Source: a virus (taxonomy: Duplodnaviria > Caudoviricetes). Taken from it: a stretch of 64,000 nucleotides of DNA. Location of the stretch: the IMG/VR virus record IMGVR_UViG_3300020045_010129, positions 2,688-66,687 of that record. One strand, given 5' to 3'. The notes beneath the pieces were generated by a model that saw nothing but the letters and a program-made list of their open reading frames with translations, had not been told where the DNA came from and searched no databases. Shown piece by piece: positions 1-64,000 of the stretch. How positions within the stretch are numbered: position 1 is the first letter of the stretch; the number at the start of each line of letters is the position of its first letter. The translations under genes were made by a program, and so were the position numbers.

Positions 1-602
1 TTTTCACATTGTTCAATATTCAAGGTCAGAGGATTATCTTGATGCATTTTATAAACTTTACCTTTTGTCATTAAGAACTTCAAAAGTGATTGAATACGTT
101 CATCATCATTTTCATACAATTCTCTCAACATAGATAAATGTTTCAACCATGTGTTTGTATTAATTTTGCAATCTTCGGTCACACGATTTTGATATTCTTC
201 ATAGCTTAAATCTGTCCATGATTCTATTTCAGGTTTTTTTACGCCGAATTCTTCTCCATAATCCCCTAATCCATATTTTCCACCCTCTTTTATTCTATTA
301 GGTTCTATGTACCAAGCAACCAGTAAAGAGTCTAAAATTGTAGCTTGTATTTTTATATCTTTAAATATCTTCTCAAGGGCAGGTAGGTCAAAAAGAAAAA
401 AATTATGTCCAACTACAGTGTTATTAGGATTTTCAAAAACTTTCTTTACATCTTCTTTTTTATTTGTGGTTTTTATCTGCCATTTTTTATTACTATCTAA
501 AAAAGCAACCCCTAAAACGTGAAAGTCAGATTCTAATCCTTCCATATCTTCAAGAAGTCCTGTAGTTTCAATATCTCCAATAATAACACCGTCTAAATTC
601 AT
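1..602 (-). CDS. polA: Family A (T7/Pol I-type) DNA polymerase, N-terminal 3'-5' exonuclease domain; runs off the left edge
   Basis: Not in the ORF track. Manual translation from ATG at 602: MNLDGVIIGDIETTGLLED...VVGHNFFLFDLPALEK...ILDSLLVAWY...KYGLGDYGEEFGVKK...RVTEDCKIN, i.e. ExoI/II/III motifs in the layout of phage family A polymerases. Open to position 1. Confidence 0.85.
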   Translation of the reverse strand, partial: MNLDGVIIGDIETTGLLEDMEGLESDFHVLGVAFLDSNKKWQIKTTNKKEDVKKVFENPNNTVVGHNFFLFDLPALEKIFKDIKIQATILDSLLVAWYIEPNRIKEGGKYGLGDYGEEFGVKKPEIESWTDLSYEEYQNRVTEDCKINTNTWLKHLSMLRELYENDDERIQSLLKFLMTKGKVYKMHQDNPLTLNIEQCE

Positions 603-631
603 CTCTTTTTAGTTTTTATTTTCGCCCGAAA

Positions 632-3600
632 TTAATCAATAAATTCATCAAAATTTATCCACCCAATAATATTATCAGGCTCTATGTGATATGACATTTT
701 ATCTAACCATTCTTTTCTTGAATGTACATATACGCCAACTTCAAATCTTGGATAACCACCTTTTAAAATTATCAGTAATGGTTTTGTACATTTTAAATCT
801 CGTCCAATATCATCATAATATGTATAGTTAGATTTGTCTTTAGGTATATTTTTATTTATCTTCATCTGTTTTGTGCGATTTATAAGTCATAATTATTAAC
901 TATGTCTTGAACTTCATTTACAGCACCTCTGTATAAGAAACCGTAATTTTTATCTATTTCTACAGAAGCTTGTGCAACCATTTTATTTAGTAGTTTCTTC
1001 GTCGGCTCTTTAGTAGAATATAAGCTTATAAAAATACCATCTCCTAAAAGTGAATTATTAGTGCTTATTCTTACATTGATATCATCAATATATCTATAGC
1101 AAGACCTATCTTTTCTATAACTCTCTCTGTCATCATTATCTACGGTTGTAAACCAAGCATCATTCAAAACAACTTTGTATTTAGATACACCTAATATTTC
1201 CAGGTTTTCTATTGTTATTCCGTCTTTTTGATAACTATACTTCGGAGATTCTTTATACTTTTTAATTTCTATGTGCCAAATCGGTTGATTAACTGTGTAT
1301 TTCATGCGCTATCGCTTTAAATTGTTTCTTTTTAATTGTTTTTTGCGGAAAATTAGTTGATAACTTTATATTGCCTTTTTATTTATTTTTTGCCGATTTT
1401 AATTCTTTTAAAACATCCTGTAAAATATATTTTCGAGCCAAAAAAGAATCAACATTTGGTAGACTGTTAATCATACTTTCTACAACAGCTAGTTTATTCT
1501 CTACAATTTTAATTGCTTCTTCCATGTGTTACATTCTATTAGTGTTTCAATTACTACTATAAATACATTATTGCTCAATTGTAAATTTTTGTCATAACTT
1601 TGACATATTTTTGTTTTCCAATTTTTATCGGCAAAATCTGTATGTTCAGCACCATCAGGATGTATCCAAATTTCAACATTAAAATCTTTCTTAATCTTCT
1701 GTATAACAGGGATTAAAGCATCAAGACTATTCCAATAACGTAAATCTCTATGATATCTACAAACATATCTATAATACATACTTTCAAAAAGTTTCCATCC
1801 GTTTTTATTATGATAACGAAGTAGGTTTATGTTGATGTTTATCTTTTTTACCTCTGCTTTATCTTCTTCGCCGACTTTATAAGAAGTTTGCGTTACTTCT
1901 TGTATGTTAGGTTCAGCACTTACTGTTTCATACCAACCTGCTTTCATTCCTTTTTCTTTCAATTCCGCCGAAAAAGGTAGATAAACAAGATTCATATATT
2001 CAGCTATTAACTTACTACCATTTATAATCTCTGCTTGTGTCATACTACTCTATTTTAATTGTTATCCATTTATACTTCCACGGCATCCATTCCTCCATAT
2101 AATAGAATTCATTAAAGTAAGTAGTTCTGTACTTTATCTTTTCTTGCCGAATTATGCACCACCCAAATAGCTCTCTAGTAAAGTGAATTTCGCCAAAAAA
2201 AGTAATAAAAAACAGAGAAAAACAGATTACTTCCCTAAACTTATTTAATTTAATCTCTTGATAATCTGAAGTTACACTTCCTTCTAATTCTTCCATAATT
2301 TCTTTTCTGTTTTTAATTTTCTTTTGCGATAAATTGCTTTCTATAAGCTATACTATCCGTAGTTGAGCATTTTATAGTGTCTCCTATTTCATATTTTTTA
2401 TAGTCGATTTCATATAGATAAATTCTACCTGTTAATCCGCCGTTATACTTTAAATTAAAGTAAGCACCTATTGGAGGATTACTTTTATGAACTACAATAC
2501 CCCCGCAATATTTTTCAATAGGCTCTTTGGCGCAAGAAACAGTAAAACAACAAATTAATATTAATAATAACTTTTTCATAATTACATATTTACATTAAGA
2601 TTCTTTCTAATAATTGTATCGATTTGACTTGACATATTTTGAAAATAACTATACCTTTGTATTGCAGGAGTATCTGCTATTTCTTCTACTAAGAGTTCAC
2701 CAATTTTAATTAAACTGTTTTTATATTCTAGCATTTCAGGTGTTGATGGTTTTAATTCATCAAGACACTCAAGTAAGAGAAAATTAATCGCTACTAATTT
2801 ATGTGCATTTTTAATTTCTTTTTTCGGATTCATTTTTATTTGAAGTTTTTGTATATTACGTCATTCAACATAATATTAATATCAGTTAAAGTGTTTCTAA
2901 CATTGCCTGTTGGGGTATTTGAAATGTCTTGCTGTATCTTTTTTGAGATTATTTCCAAATCCATAGTTATTTCCGCAATTTTATCGTAGATATTTGCTAA
3001 CGTTTCGGAATGTTCTTTTAGTGGTGTCATCATAATTTTATTCTTTTAAACAGTTTAATATACTTCCCTCAATAACATACGGTACATTTCCAGTGAAATT
3101 AAAATTCATTCCTACTTTAGCTTTTTCCGCCGCAACAGAAAGAACAATATCACCGTATTCCCCTAACCATTTCTGAATTTCATAAATAGAATAAGATTCT
3201 TTAAGGCTTACTACTCCTTTTGATATTAAAAATTCGTGTGCTGTCATAACTGTTCTTTTAATTCTCCAATTGTACTTTTATAACTGTCTCTAAACAAGTT
3301 AAATTTAAGCGTACCTTCTTTTTCAGTTTCATATAATTGTATTAAAGCATTTTGAAAACTAATAATATTATTTTTAGTAGTGTGTGTTCTATTTGATTTT
3401 AAATACTTATCTACTACTTGGTCATAAGCTATTATAAAACTTTCAGAAGCAGTTCTCATTTCTGTATTCCACTCTTGTTCATTTATTTTTGCGCAAAATT
3501 GATTTCTTGCTTCTTTTAAATAATCTTCAAATGTTTCCATAGCTATTTAATATTTTCTAGTGGATAAGCATTTATAATTGAAAGTTCTCTAGCTTCTTCA

Positions 3601-3812
3601 AAGTCGTTAGCTTCAGGCATTAATTCAACGTCATCTAATTCCACTCTACTAGCTTGATTTAAAGCTTCTTCCACGTGCATTTTTGTAAATCTTCTCATTG
3701 CTTCAAAAACGTGTTTATGTAGACCTAATTTTCTAAGCTCTGTTAACATACTAAATTCTTTTTCTGAGCTTATAACTTCACTCCAAAATTCTTCTGCTGT
3801 TGGTAAATTCAT
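632..3812 (-). other. Array of small, tightly packed hypothetical CDSs (65-180 aa)
   Basis: Co-oriented ORFs with near-abutting or overlapping stops and starts; no recognisable domains. Confidence 0.7.
2313..2579 (-). CDS. Small predicted lipoprotein
   Basis: MKK, hydrophobic stretch and lipobox-like VSC (MKKLLLILICCFTVSCAKE). Confidence 0.55.
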   Translation of the reverse strand: MKKLLLILICCFTVSCAKEPIEKYCGGIVVHKSNPPIGAYFNLKYNGGLTGRIYLYEIDYKKYEIGDTIKCSTTDSIAYRKQFIAKEN

Positions 3813-3832
3813 AGTTTCTTATTTTTATATTA

Positions 3833-3863
3833 CAAATATACAACAGTTATTTTAATTGTACAA
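3833..3863 (-). promoter_or_regulatory. Bacteroidota housekeeping-sigma promoter (-33 TTG / -7 TAnnTTTG)
   Basis: Minus strand TTG-N20-TATATTTG directly upstream of ORF 3543..3812. Confidence 0.75.
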
Positions 3864-3935
3864 GAAAATTTCTGTTTATTTTTCATTTTTCGCCGCAAAA
3901 AACAAAAAAGACAGCTAAAAAACTGTCTCTAAAGA

Positions 3936-5033
3936 TTAAAAGGGGTCTGAATTGTCTTTCTTATCAGGCAAATCAAAAGCATCATTTAAACTGGCTGGTT
4001 TAATTGGTGGAAATTTATCAGGTAGTTCAAAGGTAGGAGCTGTAAAAACAGGAGCTTTATTAAAACTAACCTGTTTAGATTTTTCAAACGGTTTAATTTC
4101 TATTGTGTATAAGTCTGTAAATCCAATATCAGCAGTTCTGTCTTTAAGCACTTCGACAAATATACATCCTTCTGTAATCAATGAAACCTTACCGTGTTTA
4201 TTTTCATCCGTAAATCTATGTTTTAAGTGCGGATATTTTTCAGGATTTATAAGCCTATATTGCTCAATTCCTACAAAATCTGCGTTTTGTAAACCATATA
4301 TATAATCTGATATATGATAAACAGTATCACTTTGATAAAAATCTCCTCTTTGTATAGCCGACTGATTTGATTTTTCAGCAACACGGGTCAAAATTGACCT
4401 ATTTAATTGCATTAATATAACTACTAGGAAGTTAGAGTACTTGTTTTTCAGTTCGTTTAACCCCTCTACAACATCATCCACAGATATTTTCTTATTTTCA
4501 TTGCTACTTTTAATAAGTCCTGCGTGGTCTAAGTCAAGTACCACCAATGATTTATTAATATGTTGAGCTAAAAAATCATCAACAGATTGTAGGAACTCTT
4601 TAGATGTTTGAGGCACTTGATTTACAAAAAATCTACCGTCTGTTCTTTCTAAATAATACTTCTTTAATTTTTCCTTATCGTCTTCTGTAAAGTCTTTTCC
4701 AAGTATATTTTTAAAATCAGATTTCAACAGTTTTTTTACATCTCTAAGTGTTGTCGCAAAATTAGTCATCTCATATGCATTAGACAACCAAACATAATTT
4801 CCCGCTTCTTCATTTATTTTCACATTCATTATATCAGACTTCAAGTTTTCAAGTTCTGTGCTTTTACCCCCAAAGCTCGATGCCACGATTGTAATTAAAC
4901 TTCTAGGAGTTACCCCTCCTTGATGGTCTAGCCAAGGTCTATTTGTCTTTACTTGTTTTATCTTACCACTTTGATATTTTTTAATTGTTGAAAAAGTCTC
5001 ATCTAATGCTATTTTAAGTGGTTGTATTGCCAT
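3936..5033 (-). CDS. dnaB: DnaB-like (SF4) replicative helicase
   Basis: Walker A ASSFGGKST, Walker B-like VVLDLDH, ILMQLNR, SDTVYHISD and EVLKDR match SF4 helicase motifs. Confidence 0.8.
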   Translation of the reverse strand: MAIQPLKIALDETFSTIKKYQSGKIKQVKTNRPWLDHQGGVTPRSLITIVASSFGGKSTELENLKSDIMNVKINEEAGNYVWLSNAYEMTNFATTLRDVKKLLKSDFKNILGKDFTEDDKEKLKKYYLERTDGRFFVNQVPQTSKEFLQSVDDFLAQHINKSLVVLDLDHAGLIKSSNENKKISVDDVVEGLNELKNKYSNFLVVILMQLNRSILTRVAEKSNQSAIQRGDFYQSDTVYHISDYIYGLQNADFVGIEQYRLINPEKYPHLKHRFTDENKHGKVSLITEGCIFVEVLKDRTADIGFTDLYTIEIKPFEKSKQVSFNKAPVFTAPTFELPDKFPPIKPASLNDAFDLPDKKDNSDPF

Positions 5034-5036
5034 AAT

Positions 5037-5642
5037 CTATTCTTCTGTTTTTATCTTTTTTGCCCAATATTGTCTTACTTCTTCCTCTCTTTGTTCATAG
5101 AATTGTAAAATTACAGAGTCCTCAACATGGTTTTTGAAGTCCCCATATCTTACTTTATTTCTGTCCATGAAAAGATTTTCTAATTTACGTGTATAAATAT
5201 GTTCTTGGAGAAAAAATTCGCAAAGGTAATAAAAACGATATATATCTAATCCTAAATGATTTTGTAATACGGCTATATATTGAGTTATTAATTTTTTATT
5301 ACCTACTACTCTCTCTTTATCCTCATTTGATAAATACATGGAAATTAAATAGTCTCGCATTTTAACATGCTCCTCTAAAATTTCAGGAGTTGTTATATCT
5401 TCTAAAATCTTTTTACCTTTCGCCGAAAGTCTTATTAAATTATAAGGTGTTTCAGACTTCTTTTTTTGCTTTACAGACTCCAATAGTCCTAATTCATATA
5501 GTTGCTTTAAATCAGCTGAAAAGGCTTCATTTGACAATGTTTCACTCTCATCATTAGTCCGATTTTGGTTTGCCGCGAAAAGAACAGGAATAAAAGAAAC
5601 AGATAAATTTAATTGCCTAAGTAATGAGAAGTTAATGTACAT
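5037..5642 (-). CDS. Winged-helix protein upstream of the helicase (possible replication accessory or loader)
   Basis: LKQLYELGLL...IRLSAKGKKILE resembles a wHTH recognition helix and wing; the functional guess is from position only. Confidence 0.4.
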   Translation of the reverse strand: MYINFSLLRQLNLSVSFIPVLFAANQNRTNDESETLSNEAFSADLKQLYELGLLESVKQKKKSETPYNLIRLSAKGKKILEDITTPEILEEHVKMRDYLISMYLSNEDKERVVGNKKLITQYIAVLQNHLGLDIYRFYYLCEFFLQEHIYTRKLENLFMDRNKVRYGDFKNHVEDSVILQFYEQREEEVRQYWAKKIKTEE

Positions 5643-5653
5643 AATTAAATGTT

Positions 5654-6358
5654 TTAATCCGTTATTTCTATTTTGTAATTATACATTGATGTATAACAAA
5701 GTTTTGTAATCTGTTCTCTCCATTTGTCAGCGATTTCTTTTATCCAATCCTCTTTAGCGATTTTATAAGCATAGAAAGCTTCTTCAGAACTGTTGTATAT
5801 ACCTAAATGTATCTTATCTCCTCCTTTTCTCAAGTATGCATAAAACTTATTTCCTATTTTTTTCACACCTATTGGTAAATTTCCTTTATTATAACTTGTA
5901 AATAAAATGTTAATCTCCTGTGGTACAAAGCAACAGGTTTCGGGACTGTAAATTTTATTTCCCTTGAACAGAACATCTTTATCTAAAACAAAACCTTGAA
6001 CGTAATTTTCCTCATACCACTGAGCAAAATTTTGGAAATTGTGCCATTCTTTTCCAACACTACAATCAATATAAGTTGGATATTTTTCTTTAGTGCTATA
6101 ACACCTATCGAACACAGCAGTCCATCGAATATAAGCTTGCCTCGCATTCTTATTATTGTATTCTCCATAGCCTATAAACCCAATATTCTTTAAAGAAGGT
6201 GTGTTTTTATTTTTTACTTTCCCTTTTCTTACATTATCCGCGCTCATATTTGTCCTAATTTCTCCTGTATCGAATTGAATCGTACAACTAATAGAACTTA
6301 TATATTTTATTACCGTATACCCACAACCTTCGGTATTTATAAACCTCTTTCCTTCCAT
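5654..6358 (-). CDS. Free-standing HNH-type homing endonuclease-like protein with AP2-like C-terminus
   Basis: W..F..RCY, WHNFQNFAQWY, LDKDVLFKGNKIYSPETCCFVP, HLGIYNSSEEAFYAY; paralog of 48455..49201. Confidence 0.7.
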   Translation of the reverse strand: MEGKRFINTEGCGYTVIKYISSISCTIQFDTGEIRTNMSADNVRKGKVKNKNTPSLKNIGFIGYGEYNNKNARQAYIRWTAVFDRCYSTKEKYPTYIDCSVGKEWHNFQNFAQWYEENYVQGFVLDKDVLFKGNKIYSPETCCFVPQEINILFTSYNKGNLPIGVKKIGNKFYAYLRKGGDKIHLGIYNSSEEAFYAYKIAKEDWIKEIADKWREQITKLCYTSMYNYKIEITD

Positions 6359-8451
6359 TTTTAAGTTTTTAGTTGAAATTAAATTAATTTAGCTCCCCAT
6401 AAAATTATGAAGTAAATACACGACCAAGTAACTATCATTGAGAACACTGTTAACATCGTAGATGGAACAACCATCTCTCCTTTACAATTCCTCCACATCC
6501 AATTCAATAAATGCTGTATCCCAAACATTATAATTACTAAACATATTATTGCAAATATTTCCATAATCTTAAAAATAATTTTGAATTACTGTTTTATTTT
6601 CTTCTGTTAGTTTTACTTCGCCCGAAATAATCTCTAATAAAGCACATCTTTTACATCTAGGAATATATTGAGTACTTAACTCATCTGCTCTATCGTTCCA
6701 TTCATCCATTTCCCACATAAAACCATTACTAACATCTTCATCGCTACAACTTGTTCTATCGTGTTCTGGATATATTAAATCAATTAATTCTTTTGCTTTC
6801 ATAACGTCTAAATTTTATTATTTAACAGTTCTTCAAACATTTCGAAACATCTATATACAGCTTCTGAAGCACTTACCTCTCCTTCTGATGATGCTATTTC
6901 TTGTTGAATCTTTTTGCGCGCCGTTTCTAAAAGTTCTTTCATACGTTTTTATATTTTGGACTTGCTCCGAGAAGTACGGCTACAGATATTCGTTTTTTAT
7001 CATATTCTCTCAACCACCTACAATGTTTTCTAATTATCTCATCACCTATTTTAGCATCTAAGATATAATCATTAAATGGAATTATTTTCTGTCCTTGTTC
7101 GTTTAATTCGGCGTTTTCTAGCAATTTATTGAAGTCGGCTGAAGGTTCAGACTTAGCATACATCTCAGAATATATGTCCATTACTTTTTGTAATAATTTT
7201 TCTGTTTTCATCTTTTTTGCGCGATTTTAATAAAAATAAATACAAGGAATGTAAGTTCCATATCGTTCTTTCTCGCCGTTATAATTCGTATAACTTAAAG
7301 TTGGAAATAAGTATGGATTTTTCTTTGCAAAATCTAAAACAATTTCTAAATGCTCCATAGATATACTTCCACAAGCGTGAGGTGAGATAGGTAAAATTTC
7401 ATATCTGCCTACTTCATCCTTTTTCTCTTGAATACTCCAACTTACATCATAGCCTGTTATTTGAGAATTCTTTTTGCCGTTTAATAGTCTTAACAGTTCG
7501 TGTAGTTTCTGTTCTTTTTTATTTAAAGTTTTTATTTTAGCCTTTTCTTCCGCGGGTCTTACTTTTAGAATCTGTTCTTTAGTCTTTAGCGCGCCGTCAA
7601 AATCATTAAACTCTTTAACTGAATCACAGATGTACAAAGTGTTTTCTTTTATCAAAACATAAGGAAAACCAATAAGGTCTTCAATTTTGTCTCCTAAAAT
7701 ATATCCTATACTAAGCAAGTGTTCTATATGTTTTCTGCCTAAATCTTTCGTTTTCATTATGCTACAGTTTCAGATTCTGCACAAGTCGGCGCATTTAAAA
7801 TTTCATCTACAATTTCTCTATCAATATCGCTCAAAGAAAGGTTTCTATACGCTTTATCAAAGAACATATAAGCTATTTTATGATTATTTTTAGCCAAAAC
7901 AAGATAATCATTATAGATTTTATCGTAAAATATTTCACGAGAATTTCTAAAATTAATCTCATTTATCTCATCCCAAATGTCTCTTTCAATTTCATTGTAT
8001 TTGGTTAAAGATTCCTCATAATCTTTCCACTCTTTTGAAGTTTCTGCGTTATATTCTAGAATAGCTTTCAATTCAGATGCTTCTTCTTTAGTGTATAAAA
8101 CAGTTGACTTAATTTCCTTTTGTTCGTTAACTTTATTCGAAATAAATCTGTTACTATCATAAGAATTATTTACCGAAGATGTTTGCAACGCTTTATTCTT
8201 TGCGTCAATATAATCTTGCGCTTCTTTATCTGTTTCGAATACAAAAGATTCATAACCTACTTGGTAATATTTTTGAGTTGGTGGAGTGACAATTTGTAAT
8301 TCATTAATAGGTTTTTGCGGAATAATAACTCCTCTATTAGCACAATCTATTTTTGCATAGTATTGTACTTGTTCGGCTGTTAAAGCTACTTTTTCTTCTT
8401 TTGTTAAATCATTGAATGTTTTCATATTTTTGGTTTTATTTATTTCTTGTA

Positions 8452-8481
8452 CAAATGTAATACTTATTTTTGAATTTACAA
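8452..8481 (-). promoter_or_regulatory. Host-type promoter
   Basis: TTG-N19-TACATTTG upstream of ORF 7757..8425. Confidence 0.7.
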
Positions 8482-8505
8482 CTGTTTTATTTCTTTTTTC
8501 GCCGA

Positions 8506-9420
8506 TTATTTACCAAATCCTAACTTCTTAGTTTGAGTTTGTTCACTTTCAATATCCATAACTCTGTCTAAAATCCACTGTTTTAGTTCATCAATTGTCT
8601 TGCCTTTCATAGAAGCTACGTCTTTTTTAAAGTCAACTGTCATCCCTATTTTATCAAAGCTAGAAGATAAAAACTGACTTATTAGTCTCTCATCTTGAAT
8701 TCCTGTAACTTCAATTTTATATTTAATTCTAGAAGGTCTGTCTTTTATTGTTTCGGGAATTTTATCAATATAATTTGTGGTCATCATAAAGAAACAGTTG
8801 TCTATTGAATCTGTTCCATCTAACATTCTTTTTAAAGTGGTTTCGCAACCATACTCAGTGAAATACTCATCAAATTCATCCATAAAGATAACCATTGGAT
8901 TGTCCTGAACTTTTCTTATTTTTTGCAGAAAATCCCACCAAATACCTATTCCCGCAGGAGAAATTACATTAAAAACTAAAGCTTCATTATCATTTACAGC
9001 GTTATTGAAATATTTTTTAAACATTGAAGTTTTGCCTGTTCCGTGTTTTCCGTATAATAATATTCCTAGTTTATGATTATAACCTAAAGTGTTTATCTTT
9101 TGTTTAATTTCGGGCAAAAAGAATTTAGAATAGATATTTTTAATTTTATCTTCATAATAAAAATCTAAATCATTATTAAGTAGTTCTCTGTCTTCATTCT
9201 TTGTAAGCTTTAATTCATACCCATTATTAGTACTTACAACTGATAAATTATAAACTCCTTTATCTAATTTCTTGGTGGCGTATTTAGTACTTAAAATAGA
9301 GAAAGTAATTGAACCATCTTCTAAGTAATAGAATGATTTTAAATTTGTTGTGTTATTATCTCCTTGGATTTTTTCTCTTAATGTAGGTTCTGAACTTTCA
9401 AGTTTTATTGTATCACTCAT
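8506..9420 (-). CDS. AAA+ ATPase
   Basis: Walker A GKHGTGKT, Walker B VIFMDEFD, sensor MTTNYIDKI, arginine finger RPSRI. Confidence 0.85.
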   Translation of the reverse strand: MSDTIKLESSEPTLREKIQGDNNTTNLKSFYYLEDGSITFSILSTKYATKKLDKGVYNLSVVSTNNGYELKLTKNEDRELLNNDLDFYYEDKIKNIYSKFFLPEIKQKINTLGYNHKLGILLYGKHGTGKTSMFKKYFNNAVNDNEALVFNVISPAGIGIWWDFLQKIRKVQDNPMVIFMDEFDEYFTEYGCETTLKRMLDGTDSIDNCFFMMTTNYIDKIPETIKDRPSRIKYKIEVTGIQDERLISQFLSSSFDKIGMTVDFKKDVASMKGKTIDELKQWILDRVMDIESEQTQTKKLGFGK

Positions 9421-9447
9421 AATTTAATTTTTTAGATTTCTATTCTA

Positions 9448-9477
9448 CAAAGATAGTGTATATTTCCGAATAAACAA
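9448..9477 (-). promoter_or_regulatory. Host-type promoter
   Basis: TTG-N19-TATCTTTG upstream of the AAA ATPase. Confidence 0.7.
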
Positions 9478-9596
9478 GAGAATTTCTACTTTATTTTCAG
9501 AAAATTGCATAGTTTGGGTTTCTTACAGTTATCTTATATTTACTTTCCGTTTCTTTTTTCTACTGTTTTTTTACCCTTTGTTTACGCCGAAAATGG

Positions 9597-10418
9597 TTAT
9601 TTTAACCTACTAACTCCTATTTCAATAGCGTTAGAATTTATATCACACCCTATGAAATTTCTTTTTAGCTCTTTACAAACCTCTGCTGTAGTAAAACTTC
9701 CTGCATAAAAATCAGCAACTAAGTCTCCTTCGTTTGAACTTGCATTTATAAACTTAGCAATCAGTTCTTTTGGCTTTTGAGTGTCATAACCATTTCTTTC
9801 CGAATGTGCTTGTGGCAATGCGTTCATATTTATCCAATCTCTTGGAGGCGAATAAGGACTATTCCAGTAAATTTTTCCGTTTTTGGTAGTTGGTATAAGA
9901 CCGTGTTCTTTTATTTCCTTATGCCATCTTTTTTGAGTACTTTCTCCAATCTCATTTTCTCTTACCTTTTCTAAATTAAAAGTCCATTTTTTGCTTTTAG
10001 AGTAAAGTAATATTACATCGTGTTTTTCGCTCCATTTGTTTTTATTAAAACCTTGTGAGCGATAGCACCAGATAATTTCATTAAGCATTCTTTCATAACC
10101 AAAAATATCATCCATAAGGCAACGAACCCAATGATTTATCTTCGTGTCCATTTGCAAATAAATACTTCCTGTTGGTTTTAGTATTCGGTGCATTTCCTTT
10201 AATCTCGGTATGTAATGATTTTCAATATCAATTCTGCTTGGTTTTAGGTCTTGGTAATCTTTAAATTTTCTGCCAGTTCCATAAAGAATATCGCAATAAA
10301 TTAAATCAATTGAATTATTCTCTATCTCTGCCATTAGAAGTAAATTATCTTCATTAAATAAAATGGCATTTTCTACCACTTCTTTTTTTAATCCTTTTAC
10401 ATTTTTAAACACGCTCAT
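9597..10418 (-). CDS. Beta-class amino-DNA methyltransferase-like protein (N6A/N4C) with non-canonical motifs
   Basis: Motif order DLIYCDILY ... RILKPTGSIY ... NEIIW ... TQKPKELI ... DFYAGSFTT ... FIGCDIN. Start placed at ATG 10418 because a promoter lies within the longer ORF-track N-terminus. Confidence 0.75.
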   Translation of the reverse strand: MSVFKNVKGLKKEVVENAILFNEDNLLLMAEIENNSIDLIYCDILYGTGRKFKDYQDLKPSRIDIENHYIPRLKEMHRILKPTGSIYLQMDTKINHWVRCLMDDIFGYERMLNEIIWCYRSQGFNKNKWSEKHDVILLYSKSKKWTFNLEKVRENEIGESTQKRWHKEIKEHGLIPTTKNGKIYWNSPYSPPRDWINMNALPQAHSERNGYDTQKPKELIAKFINASSNEGDLVADFYAGSFTTAEVCKELKRNFIGCDINSNAIEIGVSRLK

Positions 10419-10437
10419 ACTTTTATATTTTGTTTGA

Positions 10438-10467
10438 CAAAGGTAATATTTATTTGTGAATAGACAA
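10438..10467 (-). promoter_or_regulatory. Host-type promoter
   Basis: TTG-N19-TACCTTTG about 20 bp upstream of the MTase ATG. Confidence 0.7.
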
Positions 10468-11041
10468 TAGAAATTCCGCATTATTTTTAAAATAATTTTA
10501 TTTACCTACAGGATACAGCAAGCTATTACCCCTGCATTTACCTAATACAGAAATTTGTAGTAGCTTAGGAATCTACCTACCCCCTATAACCAATCCCGCC
10601 CCTGCACCTACGTTTCATAGGTAGAATAAGTATTTTAACCTTATTCGTTTTTCGGTCATTGTTTAAGAACTCTTTCGAGAATGCAGTCGCCCGTCAATTA
10701 GCTTTGAATTGTTGCGGGACTCTTTTAACAATGGATTATAAGACATTTTTATTTCTATAATTACTCTATTCTATTATTCTCCCTTATTTTATCCACCCTG
10801 TTGTGAAGTTTTTTTGGTATGGAGCTGAAAACCAATTACCGAATGTTGTAAAAATAGAAAATCCTGTAAATGGAAAAACCCCCAAACTAAAAAAGCTGAA
10901 CTCAGGTAACCATCACGTAATCCTTTTGTTCAGCTCTAATTGTTAAGAGGTTTAGTCTTAATATTATTATTGATTTTTTAAGGTGATGGTTAAAATCTTT
11001 CTATGTCTTTTTAAAAATGAGAGGTTTATCTCATTATCCCG

Positions 11042-11072
11042 CAAATATACAACAATAAAACATAGCTTCCAA
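11042..11072 (-). promoter_or_regulatory. Host-type promoter driving a ~550-nt region with no long ORF
   Basis: TTG-N20-TATATTTG. Confidence 0.7.
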
Positions 11073-11127
11073 ATCTCTTATTTTCAATCAAACTATTTGT
11101 CACAAATTAAGTTTTTCTTCACACCTC

Positions 11128-11958
11128 TTATTTTATTTGTAAGGGAGGCATTTCATTCATAATTGGCTCTGCATCGAAGAAAATAACATCTTCTTTATTC
11201 CCTATTTTACTAAATATTGGATATTCAATTTCTTTAATAATTGACCTTTCAATAATCAAATCAGGATTTTTGTGGGCTTTGTGCATTGGTGGCAAACTTT
11301 CTAATTCTTCTTTAGAAAATGGTTTTGACGTTTTTATACGTTTTACATAAGTTCCACGTTTTAGTTTTGCTTCTAAATCATTCCAATTCACACCTTTTTC
11401 AACCATCATTTTATCTTGTAATTGATTTCCGTTTAGGTTTTGTAAATCTTTATGAGAAAACAAACTTTGTGCTAACATTGAGACGCTGTTTTTTGTAGCA
11501 TCATTTTCACGCCACAATAATTGAACACAAGCATCGTGCAATGTCGGAGTTTGGTAAATTCTACAATCGAATACAGCTATTTTATTGTGATTTGGTAGTA
11601 ACTCTTTTCTTTTTTCGTTAAAGAAATTCACGCATTTAGCAGATAATTTAGAAAGTATTTTTTGCTTCTTTCCATCATTATAAATAGAACTTTTACGGTC
11701 ATAAGAGTATAAAATCAAGGTAATCTCATCACTTTGGGTGTAACCTACAACAGCGTTTGTTTCTTGAACTAAAAACTTTGTAGTTTCTACCATCAATTCA
11801 TTCAGTTTTTTATCAAACGGGCGTTCTAATCCTTTTGTCCAATTGTGAAAATTGTTTCCGTCTAGTCTGATTATGACAGGTAATGTTGGTATCATTATTT
11901 CGTTGGAGAAGTTTTTCTCTAGCCACTTGCACCAATCTCCTAATTTTTCAAATTCCAT
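11128..11958 (-). CDS. tRNA-His guanylyltransferase Thg1-like protein (TLP; 3'-5' nucleotide addition)
   Basis: IIRLDGNNFH, VGYTQSDEITL, KILSKLSA, AVFDCRIY, WRENDATKNS and KRGTY match the Thg1/TLP pattern. Confidence 0.9.
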   Translation of the reverse strand: MEFEKLGDWCKWLEKNFSNEIMIPTLPVIIRLDGNNFHNWTKGLERPFDKKLNELMVETTKFLVQETNAVVGYTQSDEITLILYSYDRKSSIYNDGKKQKILSKLSAKCVNFFNEKRKELLPNHNKIAVFDCRIYQTPTLHDACVQLLWRENDATKNSVSMLAQSLFSHKDLQNLNGNQLQDKMMVEKGVNWNDLEAKLKRGTYVKRIKTSKPFSKEELESLPPMHKAHKNPDLIIERSIIKEIEYPIFSKIGNKEDVIFFDAEPIMNEMPPLQIK

Positions 11959-11986
11959 TTTATAAATTTTAATTTGTTTTACTCTG

Positions 11987-12017
11987 TAAATATATAACCT
12001 TTATTTCATTCCTGCAA
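11987..12017 (-). promoter_or_regulatory. Host-type promoter (variant -7 box)
   Basis: TTG-N20-TATATTTA upstream of the TLP gene. Confidence 0.6.
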
Positions 12018-12028
12018 GAAAAAAGTAA

Positions 12029-13743
12029 TTAATCTTCATAATTTCTACTTGCACAATCCTCACAACAGTTATAATCTATTTGAGAGAACTGATTATACGT
12101 AGCCGAACAGCTTTCACAAAAAGTCTCGTCACATATTTCACAAAGATGGATTTCTCCGTTTGTGTTTCCACAGATATGACAAGATTCTTTTTTATGCCAC
12201 ACTCCTACACCTATTACAATAAAGCTTTTCATATTTTTAATTTTAGTTTATTTTTCCGCGCAAAAAAGAATAATATAAAGCGACAAGCGCAAACAGTTAT
12301 TTTAAACAACAGAAGAAAAAACCTCACTAGCTACACTAACTTCATCTTCCACTAAAGCTCGAAATCTCCACGTAGCAAAACACGGCTCGATTTTTCTATC
12401 AATCAGTTTAAAGTATATAGCAGGATTAACAACTTCTTCCACCCTAATTCCCACTAAAAAATCGTAATCTTCTATGGAACGGATAGTGTATTTATTTCCC
12501 TTTTTGACGAAATTAGGAACGTCTTTTATAATCTCTTCTGCCGTTTCTGGTCTCAGTGCGTCATCTACACATACAACCGTTTGATTTATTGCAAACATAA
12601 TTAATCGTTTTCTCCGCCACCAAATACAGAAGGCAGTCCTTTAATACACAAACATAAAAATATTTCGCACAATAACAATACTCTAAATTCTCCCCAAGTA
12701 AAATTAAAGTCTAGATGTCCAAAATTCCAACGTATAAAAGATGCTATTAAATAACAAAACAATATAATTCCTATGATGCTTGCATTAATTATTGTAAACG
12801 TTTTAAAAAGTTTTTTCATTTCTTAATTTTAAAGAAGTTATTAAAATTCCTCTCTTTATTTTCTTTCGGTGACCCTAACATATACCACGTAATTGCACCT
12901 AAAGTATTAAAAATCGGCATAAAGATAAATATAACAGAGCCTAAACTAGTGTCCGAACTACTCCATATTCCACCTTTAGAGCAAGCAATCTTATAATATC
13001 GCCACAAAAAATAAACACTTAATAAATAAACTGATATTCCTATAATGTATTCCATAATTATTCTTCTAAATTAATTAAACATAAATCACTCATATCCTCT
13101 AACTGACCATCGTAGAAAATTCTTGTAATATCATCTCCTGATTTTGTTTCTACTTTAGAGATTTGAAAATCTGATGGATGACTTCTTTCACCACACATAT
13201 CTGAATCATACATTACTCCTTTTTCTGCGGGGATATACTCTCCTGTTATTGTAAGTTGTACTCCTAGATAGTTAATTACTGTTTCTTTTTTCATTACCAC
13301 TCTGTATCTAAAGTTAAACCTTCAAAAATATATTGGAAATCTTCTTTTAAAACGTCCATAAAATCATCCATTATACCCTCATTATACTGTCCTGAAACAG
13401 ATACTTTCCATCTACAATTTGCTATTCTTGCGTAACTCATTTTAGTCGCTGTAAACTTTTCTTTCATGTCTTTTTTCTTTTCGCGGAAAAATTTATCAAG
13501 CTCATCAACTAGCATTTCATTTACAGCTATACTAACCTCACTTAAAGTTTTTGCCAAAGAAGATAAAGACCGCTGTTTTACAAATTCAATTCTATCATTA
13601 TTATCATCAAATACAATTAATTGAGGAAACGTTACAGATTCAGTAAATCCATCATTACCATAAGTTAAATTACAATACTGATTTGTTTTTTCTAAGTAGG
13701 TATTAAATTCTCTTACAAACTCTATTATTTTATTTTCTTCCAT
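12029..13743 (-). other. Array of small hypothetical CDSs, including a Cys-rich zinc-finger-like ORF (12029..12232) and membrane peptides
   Basis: Co-oriented packed ORFs; repeated CxxC in 12029..12232; hydrophobic ORFs 12601..13055. Confidence 0.65.
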
Positions 13744-14037
13744 AATTATCTAAATATTTCTACGTCTATAATATCCACAGCCTCTTTATCTATTAACTCT
13801 AAAAGTTTTTCATAAGAAATGTAAAACACATTGTCGTCTTTTTCCAATGTGTCATAAACTATTTTAATTGTTGGTCTCATAGTGCTTTTTATTTTATTAT
13901 TTCGCGCCTAAAAAATTAATAAATAAACAAATCGTAACAACTGCTATTATAGAACAGCAGATTAATATTAAGTTAGCATATCTATAACTATCTTCTATTT
14001 CTTGATATTCTTTTCTTTTCATTCTTTTTCTGCCGAA

Positions 14038-14799
14038 TTATCTTAAAGTTCTCTCGTAATCTTCATACCTAACTTTTACTATCTTAGACCTATTAGCATT
14101 CCTCAATACAAGTCCCTCTGGTTTTTTCAAAGCCGTTTCTGCTAAAGCTACATTTGTAGTAGGAATCGATTCATTAAGATTTTTTAATATTTCTTTATGC
14201 GAAAAATCACTTAAACTAAAGTCAACTAATGGTACATACTCAAATTTAGGAAATAGTGTTGTCATCTCAGAACGAGTTAAGAAATTTTGTCCATAAACTA
14301 TTCCATCTTTTGTTTCTGTTTCGCGCCATTTTGATATTTCAGCTAAATCTTTTTCAAGAATACTTAAATCATTATAGACAACAATATCAAAAACTCTAAA
14401 ACCATTTGTTTCTTTACCATATTGCTTAGAATTTGCAGAAGTCTTCCCTCCATAAAATTCGCCATAAATAACCGTTAAAACATCTGTTGTTGGAATATTT
14501 ACATTCAACGTATAAATACCGTTTACGATTTCTTGAGCATTATCAAAATACAAATCGTCGGAATGATGTAATATAAATTCTCGCGCGCCAATTAAAAATT
14601 CAGAACCGTAGCAAATAATTCTTGCATTTGTACCATCTATTTTCTCTGTTGCATACATTTCTTCGTCTAAGATAGGTGTCGTAAGCTCATCTAACAAACG
14701 TCCTTTTTCACCTAATTTATGTAAAGTTAGGATTGAAGGGTATTTTGTAAGAGTATTTATTTTCTCTTTTCCGTATTTTTTAATTAATTCTTTTATCAT
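14038..14799 (-). CDS. ATP-dependent RNA ligase (Rnl2-like nucleotidyltransferase)
   Basis: Motif I EKIDGTN, YGEFYG, FRVFDI, motif IV PEGLVLR, motif V KVRYEDY. Confidence 0.8.
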   Translation of the reverse strand: MIKELIKKYGKEKINTLTKYPSILTLHKLGEKGRLLDELTTPILDEEMYATEKIDGTNARIICYGSEFLIGAREFILHHSDDLYFDNAQEIVNGIYTLNVNIPTTDVLTVIYGEFYGGKTSANSKQYGKETNGFRVFDIVVYNDLSILEKDLAEISKWRETETKDGIVYGQNFLTRSEMTTLFPKFEYVPLVDFSLSDFSHKEILKNLNESIPTTNVALAETALKKPEGLVLRNANRSKIVKVRYEDYERTLR

Positions 14800-16360
14800 A
14801 TTTTTCTAATTTTATTTTACAAATGTAAGTATAATTTTCGGCATAAAAAAGAAAAACAGAAGAAAATTTACTTTAAACCAACATTTAAATACAACCACGT
14901 TAACTCATAAGGAGTAAAGTCTTCAATATTCTGAATTATAGTTCCCTCTGTTCTTATTATTTTTTCGCCGAAATCAGTAAAAAGATAGTAAACATTTAAT
15001 AAATCTAAACTCTTAGTAAAATATAATGAATATCTTAAAGATATTTCAGATTTATAAATATCAATGATGGTGTTTACCCAAGATTCATTTGCTCCTAATT
15101 GTATGGATATGTCTTCTGGATTGATTAAAGGATTTTCAACATATACTTCAATTATCTTCTGTTTTAATCGTTTCTGTGACGGTTGCATTTTTACTAAACT
15201 TTAAAGCTAATATCTTTCTTTTTACTGTGTTTACAGATTCTTTATTGACTCCTCGTTGCCAATAAAATTTTTCTATTCTTACAATTCTTTGTAGGGCGGA
15301 TTGTGTGCTTTTAGGCATATTTAATCTGTTTAATAGTTGTATGAACCTCTTCGATTTTATCTAGCACTGTTTTTATGTCCTCACACTTCTCTAACTCTAA
15401 CTGCAAATATCTTTTAAGTGTTTGCTCAACTGTTAAAAAATACCATTCATCAGTAAAAGTATAATCTACTAATTTTCCTGTTTTCTTTTTAGTTTCTTTA
15501 TCTACCTCTTCTTTTTGGCGGGTTTCGGTTAGTTTTAAAGTGCATCCACTTCCGTCTGTTATAATGCTATACTTGTCGTTAATTTGTATCATAATTTATT
15601 TATTTTTAAGTTTTTATTCGGCGACTCCAAGAGTTATTTTATTTTTAAACCAATCTGCTTCAACCAAAGTGTCGCAAGTATGGATAACCTCTTCATCTTC
15701 AAATGGTATATAATCTCCTCCTCCATTACCGTATGATGGGTCGCACCATCTTTCACCAATAGATTTTAAGATTAAATCATAAACCACTCTATCTTTTCGA
15801 AACCATTGTTTTTTAATTCTTGGTTTTATTATGTATTCTGTTGAATCCGTGTAGGTGTTTTTCATAATCCATAAGTAATTTAATTGTAAAATATAATCTG
15901 CTTTCTCGTCACATTCTTCTACGGTTTTACCAAACACTTGACAAAAGATATTTCCTTCTTCATTTATAATGTAATGTCCAAACCAATCTTCTCGTATTTC
16001 ATCATAACCTAAATCTGCTCTTAGTTTCATAAATATTCTTCAATTAATTCATCTAAACCTATTTCATCCATTTGATTAATCCAATCAATAAGTCGTGCTC
16101 TTTTTTCTTCTAGTTCCATAAATTTTCTGTTTTAATTGTTTAAGCACTCGTGTCTCGTATGCGCCGAAAAAATAAAGAAACAGAGGTCGGAGATAATTAC
16201 TGCAATGGAAGATACTACCTTTTATCCACTACATCCGTTAATACTGTTCGGAATCTGCGCTATTAAGCCTAGTAACAGCTCTGTTTCTAAATTTCACTCA
16301 TCTTTCAGCCTCTCAGTTTTTGTTCTGTTGGAGTTAAGGCAATTAAACAACACTGTGTTT

Positions 16361-16506
16361 GTGGAAAATGGAGGAATCGAACCTCCCTATGATAAGTCAC
16401 TTACTCCAACCAACTACTACTTGTTACGCACCTTTTCGCCTTTACGATTGACCGTCACGTTATCACCACTCACTGCTTTTGGAGCGACCTCAACAGCTAA
16501 TTTCCC
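16361..16506 (-). ncRNA. 146-nt tRNA-Ala-like / miniature tmRNA-like RNA
   Basis: 5' GGGAAAU pairs with 3' AUUUUCC (7 bp, G3:U70), discriminator A73 followed by C; perfect T-arm GGAGG-UUCGAUU-CCUCC; no canonical anticodon arm. Confidence 0.7.
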
Positions 16507-16646
16507 ATTTGATAGCTTACCTATCAGCACCCGTTAGATTATGCTTGCTAGACTATATGAGTTAGCCTTTTCAACCTGTAGCATTTAGGCTCATCTGCAA
16601 CTTAATATAAACCTGTGATGAGTTTTCTTTAACGTTTATACCTTGC

Positions 16647-16721
16647 TGGTGGTCTCAGAGAATTATGATATCCCGACCTGAGTGTTATGAGCACCCTGCT
16701 CTACCGCTGAGCTATGAGACC
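16647..16721 (-). tRNA. tRNA with CAU anticodon (more likely Ile2 than elongator Met), CCA encoded, aberrant T-arm
   Basis: GGTCTCA TA GCTC AGCGGTA GAGC A GGGTG CTCATAA CACTC AGGTC GGGAT ATCATAA TTCTC TGAGACC A CCA. G1:C72 argues against initiator; U3:A70 and C4:G69 favour Ile2. Confidence 0.85.
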
Positions 16722-16813
16722 TAATAAACACTTTTTACAGAAGTGAGAAACTGTTTTTGAAAAACTTAATAATTATGCCGTAGGAAGCTTTTTAAATTAA
16801 GTTATATAAAAAT

Positions 16814-16935
16814 AACCTCTCTATAGCCATAGATAATTGCAATCCCTTGTGAGGATAAGGAGCTAACACTTACTCCATTGGTTGCCCAATATAAAGAGGT
16901 TTACCGCATGTGCAGGTCACTTGTCAATTTCGGTA
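16814..16935 (-). ncRNA. Candidate multibranch structured ncRNA
   Basis: Closing stem AACCUCU/AGAGGUU encloses four hairpins, one with a GNRA loop (AUUGG-GCAA-CCAAU). Confidence 0.5.
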
Positions 16936-16941
16936 GCAGTC

Positions 16942-17157
16942 TCACTCAACTGAGGAAACATCGACTCTTACATACCCACACTTACTACGTCTTATAACTC
17001 CATCATCTACTAATGTTTCAATGTGACGTATTGCTGAATATTCAGAACAATTGTAAGTTTTAGTTATGTAGTTTGTTGCCACTGTACTTTTATCATTAAA
17101 TAGTTTTAGTATATCTTCTTTAACTATTTTATTGTATTTTTTAGTTCCGTTGTTCAT
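16942..17157 (-). CDS. Small HTH/winged-helix-like protein
   Basis: YITKTYNCSEYSAIRHIETLVDDGVI pattern. Confidence 0.35.
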   Translation of the reverse strand: MNNGTKKYNKIVKEDILKLFNDKSTVATNYITKTYNCSEYSAIRHIETLVDDGVIRRSKCGYVRVDVSSVE

Positions 17158-17779
17158 TCTTTTAATATTTTAATATATCTCGTCTTACACCTGACTAGTA
17201 AGCAGATTGTATCAACTTTATAAGATAGATAAGAGTGGATATATTTTTAATTTGTTTTTATCCGCCGTAAAAGTGCTCTTCAATAGCTTCTTCTACTTCG
17301 TCTTTATCTAAATCACAATCATCTTCGCAATATTGAAGAAAACTTTCCATGATACCATATTGATTAATAAAGTCGTGCATTAATTCTAGTAATTTTTCTG
17401 AATCTATCATATTTATCTATATTTCTTCATATCAGCAATAAACTGATTACCTTTTTCTACTCCCATTCTACCTCTGATTTCAGCACCTTTTGATATTTGC
17501 CAACTAGAAGATGAAGTGTCACCTGTTCTTGCATTGTTTGCAAATCTGTTTAATCTTTCATTTTTTGATTCTGACCTGTTTGAATTACTTCCCATAATTT
17601 TTTGTTTTATTTGTTAATTTATTTTTTGCCACGAAAAAAGAATAAGAACAGATAACCAAACTATTTGTTATTGCCAGTTTTCACAAGCCCTTGGATTTAC
17701 ATTTAATTACTTTTTCTTGCTACAAACCCATACGGTCTGTAATCCCACTACTCAAACAGTCTGTTCTTATTTTCTTCTA

Positions 17780-17809
17780 CAAAGATAATACTTTTACTTT
17801 AACTACCAA
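17780..17809 (-). promoter_or_regulatory. Host-type promoter; candidate driver of the block leading into the RNA cluster
   Basis: TTG-N19-TATCTTTG. Confidence 0.65.
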
Positions 17810-17818
17810 GCGTTTTCT

Positions 17819-18562
17819 TTATTTATTTTTGAAATATTTATTATATACCGCAAAGTACCCACTTATTTCTACACAAGTTTTAGCAATACTCTCAATAACT
17901 TTCTTTGCTTTCTCTCTGTCATAAGGTTTTGGTATCTTAACTATCTCTCCTGATAGTCTTAAAACATTTTTGTCACCTTTAATTGTATTATTACCACTTC
18001 TTCCTAAACCTGTAACATACATATCTCCTATTTCAAATCCTAATTCTTCTAAACCATATCCATAAGTAGATAACTGTTGATATTCGTCAGACTCATAGAA
18101 GGCTTTTTTAGTTTTAATTGTGAGAGTTTTATAATCTGTTGTTTCTAGCTTTTTTTCCGCCGTAAAATGTTGTCTATCCGTAAAGCCTTGTAAAACTGTT
18201 TTTTCTAATCCAAACGGCTCTAAGTCTATTAGAATTTCATATTCAAATTCAGCATTTGCGGGGTGCTCGTTTTTCAAAGTATCTAATATTGCAATATCAC
18301 TGTCTGATAATAACTGGTATTCTCCATCATCATAAGGATTAAGGTAATCACCACAATTACTTCCAAATAAGGCAAACATTCCACTATCTCTAGTCCCTAC
18401 ACCTAAAATATAGTCTCTTAAGTACCCCATCTTATATTCTTTAAAAGAAGTAAACTGAGAGTAGCTTATCTTATTCCAACCATTAAAGCGTTTATATAAA
18501 GGATTTGTTTCCCCCTCTTTAAACTCATATTTTCTTGGTAAATCTAGTTTAATTGTTTTCAA
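17819..18562 (-). CDS. PD-(D/E)XK nuclease (RecB/Cas4-like exonuclease family)
   Basis: ISYSQF, GFTDR, TTDYKT and QLSTYG motifs. Confidence 0.8.
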   Translation of the reverse strand: MKTIKLDLPRKYEFKEGETNPLYKRFNGWNKISYSQFTSFKEYKMGYLRDYILGVGTRDSGMFALFGSNCGDYLNPYDDGEYQLLSDSDIAILDTLKNEHPANAEFEYEILIDLEPFGLEKTVLQGFTDRQHFTAEKKLETTDYKTLTIKTKKAFYESDEYQQLSTYGYGLEELGFEIGDMYVTGLGRSGNNTIKGDKNVLRLSGEIVKIPKPYDREKAKKVIESIAKTCVEISGYFAVYNKYFKNK

Positions 18563-19493
18563 ATTCTTGTCTTAATTGATTAATTATCTGTTCTACTTCT
18601 GCTTCATTCTTAACCTTACCGAAATCTTGATTAATATCACTTAAACCCGCTTTAATTAAGTCGAAAGCTATTTCTTTATCTTTCTTGGTCATTTTCTTCT
18701 TACTAAAGAAGCTTGATTTTAAACCCTCTTTTATTTCAAGAGTTAACTGTTTTACTGTTCCCAACTCTTTCAGCCAGTCTTTTGGTTTGTATTCTTCCAC
18801 ATCTTTAACTTGTTCTTCAACTAAAACTGTTGTTAATGAATTTAAGCCGAAAAGTTTTCGATGTATTTGAGACAGCACTTCTACTTTTTTAATCGCCGAA
18901 TTTTTTAAGCTGTCAAAACCATTTGAATTAAAGTATGTAAATTCGTCTTCGTAGGGAATTATTCCCTCTTTATCAATAGATAATATCTTTGCGATTTCGT
19001 CTAAAGAAAAAGTGTATTTACCTGCACCTTTATACCACTGCTTAATATCTAAGCCTGTAAGATTCCAAGGCTTAAAATTATGCCCCTGATAAATTAAATT
19101 ACTATGTGGTGCAGTTAGATGACCGTTAGAATTTAGCCTCACACCAAGATAAGGTAGTACAATTTCTGCGTCAAAATGAACTAAAACATAGTCTTGAAAA
19201 CTTGTCTTAACTAGATTAACAAAATTCTGTAATAAGTCTTTCTCTGTTCCAACTATGTATTGTACTCTCAGAGTGTCTTGATACTCAAATGCTAAGATTA
19301 TACTTGTAATTTCGCTGAAAAGCGGATTTCTCCAAGCGTTTAATCGAAACTTATCTTCTAGCTCTTCATCTTCGTATAATTCACGCTGCTCGAAATTCTT
19401 TTTGTATTTATTTTGAAATGTTTTCAACTCTTCCTCTGTTGGAGCTATTGATTGACTTGATTGGTACGCCCAATATAAATGTTTATTGTTCAT
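18549..19493 (-). CDS. Degenerate PolB-exonuclease-like (DnaQ fold) protein lacking the catalytic acidic residues
   Basis: FSEITSI, EKDLLQNF, LPYLGVR, KPW, LDIKQW and SLDEIAKILSI scaffold, with no ExoI DxE or ExoIII YxxxD. Confidence 0.55.
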   Translation of the reverse strand: MNNKHLYWAYQSSQSIAPTEEELKTFQNKYKKNFEQRELYEDEELEDKFRLNAWRNPLFSEITSIILAFEYQDTLRVQYIVGTEKDLLQNFVNLVKTSFQDYVLVHFDAEIVLPYLGVRLNSNGHLTAPHSNLIYQGHNFKPWNLTGLDIKQWYKGAGKYTFSLDEIAKILSIDKEGIIPYEDEFTYFNSNGFDSLKNSAIKKVEVLSQIHRKLFGLNSLTTVLVEEQVKDVEEYKPKDWLKELGTVKQLTLEIKEGLKSSFFSKKKMTKKDKEIAFDLIKAGLSDINQDFGKVKNEAEVEQIINQLRQEFENN

Positions 19494-20226
19494 TTAGTAC
19501 TTGTTTTAATTTAGTTTTTGTATCCTTTGAAAAAGTTTGATTTAGCATCCACTGCCCGAAACCCTTATTATCTTTAACTGATTTGTCTTTATCTTTACCA
19601 AAATTATATCTTACAATCCCTTCTTGGTCTTTATATAACTTTCCTTCAAAATCTACCCTAATCTTCTCACCTTGAAGTAGTAAATCTATTTGCTCAGGGG
19701 AAACTTCTTCTTCAAAGTTATCTTCCAATATTTTTTCTAAGATTTTATCGCTCGCTCGACAATCCGCAAGGGCATCGTGGGCATTTTCCAACTTTTCTCC
19801 AAAGAACCTTTCATAGATAGCTTCTTGAGTGTTAGGATAGAAATGACGATACAGTTTCATTACATCTACAAAATTACAGTTCCAATCTAGGAAAGATAAG
19901 CCACACCTTTCCATTTCTGAAAGCATAATGTTACAGTCAAAACTATCTGTGTTGAATCCTGAAATATCTGAGTCTTTGAACCATTCTCTCATAGCCGTAG
20001 CCATTTGTTTAAATGTAGGAGCTTTTGCAACCATTTCATTTGTAATACCATGCACCAAAGTTGCGTCCTCTGGAATCTGTCTTTCTGGGTTAATTAAGTA
20101 ATTCTTTTCCTCTATTTTACCGTTTGGGTGTCTTTTTATCGCTGCGATTTGGACTACCCTGTCTTCCGATGTATTTACACCTGTAGTTTCAGTATCCATT
20201 GTAATTATTGGTCGTGTTATTTTCAT
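19483..20226 (-). CDS. DnaQ/DEDDh 3'-5' exonuclease (Pol III epsilon-like)
   Basis: MDTETTG, VHGIT, GFNTDSFD, AHDALADCRA. Confidence 0.9.
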   Translation of the reverse strand: MKITRPIITMDTETTGVNTSEDRVVQIAAIKRHPNGKIEEKNYLINPERQIPEDATLVHGITNEMVAKAPTFKQMATAMREWFKDSDISGFNTDSFDCNIMLSEMERCGLSFLDWNCNFVDVMKLYRHFYPNTQEAIYERFFGEKLENAHDALADCRASDKILEKILEDNFEEEVSPEQIDLLLQGEKIRVDFEGKLYKDQEGIVRYNFGKDKDKSVKDNKGFGQWMLNQTFSKDTKTKLKQVLNEQ

Positions 20227-23200
20227 ATCTTATTTTTTACAAAGGTAATTAATTATTTTATTATCTCCTAATTTTTCGCCAAAAAAGAATTAAAAACAGT
20301 TATTCCTCATCTTCTATCACTAAATAATTAACATCTGTTTCTTTTGTCTCTCCGAGTATTGTTTTTACAGTTCCTTGCTTTATAATTTCGTTTGCTGTTT
20401 CTATTCCTTTTTCGCGGAAAATAAAGTCTAGTGTAGATTGCATAAAAATTTCTCTCATTTTCGTTCAAATATTGTAGTTAATACTTTCTGAGTGTAGATG
20501 TCTATTTCAAATGTTGGTTTTTCTTCTTTCATAATTATTCGAATAATTCAACCAACTCTACTAAATAATTATAAACTTCTGAATATCCCGAAGAATGTCC
20601 TTTTTGCCACGCGCAATTCCAAACTTTATCTTGTTTGTCTTTTGGAACTATATTATATAATCCTGCATCATCTTTAAGATAGTCTTCTAAGACTGCATGT
20701 AACTCTCTTACTGTTTCGCTTTTTCGGTCAGTTGCTATCTTATGGTTTACAACTTCAGCTTCATATTTCTCTAATTCTTCCGCATATTTTTTAACTTCTA
20801 TAGATGTTGGATTAGATTTTAGTATTGGTTTTATAGGTCGAGGTATGTAATCAGGTTCTAAGTCTTTAACGTAGTCAATTGCTTCATAAGCTGAAAACTT
20901 TTCTAAATCTAATTTTGATGGTATTCTCATATCTTTTTATTTTTTGTTTAAACTCTTTTCGCGCCGAAATAAAACCCAAAACAGAGAAATTCAAATTCTA
21001 ACTCTCTTGAGTTTAAGTTAATATTAATTGCAGGAATCAAAGCCCAAAATTCTAAGTTTAAGACGATGTTTATTTCTATTTTAATGTCTTTCATAATCCG
21101 TTTAGTATTTCTTGTTTAATTTCTTTTTCCCGCGCCTCAATCTTCAACCAATCGGTTGTGTTTTGCGATGTTAAATTGTCTGATTTGGAGGTATAGATTA
21201 AATCCTCTAAAAGAGTAATTTGTTCTTTTTTAAACTTAAAGATAACATTGTCTTCTGTACTTTCTCCGTCTTTAGCCCAAATTAATGTAGACTGACAACT
21301 TTTAGCTATTTGTTGTAAATTATAAACTAAACTGTTCTGTATTCTTATGATGTCCGTTGCTAACTTTAACTTTGTTTCTAGTACTTTTATTTTATCTTCC
21401 ATATCACAAATTTACTAATTATTATTTAGTTTTCCTAATTTTTATGCTGTTTTTATTCTTTTTGCGCGAAATAAAAAAAAACTAAACTTTAACAGCCCAA
21501 CTTGAAGAACTGCCATCATAAACAATTCCTCCCGAAGTATTAACTACTGTTGATTTGTATTGCTCGCTCATTCGTAATCCTTCTATACGCATTGGAGACT
21601 TAATCATACCTGTCGCACTTAAAAATAGCGTATTTTTAGGGAATTTTTCTCTTGCTTGCTCTAGTAATGTGTTTGATTTCATAATATTTTCTGTTTTTAT
21701 TTAATAATTTCTTTTAGTTTCTTAAATATCTCTGTTAAATGTTTTGCGTTTCCATAAGTATTTATAAATGTTCCTTCTATTTTTGTCGCCGTAAATAAAG
21801 ATTTAACAAAATAACTTTCTGGAAAAAATCTTGATTGACAGGCTTCTAATATATCAGGAAATGTTTCTTCTGTTGTGAATAAACCACAAAGCCAGTCGTT
21901 CTTCCTTTTCTTTATTAGGATGTAAGGGTGTTTAAAAACTGAGTGCATTAATACATCTCCAACTTTATATTCGCTAGGTCTTCTTTTTTCGTTTGAAGCA
22001 GGGAGAGTATTAAGCCAACTGACTAACTGTTCGTGACTATACTTCTTATCTTTTACTTTTTGTAATATTTCGTCTTTGTTCATTTTTCTTCTGTTTTATT
22101 TCTTTTTGCGCCAAATTGTTCTAACTGAAACATAGCTCCCTGACTATCTGCGCCAATGTAAATATCTCCTTTACCTGTTATTAACCAATAACCGTCTTGT
22201 TTACTGTAAAGTATTTCAAAATTTTTATCTATTGATTCAGCAAACTTAATTAATGTCTTTACTCTAAAAACTTTCTTTTTCATTTTTTATCCTCCGTATT
22301 TTAGCACCCAATACCCCAATAAGATAGTTATTTGAGTGATTAATATCATATATACTATTTTTCCACCATATCTAATATAGGTTTTAAAGTTATATACTCC
22401 TGTTACGTTATGATTAAGTTCAAAAAATCTTAAAACGTGTTGGTAAATTACTAATAATAGCCATAAAAATACTTCTTGTATTATCTTTATTTGTTTTTTA
22501 ATTTCTCATCTTCATCAAATTCTATTAATAATATTTCCGTAAAAGGAATTAACTCTAATTCTATCATAAACTCCCTTACTGTATTATATCTACTCATTGA
22601 AGTTGACGGCAGCATAACTGATGTAATTGCTTGTTGGTATTCTCTTCTTAATAATTGTGTTGGTTTCATAATTTTTTAGTTTTATATTACAAATATACAA
22701 ATAATTCGGCGGAAAAACAAATAAAACAGAGAAATTATACTTTAAAAACAGAAACTTCCCACTCTTCAAACTCATATAAACCACTCTCAAGTAAACAATC
22801 TAAATATTTCTGAACTAAATATATCTCATAAGTGTAAAATTCTGTTCCTTGTCTATGATTAAGTTTAGCCACTCTTAGTAAGTTTAAGTTACAATCAACT
22901 GCTTTTTTAAGTTTTTTCTGCGACGTTTCTTTTTTAAATGCTTCAATACATTTGTTAAGTGTTGTGTTAAATCTACGCTCTTCTGTTTTGGTTTTGAATT
23001 GGTACATAAATTTTCTTCTGTTTTTCTTTTATTCGGCGATTTCTGCCGCCATATACCAATCAGGCACGTAATTAAGATTATTTTCCTTATTAAATTCCCA
23101 ACAAAATTCATTTGCTTCTTCAAGGGTGTCAAACTCTTTTATTTCATCTAACATGCTTCCCCAACCTCTTGTAAATTCTCTGATTTCTACTTTAGTTTTC

Positions 23201-23465
23201 ATATTTCTTCGTTTTTATCTTTCAAGAATAATTCTATAACATCATAATACTCTATTTCTTCTCCCCAATTAACTCCCTCATAATCCCGCATAAAAATATC
23301 TGTCCATTCTTTTGCTAGTTCATACATTGCACCTCTTCCTTGTTCTTCATATCGTTTTAATATAACTGACCAAGCATCATCACCTTTCCAAGCTATTAAA
23401 TGTTCTGATATAAATTCTACTATGTCGTAATGTACTTCTAAATATTCTTCTAAGTTTTTCATAAT

Positions 23466-23930
23466 TTAAATGTTTAAATATTGTCTAAAATAAATTAAAT
23501 GACAGTATTTGAATTTCTTATTACTTCCGCAAGTACACTTATCATTTCTTTTTAAGTGTTTATAGTTTGTGTTATAGTCTTCTAAAACTTCTTGACCTAT
23601 TCTTTTAGCTTTTTCTCTTAATTCTTTTTTATTGTTGTCTATTTCTTTTTGCCCCGCATCACATTCAATAATTTTAGGTTTTTCAAAGTCTTGCATTAAA
23701 GCATCAATACCATTGCCTTGCATAAATGCTCCATAGATACCTAAAATATCATCTTGCTTTTGTTTAGAGTAACGTTTTCTTTGTTGTTCAATTAAATCTC
23801 TGTCAACTTCGTGTGAAAAATAAGAAGTAAATTTAGTATCACACGTTTGGCAAATATATTCTGAATTATGTATTGTAAAGTCATTACAAGTTTTACAGTA
23901 AGTCCTGTGTTTTGGATTAGATGTTGGCAT
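23466..23930 (-). CDS. SEC-C motif protein
   Basis: C-terminal RNDKCTCGSNKKFKYCH; N-terminal CxxC pairs. Confidence 0.75.
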   Translation of the reverse strand: MPTSNPKHRTYCKTCNDFTIHNSEYICQTCDTKFTSYFSHEVDRDLIEQQRKRYSKQKQDDILGIYGAFMQGNGIDALMQDFEKPKIIECDAGQKEIDNNKKELREKAKRIGQEVLEDYNTNYKHLKRNDKCTCGSNKKFKYCHLIYFRQYLNI

Positions 23931-26900
23931 AATATTTATATTTTAAGTTGTTTTTCGCCCGCCAAAAAGAATATAAAACAGTAAAGAAACTGCAAAAACC
24001 TTACAACAAACTAACCAAAAGTTATATAAGTTTTTAGGATAGTAGTTGAACAACCAAGTTATTCCTAAACCTAGTGTAGTCCAAAATGTTGCTATGAACA
24101 TTATTATAAATATAATTGTGGTAAATTGTCTCATAATTAAGCTCTTTTAAATATTACTTTTCCTTCTTTTAATAGGATTTCGGAAAAAGAGGAAACCATA
24201 TAATCCGTAAATCCCCACACATATTTATAATCTCTTGGAAAGTCCTCTCCATCTTCAAAAACTGCTCCGTGTGCTACTAAAGGTATTTCAGTTAAAACCC
24301 CATCAATTGTGTACCAATCGTTACCCGTGTACCTTGAAATTTCTAAAAGCTCTCCTAGTATAGCATCTGTATTAGTAGCTTTTTCAATTATTTCTTTTAA
24401 TTCTTTTTTTGCGGATTTTCCATCTAATTCAATTAGTAAATTCCCGCCTATTGTTATGTTTAAAGTTATCATAATACTGTACAATTAGTTAAGTTTATCG
24501 CTCTTACTCCATGTTCGATAATGAAGTAATCTCTATCTTGTCTTATATCTTTATTTAAAAGTAGCATTCCTTTATCGTAAACTTCCTCGTAATTGTCTGA
24601 ACTTTTAATTGTTTTATATCTTACTCCACATACAAGTTTAGAGTATAGTGTGAATTTTTTCATAATTTAGTCTATTAAAATTTCTAGTCTGTCTTGTAAC
24701 TCTTGTAAACAATCTTCTCTTGTTGCAAAATGAATATTCCATTTCCAACTCCATTTATTCAAAGGCTCGTGTTCTGAAAATTCCGCAAAAAACTTTGAAA
24801 CAGAAAAATCATTATCTATAAACCTCATAGCAATCCAACCATCTAAACAGTGAATATATAAACTACCTAATTTAGTGTTTATTTCTAAACTTAATCTATC
24901 TGTTTTTAAGATGCGTTTAAACTCTTTTTCAAATTTTGCTTGTGTCATAATTTAATGTGTTAATCGGTTATTTTCCGTTTTTGCCACGATAAAAAGAAGA
25001 TTAATAAAGGGATAAACCCAACAGCTAATTTCCATAACTAAAACTGCTATTAATTTCTCTTTGAATACTCTCTAATGATTCCCAATACTCTTGGCTGTCA
25101 GGTAATAAGCCTAAATTATAAGCTAATTTGTGATTGTCCTCACAAGTTATTTCAAATCCGTTCTCGTTCTCTTCTACTGTGAATCTTACACCATATTTGT
25201 TGTGTAAATACTCTTCTATTTCTTCAATGAATATCATAATTAAATAAGATTAAATTGTTTAGCTTGTGATTCTGTTATGTAAAATATTTCATCAGATTTA
25301 GGCTCATACCCTTCTCTTTTAGCCCATTCGCTAACTCCTGTTAACATACAAAAATAACCCCAATCTAATTTTTTGCGCAAAAAAGAATAAGTAAAAGATA
25401 TTTTATCCTCGACAACTGATTCATTTAGACTATTAATATATTCATTCTCATTATCTGCATTTGTTGAGGGGTTGTGAGCTACTAATTGTCCGTAATGGTT
25501 TCCTGCTCTAAATGCTTTTCGTAAATCTTCTTCCGTGTATTTCATAATAACTCCTTTCTAAATTCTAAAATTTCCTCTTTTGTTGCTAATCTCACTTCAC
25601 TTAAAGAACAATTTCCAAACATATCTGTTCTACAATCTCCGTCAGGGTGTACTTGAATTACAACTCCAATAGGGTTTCCTTCATCTCTATTATTGTGGAT
25701 TAATATTTCTCCTAATTCAAAGTTAGGGTTTGTCAAATCGTTATAGTATTCAAACAATCTGTATTTATTGTGGTCTGCTACTTTCATAAGTTTTTCGTTT
25801 TAATTTGTTTTGCGCAAAAAGATTCTTTAAATAGGAACTGAAATAAAACGTATATAATGACTTGGGTTAATACTTTCTTCATTAAAGGCTTTTTGAAATC
25901 CTCCCAAAGAATAAATTATTCCTTGTTCTTCTGCTAAATTCATAAAGTCTTTGTCTTTTATAGGAATTGCATAGCTTGTGTCAATTACATAAACTCTTAT
26001 TTCAACTTCTTGTGGGATTAATTCGTGGTCTTTGTCCTCTATACTTATGTGCTTATATAGGTTTTCAAATTGCTCTTGTGTTCCTTGTAATGTTATTGTT
26101 TTCATAATGTTTTATTTTATTTAGTTTTTATTTCGGCAAAAAAGTTAAATATAAAATATATCTTCAAATTCTTTTACTGTGTTTATACCTACTGATAGTT
26201 CTGTAATACTTTCTATCTGTTCTTTTAGTTTTTCCGCCAAAATCCTAAATCGTTTCTTTTGGTTTTTACCCCAACAATTAACTCTAAATATTCTACCGTC
26301 TAAAAACTTCACTTCAAATAAAACTGTTTCCATAGTTTCTAATTATTATAGTTTTCTAATTCATTTTTCGTGCAAGTATCAAAGCCATAATATTTGAGAA
26401 AAGCGTTAATATGGCTACTTGTAGTTTGTGAAAAATAACCCTCAACTGTCATTTTATTAGTTTCGTGGTTATAATGTGCTACTTTAGTAGTGTAACTATA
26501 TAAATAGCTCATTCCATCTTCTGTTTCTACTCTACATTTATCGTAGAATGATTTTCTTCCGTTTACTGGATTTAACGTGAAAGTTTTCATAATTTCTTTG
26601 TTTTTAAATGTTTTCATATTCTACTAGGTCTAAAGTTTTAAAATACTCATCGAAATCAGGTTCTGTAATCTCTTCAATCTCATCTGTTTCAAAATCCTGC
26701 ACGTCTTCTGAAAAACATTCTCCTGCAACAAAACTACTTAATAGTAGATTAAATAGCTGTTCTTCTGTTATTGTGTATGTTTTCATAATTACTCTTGATT
26801 AAATTCTGCGTTATCTTGACAACCCTCATACCAATAATCAGGACAATCGCTTAAACTCATTTTTTGTCCGCAAAAGCATTCAATACTTTCATCTTCCGTT

Positions 26901-29900
26901 TCGTGTAAAAGAATACTCCCACAATTACCGCAAGTTACTAAATTAAATCCTGCGCTTTGCATAGCTTCTTGTATTCTAATTTGATTTTCAGCTAATTCTC
27001 TATTTGTTTTCATAGTTGAAGCAATTATATTGTTGTTTTTAAAATCTCTCGTTAAACTCTTCTTCGCTTATTTCTTCAACATAATCTACTAAATAAACAT
27101 CTCCTTTTTCCTCTAAATATGGTGCAACTTTTTCAATATCTACTCCATAATCTTCAAAATCATTCCATTCTTCAGTGTCCATAATTCCTACTGAATAACC
27201 CCCTCGTCCATAGTTTACGTGAACATCATAATAATACTTTTTCATAATTTCTATTTTTAAATGTTATTCAAAGATAAGTTAAAACTTCTATATCTTTTAA
27301 TTAGGATGTTAATTATTTTTTACGTAAGTGCTTTTTGTATTGTTTTTGCCGATTTTCTAGGTTTATAGTTATAACTTCCAAAACTTATAACATTCTTAGA
27401 AACTGTTTCGTGCATCTTTTCGGTTGTTTCTTTACAACTTTTTGATAATCTACCTATTAACTGTCTATAAGTTAAGCAACCGTTATTAAACAATTCTAAA
27501 GTGTAAGTTGTTGTATGATAATCTTTACTGTCCGTATAACCGTGTTTTTCATTTGGAAAATAAGTTGCTCTTAATTCTTTTGCAACTTTATTAAAAAAAT
27601 CTTGCGTTGTGTGTATCATAATTTCTAAATGTGTTTATTAATTCTACTGTTTGTTTTTTATTTTTTGGCGCGAAAAAGGTTAAAAAGAATAAAATATTAT
27701 TCTACTTGACAAAGCCTTAAACCTATATCTGTGTTTACTATAACACACCAAGTACCTCCCTCTACAACGTGTTTTAATTCACTTAAAGGATAATCCCATA
27801 ATTCTCCTTCAAAATAATCTTGAATTTCTTCTAAAGTAGTTTCTTTATTATAGTGAGGATAACCTACTTTTTTAGCATATTGCTTTAATGTTCTTACTTT
27901 CATAATTATATTTTGTTTACGCAATACTACAAAGTGTGTAGTTAATTGCAATTAGAAATTCGGTAAAAAACTAAAAAATAAGTTGTTTATGTAAATCATT
28001 ATAATTAATACTCTTATCAACAAACTGTTTATCATTATCAAATAGGATATACATATCAACTGCAATAGAATTAAATCTATTATCTGTGTGTTTCTCAATG
28101 TAACCGTTTTTAGCGGTTGTTTCTCTTTTAGTTTTAGTACGTGCCATAATTATTTAGTTTTTGTCTTAAATCAACTGTTTTGATGCTCTGTTGTTCTTTT
28201 CTTGTTTCAATTCCTTTTTGCCGCGAAATTAAATAAAAAGAACGGTTAAATTTTAGAGTAAACAAAAGTGAGTAAATCAAACAGTTCAATATTCTTTTCG
28301 CTTTTATGGTCGCCCACTCGGTAAGAATAATAAACTTCAATATAAGTTCCCCTGTTCTCAAAATTTAATACTTCGTAATCATCGTAAGCACCTGTAAAAT
28401 TTAAGTAGTCTGTCAATAGTTTATAATAGTCCATAATTTTATATTTGTTAAATTTCAACTGCAAAAGGAATTTCAATATTATAGCTAGTCAATGTATCAT
28501 AACAGTAAAGATAAAATTCATTTTCTTCATTTGTTAATCCTCTTTCTTGTTCTAATAGTGTAAGAGAATATAAAGCGTTAAGTAAATGTTGCATAATTTT
28601 TATATTTTAATTGTTAAAAAGTGGTTTTATATTTATTGCTAAAAGCCTTAAATTCATCTCTTAAAGTTTTGCTCTCTAAAAAAGCTTTTTTCTTAATACA
28701 AATAGTGTCATACACTTCTATAATCCAATAATCAATGTATTCAATACTTTTCTTATTCACTACATAAGAGGGAATATTACTTTTGTAATACGGTGTAATA
28801 ATAGAGAATGTTTTTTGTAGATTTCCATTTTCTCCGTGAGATACTAAACTATTTCTTTTTTCTGTCTTTGATTTTAAAGGCGTAAATACAAAAGCCTTAT
28901 AACTAATACAAGATTGAATAGAATTTGTTTCTAAAGGATACCAACCACAATCTAAGGGTATTACTTCATTTGTTATTAAATCTTCCAAAAATACCTGCAC
29001 TCCCCACTTTTCATCTAAACGGCTGGAAATAAATACTTTTAATTTATAAATAGGCTCTAACATAATATTATTTTTTAAAGGTTAAAATCGCGGGAAAAAA
29101 GAATAAAAAACAGATTAAAACTGTTTCATAAAAGCATCCCATTCAAAAGGATTAGATAACATATCATTCATATTCTTATTATCGGGGAATAAACGTAAAT
29201 TTGAAAACATCTGTTTACTTACTGCAAAATCTCTTTGTATTGCGCCAAACTGTGTGATAAAAATACTGTCAAATGTACTGTTATCCATTTTAGTAATTAA
29301 ATGAAAACCTCCACGTATTTGAACTACTCCTATAACATCGTTTTTAAGGGTATTTAATTCTTGTTGTGCGTTTCTTATTGATTTCATTGTGATTGTTGTT
29401 TAAAAGGGTTAAAATTGTAGTAATGGTAAGTAAGGATTAATAAACCTTTGTATCTTATTTAATTCTTCATCTGTTAATGTGTAACGCTCTCCGTAATTCC
29501 ATCTAAAATGCGCTTTTGGTAGATTTCCTTTATGGCTTAGTTTTTCGTTACCGTCTTTATCTGTCCAATCGTGGTAATCTTCATCGCCTCTTATATTACT
29601 TCTTAGCCTTTTAGTTCCGCGCGAAAAAGAATTTAACATAATTAAAACGTCTGCTAAACCGTTACCCTTATCTAACATATTCTCTACTTTTTTAATCAAA
29701 GAGTATTGAGTTTCTGTTAAGTTTAAAACCTCCGCAAAAGAACTGCATTCTCTATAACTCTTATCTTCATTTTGAATTAACTGCTTACGTCCTTTATCAA
29801 AACCGCTATATTCAATATGATGACCATTTTTAAGATAAATATAATTCCAATTTCTTTGGCTTATACTTTTATTTTCGGGCGAAAAAACTAAAAACAAATC

Positions 29901-30624
29901 AAAAAGAAATTCTAGTTTCAATTTAGAAGGATTAATAAGTCCTATATACTTTTCCATAACTTTATATTTTTAGTGCCTTAAAACGGCTATTATTAATGTT
30001 AAATTGAATTGTAATGTATTTTGTTAGAATGATTATTAAATCGCCGTAAAAAAGATTGAAAACAAAGGAATTTAGAACAGAAGAAACTATAAGACATAAG
30101 TAACTCTATTCTCCAATATCTCACATATAAGACCCTCTTCGCTTTTTAAAGTAAGTAGAACACCTGTAACAAAATTTCTACGGTTAATTACTTCCACTGT
30201 CTTACCTATCCAATGGCTTAATCCATCATTTAAAGGGACGCTGTTTACTATTACTTTTTCTATTGCTTCCACGTGTATGTATTTTAAATTATCGTGCTTT
30301 AAATCGTTTATAAATATGCTTAATTAGTGTGTTAAGGTTGTTTTGTTTGATTATATAATCCCGCGCAAAAGAAAACAGAACGGAAAATTTAAACCTCTTC
30401 AACAATACAGTCTTTAAAAAATACCTTATCATTCTCTATAAGACTTAAAAGATACTCTTTATCATTAGAGTATTCAGGATTCCAATTATTAGGGTAAAAC
30501 CTATTTTCACTTTCATCGTAATTATAATCTGTTACACTGTTTAAAATGTAATATTGTTTTGTTGCTTCCATACGTTAATATTAGTTAAATGTTTTAATTA
30601 GTAGTTTGATTAAGTGAAAATTGG

Positions 30625-30710
30625 CAAAAATAGACAAGCAAAACATATAATTTAGACAAGCCTAAAAATATTGTTAGGGGTGTCCTAACCTTTATTTACC
30701 TGTGTCTAAA
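30625..30710. promoter_or_regulatory. Dyad-symmetric four-box operator-like site overlapping a TAnnTTTG box
   Basis: GACA at 30633 and 30655, TGTC at 30681 and 30703, and CCTAA/TTAGG are all mirrored about 30669.5 (AATATT). TATTTTTG on the minus strand at 30625-30632. Confidence 0.5.
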
Positions 30711-33700
30711 CTTTGTAAATGCTTATTCTCATTGGGATTGTTACCAATTAGCTTCTTTCATTTGCTTTAAGACTTCTATACAATTCTTTTTAATCTCTCT
30801 TAATTTGTTTTGTACGTCTTTACGTTGTTGTTTGTCTTTTATGAATACCATACCTCCAATTATTAACTGTTGTACGTACTCGTTTACTTGTTTATCGTAT
30901 GTTTCCATAATCTTTTTACTGTTTTTAATTTCTTTTTGCGGATTTTATGACCTGTTTTGCCTATCAAAACTCGTGTTTATTACTCCCAAAGTTATTTTTA
31001 CCACCTCTTTGACTCTTTATAAGTACTTTTTGTGGGTTATAAATTAAATATTTACCAGTTTCCCACCATTTTAAAGATTGATTTCTGTAAATTGTGCTTA
31101 CACTCTTATCAATTAGGCTTGAAACGGTTGTTTTTTCTTTAATTACATAACTTTCTTGGGTTGATTTATCAATTATTATATACATTTTGACTTGTTTTGG
31201 TTATCAATAAAAAGCAAATGTAGTATATTTATTTGAATTAACCTAATTTATTTTACTGTTTCTTTTTGTTTTGCCAAATTTTCATTATACCATTTAATAA
31301 ACTCTAAACAAGATTTATAGACTGCTTCTTTTTTATTTAGATTTAGTCTTTCCCCGTCTATTCTTATACAATCTATACATCTTTTAGGAAAGTGTAAAAA
31401 AATATCGTTATCGCATATATGTAAATGACCTTCTACACTTTCAATCTTTTCTACTACTTCCATTAACCAATTCCAATTTTTATGAAATTCTAAATCTTTA
31501 TCAATTACTTTATAATTTTTACCATCGTTTGAAGGAATTTCAAATATTAAATAATCGCCTTTTGTTTCTGATTTATAACCTAAAAATTCCGCTATAATCT
31601 TATTGTTTTCTGTTTTCATCTTAATAAATTTTTCTGTTTTTACTCTTTTTTCCCGCCCCTAAATAAACATCACTTTCAGGCTTGGTCTTTGCCAGTTCGT
31701 CTATTAACTGTTGTCTTATGTAAGTTGCTAGAACTCCATATTGATTTAAAGCAAAGTCTTTTGCTTCTTGTTCTGTTACTTTTTTATTTAGTATGTTTGT
31801 TACTGTTGTGATTAAACTGTTTTTCATTTTCTTTTGCGGGAATTAAATGGCTTTTAAAAATCTGTTATCGATGTTTGTCTTTACATTTATTATCTGTTTA
31901 CCTTTGAAACATTTAATTTCTGTTAGTATGTTGTGTTTTAATTCTTTTGCGCCCGAAATATGGTTTGATACTCTTACTATCTTGGTTCGTTGAGGTGCAT
32001 TTACAAGCCGTTTAAAGAACTGTTTTACATTTACAATAGTCCTGCCTATCTTATTAACTTTAATAGTGTTTAACTCAAAGTTAATACTGCTGTCTTTTAT
32101 TTTACAATGTTTATCTGTTTTCATTTTGTTTGCGGTTTTTAGTTTCTGTCTTTTAGTTTAATATATTTTGAACTCACATTATCCCAATTCAAAGCAAATG
32201 TACAACAATTAACTACAACTGTCTTTTGGTTAAATTTTGGCTGTCTTATACTACTTGAGTATATTGCTTTCACTTTGCCCTCACTATCCTTTAAAATAGT
32301 TGTTTGAGAATAACTACTTTGCCATTCTCGGTAAACTGTTAAGACTAACATTCTATTTCACGTATTAGAATAGATAATTCGGGGTTAATATTCCCTTGAA
32401 AATCTTTATCAAAACAACGTCCACCACCTACACAGTTAAAAATATAGGCTTCATCTTCATTAAGGTTTAATTCTTCCCTTAAATAATCCCACAATTCCGC
32501 ATAAGACAAATCAAAAAACAGTTCTTTTAAAGCGTCCTCACTTGCATCTGCTCCCCTTATCATATCACTAGACAACTCTCCAAAATTATCAGCCATATAA
32601 CAAAGCAATTCTTCTTTGTCATCTAAATAAGGTTCAATAGTTTCATCAAACTGCTCCCTACTTATTGGCTCAAACTTACTACCTGTAGCACCTTTAAAGC
32701 CATCTTCATAAGTAAATATGCCATCTAGTACAGTAATTTCTTTTGTTTCTTCATCGAAATTAACTATCTTGTTGTATTTTGTTTCAGTTCTCATAATATT
32801 ATTTTATTAAATGGTTTGGAATGCAGTATTTATTTGCTTGTTTTTCTGTTATTTCACCCGACTTTTGCAAATGGTCAACATAATTATTATATGCTTCACA
32901 ACGTGCAGGAATATCTTTTATCCCGTCCTGCTCGTACTGTTGTTTAATTTCGGGCAAAAGAAAAGTAATAAAAGAACTATCTACTTGGGACTTGTTTAAT
33001 GTTTTCATAACTGTAATTTTTATTTGTTAATTTATTTTTCGCGCAAAAAAGACTATAAAACAGTTAATTTAAAACTGTAAAAAAGTTTAAGTAAGTGTGT
33101 TTATAAAATATCTCTATCTTATCGGTATGTAAGTTTTTAAGTCTTACATGAATAATATTTGTAAACTGTGGCATAAATTCGTTTACATATTCAAATTGTC
33201 TTTGACTGGTATTGTGTAATAGTTTCATAAGACTATAAGTTTAATTTATTAACAACATACTCTATATCTAAGTGGTGTATAACTCTATAATCTTTTAGCC
33301 TGTTATCATTTATATATAAATCTAAATGCTTGCCTTTGAAATAATATTTAATTTCATTTTTGTCTAATAATTGTATTAATTCTTTCATAATTTCTTAATT
33401 TAAAACCGTTAATAAATCTATATTATAAATCTGTTTAGCTTGTTTAATAAGTTCACACAAAGAAAATGCAAACAAATTAAAATTATTACCTCTTAACTCG
33501 AAGTAACAACCGTTTTTAAATACTTGTATCATACTCGCCTAATTTATATCTATTCAACATATTTATAATACCCTCATTAACTTTAAATTTATCCCCTTTT
33601 AAACCAAAGTATTTCTTAACTATATTGATTTTAAAGTTTCTATTCGGTGTAATTCCTACGCAATATAAGTGCATATCTCGTTTAGTAGTTACTAAGTTGT

Positions 33701-35377
33701 AATAAGCTAAATTACTATTGTTACCTTGAATATTCATAGGCTTTTTTAAATCTATTTCAAACTGTGTCATAATAATAAGTATTAAAGATTAATATTGTTT
33801 AGTTTGTTATTTCGCGAAAATTAAAGGACAAAAATATAATCTTTACCTTGATGCACATTATATATTGAGTCAAATTTTTTAGTTTTATCTAATTTGTTAT
33901 AATTATCTAAAGTAAACAAATGTACTTCACAATTATTGATTAAATTAGTTATTTTACTATCTAATTTTAGTTTGTCAATACCATTAATAAATGATTCTAA
34001 AGTACTGGAATAACTGAATAGTATATGTAGTTCGTTATTGTCTTTAAAGTAGTTTAAAAAAGCATTATCAACCCCGTAATAATCTACAATCATATTATAT
34101 AATTCTTGACTGTTTAAGATTGATTTTTGCCAACGTGTTGGGCTTTCGCCTCTTACTTTATAGACTAATAAAAAACCACCGCCATAAAGATTATAAATTT
34201 TGTGCTTGTTTGATATTAAGTTCATAACTATATTATTTTAAAGGTTAATATTGTTTTCTGTTTTTATTTGTTTTGCCCGAAATTTAATGATTATACACTA
34301 AATTGTTACTCTCACAGAACTTAATTACTTTATCTTTTAAAGGTTGTTCTATGTGAGAAGCATTTAAAAAATGTGAAACTGCTTGAATACCTCCACCGCT
34401 TTCAATTTCCGCTACATTGTTTATGTGATTTTTTGGCGTTCCTAAACTCCCCATTTTACCACTAACTAAAGTATATCTTTCGTTTGTACTCTTTGAAATT
34501 CCTAATCTAATATTGATACTTTCCATAATAATATAATTTAAAGGTTAATATTTAGTGCCGTTTGTTAAACGAATAACAATAAATAAAATCGGGCGAAAAA
34601 AGAATTGAAACAAAACTTTTAAAACCCATCTTAAACGGCTAATATTTTTAAGACTGTTCAAAGGATTACGCTTTAAGTAGTCAACTCATTCATTTAGTTA
34701 GTTAAGTTATTTATGATACTGCTATTCGACAAAGGTAACAAACCCACAAGCCTTTTAAATCAGTTCTTTCTCGCACCCTTCAATCGCCCTACGGCTTTAT
34801 GTGATACTCAACTGATAACCTCAATATTTCAAATAACTTTCATTCTTATTACTTATACAAATGTCCGAATAAAATAATTAAAATAAAAGTTGCATAGTAA
34901 AAAACATTTTCGTATATGCTTATTTTAATCAGATTATAAAAGAACTTGTAACAATTGTTAGATTGTAATACTCTGCCCTAACAACTATACAAAGGAACGG
35001 TAAAGAAATATATAAAACAAGTAAAATAAATTAGGATATTAAATAATAAAGTTGTATTACGTGCGCACGTTCCTATTACATGCCACAAAAAAGATAAAAA
35101 CAGAAAACGCAATTAAATTAATAATATTAAATACTACACAAAATGCCCGAAAAAAGAAATAAGACAGAAGTAAATATAAATACACACTTTTAAAATACTC
35201 GATAGATAAGTAGATAGATAAGTACAAAAGACTAAAATAAAACTTCAAAAAATAGTTTTGAAAAAATGCGTTTTAAGGAGAAACAAACCAAAAGTGATAC
35301 AACACCCCCGAGTACCCCAAAAAGACGTTAACTCGCTGGGAGTCAAATGATTAGGTGGTAAAAGAGGGGGGTCTGTA

Positions 35378-35413
35378 AAATAAAAAACCCTCCAAAAACA
35401 AGGAGGGGGGGTT
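35378..35413 (-). terminator. Intrinsic terminator downstream of the HNH gene
   Basis: Minus-strand hairpin C-run-UCC/GGAGGG followed by UUUUUUAUUUU. Confidence 0.65.
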
Positions 35414-35431
35414 AAATAAGAAGTACTTACT

Positions 35432-36523
35432 CTAAAAAGTGAACCACGTTTTATAATTTCTCACACTTGCAATAGTTTTAATATCGCAGTTAAATATTTT
35501 TGCTAGTTTTTCATTAGACGTATTTTCATATTTTCCAAACCTTATTTCATTAACTATATCCCATGACATTACATTTCGTCTCATATTTCTATTATTTTCT
35601 GCGTGAGATAATAATCTACAATTATCAACCGAATAGTTTCCATCATTGTTTTCTCTATCAATCTGCAACTTACAATCAATAGTATATCCTTCACTTACCA
35701 TCCACTCACAAAATTTATCAAGTGTATCAAAAGATTCTTCTATTCTTATACCTCGACCTCCATAATTTTTATAGTCTTTAGAGTTAGGGTTGTTACATCT
35801 ATCTTTCATTCCTCCATAAACTCCCGAGATTCTATTTCTAAGAGCTCTATCTTCCTCAGATACTTTATTTCTCTTTTCTTCATATGCACACTTAGTACAC
35901 TGTTTAGATTGACTTACATTATCTAACACAGATTCTTTGATATAGCCACATTTGCATTGAGCTCTTACAGTTCTTATTATTTCTCTGTTCTCATTTCTTT
36001 TTGCGGAAACTTGTTCGATAATTTTCCAATTATGTAGTTCTCGTTGGTTCATCTGTTCTAAACTCATTTCAGGAATAGGGCTGTCAACTGAGACATTATG
36101 ATATCCTGTTTTATGTTCAATCATACAGCCACAACTCTTACTACTTCCTGTTCTAAGAGAGGAAAGCATTAAATCTTTTTCTACTCCACAAACACATTTA
36201 GCTAAAACTTTTCTCATCTTACTTCCGTCTGAAGATGTATAAGGCTCTACTTCAGATATAATAGTCCAATGATTATAAACATTTTCTTTTTCTATGTCAA
36301 CTATCTTACTCGTATTTAAGCACCCACAGGATTTGATTTTACCCTTTTTTATAGATTTATAACCTATCTCTTTTTCATTCCCACATTCACACAGAACTTT
36401 AACCATTTTATAGTAAGTTCCCCCTAATTTTTTACTAGGTAAGTTTTCAATGATAGTAAGTTTATTGTAGATTTCTCCAATAACATCCTTCACTCTAGGA
36501 TTTAATTTTTTAATTTCGCCCAT
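35432..36523 (-). CDS. HNH homing endonuclease-like protein with tandem Cys-rich DNA-binding repeats
   Basis: Repeated V.C.CECG / AKCVCG / AQCKCG ... KSCGC units; MKDRCNNP, YGGRGI, IDRENNDGNYSVDNCR. Confidence 0.8.
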   Translation of the reverse strand: MGEIKKLNPRVKDVIGEIYNKLTIIENLPSKKLGGTYYKMVKVLCECGNEKEIGYKSIKKGKIKSCGCLNTSKIVDIEKENVYNHWTIISEVEPYTSSDGSKMRKVLAKCVCGVEKDLMLSSLRTGSSKSCGCMIEHKTGYHNVSVDSPIPEMSLEQMNQRELHNWKIIEQVSAKRNENREIIRTVRAQCKCGYIKESVLDNVSQSKQCTKCAYEEKRNKVSEEDRALRNRISGVYGGMKDRCNNPNSKDYKNYGGRGIRIEESFDTLDKFCEWMVSEGYTIDCKLQIDRENNDGNYSVDNCRLLSHAENNRNMRRNVMSWDIVNEIRFGKYENTSNEKLAKIFNCDIKTIASVRNYKTWFTF

Positions 36524-36667
36524 AATCTATTTATTTTATAATATAAAAGCCCCAACGTTCACCTGTGCGGAGGTTACTAGCTAGAGCTGTCTTTTTGATG
36601 TTTTGTCTGTGTTGTTGCGCCTAATCGCTTTTCTTTAACTTAATACCGCACGTCTTAAATTAAAGTG

Positions 36668-36698
36668 TAAATATACGACTTTTATTAATAGCTTCCAA
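36668..36698 (-). promoter_or_regulatory. Host-type promoter for the HNH gene leader
   Basis: TTG-N20-TATATTTA. Confidence 0.6.
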
Positions 36699-38528
36699 AT
36701 TAATTCTATTGGTTGTGATTTATTTTTCCCGCCGACTTGGTTTAAAGAATACCCTACACTATGTAGAGGACATTGTTTTTAAGCCTTGTAATGAATTATT
36801 TAGTAAAAGTGATAGTTGTATATACCTGAAGTAATTATCGTGGCTTAAATAGTTTATTTTAAGTTACTAGCAATCTTCTGAAAGTGATGTGATAAAATAT
36901 AACTTTGCCTAGAATACACAATCTTAATATTTTCACAGGCTTATTAGTGGAGAAGTTTATCTTATTTATAATTCTTATGTTAAATATACTATTCATTTTA
37001 TGTCTAATACTGAGGGTTATTATTATTCATAATTGTCACTTGTAATTGATTCACCATATTTCTTGAGATGTTTTCAAAGTAAGTGTTTATTGCTAATGGT
37101 ATTGCACTTTTAATTAAATCTTCTGTTTTATTTTTTATTGCGCCGTTTTCATCAATCATTTGACCGCTGAAATAATCTTTAATAGTTTCTTCTTTTAATT
37201 TGTCGGCGACCATCCCTACCATAACTTGATATACTATGGAACGAATTGGACTCATATTTTCAGAAACAGATAGTTCTGTATAATGCCCTCTGCTGTAATC
37301 GTGTTTGCGCTCAACTTTAAAAAAGCATTTTGTGTCCTCGTCAAAAAAGCTGTCTATTTCTTTCTTTACAATTTCATCTAACTCTTCATCTGTTAGAAGA
37401 TTTACAAACTGTTCTTTAATTCTCTCTGTTAATTTTTCTGTTATGTTCATTTTATAATTCGTTATATAGTTTACTTAATTCTTCTTGTTTTTTGGCTATC
37501 AGTTTTTTCTTCTGTTTATATTCTTTTTGCCGATTTTTAAATTCTTGTATTTCTTCAGAGGTGGCAAAACGGAAAGAGCGTGTTGATTTCTCTTCTAAAG
37601 CTGTGAAGTGATTCCATTCTCCTTTGTAAGTCTCTAAACTCCAACAATTATAACTCTCCTTATATTTATGCACTTTAAAAACACCCTCTTCACCACACTG
37701 ATTTATATAATACTCACACCAACGCTTTCCTTTCACAGGTTCTTCTCTGCTTATCTTATAAACAAAATCCCCTGCTTTTACTTTACTTAAATCAATTGGC
37801 TCTATGCTATCATACAATTCTTTAGCTTTTGAATAGTCTTGTATTTTATAAGGTTTTTCTTTGCGGGCTTTTTTAATTACAGAAGCTGCTAGATTACGTA
37901 TTAAGCATCCTTTAGTTTTATAAGCTGTTTTAGTTATTTTCAACATATTTTCTATGTTTAGGTCTTTATTTACCTTTTGTTTTTTATTTTCCCGCCAAAG
38001 AAAAATAAAATTTCTAATTCTTGTTGTCAGGTTCATAATTTATTATTCTTTTTAGTATTTCTTGCCTTTCTTTATCAAACTCTTCTTTTTCAATTTTTCT
38101 TCCCGCCTCACCTAAATAAAACTGTTTAAATTCATATGGTGGATTTTCAGAAGTACACTCATCTTCATAGATTTTTATAGAGTAGTTATTTCCAAAATTA
38201 TTCAATGTTTCCATTTTATATTTTGTATAGCCGTCTTCATCAGTTTCTTCTATTATCATCTTATAGCTCCTCAACTGTATGTCAAAATAATAAATTCCTG
38301 CTTTTACTTCAATTTCTTCTGTTACTACTTCTTTAGTTTTTGTTATTTTCATGCGCTCTGCTTTACAAGGTTTCCGTTACTATTACCATAATGTTTTTAT
38401 CTGCTATGTTCTTTTCTCCCCAACTTCTTAACTTTTTCTCCGCCAAATCTTTATCTTCAGCTTGAATTAGTTTATGCACTTCAAACCATACAGTGTTAGG
38501 TCTGTATTTTATTAATCCTAAATAGTAT

Positions 38529-38969
38529 TTATTTTGCATAATATCCTTTTAATTGTTTTACTCTTTGTTCTATATGTTCTGTTATCCAATTATATTCTTG
38601 TTTTTCAACCTTCTTTCCGCCATATTCATAATAATGTTTCAACGGTAAGTTTATTGATTCAGCAACCCACTTAGGTTTTGTTTTCAGTTTTAAATCAATA
38701 GCTTTACAAATACAATTTTTAAATTCTTCATCTGATAACTGTTGTAACTTTTCACTTTCTTTCCCTAACTTTTTCGCCGAAAATCCATGAAGCTCTCTAA
38801 GTTTATCATTTAAAGTTGTAAGCCAATACCAATAACCTTCAACAGAATTAAACCATCCATGTTCTGTTTGAATCGGTGCGTAAGAAAAATTAGACATCCA
38901 TTTTCCTATTTCTGTTTTGCCTTTAGAGTAAATGTTTATGTGATGAATTCCGTCTATATCCTCTTCCAT
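38529..38969 (-). CDS. NADAR-superfamily protein (T4 gp30.3-like)
   Basis: WMSNFSYAPI...FNSVEGYW and AKKLG resemble the NADAR SNF / (T/S)VE motifs. Confidence 0.55.
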   Translation of the reverse strand: MEEDIDGIHHINIYSKGKTEIGKWMSNFSYAPIQTEHGWFNSVEGYWYWLTTLNDKLRELHGFSAKKLGKESEKLQQLSDEEFKNCICKAIDLKLKTKPKWVAESINLPLKHYYEYGGKKVEKQEYNWITEHIEQRVKQLKGYYAK

Positions 38970-40715
38970 TAGTTTACTTCGTTTTTGCGCAAAAAGGTTA
39001 AGAACAGAAAGTTTCTAAATCAACAGCATTAAGTATAGAGTCTTTATCAACAATTGCTCTAGCTACTTGTCCTGGTGTAAAATGTATTGATGCTTTAGCT
39101 TTTTCCACCACTATCTCTAATAACTCTTTGCACTTTAATTTAGCATATTCTTGCATAAGCTCTACAGATTCTTCGTCAACGTATCCAAACTTCTCCTCAA
39201 ATGTTTCTTTTACTGTCATAATTATACCGCTTTAAAAATTTGTAAAATCGTATGTACATTCATATGTTCACTATCTAAAATATAAACTCCTTTCTCATTG
39301 TCCCACTTCATAGATAGTTGACCAAACCCTTTATTTTCATCTTCCCATTCTATTAGAAGATTATCGTTGTCTTTATTTATTATTTGTGCTGTCATTTTAT
39401 TTCAGTTTCTTTTCTTCGCCAAAATCTATCAGCACCGTTCCAACACTTGAATATAACCCAACTTTACGAGTTGTTTCTCCATTTTTGTCTATTAAATAAG
39501 CTATAGAACCACAACAAGGAGTGCTTCCCCACCAATTATCATACTGTTGTTTACATACGTTGCATTCTACTGTAAATTTTTCTTTATTTTCCATATTGCT
39601 CTAATGCTTCCTTAAATTCTTTTTCCGCCCACTCCATTCTCTGTTTTAATTCTTCTAAATGTTTTTTCTCGGCTTCTTCTTTTTCGGCGGGAGATAAAAC
39701 AAACTTGGCGAGAGATATATTTATTGGATGATTATCTAAACACCAAGTATACCACATAAATAGCTGATGCTTTGTTACATTATGTTTGTAACAATCTAAA
39801 ACATCACTGAAACTGAAAAAATAATCAGCAAATTCAAATACTCCACCAACCTCGTCAGCTACCCAACTAAAATCTGCTTCTTCGTCATCAGGAATCTCAA
39901 AATATTCTCGAATAAAAATATCTGTTATATCTTCTGTGAGTAATTTCCATTTATTTATCTGCCTCATTTGTGTTTATTTTTTAGATATTCAACAACTTTA
40001 TTCACATTACTGCTATAAGGTTGGAATGGATTCATCATTGATGTCCATATTTGAAATGCTGTTTGGAATTCCTTTAAATCTATTTTTGAATCTTTTTCTT
40101 CGCGAAAATATTCATACAATAAAACTGTCGGTGTATGTCCACTTCTTGCTTCTATTTCTTTAAATCGCTCGTTTGTCATACTCTGTTTCTATAATGTTTA
40201 AAAGGATTGTTATTATTTCTTTTGGCGAAAAATGTACCTTATTTTCTAAATCGTCTGCTATTCTATCTATTGTGTCCATATACTTATTGTATATTTCTTC
40301 TTTTTGTTCAGGCGTGAATCTCATTTCTTTACTAACTTATGGTTTTCCCACTTAAATTCTCCTATAACTTCACCCTTTTTAATAGTGTTTTTCTTTGCAA
40401 TATTTAAAAAATCAGATAAATAAATTTCCAAAGTAAATCCTTCAGGATGTATAACGGTAGCCCAATTTTGGCTCATTCCAAATCTCCATTTCTCTAACTT
40501 CCATCCTTTTCTAAAAGTTTCTTCAAATACATAAGTTGGTAGTTCTTCTGTTGGTTGGTAACGATTAACTCCCCACTCTTTAAAAGCTTTTGGAACTGAA
40601 CCGTCTTTATTAAACTTTGTTAAAAATCCTGTTTCACTTGTATACTTATCAGCAGGTCTAATTTTAAGTAAATATTGACCATCTTCTAATTTAATTCCTT
40701 CTTTATATAACTTCA

Positions 40716-41444
40716 TCATTTAGCCACACTATAACCCACAAAAGCACCGATGGCTACTCCCACAGGAATTAATATTTTATTTAAGAAACTTTTTGTTTTT
40801 AATTTCTTATTCTGCTTCTCTAGGTTTTTTATATTTTCTTCTGCGGATTTTTGCAGTTCTTTATCTGCCTCAATTGTTTTTTCGGCGGAAAAAATTAAAA
40901 CAGACAAATCTTCTTTATCTTTATTCAAATTAACAATCTCAACATCCTTATTCTTTAACTGCTCATCTTTTAAAGGGATAATCTCTTCACATTTAAATCC
41001 TTCCTCTAAGTTGGTGATTATCGCCGTAGAAGTAGTAAGTCCTAAACCAACCTTATCTTCAACAACAGCATTTTCATCTGTTTTATATTGTGTATTATAA
41101 TAAGCAACAGAAGAAGTTAAATCATTTGGTACTTTTACAACTCGTTTTTTAATTCCGTCGATTTTATCTTGTAGAGTTCTATCTCTAAGTCTTAACCTTT
41201 TATTTTCTTCTTCGCGCGATGTAATGGCTTTAGTTAGAGAATCTTTCTCTTTCTTTCTAAACTGTTCTAATAAAATTACATTCTCTTTCTGAGCTTTATA
41301 TTGCTGTTTTAAAATAGTGTATTCTCCTTGTAGTTCTTGAAGCTTATTATTATTCCAATTGTAGAATATTATGAATGCAATAGCTAATAAAGCTATAATT
41401 ATTTGATGTTTGTAAGCTTTCGCCTGTTGTTTTACTTTTTCCAT
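40716..41444 (-). CDS. Membrane-anchored coiled-coil protein (possibly spanin-like)
   Basis: N-terminal TM (IIIALLAIAFIIFY), long heptad-rich middle, C-terminal hydrophobic tail. Confidence 0.4.
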   Translation of the reverse strand: MEKVKQQAKAYKHQIIIALLAIAFIIFYNWNNNKLQELQGEYTILKQQYKAQKENVILLEQFRKKEKDSLTKAITSREEENKRLRLRDRTLQDKIDGIKKRVVKVPNDLTSSVAYYNTQYKTDENAVVEDKVGLGLTTSTAIITNLEEGFKCEEIIPLKDEQLKNKDVEIVNLNKDKEDLSVLIFSAEKTIEADKELQKSAEENIKNLEKQNKKLKTKSFLNKILIPVGVAIGAFVGYSVAK

Positions 41445-42678
41445 TTTTATTTGTTTTTATGTTATTTCTATCTTTGTTCCATATTTACTAATTGCAAATT
41501 TTATTAAGTCTTGGTTCTCTGTATCAATAACTTCTTCTAAATCCACAGGTTTTTTATTTTTATCCCATCTATCTTTATATAAATATATTTTACTATCGTC
41601 CATATTACAGTAAAAATAATTTTTTGGTAACCCTGTCTTTTTAGATAAGATTTCCCATAATTTTGGGAGATATTTTTCCATTATTTATTACAATATTTAC
41701 AATTATCCTTTTCTTTTACGTTTTGATGTATGCTCTTATTCTCGTTACAATACCATCGATTTTCATAAGGTATAAATCCTTTCTTTACATCATAATATCC
41801 AGGATTCCAATCTTTATCTTCCATATCAGTTATGTTCTATCGTTCCTAGTATCGGCACATAAGCATTACCTACTACCATTCCTTGTTTTTCTAACCTATT
41901 TTCACTTTTTGGCGGCGAAAAAGGTAAAGAAACAGAAAATTTATAATCCTTAAAAAACTCTATCAAATCTCTTAATTCTTGAATATTAGCATCACCACTT
42001 AGTAGCTCTATTGTTTTTGTTTCTCTATTGATTGTATATTGTATCATTATATTTAACGTTTAAAATTAATAATATCTCACCTTTAACTTCATACCAATAT
42101 TTTAGATTAGGATTTAATTCTCCTCTTCCATCTCCTAAATAAGTATCAATATAATCCCACTGTTCTATAATTTCATCTACTGCCACTATAGCATTATTAA
42201 TAGAATCTTGATAAGTGTCTCCACTCATTTTATCTATTAGCTGTTTAGCTTTATCTATTGTTTTCATATTATTTCATTTTTATACTTTCTAAATAATGTG
42301 TTCTCCATTTAACATCTGCTTCTACAGACTTTATTATCTCAGGAACTACATAATCTATTTCTTCTTGTGTTAGTTTTCTGCCTTTGTCAGGATAACCTAA
42401 AAACCATTCTCCTTTCGTCTCAGAACGTATTCTACCATCAAGACAAACTTCAGCGTCTTTCATTTTAAAATAAGCGCAGAACCATCTGTTTCTAAAACTT
42501 TTTGTACCGCCGTCTCTATAACTGTCGTATTTAGTCATATTTTGTTATTTTATTTTCCGCGCAAATTAAAGGTGTAAAGCCAAGAATAACAACAGAAATT
42601 TTACATCACAAAGATAGTAATAAGTTTTCACACTACCAAACAAAACAGAAATTATTTTAAAATAAAGTGTTAGCACAC

Positions 42679-42712
42679 AAAAAAGGCGGAAACTTACATC
42701 CCCGCCAAAAAA
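42679..42712 (-). terminator. Intrinsic terminator after the GroES-like gene
   Basis: GGCGG/CCGCC stem; reads ...CCGCC-UUUUUU on the minus strand. Confidence 0.55.
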
Positions 42713-42731
42713 AATAAATAACTATGAAAAA

Positions 42732-42971
42732 CTAAACTGTCCTTAAAATCTGTTCTCTATAAATATAACTCTCTCCTGTATACTTACACACATAATTACA
42801 CTCATATTTAATTAAAACTTTGTCCCCAACATCGTAACCTTCTTTATCAGCTTTTTCGCCGAATTGTACTATCTTAACAACTCCTTTAAAAACCCCTACT
42901 TCAGCCATAGCATTTTCCTTAACTAGTTGTGGCTCAACTAATATTAATTCTCCTTCTATTTTAAAACTCAT
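42732..42971 (-). CDS. groS: GroES-like co-chaperonin
   Basis: LILVEP ... KGVVKIVQFG ... YDVGDKVLI ... YREQIL beta-barrel pattern; short mobile loop. Confidence 0.5.
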   Translation of the reverse strand: MSFKIEGELILVEPQLVKENAMAEVGVFKGVVKIVQFGEKADKEGYDVGDKVLIKYECNYVCKYTGESYIYREQILRTV

Positions 42972-43785
42972 AATCTTCGTCTATTACATCTAAATTGTTT
43001 GTAAAACTTTGCTCCATTTCATAAATCTTTTCAAACTCGTGTTTATCCTCAATCCACTCTCCACTCATTTCTGGGTACATCTCTAAAAGTATTCCACTTT
43101 TGAGTAACATATTATATTGTTTGCGCATTGTCATAACTCTTATTTACTAGGATTCTATATAATTCATCGTATTCTTTAACTCCGACCTCACTAAGTGGGC
43201 AATTAATTTGAACTCTAACTCTGTCTGTATCTTTACCGTTTTTAATAATAGCTTTAAAGAATAACTTGTCTTGCACCGATTCAAAAGCTAAGAAAGTGCA
43301 ATTTGGAATAAGCTTTTTCAACTCATTTAAATATTTACTCATTGACAACTTCTAATTTAGATTTATTAGCTTCTTCTTGTTCGGCAATTAAAGTTTCAAA
43401 ACTAATAGCCTTACCTTGCTCAATACCTTGCTCTTGCATATTAAACAATACTTTTCTAGCTTCAATAACTGCTGGACTAATATCTCCGACAAAAGCTTCT
43501 GTTATGTTATTTGCACTCATAAAAGCCAGTGGGTCAAAAACTTTAGATAATTCGCCACTTTCAAACTGTTCTTTAGTTGGATTAGGTACGAATTCTCCAG
43601 CTTTATCGTAATATCTGTAACGTAATGGTCTGACTAATTTAATATTATTTTCAAACATTTCTTCTGCACTGCCAACTAACATTGCAAATTCTTTTCCTGT
43701 AAGTTTAATAGTTATTTCATCATCAGCTCTAAAGCCTGAGTTTAGTGGTGTAAGTTCTTCTTGCATTTATTTTATTGTTAAGTTA

Positions 43786-43859
43786 AACACCTCACACTCA
43801 AAAGAGGAACTTGGAGTCCGCTCTCCCCTAGGAAATGCCCAGAGCTTGTGTGAGGTGTT
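43786..43859. other. Structured intergenic element (12-bp perfect stem with inner helix)
   Basis: AACACCTCACAC (43786-97) / GTGTGAGGTGTT (43848-59); inner GCTCT/AGAGC. Confidence 0.55.
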
Positions 43860-43865
43860 GTTGGT

Positions 43866-44387
43866 TTAGTTATAAATTTCTATTTGTAATTGTTTAATGT
43901 AATTTTCGTGCTTCTCTTTGGTATCTAAAGGTATTCCGTCCAATGTGTTATAAATAAAATTGACCGTATCATATTCTAATTTTCTGTGTAATGTGTTATG
44001 GTCTTTTTCAGTTAATTCAATCACATCTTTGGTGTAGTCTAAATTATAATTCCAATGGTGAAGTTGATTACCTTTTACGCTAGCTTTTAATTCAGTACAC
44101 TTATTTCTAGCAATTATTTTCTCAGGATATTTATTTTTATATCTTTCCTGAATCAGTTTTTTATTCTCAGGAGTTGGTTTATGTACATCTTTATAACCTA
44201 ATCTGTGATATTTATTTCTATGACGCTCTCGTTCTTTTTCAATTCCTTCAGGCGTAGATAATTTAATTAACTCCCTCGCTCTGACATTTGCTTTTACGCA
44301 TTCTTTGCATTTTGAGGGAGTTGTCTCATAAAAATCCTCACTTATATCCTTTTCTAAAAAACATTGGTTACAAGCCTTATGTCCCAT
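43866..44387 (-). CDS. HNH-like endonuclease with N-terminal zinc finger
   Basis: CNQC...KCKEC; QLHHWNY...DHNTLH. Confidence 0.55.
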   Translation of the reverse strand: MGHKACNQCFLEKDISEDFYETTPSKCKECVKANVRARELIKLSTPEGIEKERERHRNKYHRLGYKDVHKPTPENKKLIQERYKNKYPEKIIARNKCTELKASVKGNQLHHWNYNLDYTKDVIELTEKDHNTLHRKLEYDTVNFIYNTLDGIPLDTKEKHENYIKQLQIEIYN

Positions 44388-44389
44388 TT

Positions 44390-45157
44390 TTAAAAAGGTA
44401 GTGAATCAGGCTCATTTTCCTTACCAATAGGCTCAGTCAATTCTACTTTTCCTTTTACAGGAGCTTCTTGTGGTTTTGGTGCGGGAGTTTGAGTAGGAAT
44501 GTTGTTAAAAATAGCAGAGAATTCTTCATACAAGAAGTCAACTCTTCTAACTCTACTTGTTACCATTTCACCTTCGGCATTTTGAACTCTTTCTGTTTTT
44601 GGTAGTTCTTTGCCGTTTACCGTGTAATTATTATCTTTATTGTATTTTTGTCCAATCTTTTTTCCGCCAACTTGGATAGAAACTCCTTGATTATAGAATT
44701 TAAAATCTTTACCTTGGTCGTCTTTAGATTCTGAAGGAATAGCATACGGAAAGAAGTAAACACTGTCACTAGGCTTTGTTAAAATCAATCTCCCTAATAA
44801 ATTTTCTGTGTACTTTCCATAATATTTACATTGTAGTGTACTCGCGTCTCCATCTGTATCAATAATCTCTAATACAAAATTAGTTCCCTTATCTGTCTTT
44901 ACTTTATCAAATCCTACAATGTTACCTGTAATACTATCATTAAAAACTGTGTAAGGTCTTTCACCTGTGCCTTTATTTACATATTTATTACGTAAATCAA
45001 TTTGCTCAACCTTATCCATTTTAGATTTTAAATCTGTTTCTTTGATTTCTTCAAAACCTGCTGGAATTTCTTTTTGTTTGGAAGATAATTTCCCATAAGA
45101 AAAATTATAATAGTTTTTTCTACCGCTTCCTGTGTTCTCTGCATTTGATGCTGCCAT
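44390..45157 (-). CDS. Probable single-stranded DNA-binding protein
   Basis: Beta-rich core, Pro/Gln-rich linker and acidic tail ending DSLPF; replication/recombination context. Confidence 0.55.
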   Translation of the reverse strand: MAASNAENTGSGRKNYYNFSYGKLSSKQKEIPAGFEEIKETDLKSKMDKVEQIDLRNKYVNKGTGERPYTVFNDSITGNIVGFDKVKTDKGTNFVLEIIDTDGDASTLQCKYYGKYTENLLGRLILTKPSDSVYFFPYAIPSESKDDQGKDFKFYNQGVSIQVGGKKIGQKYNKDNNYTVNGKELPKTERVQNAEGEMVTSRVRRVDFLYEEFSAIFNNIPTQTPAPKPQEAPVKGKVELTEPIGKENEPDSLPF

Positions 45158-45902
45158 TTGTTCTCTGTTTTTGTTTATATTAATTGTTATTTTTATGATT
45201 CAACTTAGCTTGCTTTTTCTCATCTTTTGTAAAATAAGATTGGGCTTTTACTAAATAGTTTGTTTTATCTTCATTGAAGAAGAAGTTTCTAACTATTTTT
45301 GAACCGTCCTTTTTTCTTTCTATTTCGTGCGATACTAGTGTTTCCATTTTTATTTATTTAGTTGTTTAATTTATTCTTCAAATATACAAATTATATTTTG
45401 TAATTCCTAATTTTTCTTCTGTTTTTATTTTGTTTTCGGCGATTTTTTAAATTTATTTTTAATTCGGCGGAAAAAGAGTGAAACAGAATCTCTTAATTTC
45501 TCAAACCAAGTCCTAGTTAAAAAGTCGAGATAAAAATCAATCTCTTCCGAAGTTTCTAACACTGTAATAGTTAGACCGTCTTGTAAAAATATTGTAGTGA
45601 ATTCATCATCTGTTACCATCACTTTTATTTGGTCTTCATACACAACTATATCAGAAGTAACTTGTTCAAAATCTTCATCTTCTAATTCTACGCCATACTC
45701 TAGTTTCTTTAACTTTTGTACTAAAGAATCAGGTAATGGTATTCCTAAATCTTGATACTGTTCTTCTGTAAGCCCATTATCGCAAGTTGGTACTTGATAA
45801 GAGTCTTCTTTTTCTAATTTCTTTTCGGCGGCTTCTGTTACTACTTCGGCAATTCCCGTTAATGATAGTCTTATTCTTTTCATACTTCTTATTTCTATTC
45901 TA

Positions 45903-45933
45903 CAAATATAATACTTTATTTTGACACTTCCAA
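45903..45933 (-). promoter_or_regulatory. Host-type promoter
   Basis: TTTG-N20-TATATTTG. Confidence 0.7.
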
Positions 45934-45935
45934 AT

Positions 45936-46958
45936 TTATTTTAAGTTATTTTTTAGTTGGTAGTTAATCATCATAGCATTATTTGAAATCGCTTCTAAAT
46001 GTCCAAATTCTCTCCCATCATCTTCAAACTCTCCTTGCATAACTGCTATAATATGTCGCCACATAGCTTGTTTTAAATTTTCAATACCTTTAGGAGTCAT
46101 AGGTTTTTGCCAGTTCCACATTTCATATTTAGAATTATCTTTATTAGATTGCATTCTTTCTGCCATCTGTTTTATAAATTCAAAGTCTAGTTCGTAGAAT
46201 AGTTTTCCTTCTGTTTCTTTTTTTGCTTCTTTTTTATTTGCTTTTTCGCCGATTTTTTGATTATCGCAGTATATATTCTTTCCTCTTTTAGGTATAAATC
46301 CAAATCCTGGGACAAAATTATTTTTTTCAACAGACGAGGATTCCTGTATCTTCCTATTCCAATCTTCAATTACTTTCTGTTCTCTTTCTTCTTTAGTACT
46401 ATTAATAAAATCTATCCAGTTCAGTAACTCACTATCTTCATCGAAAGGAAATTCTACTCCCCCTACTCTTCCTCCGTTTTGTTCTTGATGTTTGTTTACT
46501 TCTTCTAACAGTTCTTGTATTTTATCTTTTTTTGGCGGAAAATTTATCTGATATAACCCTCTAATATTCCTAAAGATAGTCACTTCTTCTCCATATTTCT
46601 TTCTTAAATACTTTTCGCTGTTACATTCCACAAAACTGTTTTTTGATTCATTTGCTAAATCTATTATCATTTGTGCCTTATCTGCTTTTTTCGCGGAAAT
46701 TGGACTATCTTCTAAATTACTGTAAGTGCCTTGTGACGATTGTTTTTTACAACCTATACTTGTAATACCCATTTTCCTTAAAGCTTCTAGTTTAAACTTT
46801 TCTGCTATTTCCATTCTTTCTTTTATCGGCGAAAGATAATGAACATCTAAACCAGTTATAGAAACAGTAGTATTATAATCTACTAATTTCTCAATCTCTT
46901 CTCTTGTCTTAATTTCTCCATCAAAGAAGAATTTAAAATCTTGTCCTGTAAATATCAT
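45936..46958 (-). CDS. Protein with a C-terminal dATP/dGTP diphosphohydrolase (DUF5664-type) domain
   Basis: GKLFYEL...KYEMWNWQKPM...AMWRH...GHLEAISNNAMM. Confidence 0.7.
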   Translation of the reverse strand: MIFTGQDFKFFFDGEIKTREEIEKLVDYNTTVSITGLDVHYLSPIKERMEIAEKFKLEALRKMGITSIGCKKQSSQGTYSNLEDSPISAKKADKAQMIIDLANESKNSFVECNSEKYLRKKYGEEVTIFRNIRGLYQINFPPKKDKIQELLEEVNKHQEQNGGRVGGVEFPFDEDSELLNWIDFINSTKEEREQKVIEDWNRKIQESSSVEKNNFVPGFGFIPKRGKNIYCDNQKIGEKANKKEAKKETEGKLFYELDFEFIKQMAERMQSNKDNSKYEMWNWQKPMTPKGIENLKQAMWRHIIAVMQGEFEDDGREFGHLEAISNNAMMINYQLKNNLK

Positions 46959-46971
46959 ATTATTTATTTTG

Positions 46972-47160
46972 TTAATAGTAAAATCCGTATTCTATTCTAT
47001 CTAAACAGCTTTTAACTTGTTTTAAACCTTCTTCTGTTTCTAACATTTCTTTTGGCGGAAATTCTAAATAGCCGTTCTTCTTTTCAAGCCATATTTCAAA
47101 CTTATCCATTTCATTATTGAAAACCATTAAACCGTATTTTAATATCTGTTCTTTATTCAT
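46972..47160 (-). CDS. Stand-alone Xre/MbcA/ParS-type antitoxin C-terminal domain (DUF2384-like)
   Basis: VFNNEMDKFEIWLEKKNGYLEFPPKEMLETEEGLKQVKSCLDRIEYG matches the VFG...WL..PN.AL...P..LL.T..G...V...L.RI..G consensus. Confidence 0.7.
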   Translation of the reverse strand: MNKEQILKYGLMVFNNEMDKFEIWLEKKNGYLEFPPKEMLETEEGLKQVKSCLDRIEYGFYY

Positions 47161-47408
47161 TAGGAGTGTATATTATAGGTTGCATTGGCATTTTCATAAC
47201 TAACTCTTCTATTATTTTTTGTTGTTTTACATTTATTTCGGCGATAATAGAAATAGCAGAATATAAATCTAAACCTTTATAAATAGAATTTACTACACTA
47301 TTAAAAATAGCATTTGTATTATACAACTCTTGTCCGTTTGGGAATTTATCTATTAGTTCTTTCATACATTTTATTTATTTTTAAGTTTATTTTTCGGCGC
47401 AAAAAGTT

Positions 47409-47586
47409 AAAAAAGAGAAGAATACATCCCACGGTAGAACAGGCTTACTTCTCTCGGCTCATCAATACTATCAATGAGGGGGCATCACCGTTAAAATAGA
47501 AAGACAACATACTCTGATTTCTCATTCGTGCACCTATACGGAATAATAATCCGCTAAAGTAGTTGTTTGGGAGCAACTTTCTATTT
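47409..47586 (-). ncRNA. Candidate sRNA or structured leader between a promoter and a terminator-like hairpin
   Basis: Four hairpins; the last is GAGAAG/CUUCUC followed by U6. Confidence 0.45.
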
Positions 47587-47592
47587 CCTTTA

Positions 47593-47623
47593 CAAATATA
47601 CAACTTTTATTTTAATCTACCAA
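47593..47623 (-). promoter_or_regulatory. Host-type promoter
   Basis: TTTG-N20-TATATTTG. Confidence 0.7.
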
Positions 47624-47630
47624 ATTTATT

Positions 47631-48299
47631 TTAAACTAATCCTAAATATTCTGTTATTTCTGTAATAATTGGATTTCTATGATTTTCTTTCAATTCTATC
47701 CACCCTACTAACCCACTTTCTCTAAGCTTATTTATTGTATAATAACAAGAGTCCTTACCTATGGATTTATGAATTTGCTCTTTACTCAAAGTAAATATAA
47801 GTTTACTGTCTTTACCTAATCTTGTCAGCATTTCAGTGAATTCAGCAGTTGTTAAATCAGTTGCTTCGTCGCATATGCAAATAGCTTTTGAGAAAGTATT
47901 TCCTTTTACTTTTCCGTTGTATTGGACTTTAATTAAATCATCCTTTATCATTTTTTCTGTGGCGGTTTTTGACTGACACTTATTGAAATTATCCAAGATA
48001 GGTTGCATTTCTAAATAAAGTTTGTCCAAAATCCCACCAGGAAGTGCTCCCAACTTATCAGCAATAAAAGGACGAGTAATAATAATTTCATCAAACTCTT
48101 TTTTTCTAAAGCACTTTAAAGCCGTAGCTACACTTGAAATTGTTTTTCCCGTTCCCCATAAACCTTCAACAAACACTACATCATATTGATAAATTAACCT
48201 AGTAACTTCTTTTTGTTCTTCGTTTAAAGTTATATTTAATTTAGGCTCTGTCTTTAATACTCTTTTCTCTGTATTTTCTTTTTTCGGCGAATTTATCAT
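47631..48299 (-). CDS. phoH: PhoH-like ATPase (divergent)
   Basis: LNEEQ, GLWGTGKT, IIITRP, ICDEA, LTRLGKDSK, HRNPII. Confidence 0.8.
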   Translation of the reverse strand: MINSPKKENTEKRVLKTEPKLNITLNEEQKEVTRLIYQYDVVFVEGLWGTGKTISSVATALKCFRKKEFDEIIITRPFIADKLGALPGGILDKLYLEMQPILDNFNKCQSKTATEKMIKDDLIKVQYNGKVKGNTFSKAICICDEATDLTTAEFTEMLTRLGKDSKLIFTLSKEQIHKSIGKDSCYYTINKLRESGLVGWIELKENHRNPIITEITEYLGLV

Positions 48300-48454
48300 A
48301 TTTATTTTGGTTTATTATTGAGATGCTAATGTATAACTTTAATTTTTAATATACAAATTTTTTGTAACTTTTTTAGTAATTATAGCTAATTTTATATGTT
48401 TTTGAAGCATAAAGGTTACTTTTTATTTTAAATCTTTTTTTGCTGAAATTTTAC

Positions 48455-49201
48455 TTAATCAGTTATTTCAACTTTATAGTTGTAAAGTGCTTGATAAACT
48501 TCAGGGTCAATTAAATCTCTAAACTCATTAATAACATCTTTAATGTGCTCTTCTTTTAGTCTTTTGTATAGTTCAAAAGCTTCTACTACTGTTTTAAAAT
48601 TTCTTTTTCCTTTTTTATTTTTAGGTAATTCCGCAACATAGGTGTTATCCCTACTGTTATAAGATACTCCCAATGGGTACTCACCTCTACCATTATCTCT
48701 TTTTATAAGTAAGCTGTTAATCCTTTGTGGGACGAGGCAACAAGTTTCAGGTGAGTAAATTTTATTACCTTTGAAAAGGATGTCTTTGTCTAGAGCTAAA
48801 ACCATCGTAAAGATTTTACGCTTCTTGTTATACCATTCAGCAAATACTTGGAAGTTGTGCCAACATTCATCCACAACGCAGTCTTTGTAAGTTGGCTGTT
48901 TTTCTTGAAATTTTTTATCATAGCACCTTCTAAGCATCCCTTTCCATTTATCATATAAAACTCTATCATCACTGACATTATATGTACCCATTCCTATGTA
49001 ACCAACACCGTAAACCGTTTTTTGATTAGGGTGTTTAAAATTTCTACTTTTAAGACTTATCATTGTTGTTTTTATAATATATCCATAGTCAAACTTTATT
49101 GTGATGTTTTTACACGTGTCATATTCAATAATTTTTACATTACTTCCATCTAGTAGTGTATATTTTTTATTTAGATAATCTTCTTTTTTAGATGCGCTCA
49201 T
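48455..49201 (-). CDS. Free-standing HNH-type homing endonuclease-like protein; paralog of 5654..6358
   Basis: WKGMLRRCY, WHNFQVFAEWY, LDKDILFKGNKIYSPETCCLVP, C-terminal YNYKVEITD. Confidence 0.7.
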   Translation of the reverse strand: MSASKKEDYLNKKYTLLDGSNVKIIEYDTCKNITIKFDYGYIIKTTMISLKSRNFKHPNQKTVYGVGYIGMGTYNVSDDRVLYDKWKGMLRRCYDKKFQEKQPTYKDCVVDECWHNFQVFAEWYNKKRKIFTMVLALDKDILFKGNKIYSPETCCLVPQRINSLLIKRDNGRGEYPLGVSYNSRDNTYVAELPKNKKGKRNFKTVVEAFELYKRLKEEHIKDVINEFRDLIDPEVYQALYNYKVEITD

Positions 49202-49638
49202 TCTTCAAAATCTTGTTTAAATATTTTACCTAAAACATTTCCATTATAGCAATTATCCTGACCAAAACAATCACATAAAATGTATTTAGTTTCCCAAGCC
49301 GTCATTTGTTTTCTTTGTCGGCAAAATCTAAGAATTACTTTTCTAATTTTATCTCCCTCTTTAATATGTTTATTAAGCTCCTGACAACTACCCGTATAAT
49401 TCAGCCACGTTGTATTTGACTTTGTAATTTTGAAGGTTTTTCTTTTGTTTTCGGGTAGTAATTTTTCAGTAGGTGTCAACTTCTTTTTAGAATAGCTATA
49501 GAAAGATTTTCGACCAATATAAAACATATCTTTAGTGTCGTTATAAACAACATAAATAAATCCTTCGTGCCCATCCAATGGTTCTGTGACTATTTCTCCG
49601 TTGTAAGTCCAATTTACTGTTTGTCTTTTTATTGCCAT
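49198..49638 (-). CDS. GIY-YIG family endonuclease (Seg-like)
   Basis: GFIYVV...FYIGRK...NYTGS...E...YNGN. Confidence 0.65.
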   Translation of the reverse strand: MAIKRQTVNWTYNGEIVTEPLDGHEGFIYVVYNDTKDMFYIGRKSFYSYSKKKLTPTEKLLPENKRKTFKITKSNTTWLNYTGSCQELNKHIKEGDKIRKVILRFCRQRKQMTAWETKYILCDCFGQDNCYNGNVLGKIFKQDFEE

Positions 49639-50246
49639 TTTTCGTTATATTGTTCTATATTGTAACTCCAACCATATTTAGGTAAGTTTCTTTCATATAC
49701 AAATATTACTCCTCTTCCTAAATCAAAGATATATCTGTTGTAAAACCAATCGCCTCCTTTTAGTTTTCTATACCAAGTGAAATTATTCATTAATCTTTCC
49801 ATATCTTTTCTCGTATTCTCCTTCTGTGTAAATTGTGAATTTTAAATCATTTATTTTATATTCTTTTTCGCCGAAAAAAGAAATAAAAAAGCTATTCTTC
49901 TGCTAATATAAATTCTAATTTACGTATAGCTTCAACTTCATTTTTACCCTCAATACTAACTTCACAGTTTAAAGGTGTGTCTAAAACCGTTCTTGCTATC
50001 CAAAGATTATCTCTTATTTGCTCTGTTGTTATTTTGCTGTATTTCATCATTTTTCTTTTGCGGAAATTCTACTAAATAATTGTTCTGCTCTCTTAATACT
50101 ATCATATCTAGAAGTCATCATATAATCTATCAGTTCTTCAATAGCATTTAATTCATCTCTAGTTAAATCATTTCTAAATATTTTAGTTTCAAATAATGTA
50201 TCAACTATTGATTTAGCGTCTTGTTTGAATATTTTGTTTGTTTCCA

Positions 50247-50675
50247 TTATTTTAGTCGGTCTTTAATTTCGTTTATATAACTATTGATGTCCTCTCTAGT
50301 ATCACTTAAATTTGTCAAAGACTCTTTATAAAATCCTCGTTGTTCAACAAACTCTCGATATTCTTTACTGCCACTCGCTAACTTTTCTGCATTCGTAATA
50401 GTAGGTAATTTTACTTCTTCGTCGCCTGTTGGATATTCTCCTCTTGTCATAGCTACAGCAATCCTGAACTTAATGGCTGTGGCGGCTTTGTCGTCGCGGC
50501 GAGTCCATTCGTGAGTATATTTTACTCGCCAATATTTCAAATCTGCTTTAACATCAATAAACCTACCTTGAAATTCAATTAAACTGTCTTTAGTTAAACT
50601 TCCGCTTCTAGTAGTATTTCTGAAAGACTTTCTTAATTCTTCATATTCTGTAAGTATTTCTTCTAATGGTCTCAT
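50247..50675 (-). CDS. Helical protein, possible UvsY-like recombination mediator
   Basis: 142 aa, helical, translationally coupled to the recombinase; assignment mainly from size and position. Confidence 0.3.
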   Translation of the reverse strand: MRPLEEILTEYEELRKSFRNTTRSGSLTKDSLIEFQGRFIDVKADLKYWRVKYTHEWTRRDDKAATAIKFRIAVAMTRGEYPTGDEEVKLPTITNAEKLASGSKEYREFVEQRGFYKESLTNLSDTREDINSYINEIKDRLK

Positions 50676-51646
50676 ACTAATTGTTGTTTTAAGAATTCAA
50701 AATCTTCGGGATTTTCTTTAAGGTGTTCAATAAATTTTGTTAACCCGTTTACTTTTATTTCTTCCGCGTCTTTATTTGGAAATGAAATCCAAGCTCCACC
50801 TGATTTTACAATTTCGGTTTCTATTAAAACCTGTGCAACTTCATCGACTTGATTAAATCCACCCTCATTATAAAAGTTTACAGTGTATGCAACAGATTTA
50901 TCATAATAGTTGTTTTTGGTCTTATTAATTCTTACATCAATTTTATGCCCAATAACATTTTTATCTTTATCTTTTATAATTTCTTTTTTAATCATATCTA
51001 ACGTTGTATTAGACATCGTTTTCTGCCATTCTCCGCGCTGAAGTACTCTAGGGTCTCCCATAGCACCAGGGTTTAATTTATAGCTCGTTAAACCGATTAA
51101 ACAGATGTCTCTATTAGAAGCATATCCCTCGATGATTGGCATTCGGCACGTAAACCGCTTGGCTTCGTTTCCAATTGAATTTTCATTAGCTGATTTAGCT
51201 TCAATTGCTGTCGCTGTAAAAATAGGAATAGAGTCAAAAATAATAATTCCTACATCCTCAGATTGGGCAAACAATTCTGCTTCATCTAGCATTTCTTCAA
51301 GATTTCTTATTTTTCTGTGGATGAATTTATCTTTATTTAAACCCATTCTAGTGAAGTAACTTTCACTCAAGGTTTTTTCGGCATCAAAATACACAGCAAT
51401 TTTACCCCTTTTTTCAATAACATCTTTACAAGCTAAAAGAGATATAGAACTTTTACCAACTCCGCCCGAAGCAATTAATAAATTAAATCCTCCGTTCATA
51501 AAGCCTCCACCCGTTAAATAATCTAAATATGGACTTCCTGTTGAAGTAGTTGTTCTGATAATCTCATTCTTTCCTAAGATTCCTGCTTTATCTTCATCTT
51601 TCTTATCTTTGTTTAATTTTTTTAAAGTCTCTTCAATTGATGCCAT
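50672..51646 (-). CDS. recA: RecA/UvsX-like recombinase
   Basis: STGSPYLDYLTGGG, Walker A GGVGKSS, YFDAEK, Walker B IIIFDSI, KTKN. Confidence 0.9.
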   Translation of the reverse strand: MASIEETLKKLNKDKKDEDKAGILGKNEIIRTTTSTGSPYLDYLTGGGFMNGGFNLLIASGGVGKSSISLLACKDVIEKRGKIAVYFDAEKTLSESYFTRMGLNKDKFIHRKIRNLEEMLDEAELFAQSEDVGIIIFDSIPIFTATAIEAKSANENSIGNEAKRFTCRMPIIEGYASNRDICLIGLTSYKLNPGAMGDPRVLQRGEWQKTMSNTTLDMIKKEIIKDKDKNVIGHKIDVRINKTKNNYYDKSVAYTVNFYNEGGFNQVDEVAQVLIETEIVKSGGAWISFPNKDAEEIKVNGLTKFIEHLKENPEDFEFLKQQLV

Positions 51647-51647
51647 A

Positions 51648-52022
51648 TTATTCGTATTTATCTCTATGTTTATAATTAATCTTTTCTGTTATTTGTTCTT
51701 CTAGTTGTTTAAATACCTCTTGTACTTTTGGAAATATTTTCATTTGTTTAATTTTTTCTTGTGCCGAATTGTCAAAATTATTATGACATTGGTTTGAACT
51801 ATACATCCCGCAAAGATATAAAACATTCAAATCATTACACATTACAGATTTAAAATACTGCTTAGGTACTATGTGAGCAATTTCTGAAACATTTCCCGTT
51901 AATCTTGCCCCACATTCTTCACAATACATTCCTTTTGCAATCTCAATATGTCTTTGGAAAAATTCAGGTAGACAAGCTCTTTCCTCTTTACGTTTTTCTA
52001 ATCCTTTCTTTGAATATTTCAT
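51648..52022 (-). CDS. Small HNH nuclease (possibly recombination-associated)
   Basis: CEECG...AHIVPK...NVLYLC...CHNNFD. Confidence 0.65.
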   Translation of the reverse strand: MKYSKKGLEKRKEERACLPEFFQRHIEIAKGMYCEECGARLTGNVSEIAHIVPKQYFKSVMCNDLNVLYLCGMYSSNQCHNNFDNSAQEKIKQMKIFPKVQEVFKQLEEQITEKINYKHRDKYE

Positions 52023-52236
52023 CTATAAATTGGTAAAATTCCTGTATCTTTTATTAGATTAAACAGATTATTTATAATTATATTTTCTTCAACTCTAGAA
52101 TTTGCATATTCACAAGCTTTATTTAACTTTTGTTCAAAGGATAATGTTTTACTTTTGAATATTGTTTTATAGTATTTTGAATCTTTATCTTTCATTCTAC
52201 AAATATAAGTGTTTTATTTTTAATTTCCTACTGTTT

Positions 52237-55200
52237 TTAAATCTTTTTTGCGGAAATTTTACTATTTAATTCTTTTATCAACTCTTTATCAAAAACTTCC
52301 AAGGCAGGGTTATAGTCTAAATAACAATATCCGTGACAAGTTGATTGAAATTTTCCTTTATTTGTTTGAATTATTTTTATGTGCCCGAAAGGAGGTAATT
52401 CTTCAATACTTTCTATAATTAATTCTAAATCGTTACAAAAGTAAGTGTTACCATTACACAGTAAACTTTTACATTTTTGACATCTTTTCATTTTTGCCGA
52501 AAAAAATTAAGAAAACAATTCTCTAACTGCTCTTCCAAGTTCAATATCATTAGGAATAGATTTCACTAAAGCTGTTATTTCCGTTATGTTATTATACTGA
52601 TGCAACAATGGATTAATTTGTATACCAAAAGAATCTTTTACAGTTTCTATTTCGAGAACAGTTCTATTGGAAAATCCTAGTTCTTTACACCTTTCAATCG
52701 TAAGTTCTAAAAGCTCTCCTATTGTTTCAATCCTCGCTTGTTTTAAGCTATTTAAAGCTCTTACAGATATGTCTAACTCTTCTATTGAGTAAGTTATTAT
52801 TTTATCTTGTATCATTCTCGTCCTATTATTTGATTTAAAATTTCATCTTGTTCAGGAATATCATAATCTATATTTTCTCCTGTTTCTACAATTTTTATTT
52901 CCTGTCTCATTTCTTTTTCGGCGATTTTATCACACAGTTTTTTCTTATCAACACCTACGCAATAGTGACAAGTACATTTATACCGAGCTTCTTTTTTCTT
53001 TAAGCTTTCCTTATATGTTTTACCGTTTCTGTCTTTTCTGTATGTATTACTCATCTTCTACCCAAATATGTAAATCTTCTTCTAATAAATTCTTTCCGTT
53101 GTAAGCAGGATTGTTTATAGTTTTCCACTTTTTCCCGCATCGTTTGCACAAACATTTACTTGGCATCCAAGTAAAATTATAAGAATATTTATGCCCTATT
53201 ATTTTACAAATTAGTTTTTCCATATCTAATAATGATTGTAAATTAGTATCACATCATTTGCATCCTTACCTATTCCCCAAGACGGAATAAATTCATCAAC
53301 TGTATTTTCTAAAACACTGCTATTTTTATAAGTCTGCCATCCGTGATTAATAAAGTATTTATCTTCTACTCTTTCCGCAACTACTGGAGCATCTTCTGAT
53401 AGAGTTTCTCTATATTTATCAACAAACTTAATTAAGTCTTTAAACTTTAAGTAATGGTCTATGTTTTGTAAATCTTCTTTTTTCATTTTATCATCTTTTT
53501 TGCACGGAAATATTTATAAACGTGGTCGTATTCAGACTGTTCAAATAAGCCTCCAGCACATAATATTAATTCTCCATCAATTACTCTCCAATGTTTTCCA
53601 CAAAACCAGCAACTATTACTGTCTGTTTTGAAAGGTTTAATTACTTCTTTGCATAAATCTTTACTCATAGTTTTTCTTTTTTTGCGCGAAATAAAAATTA
53701 AAGAAGAGACTGTAAATCCTGTATCATAATCTGACGCATTTCATATTCAACTTCATAGCGTATCTTACTCTCTTTTAAAGCATCTAATTCTTTATAGTCT
53801 AACTTACTCTCTTCTATTTGTGATAGTTCTTCGAGAAGATATTTTACTTCTGTTTTTGCCGTTTTTTGTTGGAGTATTAGCTCCTGTATCTTTTCTTTCA
53901 TTTGTTTTTTGCGGATTTTAAGTTTTCAAAAGCCTCTTCAAAAGCCTCATTAAACTGTTCTTCTGTTGTTAAGTTTTTAAGTTGGTAATCCTCGATATAT
54001 AAAGGACTGTTGTATAACTCAATTTTAAAACCGAAGTAAGAATGTTCTATATTAATTTGAGTTTTACCATCCCATTTTATATATTGGTCATTACAACCCT
54101 CATCTTGATAGTACAAATATATTGGTAAATCAATATCAGTTTCTTTTTCTGTTACAATTCTTTCTGTTGTTTTTAGTTTCATATTTTTTGGTTTTTAAAA
54201 TATATTCTTTCAGGATAATAACCAAACACTAATAACGTAACAGCGCAAAGCCATAAATGATTCTTATTTAAGTATTCTGTCTCAAACTCAATATCCGAAG
54301 ACATAACCTCATAAGTTGCACCATTTAAAAATCCTAATTTAACCCTTCTTTCAAGCCTATCAGAATATTTAAATCCAAACTTACTTGTAGATATATTTAA
54401 TACAACTTCTTCTGTGTTATTAGATAAACTATCCAACATTTTATCAGCTCCACAAACCATAGCTAAATGCCCTCTATTAAAAGGAAACCATTTTAAGTCT
54501 ATAAACCAACCGTATTCGTCTTTGTAAAATCTGTATGTGCTCATAATCTATTCTTCTTCGTTAATGAAAAATCCACACTCAACATATTTTTTATGGTAAT
54601 GCGAAAGATAAAGTACTGTTTGTCCGTCAGTAAAAAGATTTCTCGGTTTCTTTAACTTTGCGCTACGTTTGATAATTCCTTGTCTGAATAGTAAATCAAA
54701 CTGTTCGAAAGTCATATGTTCAAATGAATCGCTGTTTCTTACTCTGGCTACTTCGGCGATTTGCTCCTCTGTATATTCGTAAGAGATTAATCTTTCTTTA
54801 TACTCTTCCCAACTCTGTTTAAACTCGTTTTCCATATTTTATTTTTCTGTTTTTATTTGTTTTTTGGCGCGAAAAAAGATTAAAAAGAAATTATTTAAAA
54901 TTTTTACCAAAAAATAATATCCTTCTATCTAACTGCTTTTTATACTCCCAATCTTTTACTTCTTCTGCTAAAAGCCTAACATTATCAGAAACAGAAAATC
55001 TTGTTGTTAAAAGTCCGTCTTTGAAAGTGTAAGCGAATATATTCTCGTCTTCTACTGTTTCGAAGAATATATCTAGTCCTAATGTGAAAAATTGTTTCAT
55101 TACATTTACCGTGTTTTAAGTTTTTTAATTATAACTTTATATTACTGATTCAAAGCGTTTAATCAACTCTTTATCTTCATCTGTAAGTTTTCTAGACTTG

Positions 55201-55521
55201 TATCTTTCATAAATACCTGTAAGTTGCTCTTTAAATTCCTCTCCTCCTGGAGCGCACTCATTTTCAGATACGTGTTTTAGATATTTTTTCAATCGGTATA
55301 TCATATTATTTTAAGTTTATTAAATATTTTATATCCTCCCAATCATCTAAATACAAATCTCTTTGTATGTCGATTATAACAGTTCCTTCGTCTTGAAACA
55401 TTAATTGCACTTGAGCATCTATTAAAGCGTTAGCGTGCTTCTTAGCTTCGTCTTTATCTTCTACTGATGTAGTGTCAAAATAACTGTTGTATATTTTATC
55501 CGCTATTTCTTGATTTGTCAT
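52237..55521 (-). other. Array of small hypothetical CDSs
   Basis: Co-oriented packed ORFs of 60-120 aa. Confidence 0.65.
52507..52815 (-). CDS. Stand-alone RNA polymerase alpha-subunit C-terminal-domain homolog
   Basis: SIEELDISVRALNSLKQARIETIGELL aligns with alpha-CTD (I/V)(E/D)(E/D)L(E/D)L(S/T)VR..N.LK...I..IG(D/E)L. Confidence 0.8.
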   Translation of the reverse strand: MIQDKIITYSIEELDISVRALNSLKQARIETIGELLELTIERCKELGFSNRTVLEIETVKDSFGIQINPLLHQYNNITEITALVKSIPNDIELGRAVRELFS

Positions 55522-55541
55522 AGTTGTATTGTATTAATAGT

Positions 55542-55572
55542 CAAAGATACTGCTTTATTTTGAACTGTGCAA
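55542..55572 (-). promoter_or_regulatory. Host-type promoter
   Basis: TTG-N20-TATCTTTG. Confidence 0.65.
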
Positions 55573-56763
55573 GTTTTCTTCGTTTAAAATAGAAAAAACT
55601 TTACTTATTTCTTTTGACCGCCTTTTTATTGTAGCTATCCCGAAGCCTGTTTCTTTTGCTATCTTCGATTGTGAAATCTTACCTAGCGAATTAAAATCCC
55701 AATTTTCTACACAATTTATTATTATACCTGTATTTTTAATTGCTTCTACAGCGCGTATCTGTTTTATCGCCATAGATTGTTTGTCAAATTTTGTTAAAGT
55801 ATAATCAGGATTAAATAGTATGCGTTTTGTTTTGTTTAAAATAACCATAGGATTTTCTTTTGCGTGTACTTTTCTAACAATTTCAGATAACTCATTTATA
55901 CTTAATTCAGGTTTAAATTTATCCTTATTAATAGTACTGCAAATTCTAAACAACATACTTTCAGATATCCAAGTATTTAATCCGCGAATTTGACTGCAAA
56001 GAACAAACATAGATTTATTTCTATTACCGTCAAAAATATTCTTAGGTACAAAGACTTCCGCATATTCTAATTTATCTTCACCTAGGTCAATAAAAGGTTC
56101 TCCGTCGAAGTTATAGGTTTTAACTAAATCCTTCAAATTTGAAAATCTAATATTCTCAACACCTTTTTCAGTATCATTTAGTTGCAACCTATTAGAGAAG
56201 CTATTAATGTAACTTAATGATACCATTTTATCTTCATTAAATGTATAAGAAGTGTATTTAGGATTAAAATAGATATCCTTATCATACCCTAATACATTTA
56301 ATCTGTCTTTAGATACAGCATTTTTATCTAATTGAATATTAAATAAATCTGATAATTCCTGTAAATTTTTCTGTAAATTACTTGTACTTTCACATTTTAT
56401 TAAAATTCCATATCCATTATTAGATAGTGATTTCCAATAAGCGACAACAAAAGAATGCTTCGCTATATCAATGTAAGCTATATTATCTATGTCTAGATAC
56501 ATAAAACCTGTACTTTTAACTACATTTTCATTAATCACGTAATTATTAAATGTGTTTAGGAATGTTATGCACGGCAGAGAGTTCTTAATACTTTTATAAA
56601 GTGGGTCATCTTTTTTTAATGTAGATTCCTCATAAGTTTTTCTGGCTAAATCTACCTGAGATTTTCTTACAAAATCAGGATTTTTCATTGTGTGTATATA
56701 TTCCTCCAAAGTTAAGGAGGTTATAATACTTCTGTTAAACACGTTAGATACAATTTGGAACAT
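55555..56763 (-). CDS. BT4734/VirE_N-type primase-polymerase-like protein with PriCT-like and HTH C-terminus
   Basis: KNSLPCITF, TGFMYLDID, WKSLSNNG, DRLNVLGYDKDIYFNP; GNRNKSMF; SQSKIAKETGFGIATIKR. Confidence 0.65.
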   Translation of the reverse strand: MFQIVSNVFNRSIITSLTLEEYIHTMKNPDFVRKSQVDLARKTYEESTLKKDDPLYKSIKNSLPCITFLNTFNNYVINENVVKSTGFMYLDIDNIAYIDIAKHSFVVAYWKSLSNNGYGILIKCESTSNLQKNLQELSDLFNIQLDKNAVSKDRLNVLGYDKDIYFNPKYTSYTFNEDKMVSLSYINSFSNRLQLNDTEKGVENIRFSNLKDLVKTYNFDGEPFIDLGEDKLEYAEVFVPKNIFDGNRNKSMFVLCSQIRGLNTWISESMLFRICSTINKDKFKPELSINELSEIVRKVHAKENPMVILNKTKRILFNPDYTLTKFDKQSMAIKQIRAVEAIKNTGIIINCVENWDFNSLGKISQSKIAKETGFGIATIKRRSKEISKVFSILNEENLHSSK

Positions 56764-57081
56764 AAATAAAATGAAAAATCCTCAACGAAAAAAGCTTAAA
56801 GTAGGAGGAGCTTAATCCGAGAGGAAATTGTTTTAAGTATTTTTATAGTACGCCTCCTACAGCATAAATAATTTTAGATATAAACTGTTAAAATTTCCGC
56901 AAAAAGAAATAAAAACAGAAGAAAAAATAAAGTAACGATTTAATGCTCCTAATAAGAATGCCTTTAAATAACATTCAGAAACCTCAATCTAACGCCCTCT
57001 CACGCTTTACTTCTTAAAAACACCCTGAAACCTACTAATGCTATTACGGCAAGGCTACTTCAGGACTTATGTTTTACAAAG

Positions 57082-57112
57082 CAAATATACAACATTAAAT
57101 TCAATTGTGCAA
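57082..57112 (-). promoter_or_regulatory. Host-type promoter
   Basis: TTG-N20-TATATTTG. Confidence 0.7.
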
Positions 57113-57154
57113 GTTACTTATTTTCTTTTTGCGAAATTATTTTATTTGTAAGAG

Positions 57155-57466
57155 CTATTCTCTATTAAAGTCCTCCTCCACACCCTCATCAAACACTTCA
57201 GGCTGAAAAAGAAATAAATTATAAAAAAATATTTTCAAATTCTCTGCATAAACTAATTCAGAAACATTCTTAGCTTTATATTTGCGCCAAATAGAGAAAG
57301 TAACAGCTTTTATAAACTCACTATTGTCTTGTCTATAATTAAAAGAAACGTCTGTGAATGATATATATTCGTTCCATATTCTGTGGTAAAAGTCGTCATA
57401 ATTCAGCATTATTGTTGGTTTTTTAAATTCTACGACAAATATAAAAAATAAATTTGGATAATACAA
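57155..57466 (-). CDS. Hypothetical protein; last gene of the leftward block
   Basis: ORF track; a TATATTTG box lies at 57437-57444, so the true start may be the internal Met (MLNYDD). Confidence 0.5.
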   Translation of the reverse strand: MYYPNLFFIFVVEFKKPTIMLNYDDFYHRIWNEYISFTDVSFNYRQDNSEFIKAVTFSIWRKYKAKNVSELVYAENLKIFFYNLFLFQPEVFDEGVEEDFNRE

Positions 57467-57592
57467 ATAACTTATTATTCGTGCGTGTTATAATGAATTA
57501 ATTTTTAAATACACGAAATAATATGTTAATCTTTTCTTAAAAAGTGTACAACCTATTGTATTATTTTATATCTTCGCCGTATAGATTATAAA

Positions 57593-58039
57593 ATGGAGGA
57601 ATTAGAGAAAGAAATCATAGCTTTGAAGAAGAAATTAGAGGACTATAAAAAACCTCTAAACACTTTCTATATTGTTTCGCCCGCAAAAAATAAAATAGAC
57701 AAAGTAAATAAATTTCTAGCGGTATATTCAGAAGTAACAGATAACAAACTTCTTCCAATAGATAAGAAAGTATTAGCTTATTATATTGTAAAAGGACTGA
57801 CAGATGAAACTTTAGAAATGGTTTTAGAAGATGACCCCACGTACAACCCAAACAGCACAAAAGAAAAGAAGCCATTCACAAGAAATCATTTACACGGCAT
57901 AAATAAAAGACTGAAAGATAAAGGCTACTTAAAAGGAAGTTTAACAAATGAAAGAAAGTTTTCTTTAAGTGCAGAAATGGAATTACTACAAAAGAAAATA
58001 AACGTAGACCAATGCAAAGGAATAATAATACAACTGTAA
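57593..58039 (+). CDS. Hypothetical, possibly winged-helix DNA-binding protein; first gene of the rightward block
   Basis: HLHGINKRLKDKGYL helix-wing-like pattern. Confidence 0.45.
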   Translation: MEELEKEIIALKKKLEDYKKPLNTFYIVSPAKNKIDKVNKFLAVYSEVTDNKLLPIDKKVLAYYIVKGLTDETLEMVLEDDPTYNPNSTKEKKPFTRNHLHGINKRLKDKGYLKGSLTNERKFSLSAEMELLQKKINVDQCKGIIIQL

Positions 58040-58476
58040 AAAAGTTAAGTTATATTGAAGACGTATTAAAAGAAGCTCTAAGAAAAAGTGATTTTAAAAC
58101 AGATAAATGTTTAAATTATGACAGAGCTTTAGAAGCTGTAAAGATAATGTTTGATTACATAGCTTTTGAAACAAAACAAGAAGATGTTTATGCGGTTGAG
58201 TTACCTAGATTAGGTACGTTGTACAAAAGTGTAAGGCTTCTAAAAAACTTTCCTCGCGACGAAGAAGGAAAAATAGAAAATCAAATTAAAACTCTACAAT
58301 ATTTCACAGACGAGAACGGAATAAGTAGTTATCACAATAAAGTCCCCTATGCTTGGACGTATCACAGATATATAAACAAACACTTTGAAATAAATAAATT
58401 AACAAGAATGATGCCTAAGATAAACTTAGATGTTATTGCGGCGACAGAACAATTACAAAATAACAAAAACAGATAA
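58012..58476 (+). CDS. HU/IHF-like DNA-binding protein
   Basis: ALEAVKIMFDYIAFE...AVELPRLGTLY resembles HU helix 2 and the V.L.GFG.F strand. Confidence 0.45.
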   Translation: MQRNNNTTVKKLSYIEDVLKEALRKSDFKTDKCLNYDRALEAVKIMFDYIAFETKQEDVYAVELPRLGTLYKSVRLLKNFPRDEEGKIENQIKTLQYFTDENGISSYHNKVPYAWTYHRYINKHFEINKLTRMMPKINLDVIAATEQLQNNKNR

Positions 58477-58483
58477 AACAGAT

Positions 58484-60115
58484 TTGGAAAATACAACAAT
58501 TTTAGGAAAAGAAGCAAGACAAATTATTAAGAACGGAGTAGACTTAGTTGCAAATGCGGTTAAGGTAACTTATGGAGCAAAAGGAATGAATGTTATCTGC
58601 CTAAGAGATATGATGATGCCCGTAGTTACTAAAGATGGTGTCAGCGTCGCAAAAGAAGTTAATGGACGTGACCCTATTACAAATGCAGGAGCAAGTATGG
58701 TAAAACAAGTTGCTAGTGCTACAAATGATTTAGCAGGAGACGGGACAACTGGTTCTGTCGTATTAGCACAAGCAATTGTACAAGAAGCTGATAATTATTT
58801 AAATGACGGCGCAAATGCAATTTCTCTACAAAGAGGTTTACTGAAAGGATTAGACTTTTCTATAAAACATATTAAAAAACTTTCTAGTAAATCATCAAGT
58901 AAAAAAGTCCTAAAAGCTATTGCAAGTATTTCAAGTAATGGCGATAAAGAAATTACAAGTTTAGTTGTAGAGGCTATTTCAAAAGTCGGCAAAAACGGCA
59001 CAATAAAAGTAGAAAAAACAGAAAAATTAGAATCATTTGTAAGTGTATCAGAAGGGTATGAAATTGAAACTCCATTTGTAGACCCAAAATTCATAACAGA
59101 TGATAGAAAGTATTTATCCGAGCTTAACGATGTAAATGTTTTAGTGTATGACGGAAGAATAAATAGTATCTCAGAATTAAATGTGGCTGTAAATTTATCA
59201 AGTACAGAAGGAACAGAAGATAAAGAATCAGTGTTTGAAGGATTATTAGTTATCTGTAATTCAGTAGACCCTAAAGTACAATTAGAAATTTCAGAATTCC
59301 ACAGAAGAGGTTTTGAATTTATGAATATCAATTCTCCAAGTTTCGGCGGAAGAAGAAGCGAAACACTAAAAGATATTGCAACAATTGTAGGAGCTAAATA
59401 TCTAAGCCAAGATTCAGGAGATAAACTAGAAAACATCACAGCAGAGGATTTAGGACACGTTTTAAAAGTTGAAGCAGACGCTAACAAGACAGTTTTAATT
59501 GGCGGAAAAGGGGATAAAACAGAAATAGAAAAAAGAACAGCAACAGCAACAGAACAGTTTAAAAATGTTGTAGGTGGAAAGAAAGAAAAAGATTTCGTAA
59601 GAGACAGACTTTCTAAACTTAAAAACGGAATTGCTGTAATTAATGTTGGAGGATTCTCAGATGTAGAGAAAAGAGAGAAGGAAGATAGAATAGAAGATGC
59701 ATTATGTGCTATTAGAGCCACTCTAGAAGAAGGTTTTGTAGCAGGTGAAGGTGTAACATACATTAACGTATCTCAAGCTCTTAAATCGGCGGGAATAGAA
59801 GTTAGAAACAAAGATGAGCAAGAAGGGATAGATGTTTTAATTAAAGCACTTTCAGCCCCATTCAAACAAATCTTGACTAATGCAGGAATTGAACCTGAAG
59901 TACACGCAGAAGTTATAGCTAAAGAAGAATATGGAATGGGTATTGATTTAGATACAGAAGAAAATATTAATTTGTTTGGACATAATATCATAGACCCCGC
60001 AAAAGTTTCAAGAATGGCATTACAAAATGCAGTTTCAATTTCAAGTACATTCTTATCAACAGGAGCAATAACTTATAATGAGCAATCATTATTTGAAACC
60101 CCCGTAAAATTATAA
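58484..60115 (+). CDS. groL: GroEL-type chaperonin
   Basis: VKVTYGAKGMNV, TKDGVSVAKE, AGDGTTGS, DRLSKLKNGIAVI, EKEDRIEDALCA, IIDPAKV. Start moved to TTG 58484, just after the upstream stop. Confidence 0.95.
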   Translation: MENTTILGKEARQIIKNGVDLVANAVKVTYGAKGMNVICLRDMMMPVVTKDGVSVAKEVNGRDPITNAGASMVKQVASATNDLAGDGTTGSVVLAQAIVQEADNYLNDGANAISLQRGLLKGLDFSIKHIKKLSSKSSSKKVLKAIASISSNGDKEITSLVVEAISKVGKNGTIKVEKTEKLESFVSVSEGYEIETPFVDPKFITDDRKYLSELNDVNVLVYDGRINSISELNVAVNLSSTEGTEDKESVFEGLLVICNSVDPKVQLEISEFHRRGFEFMNINSPSFGGRRSETLKDIATIVGAKYLSQDSGDKLENITAEDLGHVLKVEADANKTVLIGGKGDKTEIEKRTATATEQFKNVVGGKKEKDFVRDRLSKLKNGIAVINVGGFSDVEKREKEDRIEDALCAIRATLEEGFVAGEGVTYINVSQALKSAGIEVRNKDEQEGIDVLIKALSAPFKQILTNAGIEPEVHAEVIAKEEYGMGIDLDTEENINLFGHNIIDPAKVSRMALQNAVSISSTFLSTGAITYNEQSLFETPVKL

Positions 60116-60117
60116 AA

Positions 60118-60441
60118 ATGAACAAGTTTCTAAAATGGTCAACGTGGCGAAGTATAATCCAATCGAGGACAACGGATTATAAAAACAGCAAAACAGATTG
60201 GTGTAAAGAGCGAAGAGCAATATGTAAAGACTGCAATCACAATTCGGTACATTATCCAACCAAAACAATAAAAGAATACTTACTGAGGTTAATAAATTTG
60301 GGTAACTACTGTTTGTGTTGTTGGTGTGGAATCCGACAGAAGACCAGAAATGCTTACAGTACTTGCGGACTAGTAGAAATTAACGAACCACCAAAATGGG
60401 AAAGAATAAACTTAAATACAAAATATCAAAATGCTAATTAA
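60118..60441 (+). CDS. Cys-rich hypothetical protein
   Basis: RRAICKDC, CLCCWCG, TCG motifs. Confidence 0.6.
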   Translation: MNKFLKWSTWRSIIQSRTTDYKNSKTDWCKERRAICKDCNHNSVHYPTKTIKEYLLRLINLGNYCLCCWCGIRQKTRNAYSTCGLVEINEPPKWERINLNTKYQNAN

Positions 60442-60757
60442 CAAATCAACAAATCAAGAACTAGATAAAACGGGAAATATTTATCAATATGATTTCGGCG
60501 CAAGAAAACAAAATACAAGAGTTGCTGTAACTTTGCAAGTTAAGGGAAATAACATCAGTAAACTAACCTCAACAGCCGATTGTAGCTGTACAAGCACAAC
60601 GCCAAACATTATAGATAAAGACACAATAGAGATAGATATCATTTATAAATCATCTCACGTAATACATAACATAAAGAGAGAAATCTTTATAAACTATTCA
60701 GAGAACGGTGAAAACAAACTAGAAACAATAAAAATAACAGGTCAAATTACAAAATAA
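60431..60757 (+). CDS. DUF1573-like Ig-fold protein
   Basis: YDFG ... STADCSCTST motif typical of the Bacteroidota DUF1573 family. Confidence 0.55.
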   Translation: MLINKSTNQELDKTGNIYQYDFGARKQNTRVAVTLQVKGNNISKLTSTADCSCTSTTPNIIDKDTIEIDIIYKSSHVIHNIKREIFINYSENGENKLETIKITGQITK

Positions 60758-60758
60758 C

Positions 60759-61521
60759 ATGAATTACTTGCAAGAAACATTAAGAGCGATGCAGGAAATC
60801 GCAAAACAAAATCCAGAGTTAACTTTTGGAGATTTAGTACAAACCTGTTTTCAAAGTTTGGCGGTAGAAAATAAACAATCATTAAACTTCCTAAGAAACA
60901 AAACAGATGAAGATATTTATACAATTGTAGAAAATGTAAGAGTGGTAAAAGAAAATCCTGTTACAGAGGAGGAATTAGAAATTTGGATAAACGGAAAATA
61001 AGATGGACAGTAACAAATTCTACGACATAGTAGTCAACAAATATAAGGAATATGAACAGTATAATAAATTCCTGCAAGAAAAACAAGAAGAACTTCTAGA
61101 GAAAAGAAAAGAAAACGCAAGACCTTTAGAACAGATGCTAAAAGACGGACAAATTCCCGACGACGCATTAATAAAAAATATCAGTGATAACATTTACGAT
61201 TATCAAGCAGAAGAAGTACTACATAAACAAGATTGCAGTTCTCTATTCTACAGTTTATATTTAAATGTAAAAACTTATTTAGAGCTCGGCGAAGGAATGA
61301 TATTACCAAAAGAGATTACGGAACTTTGCACAAGTTTAGAACACACAATTCCAAAACCATATTTTGTAGTAGAACTTGAAAAGGATAAATTGGTCGCTAA
61401 AGAAATAGAAACAGGAAGAGCTGATAAACAGAGGGCGTACTTTAAAGGGTCAGAAGTCCAAAACATTAGAAACCAAATCCTCCAAACACTTAACGCAGAA
61501 TTAGAAAAGAATAAGGAGTAA
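60759..61521 (+). other. Two hypothetical CDSs (60759..61001 and 61003..61521)
   Basis: ORF track; abutting and co-oriented. Confidence 0.7.
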
Positions 61522-61533
61522 AAAACAAAGAAC

Positions 61534-61568
61534 AATCCACCATGTAGTATTTATGTGGTGGATTTTTA
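61534..61568 (+). terminator. Intrinsic terminator
   Basis: AATCCACCA / TGGTGGATT 9-bp stem followed by a T-run. Confidence 0.75.
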
Positions 61569-61596
61569 ATTTAAACTATTTTAAAAATAAGTAATT

Positions 61597-61626
61597 TTGA
61601 AATAAGGTAATAATGTAGTATATTTG
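61597..61626 (+). promoter_or_regulatory. Host-type promoter
   Basis: TTG-N19-TATATTTG. Confidence 0.75.
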
Positions 61627-61646
61627 CAATATAAAATTAAATACAA

Positions 61647-61781
61647 ATGATAAAAGATAAGGATATATTAATACGGGTAGATGAAGAAATAAAAAAGCTA
61701 TCTAAGCAAAAGGCAGAGTCATTAGGTCTGTCATTATCGTCTTGGGTCAGAACTTTAATAATAAAAGATTTAAAGAAGTAA
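61647..61781 (+). CDS. 44-aa ribbon-helix-helix-like protein (below the ORF-track cutoff)
   Basis: MIKDKDILIRVDEEIKKLSKQKAESLGLSLSSWVRTLIIKDLKK: beta strand I.IRV plus two helices ending S.WVR.LI. Confidence 0.7.
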   Translation: MIKDKDILIRVDEEIKKLSKQKAESLGLSLSSWVRTLIIKDLKK

Positions 61782-61784
61782 ACA

Positions 61785-63107
61785 ATGCCAAAAAAATTAA
61801 CAACAGAGGGATTTAATGAAAAAGCTAATCTAGTGCATAATAATAGATATGACTATAGTCTAGTTGATTATAAAGATAGTCGCACAGATGTTATAATAAT
61901 ATGTAAAAAACACGGAGAATTTCAACAAAGACCTGCTAATCATTTAAATGGAGCTAATTGTATACATTGTGGGAGAGAGGAAAATACAAAACATAAATTA
62001 AGAACAAAAGAAGAGTTCGTAAAAAGTTGCGAAGAAAAACATGGAAATATCTATGATTATACTGAAACAGTTTATACAAATTGTAAAAATAAGATAAAAA
62101 TCAGATGTAAAACTCATGGCATATTTGAATTAATAGCTGACAACCATCAAAGAAAAGATGGCTGCCCTACTTGTAGTAAAGAGAAATATATAAATAAATA
62201 TGCAATCTCATTTGTTGAGAAATCAAAACTACTCCATGATAATATTTTTGATTACTCATTAGTAAATTATATTGATAATAAAACTAAAGTGGATATAATT
62301 TGCCCAACACACGGAGTCTTTGAACAATTACCATTGTGCCATTTACAAGGAAATGGGTGCAATAAGTGTAATTTAGAAAAAAGAAAGGATAATGGTATCA
62401 ACACTAATAGTTTTATAGAAAGTGCAAATATTGTGCATAATGAAGAGTACATATATACAGACACTCATTATATTAATGAAAATAGCAAAGTAGTTATTAG
62501 ATGTAAAGAACATGGAATATTTGAAAAATTACCCTATAGACACCTTAATGGGCAGGGTTGTCCAAAATGCTCTTCACTAAAAACAGGATTAAAAATAAGA
62601 AGTAACACGGATAAATTCATAAAAACAGCTACGACAATACATGGAGATAGATATAATTATTCCTCAACTAAATATGTACACAGTAGACAGGAGATAGAAA
62701 TAGGTTGCAGAATACATGGCACTTTTCAGCAAACTCCAACAAACCATATAAAAGGCTCAGGCTGTCAAAAATGCGCAAAATTAATCAATGTGTATAAAAG
62801 AGAGGACTACGTCAAACTTGCAAAAACGGCAACTTTGTATTTAGTTATGTTGGAATATAATGGAGAAAAATTTTATAAGATAGGTAAGACAAAAAATACA
62901 ACGCATGAGAGATTATCTAATAATATTTCAATGTATAAGTATTATGTTATTAGTGAGTATGTAGCTGATTCAGGGGTTATTTTTGACTTAGAAATAGAAT
63001 TACATAATAAATATTTTGAACATAAGTATAAACCAAACACTCCGTTTGCGGGGCATACAGAATGTTATAGTCTAGATTTACCAATTGATGAAATACTTAA
63101 TCTATGA
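61785..63107 (+). CDS. Homing-endonuclease-like protein with five Cys/His zinc repeats and a GIY-YIG-like C-terminus
   Basis: Repeats C..HG.F......H..G.GC..C; C-terminal LYLV...FYKIGKT...E..LH...GHTECY. Confidence 0.75.
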   Translation: MPKKLTTEGFNEKANLVHNNRYDYSLVDYKDSRTDVIIICKKHGEFQQRPANHLNGANCIHCGREENTKHKLRTKEEFVKSCEEKHGNIYDYTETVYTNCKNKIKIRCKTHGIFELIADNHQRKDGCPTCSKEKYINKYAISFVEKSKLLHDNIFDYSLVNYIDNKTKVDIICPTHGVFEQLPLCHLQGNGCNKCNLEKRKDNGINTNSFIESANIVHNEEYIYTDTHYINENSKVVIRCKEHGIFEKLPYRHLNGQGCPKCSSLKTGLKIRSNTDKFIKTATTIHGDRYNYSSTKYVHSRQEIEIGCRIHGTFQQTPTNHIKGSGCQKCAKLINVYKREDYVKLAKTATLYLVMLEYNGEKFYKIGKTKNTTHERLSNNISMYKYYVISEYVADSGVIFDLEIELHNKYFEHKYKPNTPFAGHTECYSLDLPIDEILNL

Positions 63108-64000
63108 GTGATTTTATAAAAGCTAGATTAGCAAAAGATAAACCACACTTACTCAAGACGAAGAAATATCTTATTGATAATGATTGGACAGAACTACCTG
63201 CAATAATAGATTCAGAAAAAGGTAAAAAAGCTTATAATCCTAAAGAGGAAGAGTTCAATGTTCAATCTTTAGCTATAGGTATTGTTATAGACAGATTAAA
63301 ATATTTTGTCAATAAGAGTAAAGCAGACCACCACGAAGTTATTTTTAAAAAGTCTGTAAAAGAGTATCTTAAAGTAATAGACATCCATCTTAGTAGAATA
63401 GACAATTATGTAAATAACACTTCCCTCGCTGAGATTAAAACAACTGATTTAAAGAAAGAGGAGATGAAATTCACCTCTATACTTACGGGGAAATATAACA
63501 GTATAGATGACACACTTTCGGCTTTAAATATTAAAGAAGATACTGAAGATACAACTACAATACAGTTTCACGAAAACACCAAGATTGCTCAGTTGTGCAT
63601 GTTAGATATTCTATATGAAGAATTCCCATTAATCAAAAGAAAAATCGATGCTATGGGACTAGATTTAACGTCCCCACCTAAAAATGAGATGCATATAGAT
63701 AATCCGAATCCGCCGAAATGGAATAAAGAGAAGCATTTTTTCGAGCAAACTCCACAAACTTTACAGTATTACATAGACGAGTTTAAAAAACTCCGCAATG
63801 GAATAACAATAGACGGCTTAGATATAGAACCATGGTTATACTTCCACATAAATCATTTTGTAACCGAGATTCCAACAACAACTGTGAATGAGATAACGGG
63901 CGAAAAAAAGATTGGAAAAAAAGTAAGAGTGCCTGAATTAAGAGATAATGAATGGTACATAATTCAAGAGAGTTATAGGAAAGCAAGAAAGACTGAAAAA
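63104..64000 (+). CDS. terL: Terminase large subunit, N-terminal part; runs off the right edge
   Basis: Not in the ORF track. Open from ATG 63104 (ATGA overlap) to the edge; ...PPKWNKEKHFFEQ...YYIDEFKKLRNGITIDG...PWLYFHINHF...PELRDNEW resembles the pre-ATPase region of Bacteroidota-phage TerL. The Walker motifs lie outside the window. Confidence 0.6.
   Translation, partial: MSDFIKARLAKDKPHLLKTKKYLIDNDWTELPAIIDSEKGKKAYNPKEEEFNVQSLAIGIVIDRLKYFVNKSKADHHEVIFKKSVKEYLKVIDIHLSRIDNYVNNTSLAEIKTTDLKKEEMKFTSILTGKYNSIDDTLSALNIKEDTEDTTTIQFHENTKIAQLCMLDILYEEFPLIKRKIDAMGLDLTSPPKNEMHIDNPNPPKWNKEKHFFEQTPQTLQYYIDEFKKLRNGITIDGLDIEPWLYFHINHFVTEIPTTTVNEITGEKKIGKKVRVPELRDNEWYIIQESYRKARKTEK

Follow-up and report, generated by a model that had tools for sequence, protein, structure and literature searches.

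A G/C-clamped A-tract unit repeated at gene boundaries in the early arm of an uncultured flavobacterial-type phage

UP elements are A/T-tracts at about -38 to -59 that are bound by the RNA polymerase alpha-CTD, and the consensus of their proximal subsite is AAAAAARNR. In phage phi29, the p4 boxes have the form CTTTTT-N15-AAAATG, and the small phage regulator p4 touches the alpha-CTD. Bacteroidota hosts have unusual promoters and no Shine-Dalgarno sites; their sigma-A promoter consists of a -33 TTTG and a -7 TAnnTTTG, which are about 19 nt apart. Among short elements that are repeated many times, REP is a GC-rich hairpin and HIP1 is a fixed 8-mer. In T4-type phages, PeSL cassettes carry a host-type early promoter and a stem-loop and are co-oriented with the genes (PMC2839356), while the intergenic repeats of halovirus HF2, also co-oriented with the genes, have shown promoter activity (PMC8707807).

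The sequence analyzed here is a window of 64,000 nt from IMG/VR record IMGVR_UViG_3300020045_010129, an uncultured, flavobacterial-type Caudoviricetes phage, and all coordinates are positions in this window. The contig is 66.7 kb long, with a completeness of about 47% (CheckV) and a GC content of 29%, and the window is its early-gene arm, in which ~137 small genes are all co-oriented on the minus strand, the A-rich coding strand. Cellulophaga phages phi4:1 and phi17:2 are distant relatives of it; GroEL, used as a probe for relatives, gave no matches.

The contig carries about 60 copies of a repeated signal, in both orientations and mainly between small early genes; the signal is real, far above chance and specific to this phage group. 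Under a third-order Markov model, 41 units were found on the coding strand against 6.8 expected, and 28 on the plus strand against 1.35 expected, an excess of 34 and 27 copies, respectively. Similarly, a regular expression for core, A-arm and ACAG matched 42 times versus 1.3 ± 1.1 in 200 dinucleotide shuffles, and TTT-core-AAA occurred 58 times versus 7.9 ± 2.6, while the mirror form AAA-core-TTT stayed at chance level (9 versus 7.9). Permutation of codons within genes removed ~20 copies against ~1.4 expected, showing that copies inside ORFs are enriched, and copies distant from starts are enriched too. All 23 sites listed in a first-pass annotation of this DNA were recovered with their sequences in place, and the excess that it proposed to look for over shuffled, codon-aware backgrounds amounts to 5-30 fold. 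Its concern about a generic compositional bias could be excluded, as phi4:1 (33% GC) lacks the signal, with 13 TTT-core-AAA and 14 mirror forms, and the arm word gave only scattered single matches, mainly coding, across 185,579 species genomes. Literature searches found no description of the motif, in keeping with the initial impression that it is not a described element; the text of the phi14:2 paper does not spell out the sequence of the middle-promoter motif described there.

The unit is one-sided and 25-30 nt long: a core of 3-8 nt made up of G and C only is joined to an A-rich arm with CAG at its end. The arm has the 18-nt consensus ~A6-G-A3-T-A5-CAG, in which the centers of two A-tracts are ~10.5 bp apart, and the end of CAG peaks 17-19 nt from the core edge on both strands, which bears out the CAG/CTG spacing of ~20 bp first noted. 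More than 35 different cores occur (e.g., CCGC, CGCCG, GCGC, CGCGC and CGGGC), none of them a homopolymer. Core length and arm length are not correlated (rho -0.12), and the register of the arm is set from the core edge. Such varied G/C-only cores, together with an arm measured from their edge, suggest a clamp with a structural role and not a box with specific bases. On the far side of the core, unit-bearing sites have T at -1 and -2 only and are A-rich beyond. The copies are degenerate (~70% identical). Once reverse-complemented, the reverse ones agree with the A-arm at each position (G at +6/7, T at +9/10, CAG at 17-19); their T-arm opens with (T/A/C)TCTGTTT. A HIP1-like iterated fixed palindrome, which requires one word, is ruled out by the more than 35 cores, and a restriction-site or methylation-target reading was dropped because the cores are too varied.

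The signal had initially been taken for a ~40-bp palindrome with a fixed span of about four helical turns. Among 393 T-core-A sites, full arms are present on one side in 32, on the other side in 23, and on both in a single case, where 1.9 would be expected if the arms were independent. Complementarity between arms reaches 8.62 of 18 positions versus 8.65 predicted by composition alone, and the mean folding energy of 20 nt + core + 20 nt is only -3.2 kcal/mol. Since the arms are not complementary beyond composition and occur together only once, there is no 40-bp palindrome or hairpin; a hairpin/cruciform or REP-like inverted repeat was rejected for the same pairing level, and an integron attC site was dropped because the arms do not pair. 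The four-turn span is true solely of the two-armed site at 3872-3914, which reads T-arm, core GCGGCG and A-arm on the coding strand, after a hairpin (3907-3930) and before a host-type promoter (TTG N20 TATATTTG) and an ATG at 3812. The argument from symmetry falls as well, as the unit is asymmetric. The strand independence of the signal was upheld, and its DNA-level nature is favored. The two orientations share one degenerate consensus, and neighboring forward and reverse copies resemble each other no more than random pairs (P = 0.35), with no sign of partner-specific pairing or recent local duplication. As families, the U-arms and A-arms are 75-88% complementary (inverted pairs I1-I25). With an orientation-free consensus, no hairpin and no pairing, selection seems to keep every copy in line with one shared reader, and recognition of duplex DNA by a common factor is favored as the simplest route to freedom from orientation. 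For annotation, the search pattern should be one-sided, not palindromic: a G/C clamp and then an 18-nt A-arm with CAG at its end.

Among described systems, the UP element is resembled in the start of the arm, AAAAAAG(A/N)(A) against AAAAAARNR, in two A-tracts about one helical turn apart, and in the position directly upstream of a host-type -33 box in 8 copies here and 4 in relatives. Unlike a UP element, the unit always includes a G/C-only clamp, and its CAG is conserved; most copies, which occur in both orientations and partly in ORFs, have no recognizable promoter downstream. The phi29 p4 boxes share the left T-run and the right A-run and lie in bent intergenic DNA between phage promoters, but their runs are 15 bp apart and both required, whereas here 3-8 bp and one long arm are found, and in dozens of sites instead of a handful. 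As with PeSL cassettes, a short repeated regulatory motif lies among small, variable, co-oriented early genes of a large lytic phage, and the relatives are mosaic around it; the present unit, in contrast, lacks both a stem-loop and a host-type promoter, and inversion affects 28 of the 69 units. REP/BIME and HIP1 elements also come in many short copies, mainly intergenic after stops, in both orientations and sometimes within genes, but the present arms are unpaired and the core is varied. The HF2 repeats, too, are AT-rich, lie between viral genes and were first noticed from sequence alone, while the present unit is mixed in orientation and is known from sequence alone.

The density of the signal is 2.13/kb in intergenic DNA, 0.73/kb in small genes and 0.33/kb in genes of at least 200 aa, which agrees with the early remark that it is sparser in certain genes. 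Units are present in ~40 of the 61 intergenic gaps of at least 20 nt and stand in fixed registers shortly before start codons or host-type promoters. This placement, with its 18-fold intergenic concentration in the early arm, is a poor fit to the genome-wide nucleoid or packaging code that had been envisaged. In the commonest context, found at 10 or more genes here and 4 in relatives, the CAG of a forward unit lies 7-14 nt before an ATG. Examples on the minus strand are 22091-22112 (8 nt before the ATG at 22083), 2307-2328 (11 nt before the ATG at 2296; repeat family D18), 30919-30941 (11 nt before an ATG), 54847-54871 (12 nt before the ATG at 54835; the other side has a long T-run) and 5045-5065 (12 nt before the DnaB ATG). 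The last of these also forms the final codons of the upstream gene (WAKKIKTEE*), a peptide conserved in a relative (copy L006). No hidden -7 boxes were found past the ATGs of start-proximal units, and in three copies (7202, 31817 and 32115) the called ATG lies inside the arm.

In addition to start codons, host-type promoters are preceded by the unit. Eight of 41 coding-strand units lie directly upstream of such promoters, versus 0 of 28 on the plus strand; seven of these eight have their CAG 22-23 or 31-33 nt from the -7 box and the eighth 16 nt, and four promoter-linked copies in relatives give 23, 23, 33 and 31 nt. At these distances, the A-tracts fall within the region of UP elements, at about -35 to -65. 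The unit at 8482-8504 (-) starts 2 nt past a stop codon, and its CAG abuts the -33 TTG of the promoter TTG N19 TACATTTG. The unit at 52231-52253 (-) lies 23 nt upstream of the -7 box TATATTTG of an apparently leaderless ATG at 52195, and this arrangement is conserved in two copies in relatives (L009 and L011). Two members of the 60-nt repeat family D10, both on the minus strand, are followed by 8 nt, TTAGG N19 TAAATTTG and an ATG at 21402 (21447-21468) and by a 9-nt linker and TTAGG N19 TATATTTG (45419-45441). Of the 28 separate intergenic -7 boxes on the coding strand, 16 have no unit nearby. As the unit itself holds neither the -33 TTTG nor the -7 TAnnTTTG, the Bacteroidota sigma-A promoter was rejected as its identity.

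Read on the coding strand, every site runs T-run, core, A-run. T-arms frequently start 0-8 nt past stop codons, an A-rich stretch of 16-50 nt then runs to the ATG, and in many gaps with no host-type promoter the core lies 16-52 nt (mode 25-32) before the ATG. Among the reverse units (plus strand), 29089-29113 lies 2 nt past a stop codon with its core 25 nt before the ATG at 29063; it is overlapped by a short hairpin (AAACAG/CTGTTT), and its orthologous copy is conserved in a near-complete relative, G001 (L017). The cores of 33040-33063 and 17628-17651 (family D13) are 31 and 32 nt before the ATGs at 33008 and 17595, respectively. At 20277-20299, the coding strand reads a TAA stop, directly the CTG-T-arm, core GGCG and a host-type promoter. 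At 22707-22729, unit and promoter overlap, the -33 TTTG being part of the T-arm and the core falling within the spacer, separated by 9 nt from TATATTTG; at 14838-14859, the -7 box TACATTTG follows 11 nt after the core. A further reverse unit, 56897-56918, fits the arm pattern exactly and lies near the divergence point of the two gene arms. On the minus strand, 47377-47417 comprises a T-run, core GCGCCG and, ahead of the ATG at 47365, an A-rich leader of 30 nt; its T-run directly follows the terminator-like hairpin of a conserved small-RNA-like region, and all of this is conserved in relative copy L012. Reverse copies had no ATG downstream that would make them starts of small plus-strand ORFs, and none of the 28 had a downstream -7 box that would make them UP elements of antisense promoters.

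Copies inside ORFs shape the encoded peptides, as had been reported, e.g., SVSLPFSPPK in ORF 41826-42047 (unit 41911-41935, plus strand) and LIFSAEK in a 242-aa ORF at 40716-41444 (unit 40880-40903, plus strand). Their enrichment is odd for a promoter-proximal site.

In related IMG/VR phages, the signal recurs at orthologous places and in the same contexts, its sequence drifted and its consensus kept. These relatives are mosaic, aligning with the present contig (G000) over core genes only; copy number differs 3-8 fold between them, and several homology blocks stop beside units (54891 and 45424). The density of T-core-A sites is highest in the present contig, where TTT-S5-AAA occurs 19 times per 66.7 kb, versus 5 times in 142 kb and 9 times in 130 kb of relatives without the alpha-CTD ORF described below. 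No sigma factor was detected by Pfam Sigma70_r2 in G000 or in the two near-complete relatives G001 and G002, which is weakly consistent with the host RNA polymerase as the transcriber; a search for a T7-like RNA polymerase (PF00940) in the same three genomes gave no match, and the control genomes were equally silent. HU/IHF, searched for in G000 and the relatives, was present in G002 only.

Taken together, we favor, tentatively and with a probability of roughly 0.35, a duplex-DNA cis site that is tied to early-gene transcription, UP-element-like or regulator-bound, and read by a putative trans-acting protein. One protein of the transcription apparatus would read the site in either orientation, in the early arm and in this phage group. 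The A-tracts might offer a bent surface with a narrow minor groove, like a UP element or the phi29 p4 boxes, the G/C clamp might fix the junction, and the bound protein might raise, lower or time transcription at the adjoining gene boundary; the reader could be the alpha-CTD of the host RNA polymerase or a small phage regulator. Counting against an early-transcription role, only ~20% of units have a recognizable promoter downstream, and a CAG 7-14 nt before an ATG leaves no space for a host-type promoter, which a UP-like role fails to explain. The fixed registers could also stem from copying of longer modules (families D10 and D18) instead of function.

The first-pass annotation had proposed ORF 52507-52815 as a candidate binder. 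This 102-aa ORF on the minus strand encodes a real free RNA polymerase alpha-CTD domain, a possible reader of A-tract DNA, but five relatives lack it, including two signal-bearing, near-complete ones; it was found only in G000 among the contig and its relatives, and has no relatives in IMG/VR. Its absence where the signal is present counts against our preferred explanation. It seems a long shot that UP-like sites were multiplied over the early arm and a free alpha-CTD was acquired that binds either side of the clamp, as a decoy stripping the host polymerase's alpha-CTD from the sites or as an adaptor; if true, the free alpha-CTD would be a phage switch over dozens of gene boundaries at once. 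The ORF and the highest density of T-core-A sites are found in the same contig, a correlation of one.

Alternatively, the unit might be a middle-type promoter for a phage-modified or phage-encoded RNA polymerase, either with the T-arm upstream and the start at the G/C core or with the core upstream and the start at the CA of CAG; we regard this as unlikely, though conceivable. Its length and its conserved distal triplet 17-19 nt from a G/C block suit a promoter, forward units stop shortly before ATGs, and no other candidate promoter is seen for the gene past the terminator-like hairpin at 47.4 kb. The usual core-to-ATG distance is also close to the 5'UTR median of 24 nt reported for a flavobacterium (PMC9723704). 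Whichever sense is chosen, ~40-55% of the copies would nevertheless be antisense to one-way genes, and a promoter sits uneasily with the three ATGs inside arms, with the missing TAnnTTTG/TTTG boxes and with the lack of a sigma factor in G000, G001 and G002; the single-subunit polymerase search also gave no match, but with a silent control.

A rather doubtful reading is RNA-level punctuation of polycistronic early mRNAs, in which a stop codon is followed by a U-rich trailer, a G/C block and the A-rich unstructured leader needed by a Shine-Dalgarno-less Bacteroidota ribosome, and in which U- and A-arms might pair over long range, e.g., as processing sites. The uniform coding-strand order, the T-arms close behind stops, the A-rich stretch up to the ATG and the family-level complementarity of the arms all suit it, as does the preference for A-rich, unstructured leaders reported for Bacteroidota start sites (PMC6847099). 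Against it, a plain U-rich trailer would not need to mirror the A-arm position by position, neither partner-specific complementarity nor a local hairpin was found, and copies within ORFs or far from starts are enriched too.

It is improbable that the unit acts in hairpin-independent pausing or termination, with a U-tract running into a hard-to-melt G/C block as a bidirectional insulator between transcription units. Canonical hairpin terminators are not enriched (5 versus 5.8 in shuffles, window positions 1-20,000), units separate stops from the promoter that follows (8482, 3872-3914, 20277 and, in a relative, L026), and short hairpins precede three T-arms (3907-3930, 29113 and 47400-47440), the first being the only scanned terminator to coincide with a T-arm. 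The distal TCTGTT also resembles the ATCTGTT that, with a U-run, forms the T7 class II termination signal read by T7-like single-subunit RNA polymerases. Many T-arm sites, however, precede genes with no promoter of their own, which a strong terminator there would silence; full T-arms lie on the sense strand in ORFs (40880, 41911, 45462 and 2191), half of the copies would stop antisense transcription only, and we know of no termination by bacterial RNA polymerase on a U-tract with neither hairpin nor factor. An intrinsic (rho-independent) terminator, in which a G+C-rich stem-loop has a U-run directly after it, was rejected, as the G/C block of the unit comes after the T-run, opposite to the order in such terminators, and terminator-like sites stay at the shuffle level.

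The recombination handle envisaged at first, or a small mobile regulatory cassette, for PeSL-like shuffling of small early genes is very improbable. The mosaic relatives, the homology blocks that stop beside units, the spread in copy number and the longer repeat families that join the unit to a promoter or start (D10, D18 and D13) speak for it, but ~40% of the copies are inverted among co-oriented genes, and recombination between inverted copies would flip genes; moreover, copies are only ~70% identical, neighbors are no closer than distant copies, so that no recent copying is seen, and the relatives' homology stops at gene boundaries in any case. Finally, a by-product of base composition or codon usage, which the 29% GC, the A-rich coding strand and some plain Lys/Glu-rich coding copies (e.g., KIKTEE*) might suggest, is refuted to near certainty by the 5-30 fold enrichment over dinucleotide, third-order Markov and codon-permutation controls, the chance-level mirror form and the absence of the signal from phi4:1, which is similar in composition.

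To our knowledge, gene regulation in Bacteroidota phages is almost unmapped. The signal found here is clade-specific, occurs in either orientation and is partly embedded in codons, and its ~60 boundary copies provide a defined handle on the timing or insulation of phage early genes. A single reader protein, should there be one, would amount to a master regulator of the early arm; sites that turned out to mark RNA starts or ends would represent a new type of promoter or terminator.

The window derives from a single 66.7-kb virus contig (bases 2688-66687) that is about 47% complete by CheckV estimate, and its GC content is 29%. About 137 mostly small genes lie on the minus strand as far as about 57.4 kb, beyond which a plus-strand block encodes GroEL, an HNH endonuclease and the first part of the large terminase. 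The closest named phages are the Cellulophaga phages phi4:1 and phi17:2 (Lightbulbvirus, 145 kb), with protein identities of 36% for DnaB and 42% for the terminase, and the genome maps have a two-arm layout in common. Because of this protein likeness and shared layout, the window is assigned to an uncultured phage of the broad phi4:1/phi17:2 type, whose early and replication arm it represents. Its host is probably a member of the Bacteroidota. The coding strand has 28 intergenic TAnnTTTG boxes, many of them about 19 nt past a TTG or TTTG. This is consistent with such a host, as the combination is the Bacteroidota sigma-A promoter form (PMC9723704). The GroEL-like chaperonin (58430-60115, +) is full-length, and the HNH/homing-type endonuclease (61785-63107, +) immediately precedes the large terminase gene. 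In addition, a 98-nt direct repeat, 74% identical (5896-5993 and 48703-48800), falls within two different genes (5654-6358 and 48455-49201), which suggests paralogous domains.

The signal consists of units in which a G/C-only core is joined to an A-rich arm ending in CAG, and the sites cited in the first-pass annotation all read as described there. The pattern of a G/C run, an A-run, 8-13 nt and A[AG]ACAG has 42 matches against 1.3±1.1 expected (200 dinucleotide-preserving shuffles), and TTT-core-AAA was found 58 times against 7.9±2.6 in shuffles of the same kind, while the mirror form AAA-core-TTT is at chance level (9 versus 7.9). Under a third-order Markov model, 41 units were found on the coding strand and 28 on the opposite strand, against 6.8 and 1.35 expected, and on either strand CAG is most often 17-19 nt from the core edge. 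G/C-only runs of at least six are 2.3-fold above expectation and 5.5 times as dense as in phi4:1; the same unit families were retrieved by an independent repeat finder. As had been proposed, the signal is also written into protein codons, since codon permutation within genes removes about 20 in-ORF copies, against about 1.4 expected by chance. Unit density is 2.13 per kb in intergenic DNA, 0.73 in genes below 200 aa and 0.33 in longer genes (shuffle expectation 0.12), which bears out the earlier impression of sparser copies in helicase, methylase and endonuclease genes.

The proposed palindrome of about 40 bp, however, did not hold. Among 393 sites of the looser T-run, core and A-run form, a full arm is present on one side at 32, on the other side at 23 and on both at only one (3872-3914), a count that fits independence of the arms. 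Flank complementarity at these sites covers 8.62 of 18 positions, compared with 8.65 from composition alone, and RNA or DNA hairpins are weak. At unit-bearing sites, on the side of the core away from the arm, T's are limited to -1 and -2, and the sequence beyond is A-rich. Arms are no longer or shorter beside long cores than beside short ones (rho -0.12), which makes the core edge, and not a symmetry centre, the point from which the arm is counted. The lone two-arm site, the unpaired flanks, the A-rich far side and the edge-measured arm therefore show that the repeated element is one-sided, a word about 25-30 nt long that is present in both orientations. Its consensus is AAAATT, a G/C-only core of 3-8 nt, and A5-6 G A2-3 T A4-5 CAG, often with AAGAAAA next, and the arm has two A-tracts spaced about 10.5 bp. 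Cores are diverse (CCGC, CGCCG, GCGC, CGCGC, CGGGC and others) and never a G or C homopolymer. Superimposed on the units is a looser trend in which T's precede and A's follow any G/C core.

On the coding strand, about 40 of the 61 gaps of at least 20 nt have a T-run, core and A-run; the T-run or T-arm frequently begins within 0-8 nt of the preceding stop codon, and the next ATG comes 16-52 nt (mode 25-32) after the core. In at least 10 genes the ATG is preceded at 7-14 nt by the end of a forward unit, the orientation with the A-arm on the coding strand, and eight forward units closely precede a host-type promoter. In seven of these eight, the CAG to -7 box distance is either 22-23 nt, with CAG directly next to the -33 box, or 31-33 nt; in the other it is 16 nt. 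None of the 28 opposite-strand units has a -7 box downstream. Such reverse units, whose T-arm is on the coding strand, follow stop codons and precede an A-rich leader or promoter, and four are within ORFs. Canonical hairpin terminators were not enriched in the scan of window positions 1-20,000. Three T-arms come after short hairpins, one of these hairpins being terminator-like and part of a conserved region at 47.4-47.6 kb that resembles a small RNA. Two reverse units (35082 and 35145) lie in a 905-nt ORF-less gap (34526-35432) that may serve as a replication origin or encode an RNA. The gap also has a palindrome, ACGTGCGCACGT (about 35058-35070), which, like a unit, recurs in the related phage G001 (L015).

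Several promoters and candidate RNAs were also noticed. The region 47400-47640 (-) looks like a small RNA gene: it is non-coding and better conserved than the adjoining genes (87% identity with L007 and 83% with L012, both compared phage records), with a host-type promoter TTTGG N19 TATATTTG at about 47600, then about 190 nt of conserved sequence, and the hairpin GAGAGAAG/CTTCTCTC, whose stem has compensatory changes in L012. An Rfam tRNA call (47.8 bits) lies at 16650-16721 (-); ARAGORN found no tRNA anywhere in the window, and this agrees with an odd T-arm in the called tRNA. The ORF-less stretch around it (16.2-16.9 kb) may encode further RNAs. Several host-type -7 boxes stand only 4 nt ahead of an ATG (TATATTTGtagaATG, TAAATTTGtgatATG; 52195 and 21402 in the window, about 890 in L009 and about 9600 in L011), a spacing that implies candidate leaderless mRNAs, conserved in relatives. 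In five promoters (20226-20260, 21402-21440, 31185-31235, 45347-45400 and 52195-52230), TTAGG or TAGG exactly 19 nt before TAnnTTTG replaces the usual TTG or TTTG. A 45-60-nt host-type promoter module (CTTG..N..TTGTATATTTGTAA) is also repeated, its copies making up families D7, D15 and D16 (3823-3881, 11977-12035, 47583-47641, 57072-57130, 11041-11085 and 36667-36711), which are distinct from the G/C-clamp signal.

IMG/VR contigs with a RecA-like protein at 78-93% identity, namely G001 (142 kb, complete), G002 (130 kb), G003, G004 and L009, have the same word in the same contexts. In some of their copies CAG is 5-10 nt ahead of ATG, in some it is followed by TTG N20 TAnnTTTG, and one copy runs stop codon, CTG-T-arm, core, promoter. 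The reverse copy at 29089 is kept in an ortholog with four or five substitutions, the consensus being retained. One pattern, with up to two mismatches, has 20 matches in the window phage (G000), 9 in G001, 8 in G002 and 6 in G003, and 0-1 in reversed-pattern controls. TTT-S5-AAA occurs 19 times in the window phage, 5, 9 and 2 times in three near-complete relatives and 0 times in phi4:1, the T-run, core and A-run form being most expanded in the window phage among these genomes. The signal was not found in phi4:1 or the L004 phage, and across 185,579 bacterial and archaeal species (one genome each) the arm word gave scattered single matches only, mostly coding. With the enrichment and the distance peak, this scarcity answers all three objections anticipated in the first-pass annotation (no enrichment, no peak, equal frequency elsewhere). 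Early regions of phages are already known to have repeated regulatory motifs, such as T4 PeSLs and halovirus HF2 repeats; unlike these, the present signal combines a G/C clamp with a one-sided phased A-tract arm, is orientation-free and is partly embedded in codons, and no description of it was found in literature searches.

The excess of one degenerate consensus is nearly equal in both orientations, no pairing was seen locally or between partner copies, and the core, from whose edge the arm is counted, is constrained in composition and free in sequence. The orientation-free consensus, lack of pairing and composition-only core are therefore most simply explained by duplex DNA recognition by a common protein. 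Moreover, the signal strongly but not exclusively prefers gene boundaries of the early arm, keeps short fixed registers to start codons or -33 boxes, and is conserved across the group of related phages, which would tie that protein to transcription at these boundaries. In promoter-linked copies the arm lies at about -35 to -65, and its start resembles the proximal UP-element consensus. Owing to the phased A-tracts, UP-like arm start and this position, a putative UP-like or regulator-bound duplex site is tentatively placed first, with a probability of about 0.35.

A phage-specific promoter, which would account for unit size, fixed spacing and leader-like distance to ATGs, is rather unlikely, because 40-55% of copies would have to fire antisense; no phage sigma factor was found in the window phage, G001 or G002, and a polymerase search of these three was also without match, its control genomes being silent. 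Punctuation at the RNA level would explain the order of stop, U-rich, G/C, A-rich and start, but is improbable, as it leaves unexplained the position-for-position match of reverse copies to the A-arm. Doubtful to a greater degree is a hairpin-less terminator or insulator: its location between stop codon and next promoter fits, yet many promoterless genes downstream would be silenced, and it would sit within ORFs. Mosaic genomes would suit a recombination handle, which is very improbable given the many inverted copies amid co-oriented genes and the lack of special similarity between neighbouring copies. A by-product of base composition or codon bias is ruled out by the shuffle, Markov and codon-permutation controls and has a negligible chance.

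The window phage, which has the densest sites, also encodes a free RNA polymerase alpha-subunit C-terminal domain (52507-52815, -; 102 aa; PF03118, E=4e-11, above the curated cut-off), with the residues aligned with R265 and N268 retained (VRALNSLK). Five related phage records lack this ORF, and no close relative of it was found in IMG/VR; as the ORF is missing from relatives with the signal, it is ruled out as the general reader. For the duplex-site reading, the common protein would bind the units as duplex DNA in either orientation, and would act on transcription at the gene boundaries of the early arm.

Follow-up and report, generated by a model that had tools for sequence, protein, structure and literature searches.

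A conserved tRNA-shaped RNA from phage tRNA clusters in which a rod replaces the anticodon loop

Does the 146-nt gene on the minus strand of this virus fragment encode a miniature tmRNA, or a tRNA-like RNA of another kind? Read from position 16506 to 16361 of the window, by which we mean the whole 64,000-nt stretch of DNA that was analysed, the sequence opens with GGGAAAU-UA-GCUG and closes with GGAGG-UUCGAUU-CCUCC-AUUUUCC-A-C, and in this copy the acceptor stem pairs as G1-C72, G2-C71 and G3.U70 followed by four A-U or U-A pairs, with A73 as the discriminator. The original prediction took it for a stripped-down tmRNA or an alanine-charged decoy, with a new tRNA-like RNA class as its fallback. 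The features on which it was built, namely the acceptor stem GGGAAAU/AUUUUCC with G3:U70 and A73 and a perfect T arm, are all confirmed in the minus-strand sequence, and its two inner helices and two short frames (GEKVRNK followed by two stop codons, and AKRCVTSSSWLE followed by one) are present in the window sequence as well.

The window belongs to a 66.7-kb IMG/VR virus record (G000) that is about 47% complete and about 30% G+C, and whose polymerase exonuclease most closely resembles Flavobacterium phage proteins. The gene sits in an ORF-free island of ~900 nt (16030-16942), downstream of tRNA(CAU) at 16650-16721. Neither ARAGORN at its default setting nor Rfam, at gathering and E-value thresholds, makes a call on 16361-16506, and no Rfam family was found for the element. 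Taken by itself the window copy folds no better than its shuffles (z = -0.77).

Homologues within phage RNA islands

Homologues supply the decisive evidence that the 146-nt gene is more than chance. Relatives came from three exact-pattern scans: a 23-mer from the 5' end led to the JGI metagenome contigs L013 and L014, which hold the same variant with 5 substitutions per 146 nt relative to the window; an interior 22-mer led to L016, which lies within a virus record of 128 kb that is 90% complete (G002); and an interior 19-mer led to five further IMG/VR contigs, L021-L025. There are thus seven homologous copies in seven other contigs (L013 being identical to L014), and together with the window copy eight sequences were aligned. 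No homologue was found among GenBank phages by blastn, nor by several viral pattern scans and protein-anchored locus searches.

In all copies homology sets in exactly at G1 and stops 1-2 bases past the discriminator, and the flanks are unalignable in most pairs, close phage relatives being the exception. The base at -1 is U in seven of the eight copies. The discriminator is A in the same number and U in L025, and the base that follows it is C throughout (8/8), as it also is in several neighbouring tRNAs that were checked. The mature RNA probably comprises positions 1-145 plus an added CCA; a gene for a CCA-adding enzyme was not found in the window's record, which is about 47% complete. An attP site or host-derived 3' tRNA fragment was rejected, since a search of 185,579 species genomes gave no exact match to the 24 nt at the 3' end.

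A covariance model built on the eight sequences (R1) finds exactly one full copy per record, at 150-163 bits. One relative, G001, has a syntenic island without the gene, which is therefore dispensable for some relatives, and this absence, taken with the sharp ends of homology, indicates that selection acts on the gene as a discrete unit, which comes and goes in an RNA island of variable content. Sequence comparison identifies the element as one member of a conserved, unannotated phage RNA family encoded inside phage tRNA clusters.

Every copy is co-oriented within a phage tRNA cluster or RNA island. The gene follows tRNA-Thr(UGU) in L021, L023 and L025, adjoins tRNA-Asp in L021 and L022, and follows a tRNA-Met and a conserved spacer RNA of ~145 nt in the window, L016 and L024. 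A permuted, two-piece tmRNA lies about 250 nt upstream of the gene in G002/L016 and in G006/L024, with a canonical tRNA-Met between them; it matches RF04321 with 64.1 bits at L016:242-504 (equal to G002:C1:112789-113051) and with 58.4 bits at L024:3560-3824, and the L024 copy also reaches the alphaproteobacterial tmRNA model at 50.8 bits. This tmRNA of the relatives has G3:U70 and a tag ending in ...QRIAA, and default ARAGORN calls it but misplaces the tag inside the spacer RNA. The RNA island of the window is without a tmRNA. A hairpin of the spacer RNA carries a compensatory change (CUCAUC/GAUGAG versus CUCGUC/GACGGG), and this spacer is probably another unannotated RNA gene. In G002 the corresponding tRNA (L016:537-610) is canonical and scores 69.5 bits, and the window's tRNA(CAU) may be in decay or have become specialised.

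Several further features of these islands were observed. The motif CTGTTTCTTT(A)TTTTT(C)GGCG marks the end of the RNA island in three phages that have otherwise diverged (window 16160-16184, minus strand; G001 45786-45812; L014 ~428-447, minus strand), and a promoter-like box of the Bacteroidota -33/-7 type, TTTGCACAATAAA...TATATTTGCA, stands at the island start in L014 and G001 and is absent from the window. In G001 the syntenic island (G001:C1:45190-45830) has, where these RNA genes would be, ~650 nt of unrelated sequence free of ORFs; the island is a hot spot for the exchange of non-coding RNA genes. A homologue of RNA ligase (phrog_548, E = 1e-15) is encoded at 14038-14799 on the minus strand of the window, 1.5 kb downstream of the RNA island, a position resembling that in T4, where the RNA ligase gene 57B lies near the tRNA cluster. 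A small ORF with a lipoprotein-type signal peptide (…LAFSVTSCKQ…) lies inside the otherwise non-coding island of G002 (L020:8411-8583). R1 also gives three weak matches of 15-18 bits and of non-tRNA lengths, all within tRNA islands of relatives: G005:C1:113523-113694 (172 nt), G005:C1:112805-112923 (119 nt) and G002:C1:112671-112782 (112 nt), the last of which combines a 7-bp terminal stem with a T arm (GAGGG-UUCGAGU-CCCUC). All three are candidates for additional oversized RNAs of tRNA shape.

A cloverleaf chassis with a rod at the anticodon loop

Covariation among the eight sequences backs a cloverleaf with a 7-bp acceptor stem, a 4-bp D stem, a 5-bp anticodon stem and a 5-bp T stem (Table 1). 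Cloverleaf and rod together pair 98.3% of cells and include 11 pairs with double changes; the covariation score is 0.472, where shuffles give 0.240 (0/500), and in slid controls 23-48% of cells are paired. Compensatory changes occur in all four stems. The D stem holds no unpaired cell once the alignment is shifted by one column, and its changes are exchanges of C-G with U-A, of U-A with A-U and of G.U with A-U. The fallback of the original prediction, a new tRNA-like RNA class, gains support from these covarying D and anticodon stems.

The RNA has the four stems of 7/4/5/5 bp and the T loop UUCRANY of a decoding tRNA (RF00005), along with U8-A9, the D-loop G18G19 and a variable region of 3-4 nt. 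The chassis is tRNA-like by R1 as well, which scores ordinary tRNAs at 15-29 bits and each of the eight tRNAs of T4 at 10-26 bits. It lacks a 7-nt anticodon loop with U33 and an anticodon; 62-66 nt stand there instead, and since the anticodon loop is missing the RNA cannot decode. The D loop is enlarged to 18 nt with G18G19 kept, and a conserved connector of 7 nt stands where a tRNA has the single base 26. RF00005 at its gathering score has no match on 16361-16506. Stop-codon recoding was looked for in the window phage, and no signal was seen.

Table 1. Features of the RNA gene and its upstream neighbours in the window
Feature	RNA positions	Window coordinates	Strand	Evidence
tRNA(CAU), degenerate T loop AUCAUAA		16650..16721	-	RF00005 47.8 bits; missed by ARAGORN
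Spacer RNA between tRNA(CAU) and gene		16507..16649 (L016:611-756)	-	82% identical block, window 16657-16357 = L016 603-903
Whole RNA gene	1-146	16361..16506	-	homology from G1 to C74; R1 158.5 bits here
Acceptor stem, 5' strand, GGGAAAU	1-7	16500..16506	-	7/7 pairs kept in 8/8, 5 with double changes
D stem, 5' strand, GCUG, after U8 A9	10-13	16494..16497	-	pairs 10-35, 11-34 (C-G/U-A), 12-33 (U-A/A-U), 13-32
Oversized D loop, conserved AGGUCGCUCC including G18 G19	14-31	16476..16493	-	76% mean identity; GG invariant
D stem, 3' strand, CAGU	32-35	16472..16475	-	pairing with 10-13
7-nt connector GAGUGGU	36-42	16465..16471	-	86% identity
Anticodon-stem equivalent, 5' strand	43-47	16460..16464	-	44-115 A-U, C-G or U-A; 47-112 A-U or G-C
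64-nt insert (rod) replacing the anticodon loop	48-111	16396..16459	-	proximal part nearly invariant
Anticodon-stem equivalent, 3' strand	112-116	16391..16395	-	pairing with 43-47
Variable-region equivalent, AUAG	117-120	16387..16390	-	3-4 nt, poorly conserved
T arm, GGAGG / loop UUCGAUU / CCUCC	121-137	16370..16386	-	loop invariant; three stem pairs with double changes
Acceptor stem, 3' strand, AUUUUCC, and discriminator A	138-144 and 145	16362..16369	-	pairing, covariation

The rod is an imperfect hairpin of 62-66 nt among the copies. Its helix 56-62/95-101 shows changes of U.G to U-A and back only, and its tip (about positions 68-93), which contains the putative tag frames, is variable, with 69% identity and indels of 1-4 nt. 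Identity amounts to 1.00 in the T loop, 0.94 in the proximal rod, 0.86 in the connector, 0.66 in the T stem and 0.46 in the acceptor stem. Between the two clades the acceptor stem falls to 0.21, while the proximal rod, the connector and the D loop are 76-94% conserved across the same divide. That the proximal rod is conserved well above the chassis points to the rod as the active part of the molecule.

An alternative pairing joins the invariant D-loop segment AGGUCGC (17-23) to GUGACUU (107-113) at the rod base; it pairs 98% of cells with one break and shows no covariation. The RNA may adopt either this conformer or the one in which the rod base pairs with itself (49-53/107-111). A pseudoknot between UCGCUC of the D loop and GAGUGG of the connector, predicted by RNAalifold, was rejected: it shows no covariation, it suffers three single disruptive changes, and its loop geometry was judged impossible.

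The reading that we favour, and consider probable, is that this is a conserved phage tRNA-cluster family in which the rod carries the function and a tRNA chassis takes care of processing and stability.

Alternative explanations

Four other explanations were weighed and are taken here in descending order of probability. The gene could encode a decoding tRNA with a short intron in its anticodon loop, which a nuclease of host or phage removes before the phage RNA ligase seals the halves. Such a tRNA would have the canonical cloverleaf chassis and the insert at exactly the anticodon-loop site that are seen here, and the RNA ligase gene phrog_548 (14038-14799) lies about 1.5 kb downstream. ARAGORN does call weak tRNAs after arbitrary deletions, but these deletion-derived tRNAs are rich in G.U pairs and differ in anticodon (Thr, Pro, Tyr), as is typical of multiple-testing artefacts, and a brute-force deletion scan gave weak, inconsistent tRNA calls only. 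Inspection of the alignment found no split of the flanks that rebuilds a 7-nt loop with U33. A group I intron would need more than the 64 nt of the insert, Rfam has no matching ribozyme or intron family, and no recognisable intron class is otherwise apparent; furthermore, an 18-nt D loop and a 7-nt connector are unlike a decoding tRNA, and RF00005 stays below threshold. The order of conservation is also the reverse of that expected, in that the proximal insert (0.94) is far more conserved than the would-be exons (acceptor 0.46). We regard an intron as unlikely.

The shape could also serve as a processing signal only, or be what is left of a decaying tRNA: it would guide RNase P and RNase Z to their cleavage sites in the polycistronic transcript of the RNA island, with an insert that does nothing of its own. 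The degenerate T loop of the neighbouring tRNA(CAU) suggests that decay does occur in this island, the gene is absent from G001, and the acceptor end of L016 has three G.U pairs. However, the rod, connector and D loop keep their 76-94% conservation across clades whose acceptors are 21% identical, a neutral insert would not remain nearly invariant, and all four stems are kept by compensatory changes, which excludes simple decay. A functionless insert is improbable on these grounds. An ordinary intron-containing or decayed tRNA had been listed by the original prediction as the alternative that would overturn it, and both forms go unsupported, with the insert more conserved than the chassis and the stems compensated.

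A miniature tmRNA, or a mimic reduced to the tRNA-like domain (TLD), would be alanylated, bind SmpB and EF-Tu, and either add a tag that is not a degron or titrate SmpB. There is precedent for such an RNA: the tmRNA of mycobacteriophage DS6A has been described as 'little more than the TLD', and tmRNA is inhibited by a molecule similar to it (PMC4131195; PMC11915505). Like these, the present RNA is phage-encoded and has an acceptor stem and a T arm without an anticodon, and the window copy has G3:U70 and A73; short frames ending in stop codons do exist within it, and the permuted tmRNA in the same island of G002 and G006 indicates that these phages deal in tmRNA. By default ARAGORN reports nothing; at a threshold lowered to 90% (-ps90) it does call a tmRNA-type gene, at a level also reached by 1 of 100 shuffled genomes and with a score contributed mostly by the tRNA-like ends. 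The Rfam tmRNA models recognise fragments only, confined to the T arm and the 3' acceptor strand; these score 8-18 bits where the cut-offs are 47-84 and the genuine tmRNA adjacent in L016 reaches 64.1 bits, and RF00023 has no match in the window's record.

The comparison of homologues weighs against the tmRNA reading. The original prediction had made conservation of G3:U70 its own refuting test, and among the eight homologues pair 3-70 is GU in three, CG in two, and AU, UA and UG in one each; L016 also has G1.U72 and G2.U71, and three G.U pairs are counted at its acceptor end. The TLD of tmRNA is not known to have either a D stem or an anticodon stem. In place of that architecture with its long helix 2, the present RNA has a D stem and a 5-bp anticodon stem, both of which covary, and no conserved G3:U70, tag frame or helix 2. 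In relatives the helix-2-like extension is broken, with 80% of its cells paired, 8 left unpaired and not one double change; in the hairpin that covers the 'resume codon' 69% of cells pair, and compensatory changes are nearly absent from the inner tmRNA-like helices. A tmRNA-like three-way fold that was tried fit the L014 variant (5/5 substitutions on kept pairs, P about 0.006) and was broken by the distant homologues. That two relatives encode a genuine permuted tmRNA close to this RNA also counts against the reading.

The tag frames are likewise unconserved. Read from the conserved anchor CGUAAAG, the copies yield GEKVRNK, DEKVRNK, GSRYVTSSSWLE, GSRYVTRSSWLE, DSKVYTIKSS, GENGVQQVVVD, GSRYVTSSS and AQGT, which are unrelated peptides of 4-12 residues; the frames are broken by indels of 1-4 nt, no part of the insert is less conserved than the tag region, and neither a conserved resume position nor a C-terminal degron is found. 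An SmpB gene was not found in the window's record, which is about 47% complete. Judged by these sequences, the mini-tmRNA reading is largely refuted at the level of the family, and with it the Ala-charged decoy of SmpB or AlaRS; we hold either to be quite improbable. The full alanine identity set (G1-C72, G2-C71, G3.U70, A73) is present in the window copy and in L014. Because AlaRS needs only the acceptor identity set, these two copies may be alanylated, which would be a lineage-specific property and not the function of the family.

The least probable explanation is a circularly permuted analogue of Y RNA or YrlA whose stem binds the host's Ro60 orthologue (Rsr) and redirects RNA decay or repair. 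YrlA RNAs, some of them phage-encoded, combine a tRNA-like domain with a long Rsr-binding stem and are substrates of tRNA enzymes, and the bacterial Rsr-binding motif is GNCGAAN0-1G (PMC4201824); the present RNA likewise joins a tRNA mimic to a long stem, its D-loop GGUCG loosely resembles the vertebrate Ro-binding motif GGUCCGA, and the control genome Bacteroides thetaiotaomicron has a TROVE protein, but the bacterial motif is absent (GUCGCU stands instead), no TROVE gene occurs nearby or in five phage records (the window's own and four related), no Y-RNA or YrlA family of Rfam matches, and the RNA ends at its acceptor stem and not at the protein-binding stem, all of which makes this reading very improbable.

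Two other candidates were tried and rejected. Mimicry of 16S rRNA through the 9-mer CGUAACAAG, presumably identical to the 1492R primer site, was set aside as roughly one such match is expected by chance on a back-of-envelope estimate. An antisense role was dismissed because complementarity exceeds chance neither to the phage genomes nor to the neighbouring tmRNA, and because a duplex formed with the spacer RNA does not outdo its shuffled controls.

A proposed role and its precedents

In the chassis-and-cargo reading that we favour, the chassis would make the transcript a substrate for the host's tRNA-maturation enzymes, with RNase P cleaving at G1, trimming of the 3' end and addition of CCA, and host enzymes would probably modify the T loop. 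The chassis would also give the transcript stability, as engineered tRNA scaffolds do. The rod would carry the function, most likely by offering a conserved factor of the host or the phage a binding site or a decoy, and this factor might belong to the translation or RNA-processing machinery.

The closest known analogue is T4 species 1 RNA (rnaC, 139 nt), together with species 2 RNA (rnaD, 119 nt). These too are small stable RNAs inside a phage tRNA cluster and co-oriented with its tRNAs, and in rnaC a canonical T arm (CCGGG-UUCGAAU-CCCGG) is combined with long additional hairpins. The T4 RNAs are not homologous to the present family: the one match of R1 to rnaC, at 17 bits, is limited to the 3' part in which the T arm lies. 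The present family keeps all four stems of the cloverleaf, and its only insert falls exactly at the anticodon loop. The element is nonetheless like rnaC in being encoded in a phage tRNA cluster and co-oriented with it, and in having a tRNA-like T arm and terminal stem, a large extra structure and no decoding function. On sequence grounds it would belong with the tRNA-like RNAs of phage tRNA clusters of the T4 rnaC type, with a predicted stability of its own. The function of the T4 species 1 and 2 RNAs is still unknown (PMC3014915; PMC9697503).

A second precedent is man-made. In engineered tRNA scaffolds the RNA of interest is inserted in the tRNA anticodon arm (PMC3753655), so that a foreign structured RNA takes over the site of the anticodon loop, which is also the design seen here. 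The present RNA differs in being natural and phage-encoded and in its modified D loop and connector. It is also possible, though we put this forward tentatively and as a doubtful extension, that the RNA is a natural phage tRNA scaffold and that its 64-nt rod is a ligand or a mimic of some conserved component of the host, such as a factor of translation, tRNA maturation or RNA quality control, and that this modular design is widespread in phage tRNA clusters. The scaffold of Ponchon and Dardel reportedly confers tRNA-like processing and high stability in bacteria.

These observations bear on how tRNA-like genes in phage genomes are read. A G3:U70 pair and a short frame in one sequence are insufficient to call a mini-tmRNA, and some of these uncultured phages of 110-130 kb carry a genuine permuted tmRNA in the same RNA island. 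The T4 species 1 and 2 RNAs first made known that phage tRNA clusters can encode stable, tRNA-like RNAs that do not decode, and the present family is a cleaner case than those of T4, with an unmistakable tRNA chassis, an insert placed exactly at the anticodon loop, and an insert that is more conserved than the chassis around it. The rod provides a defined bait for pull-down, and the natural scaffold reading, if true, would give a function to RNAs of the T4 species 1 type.
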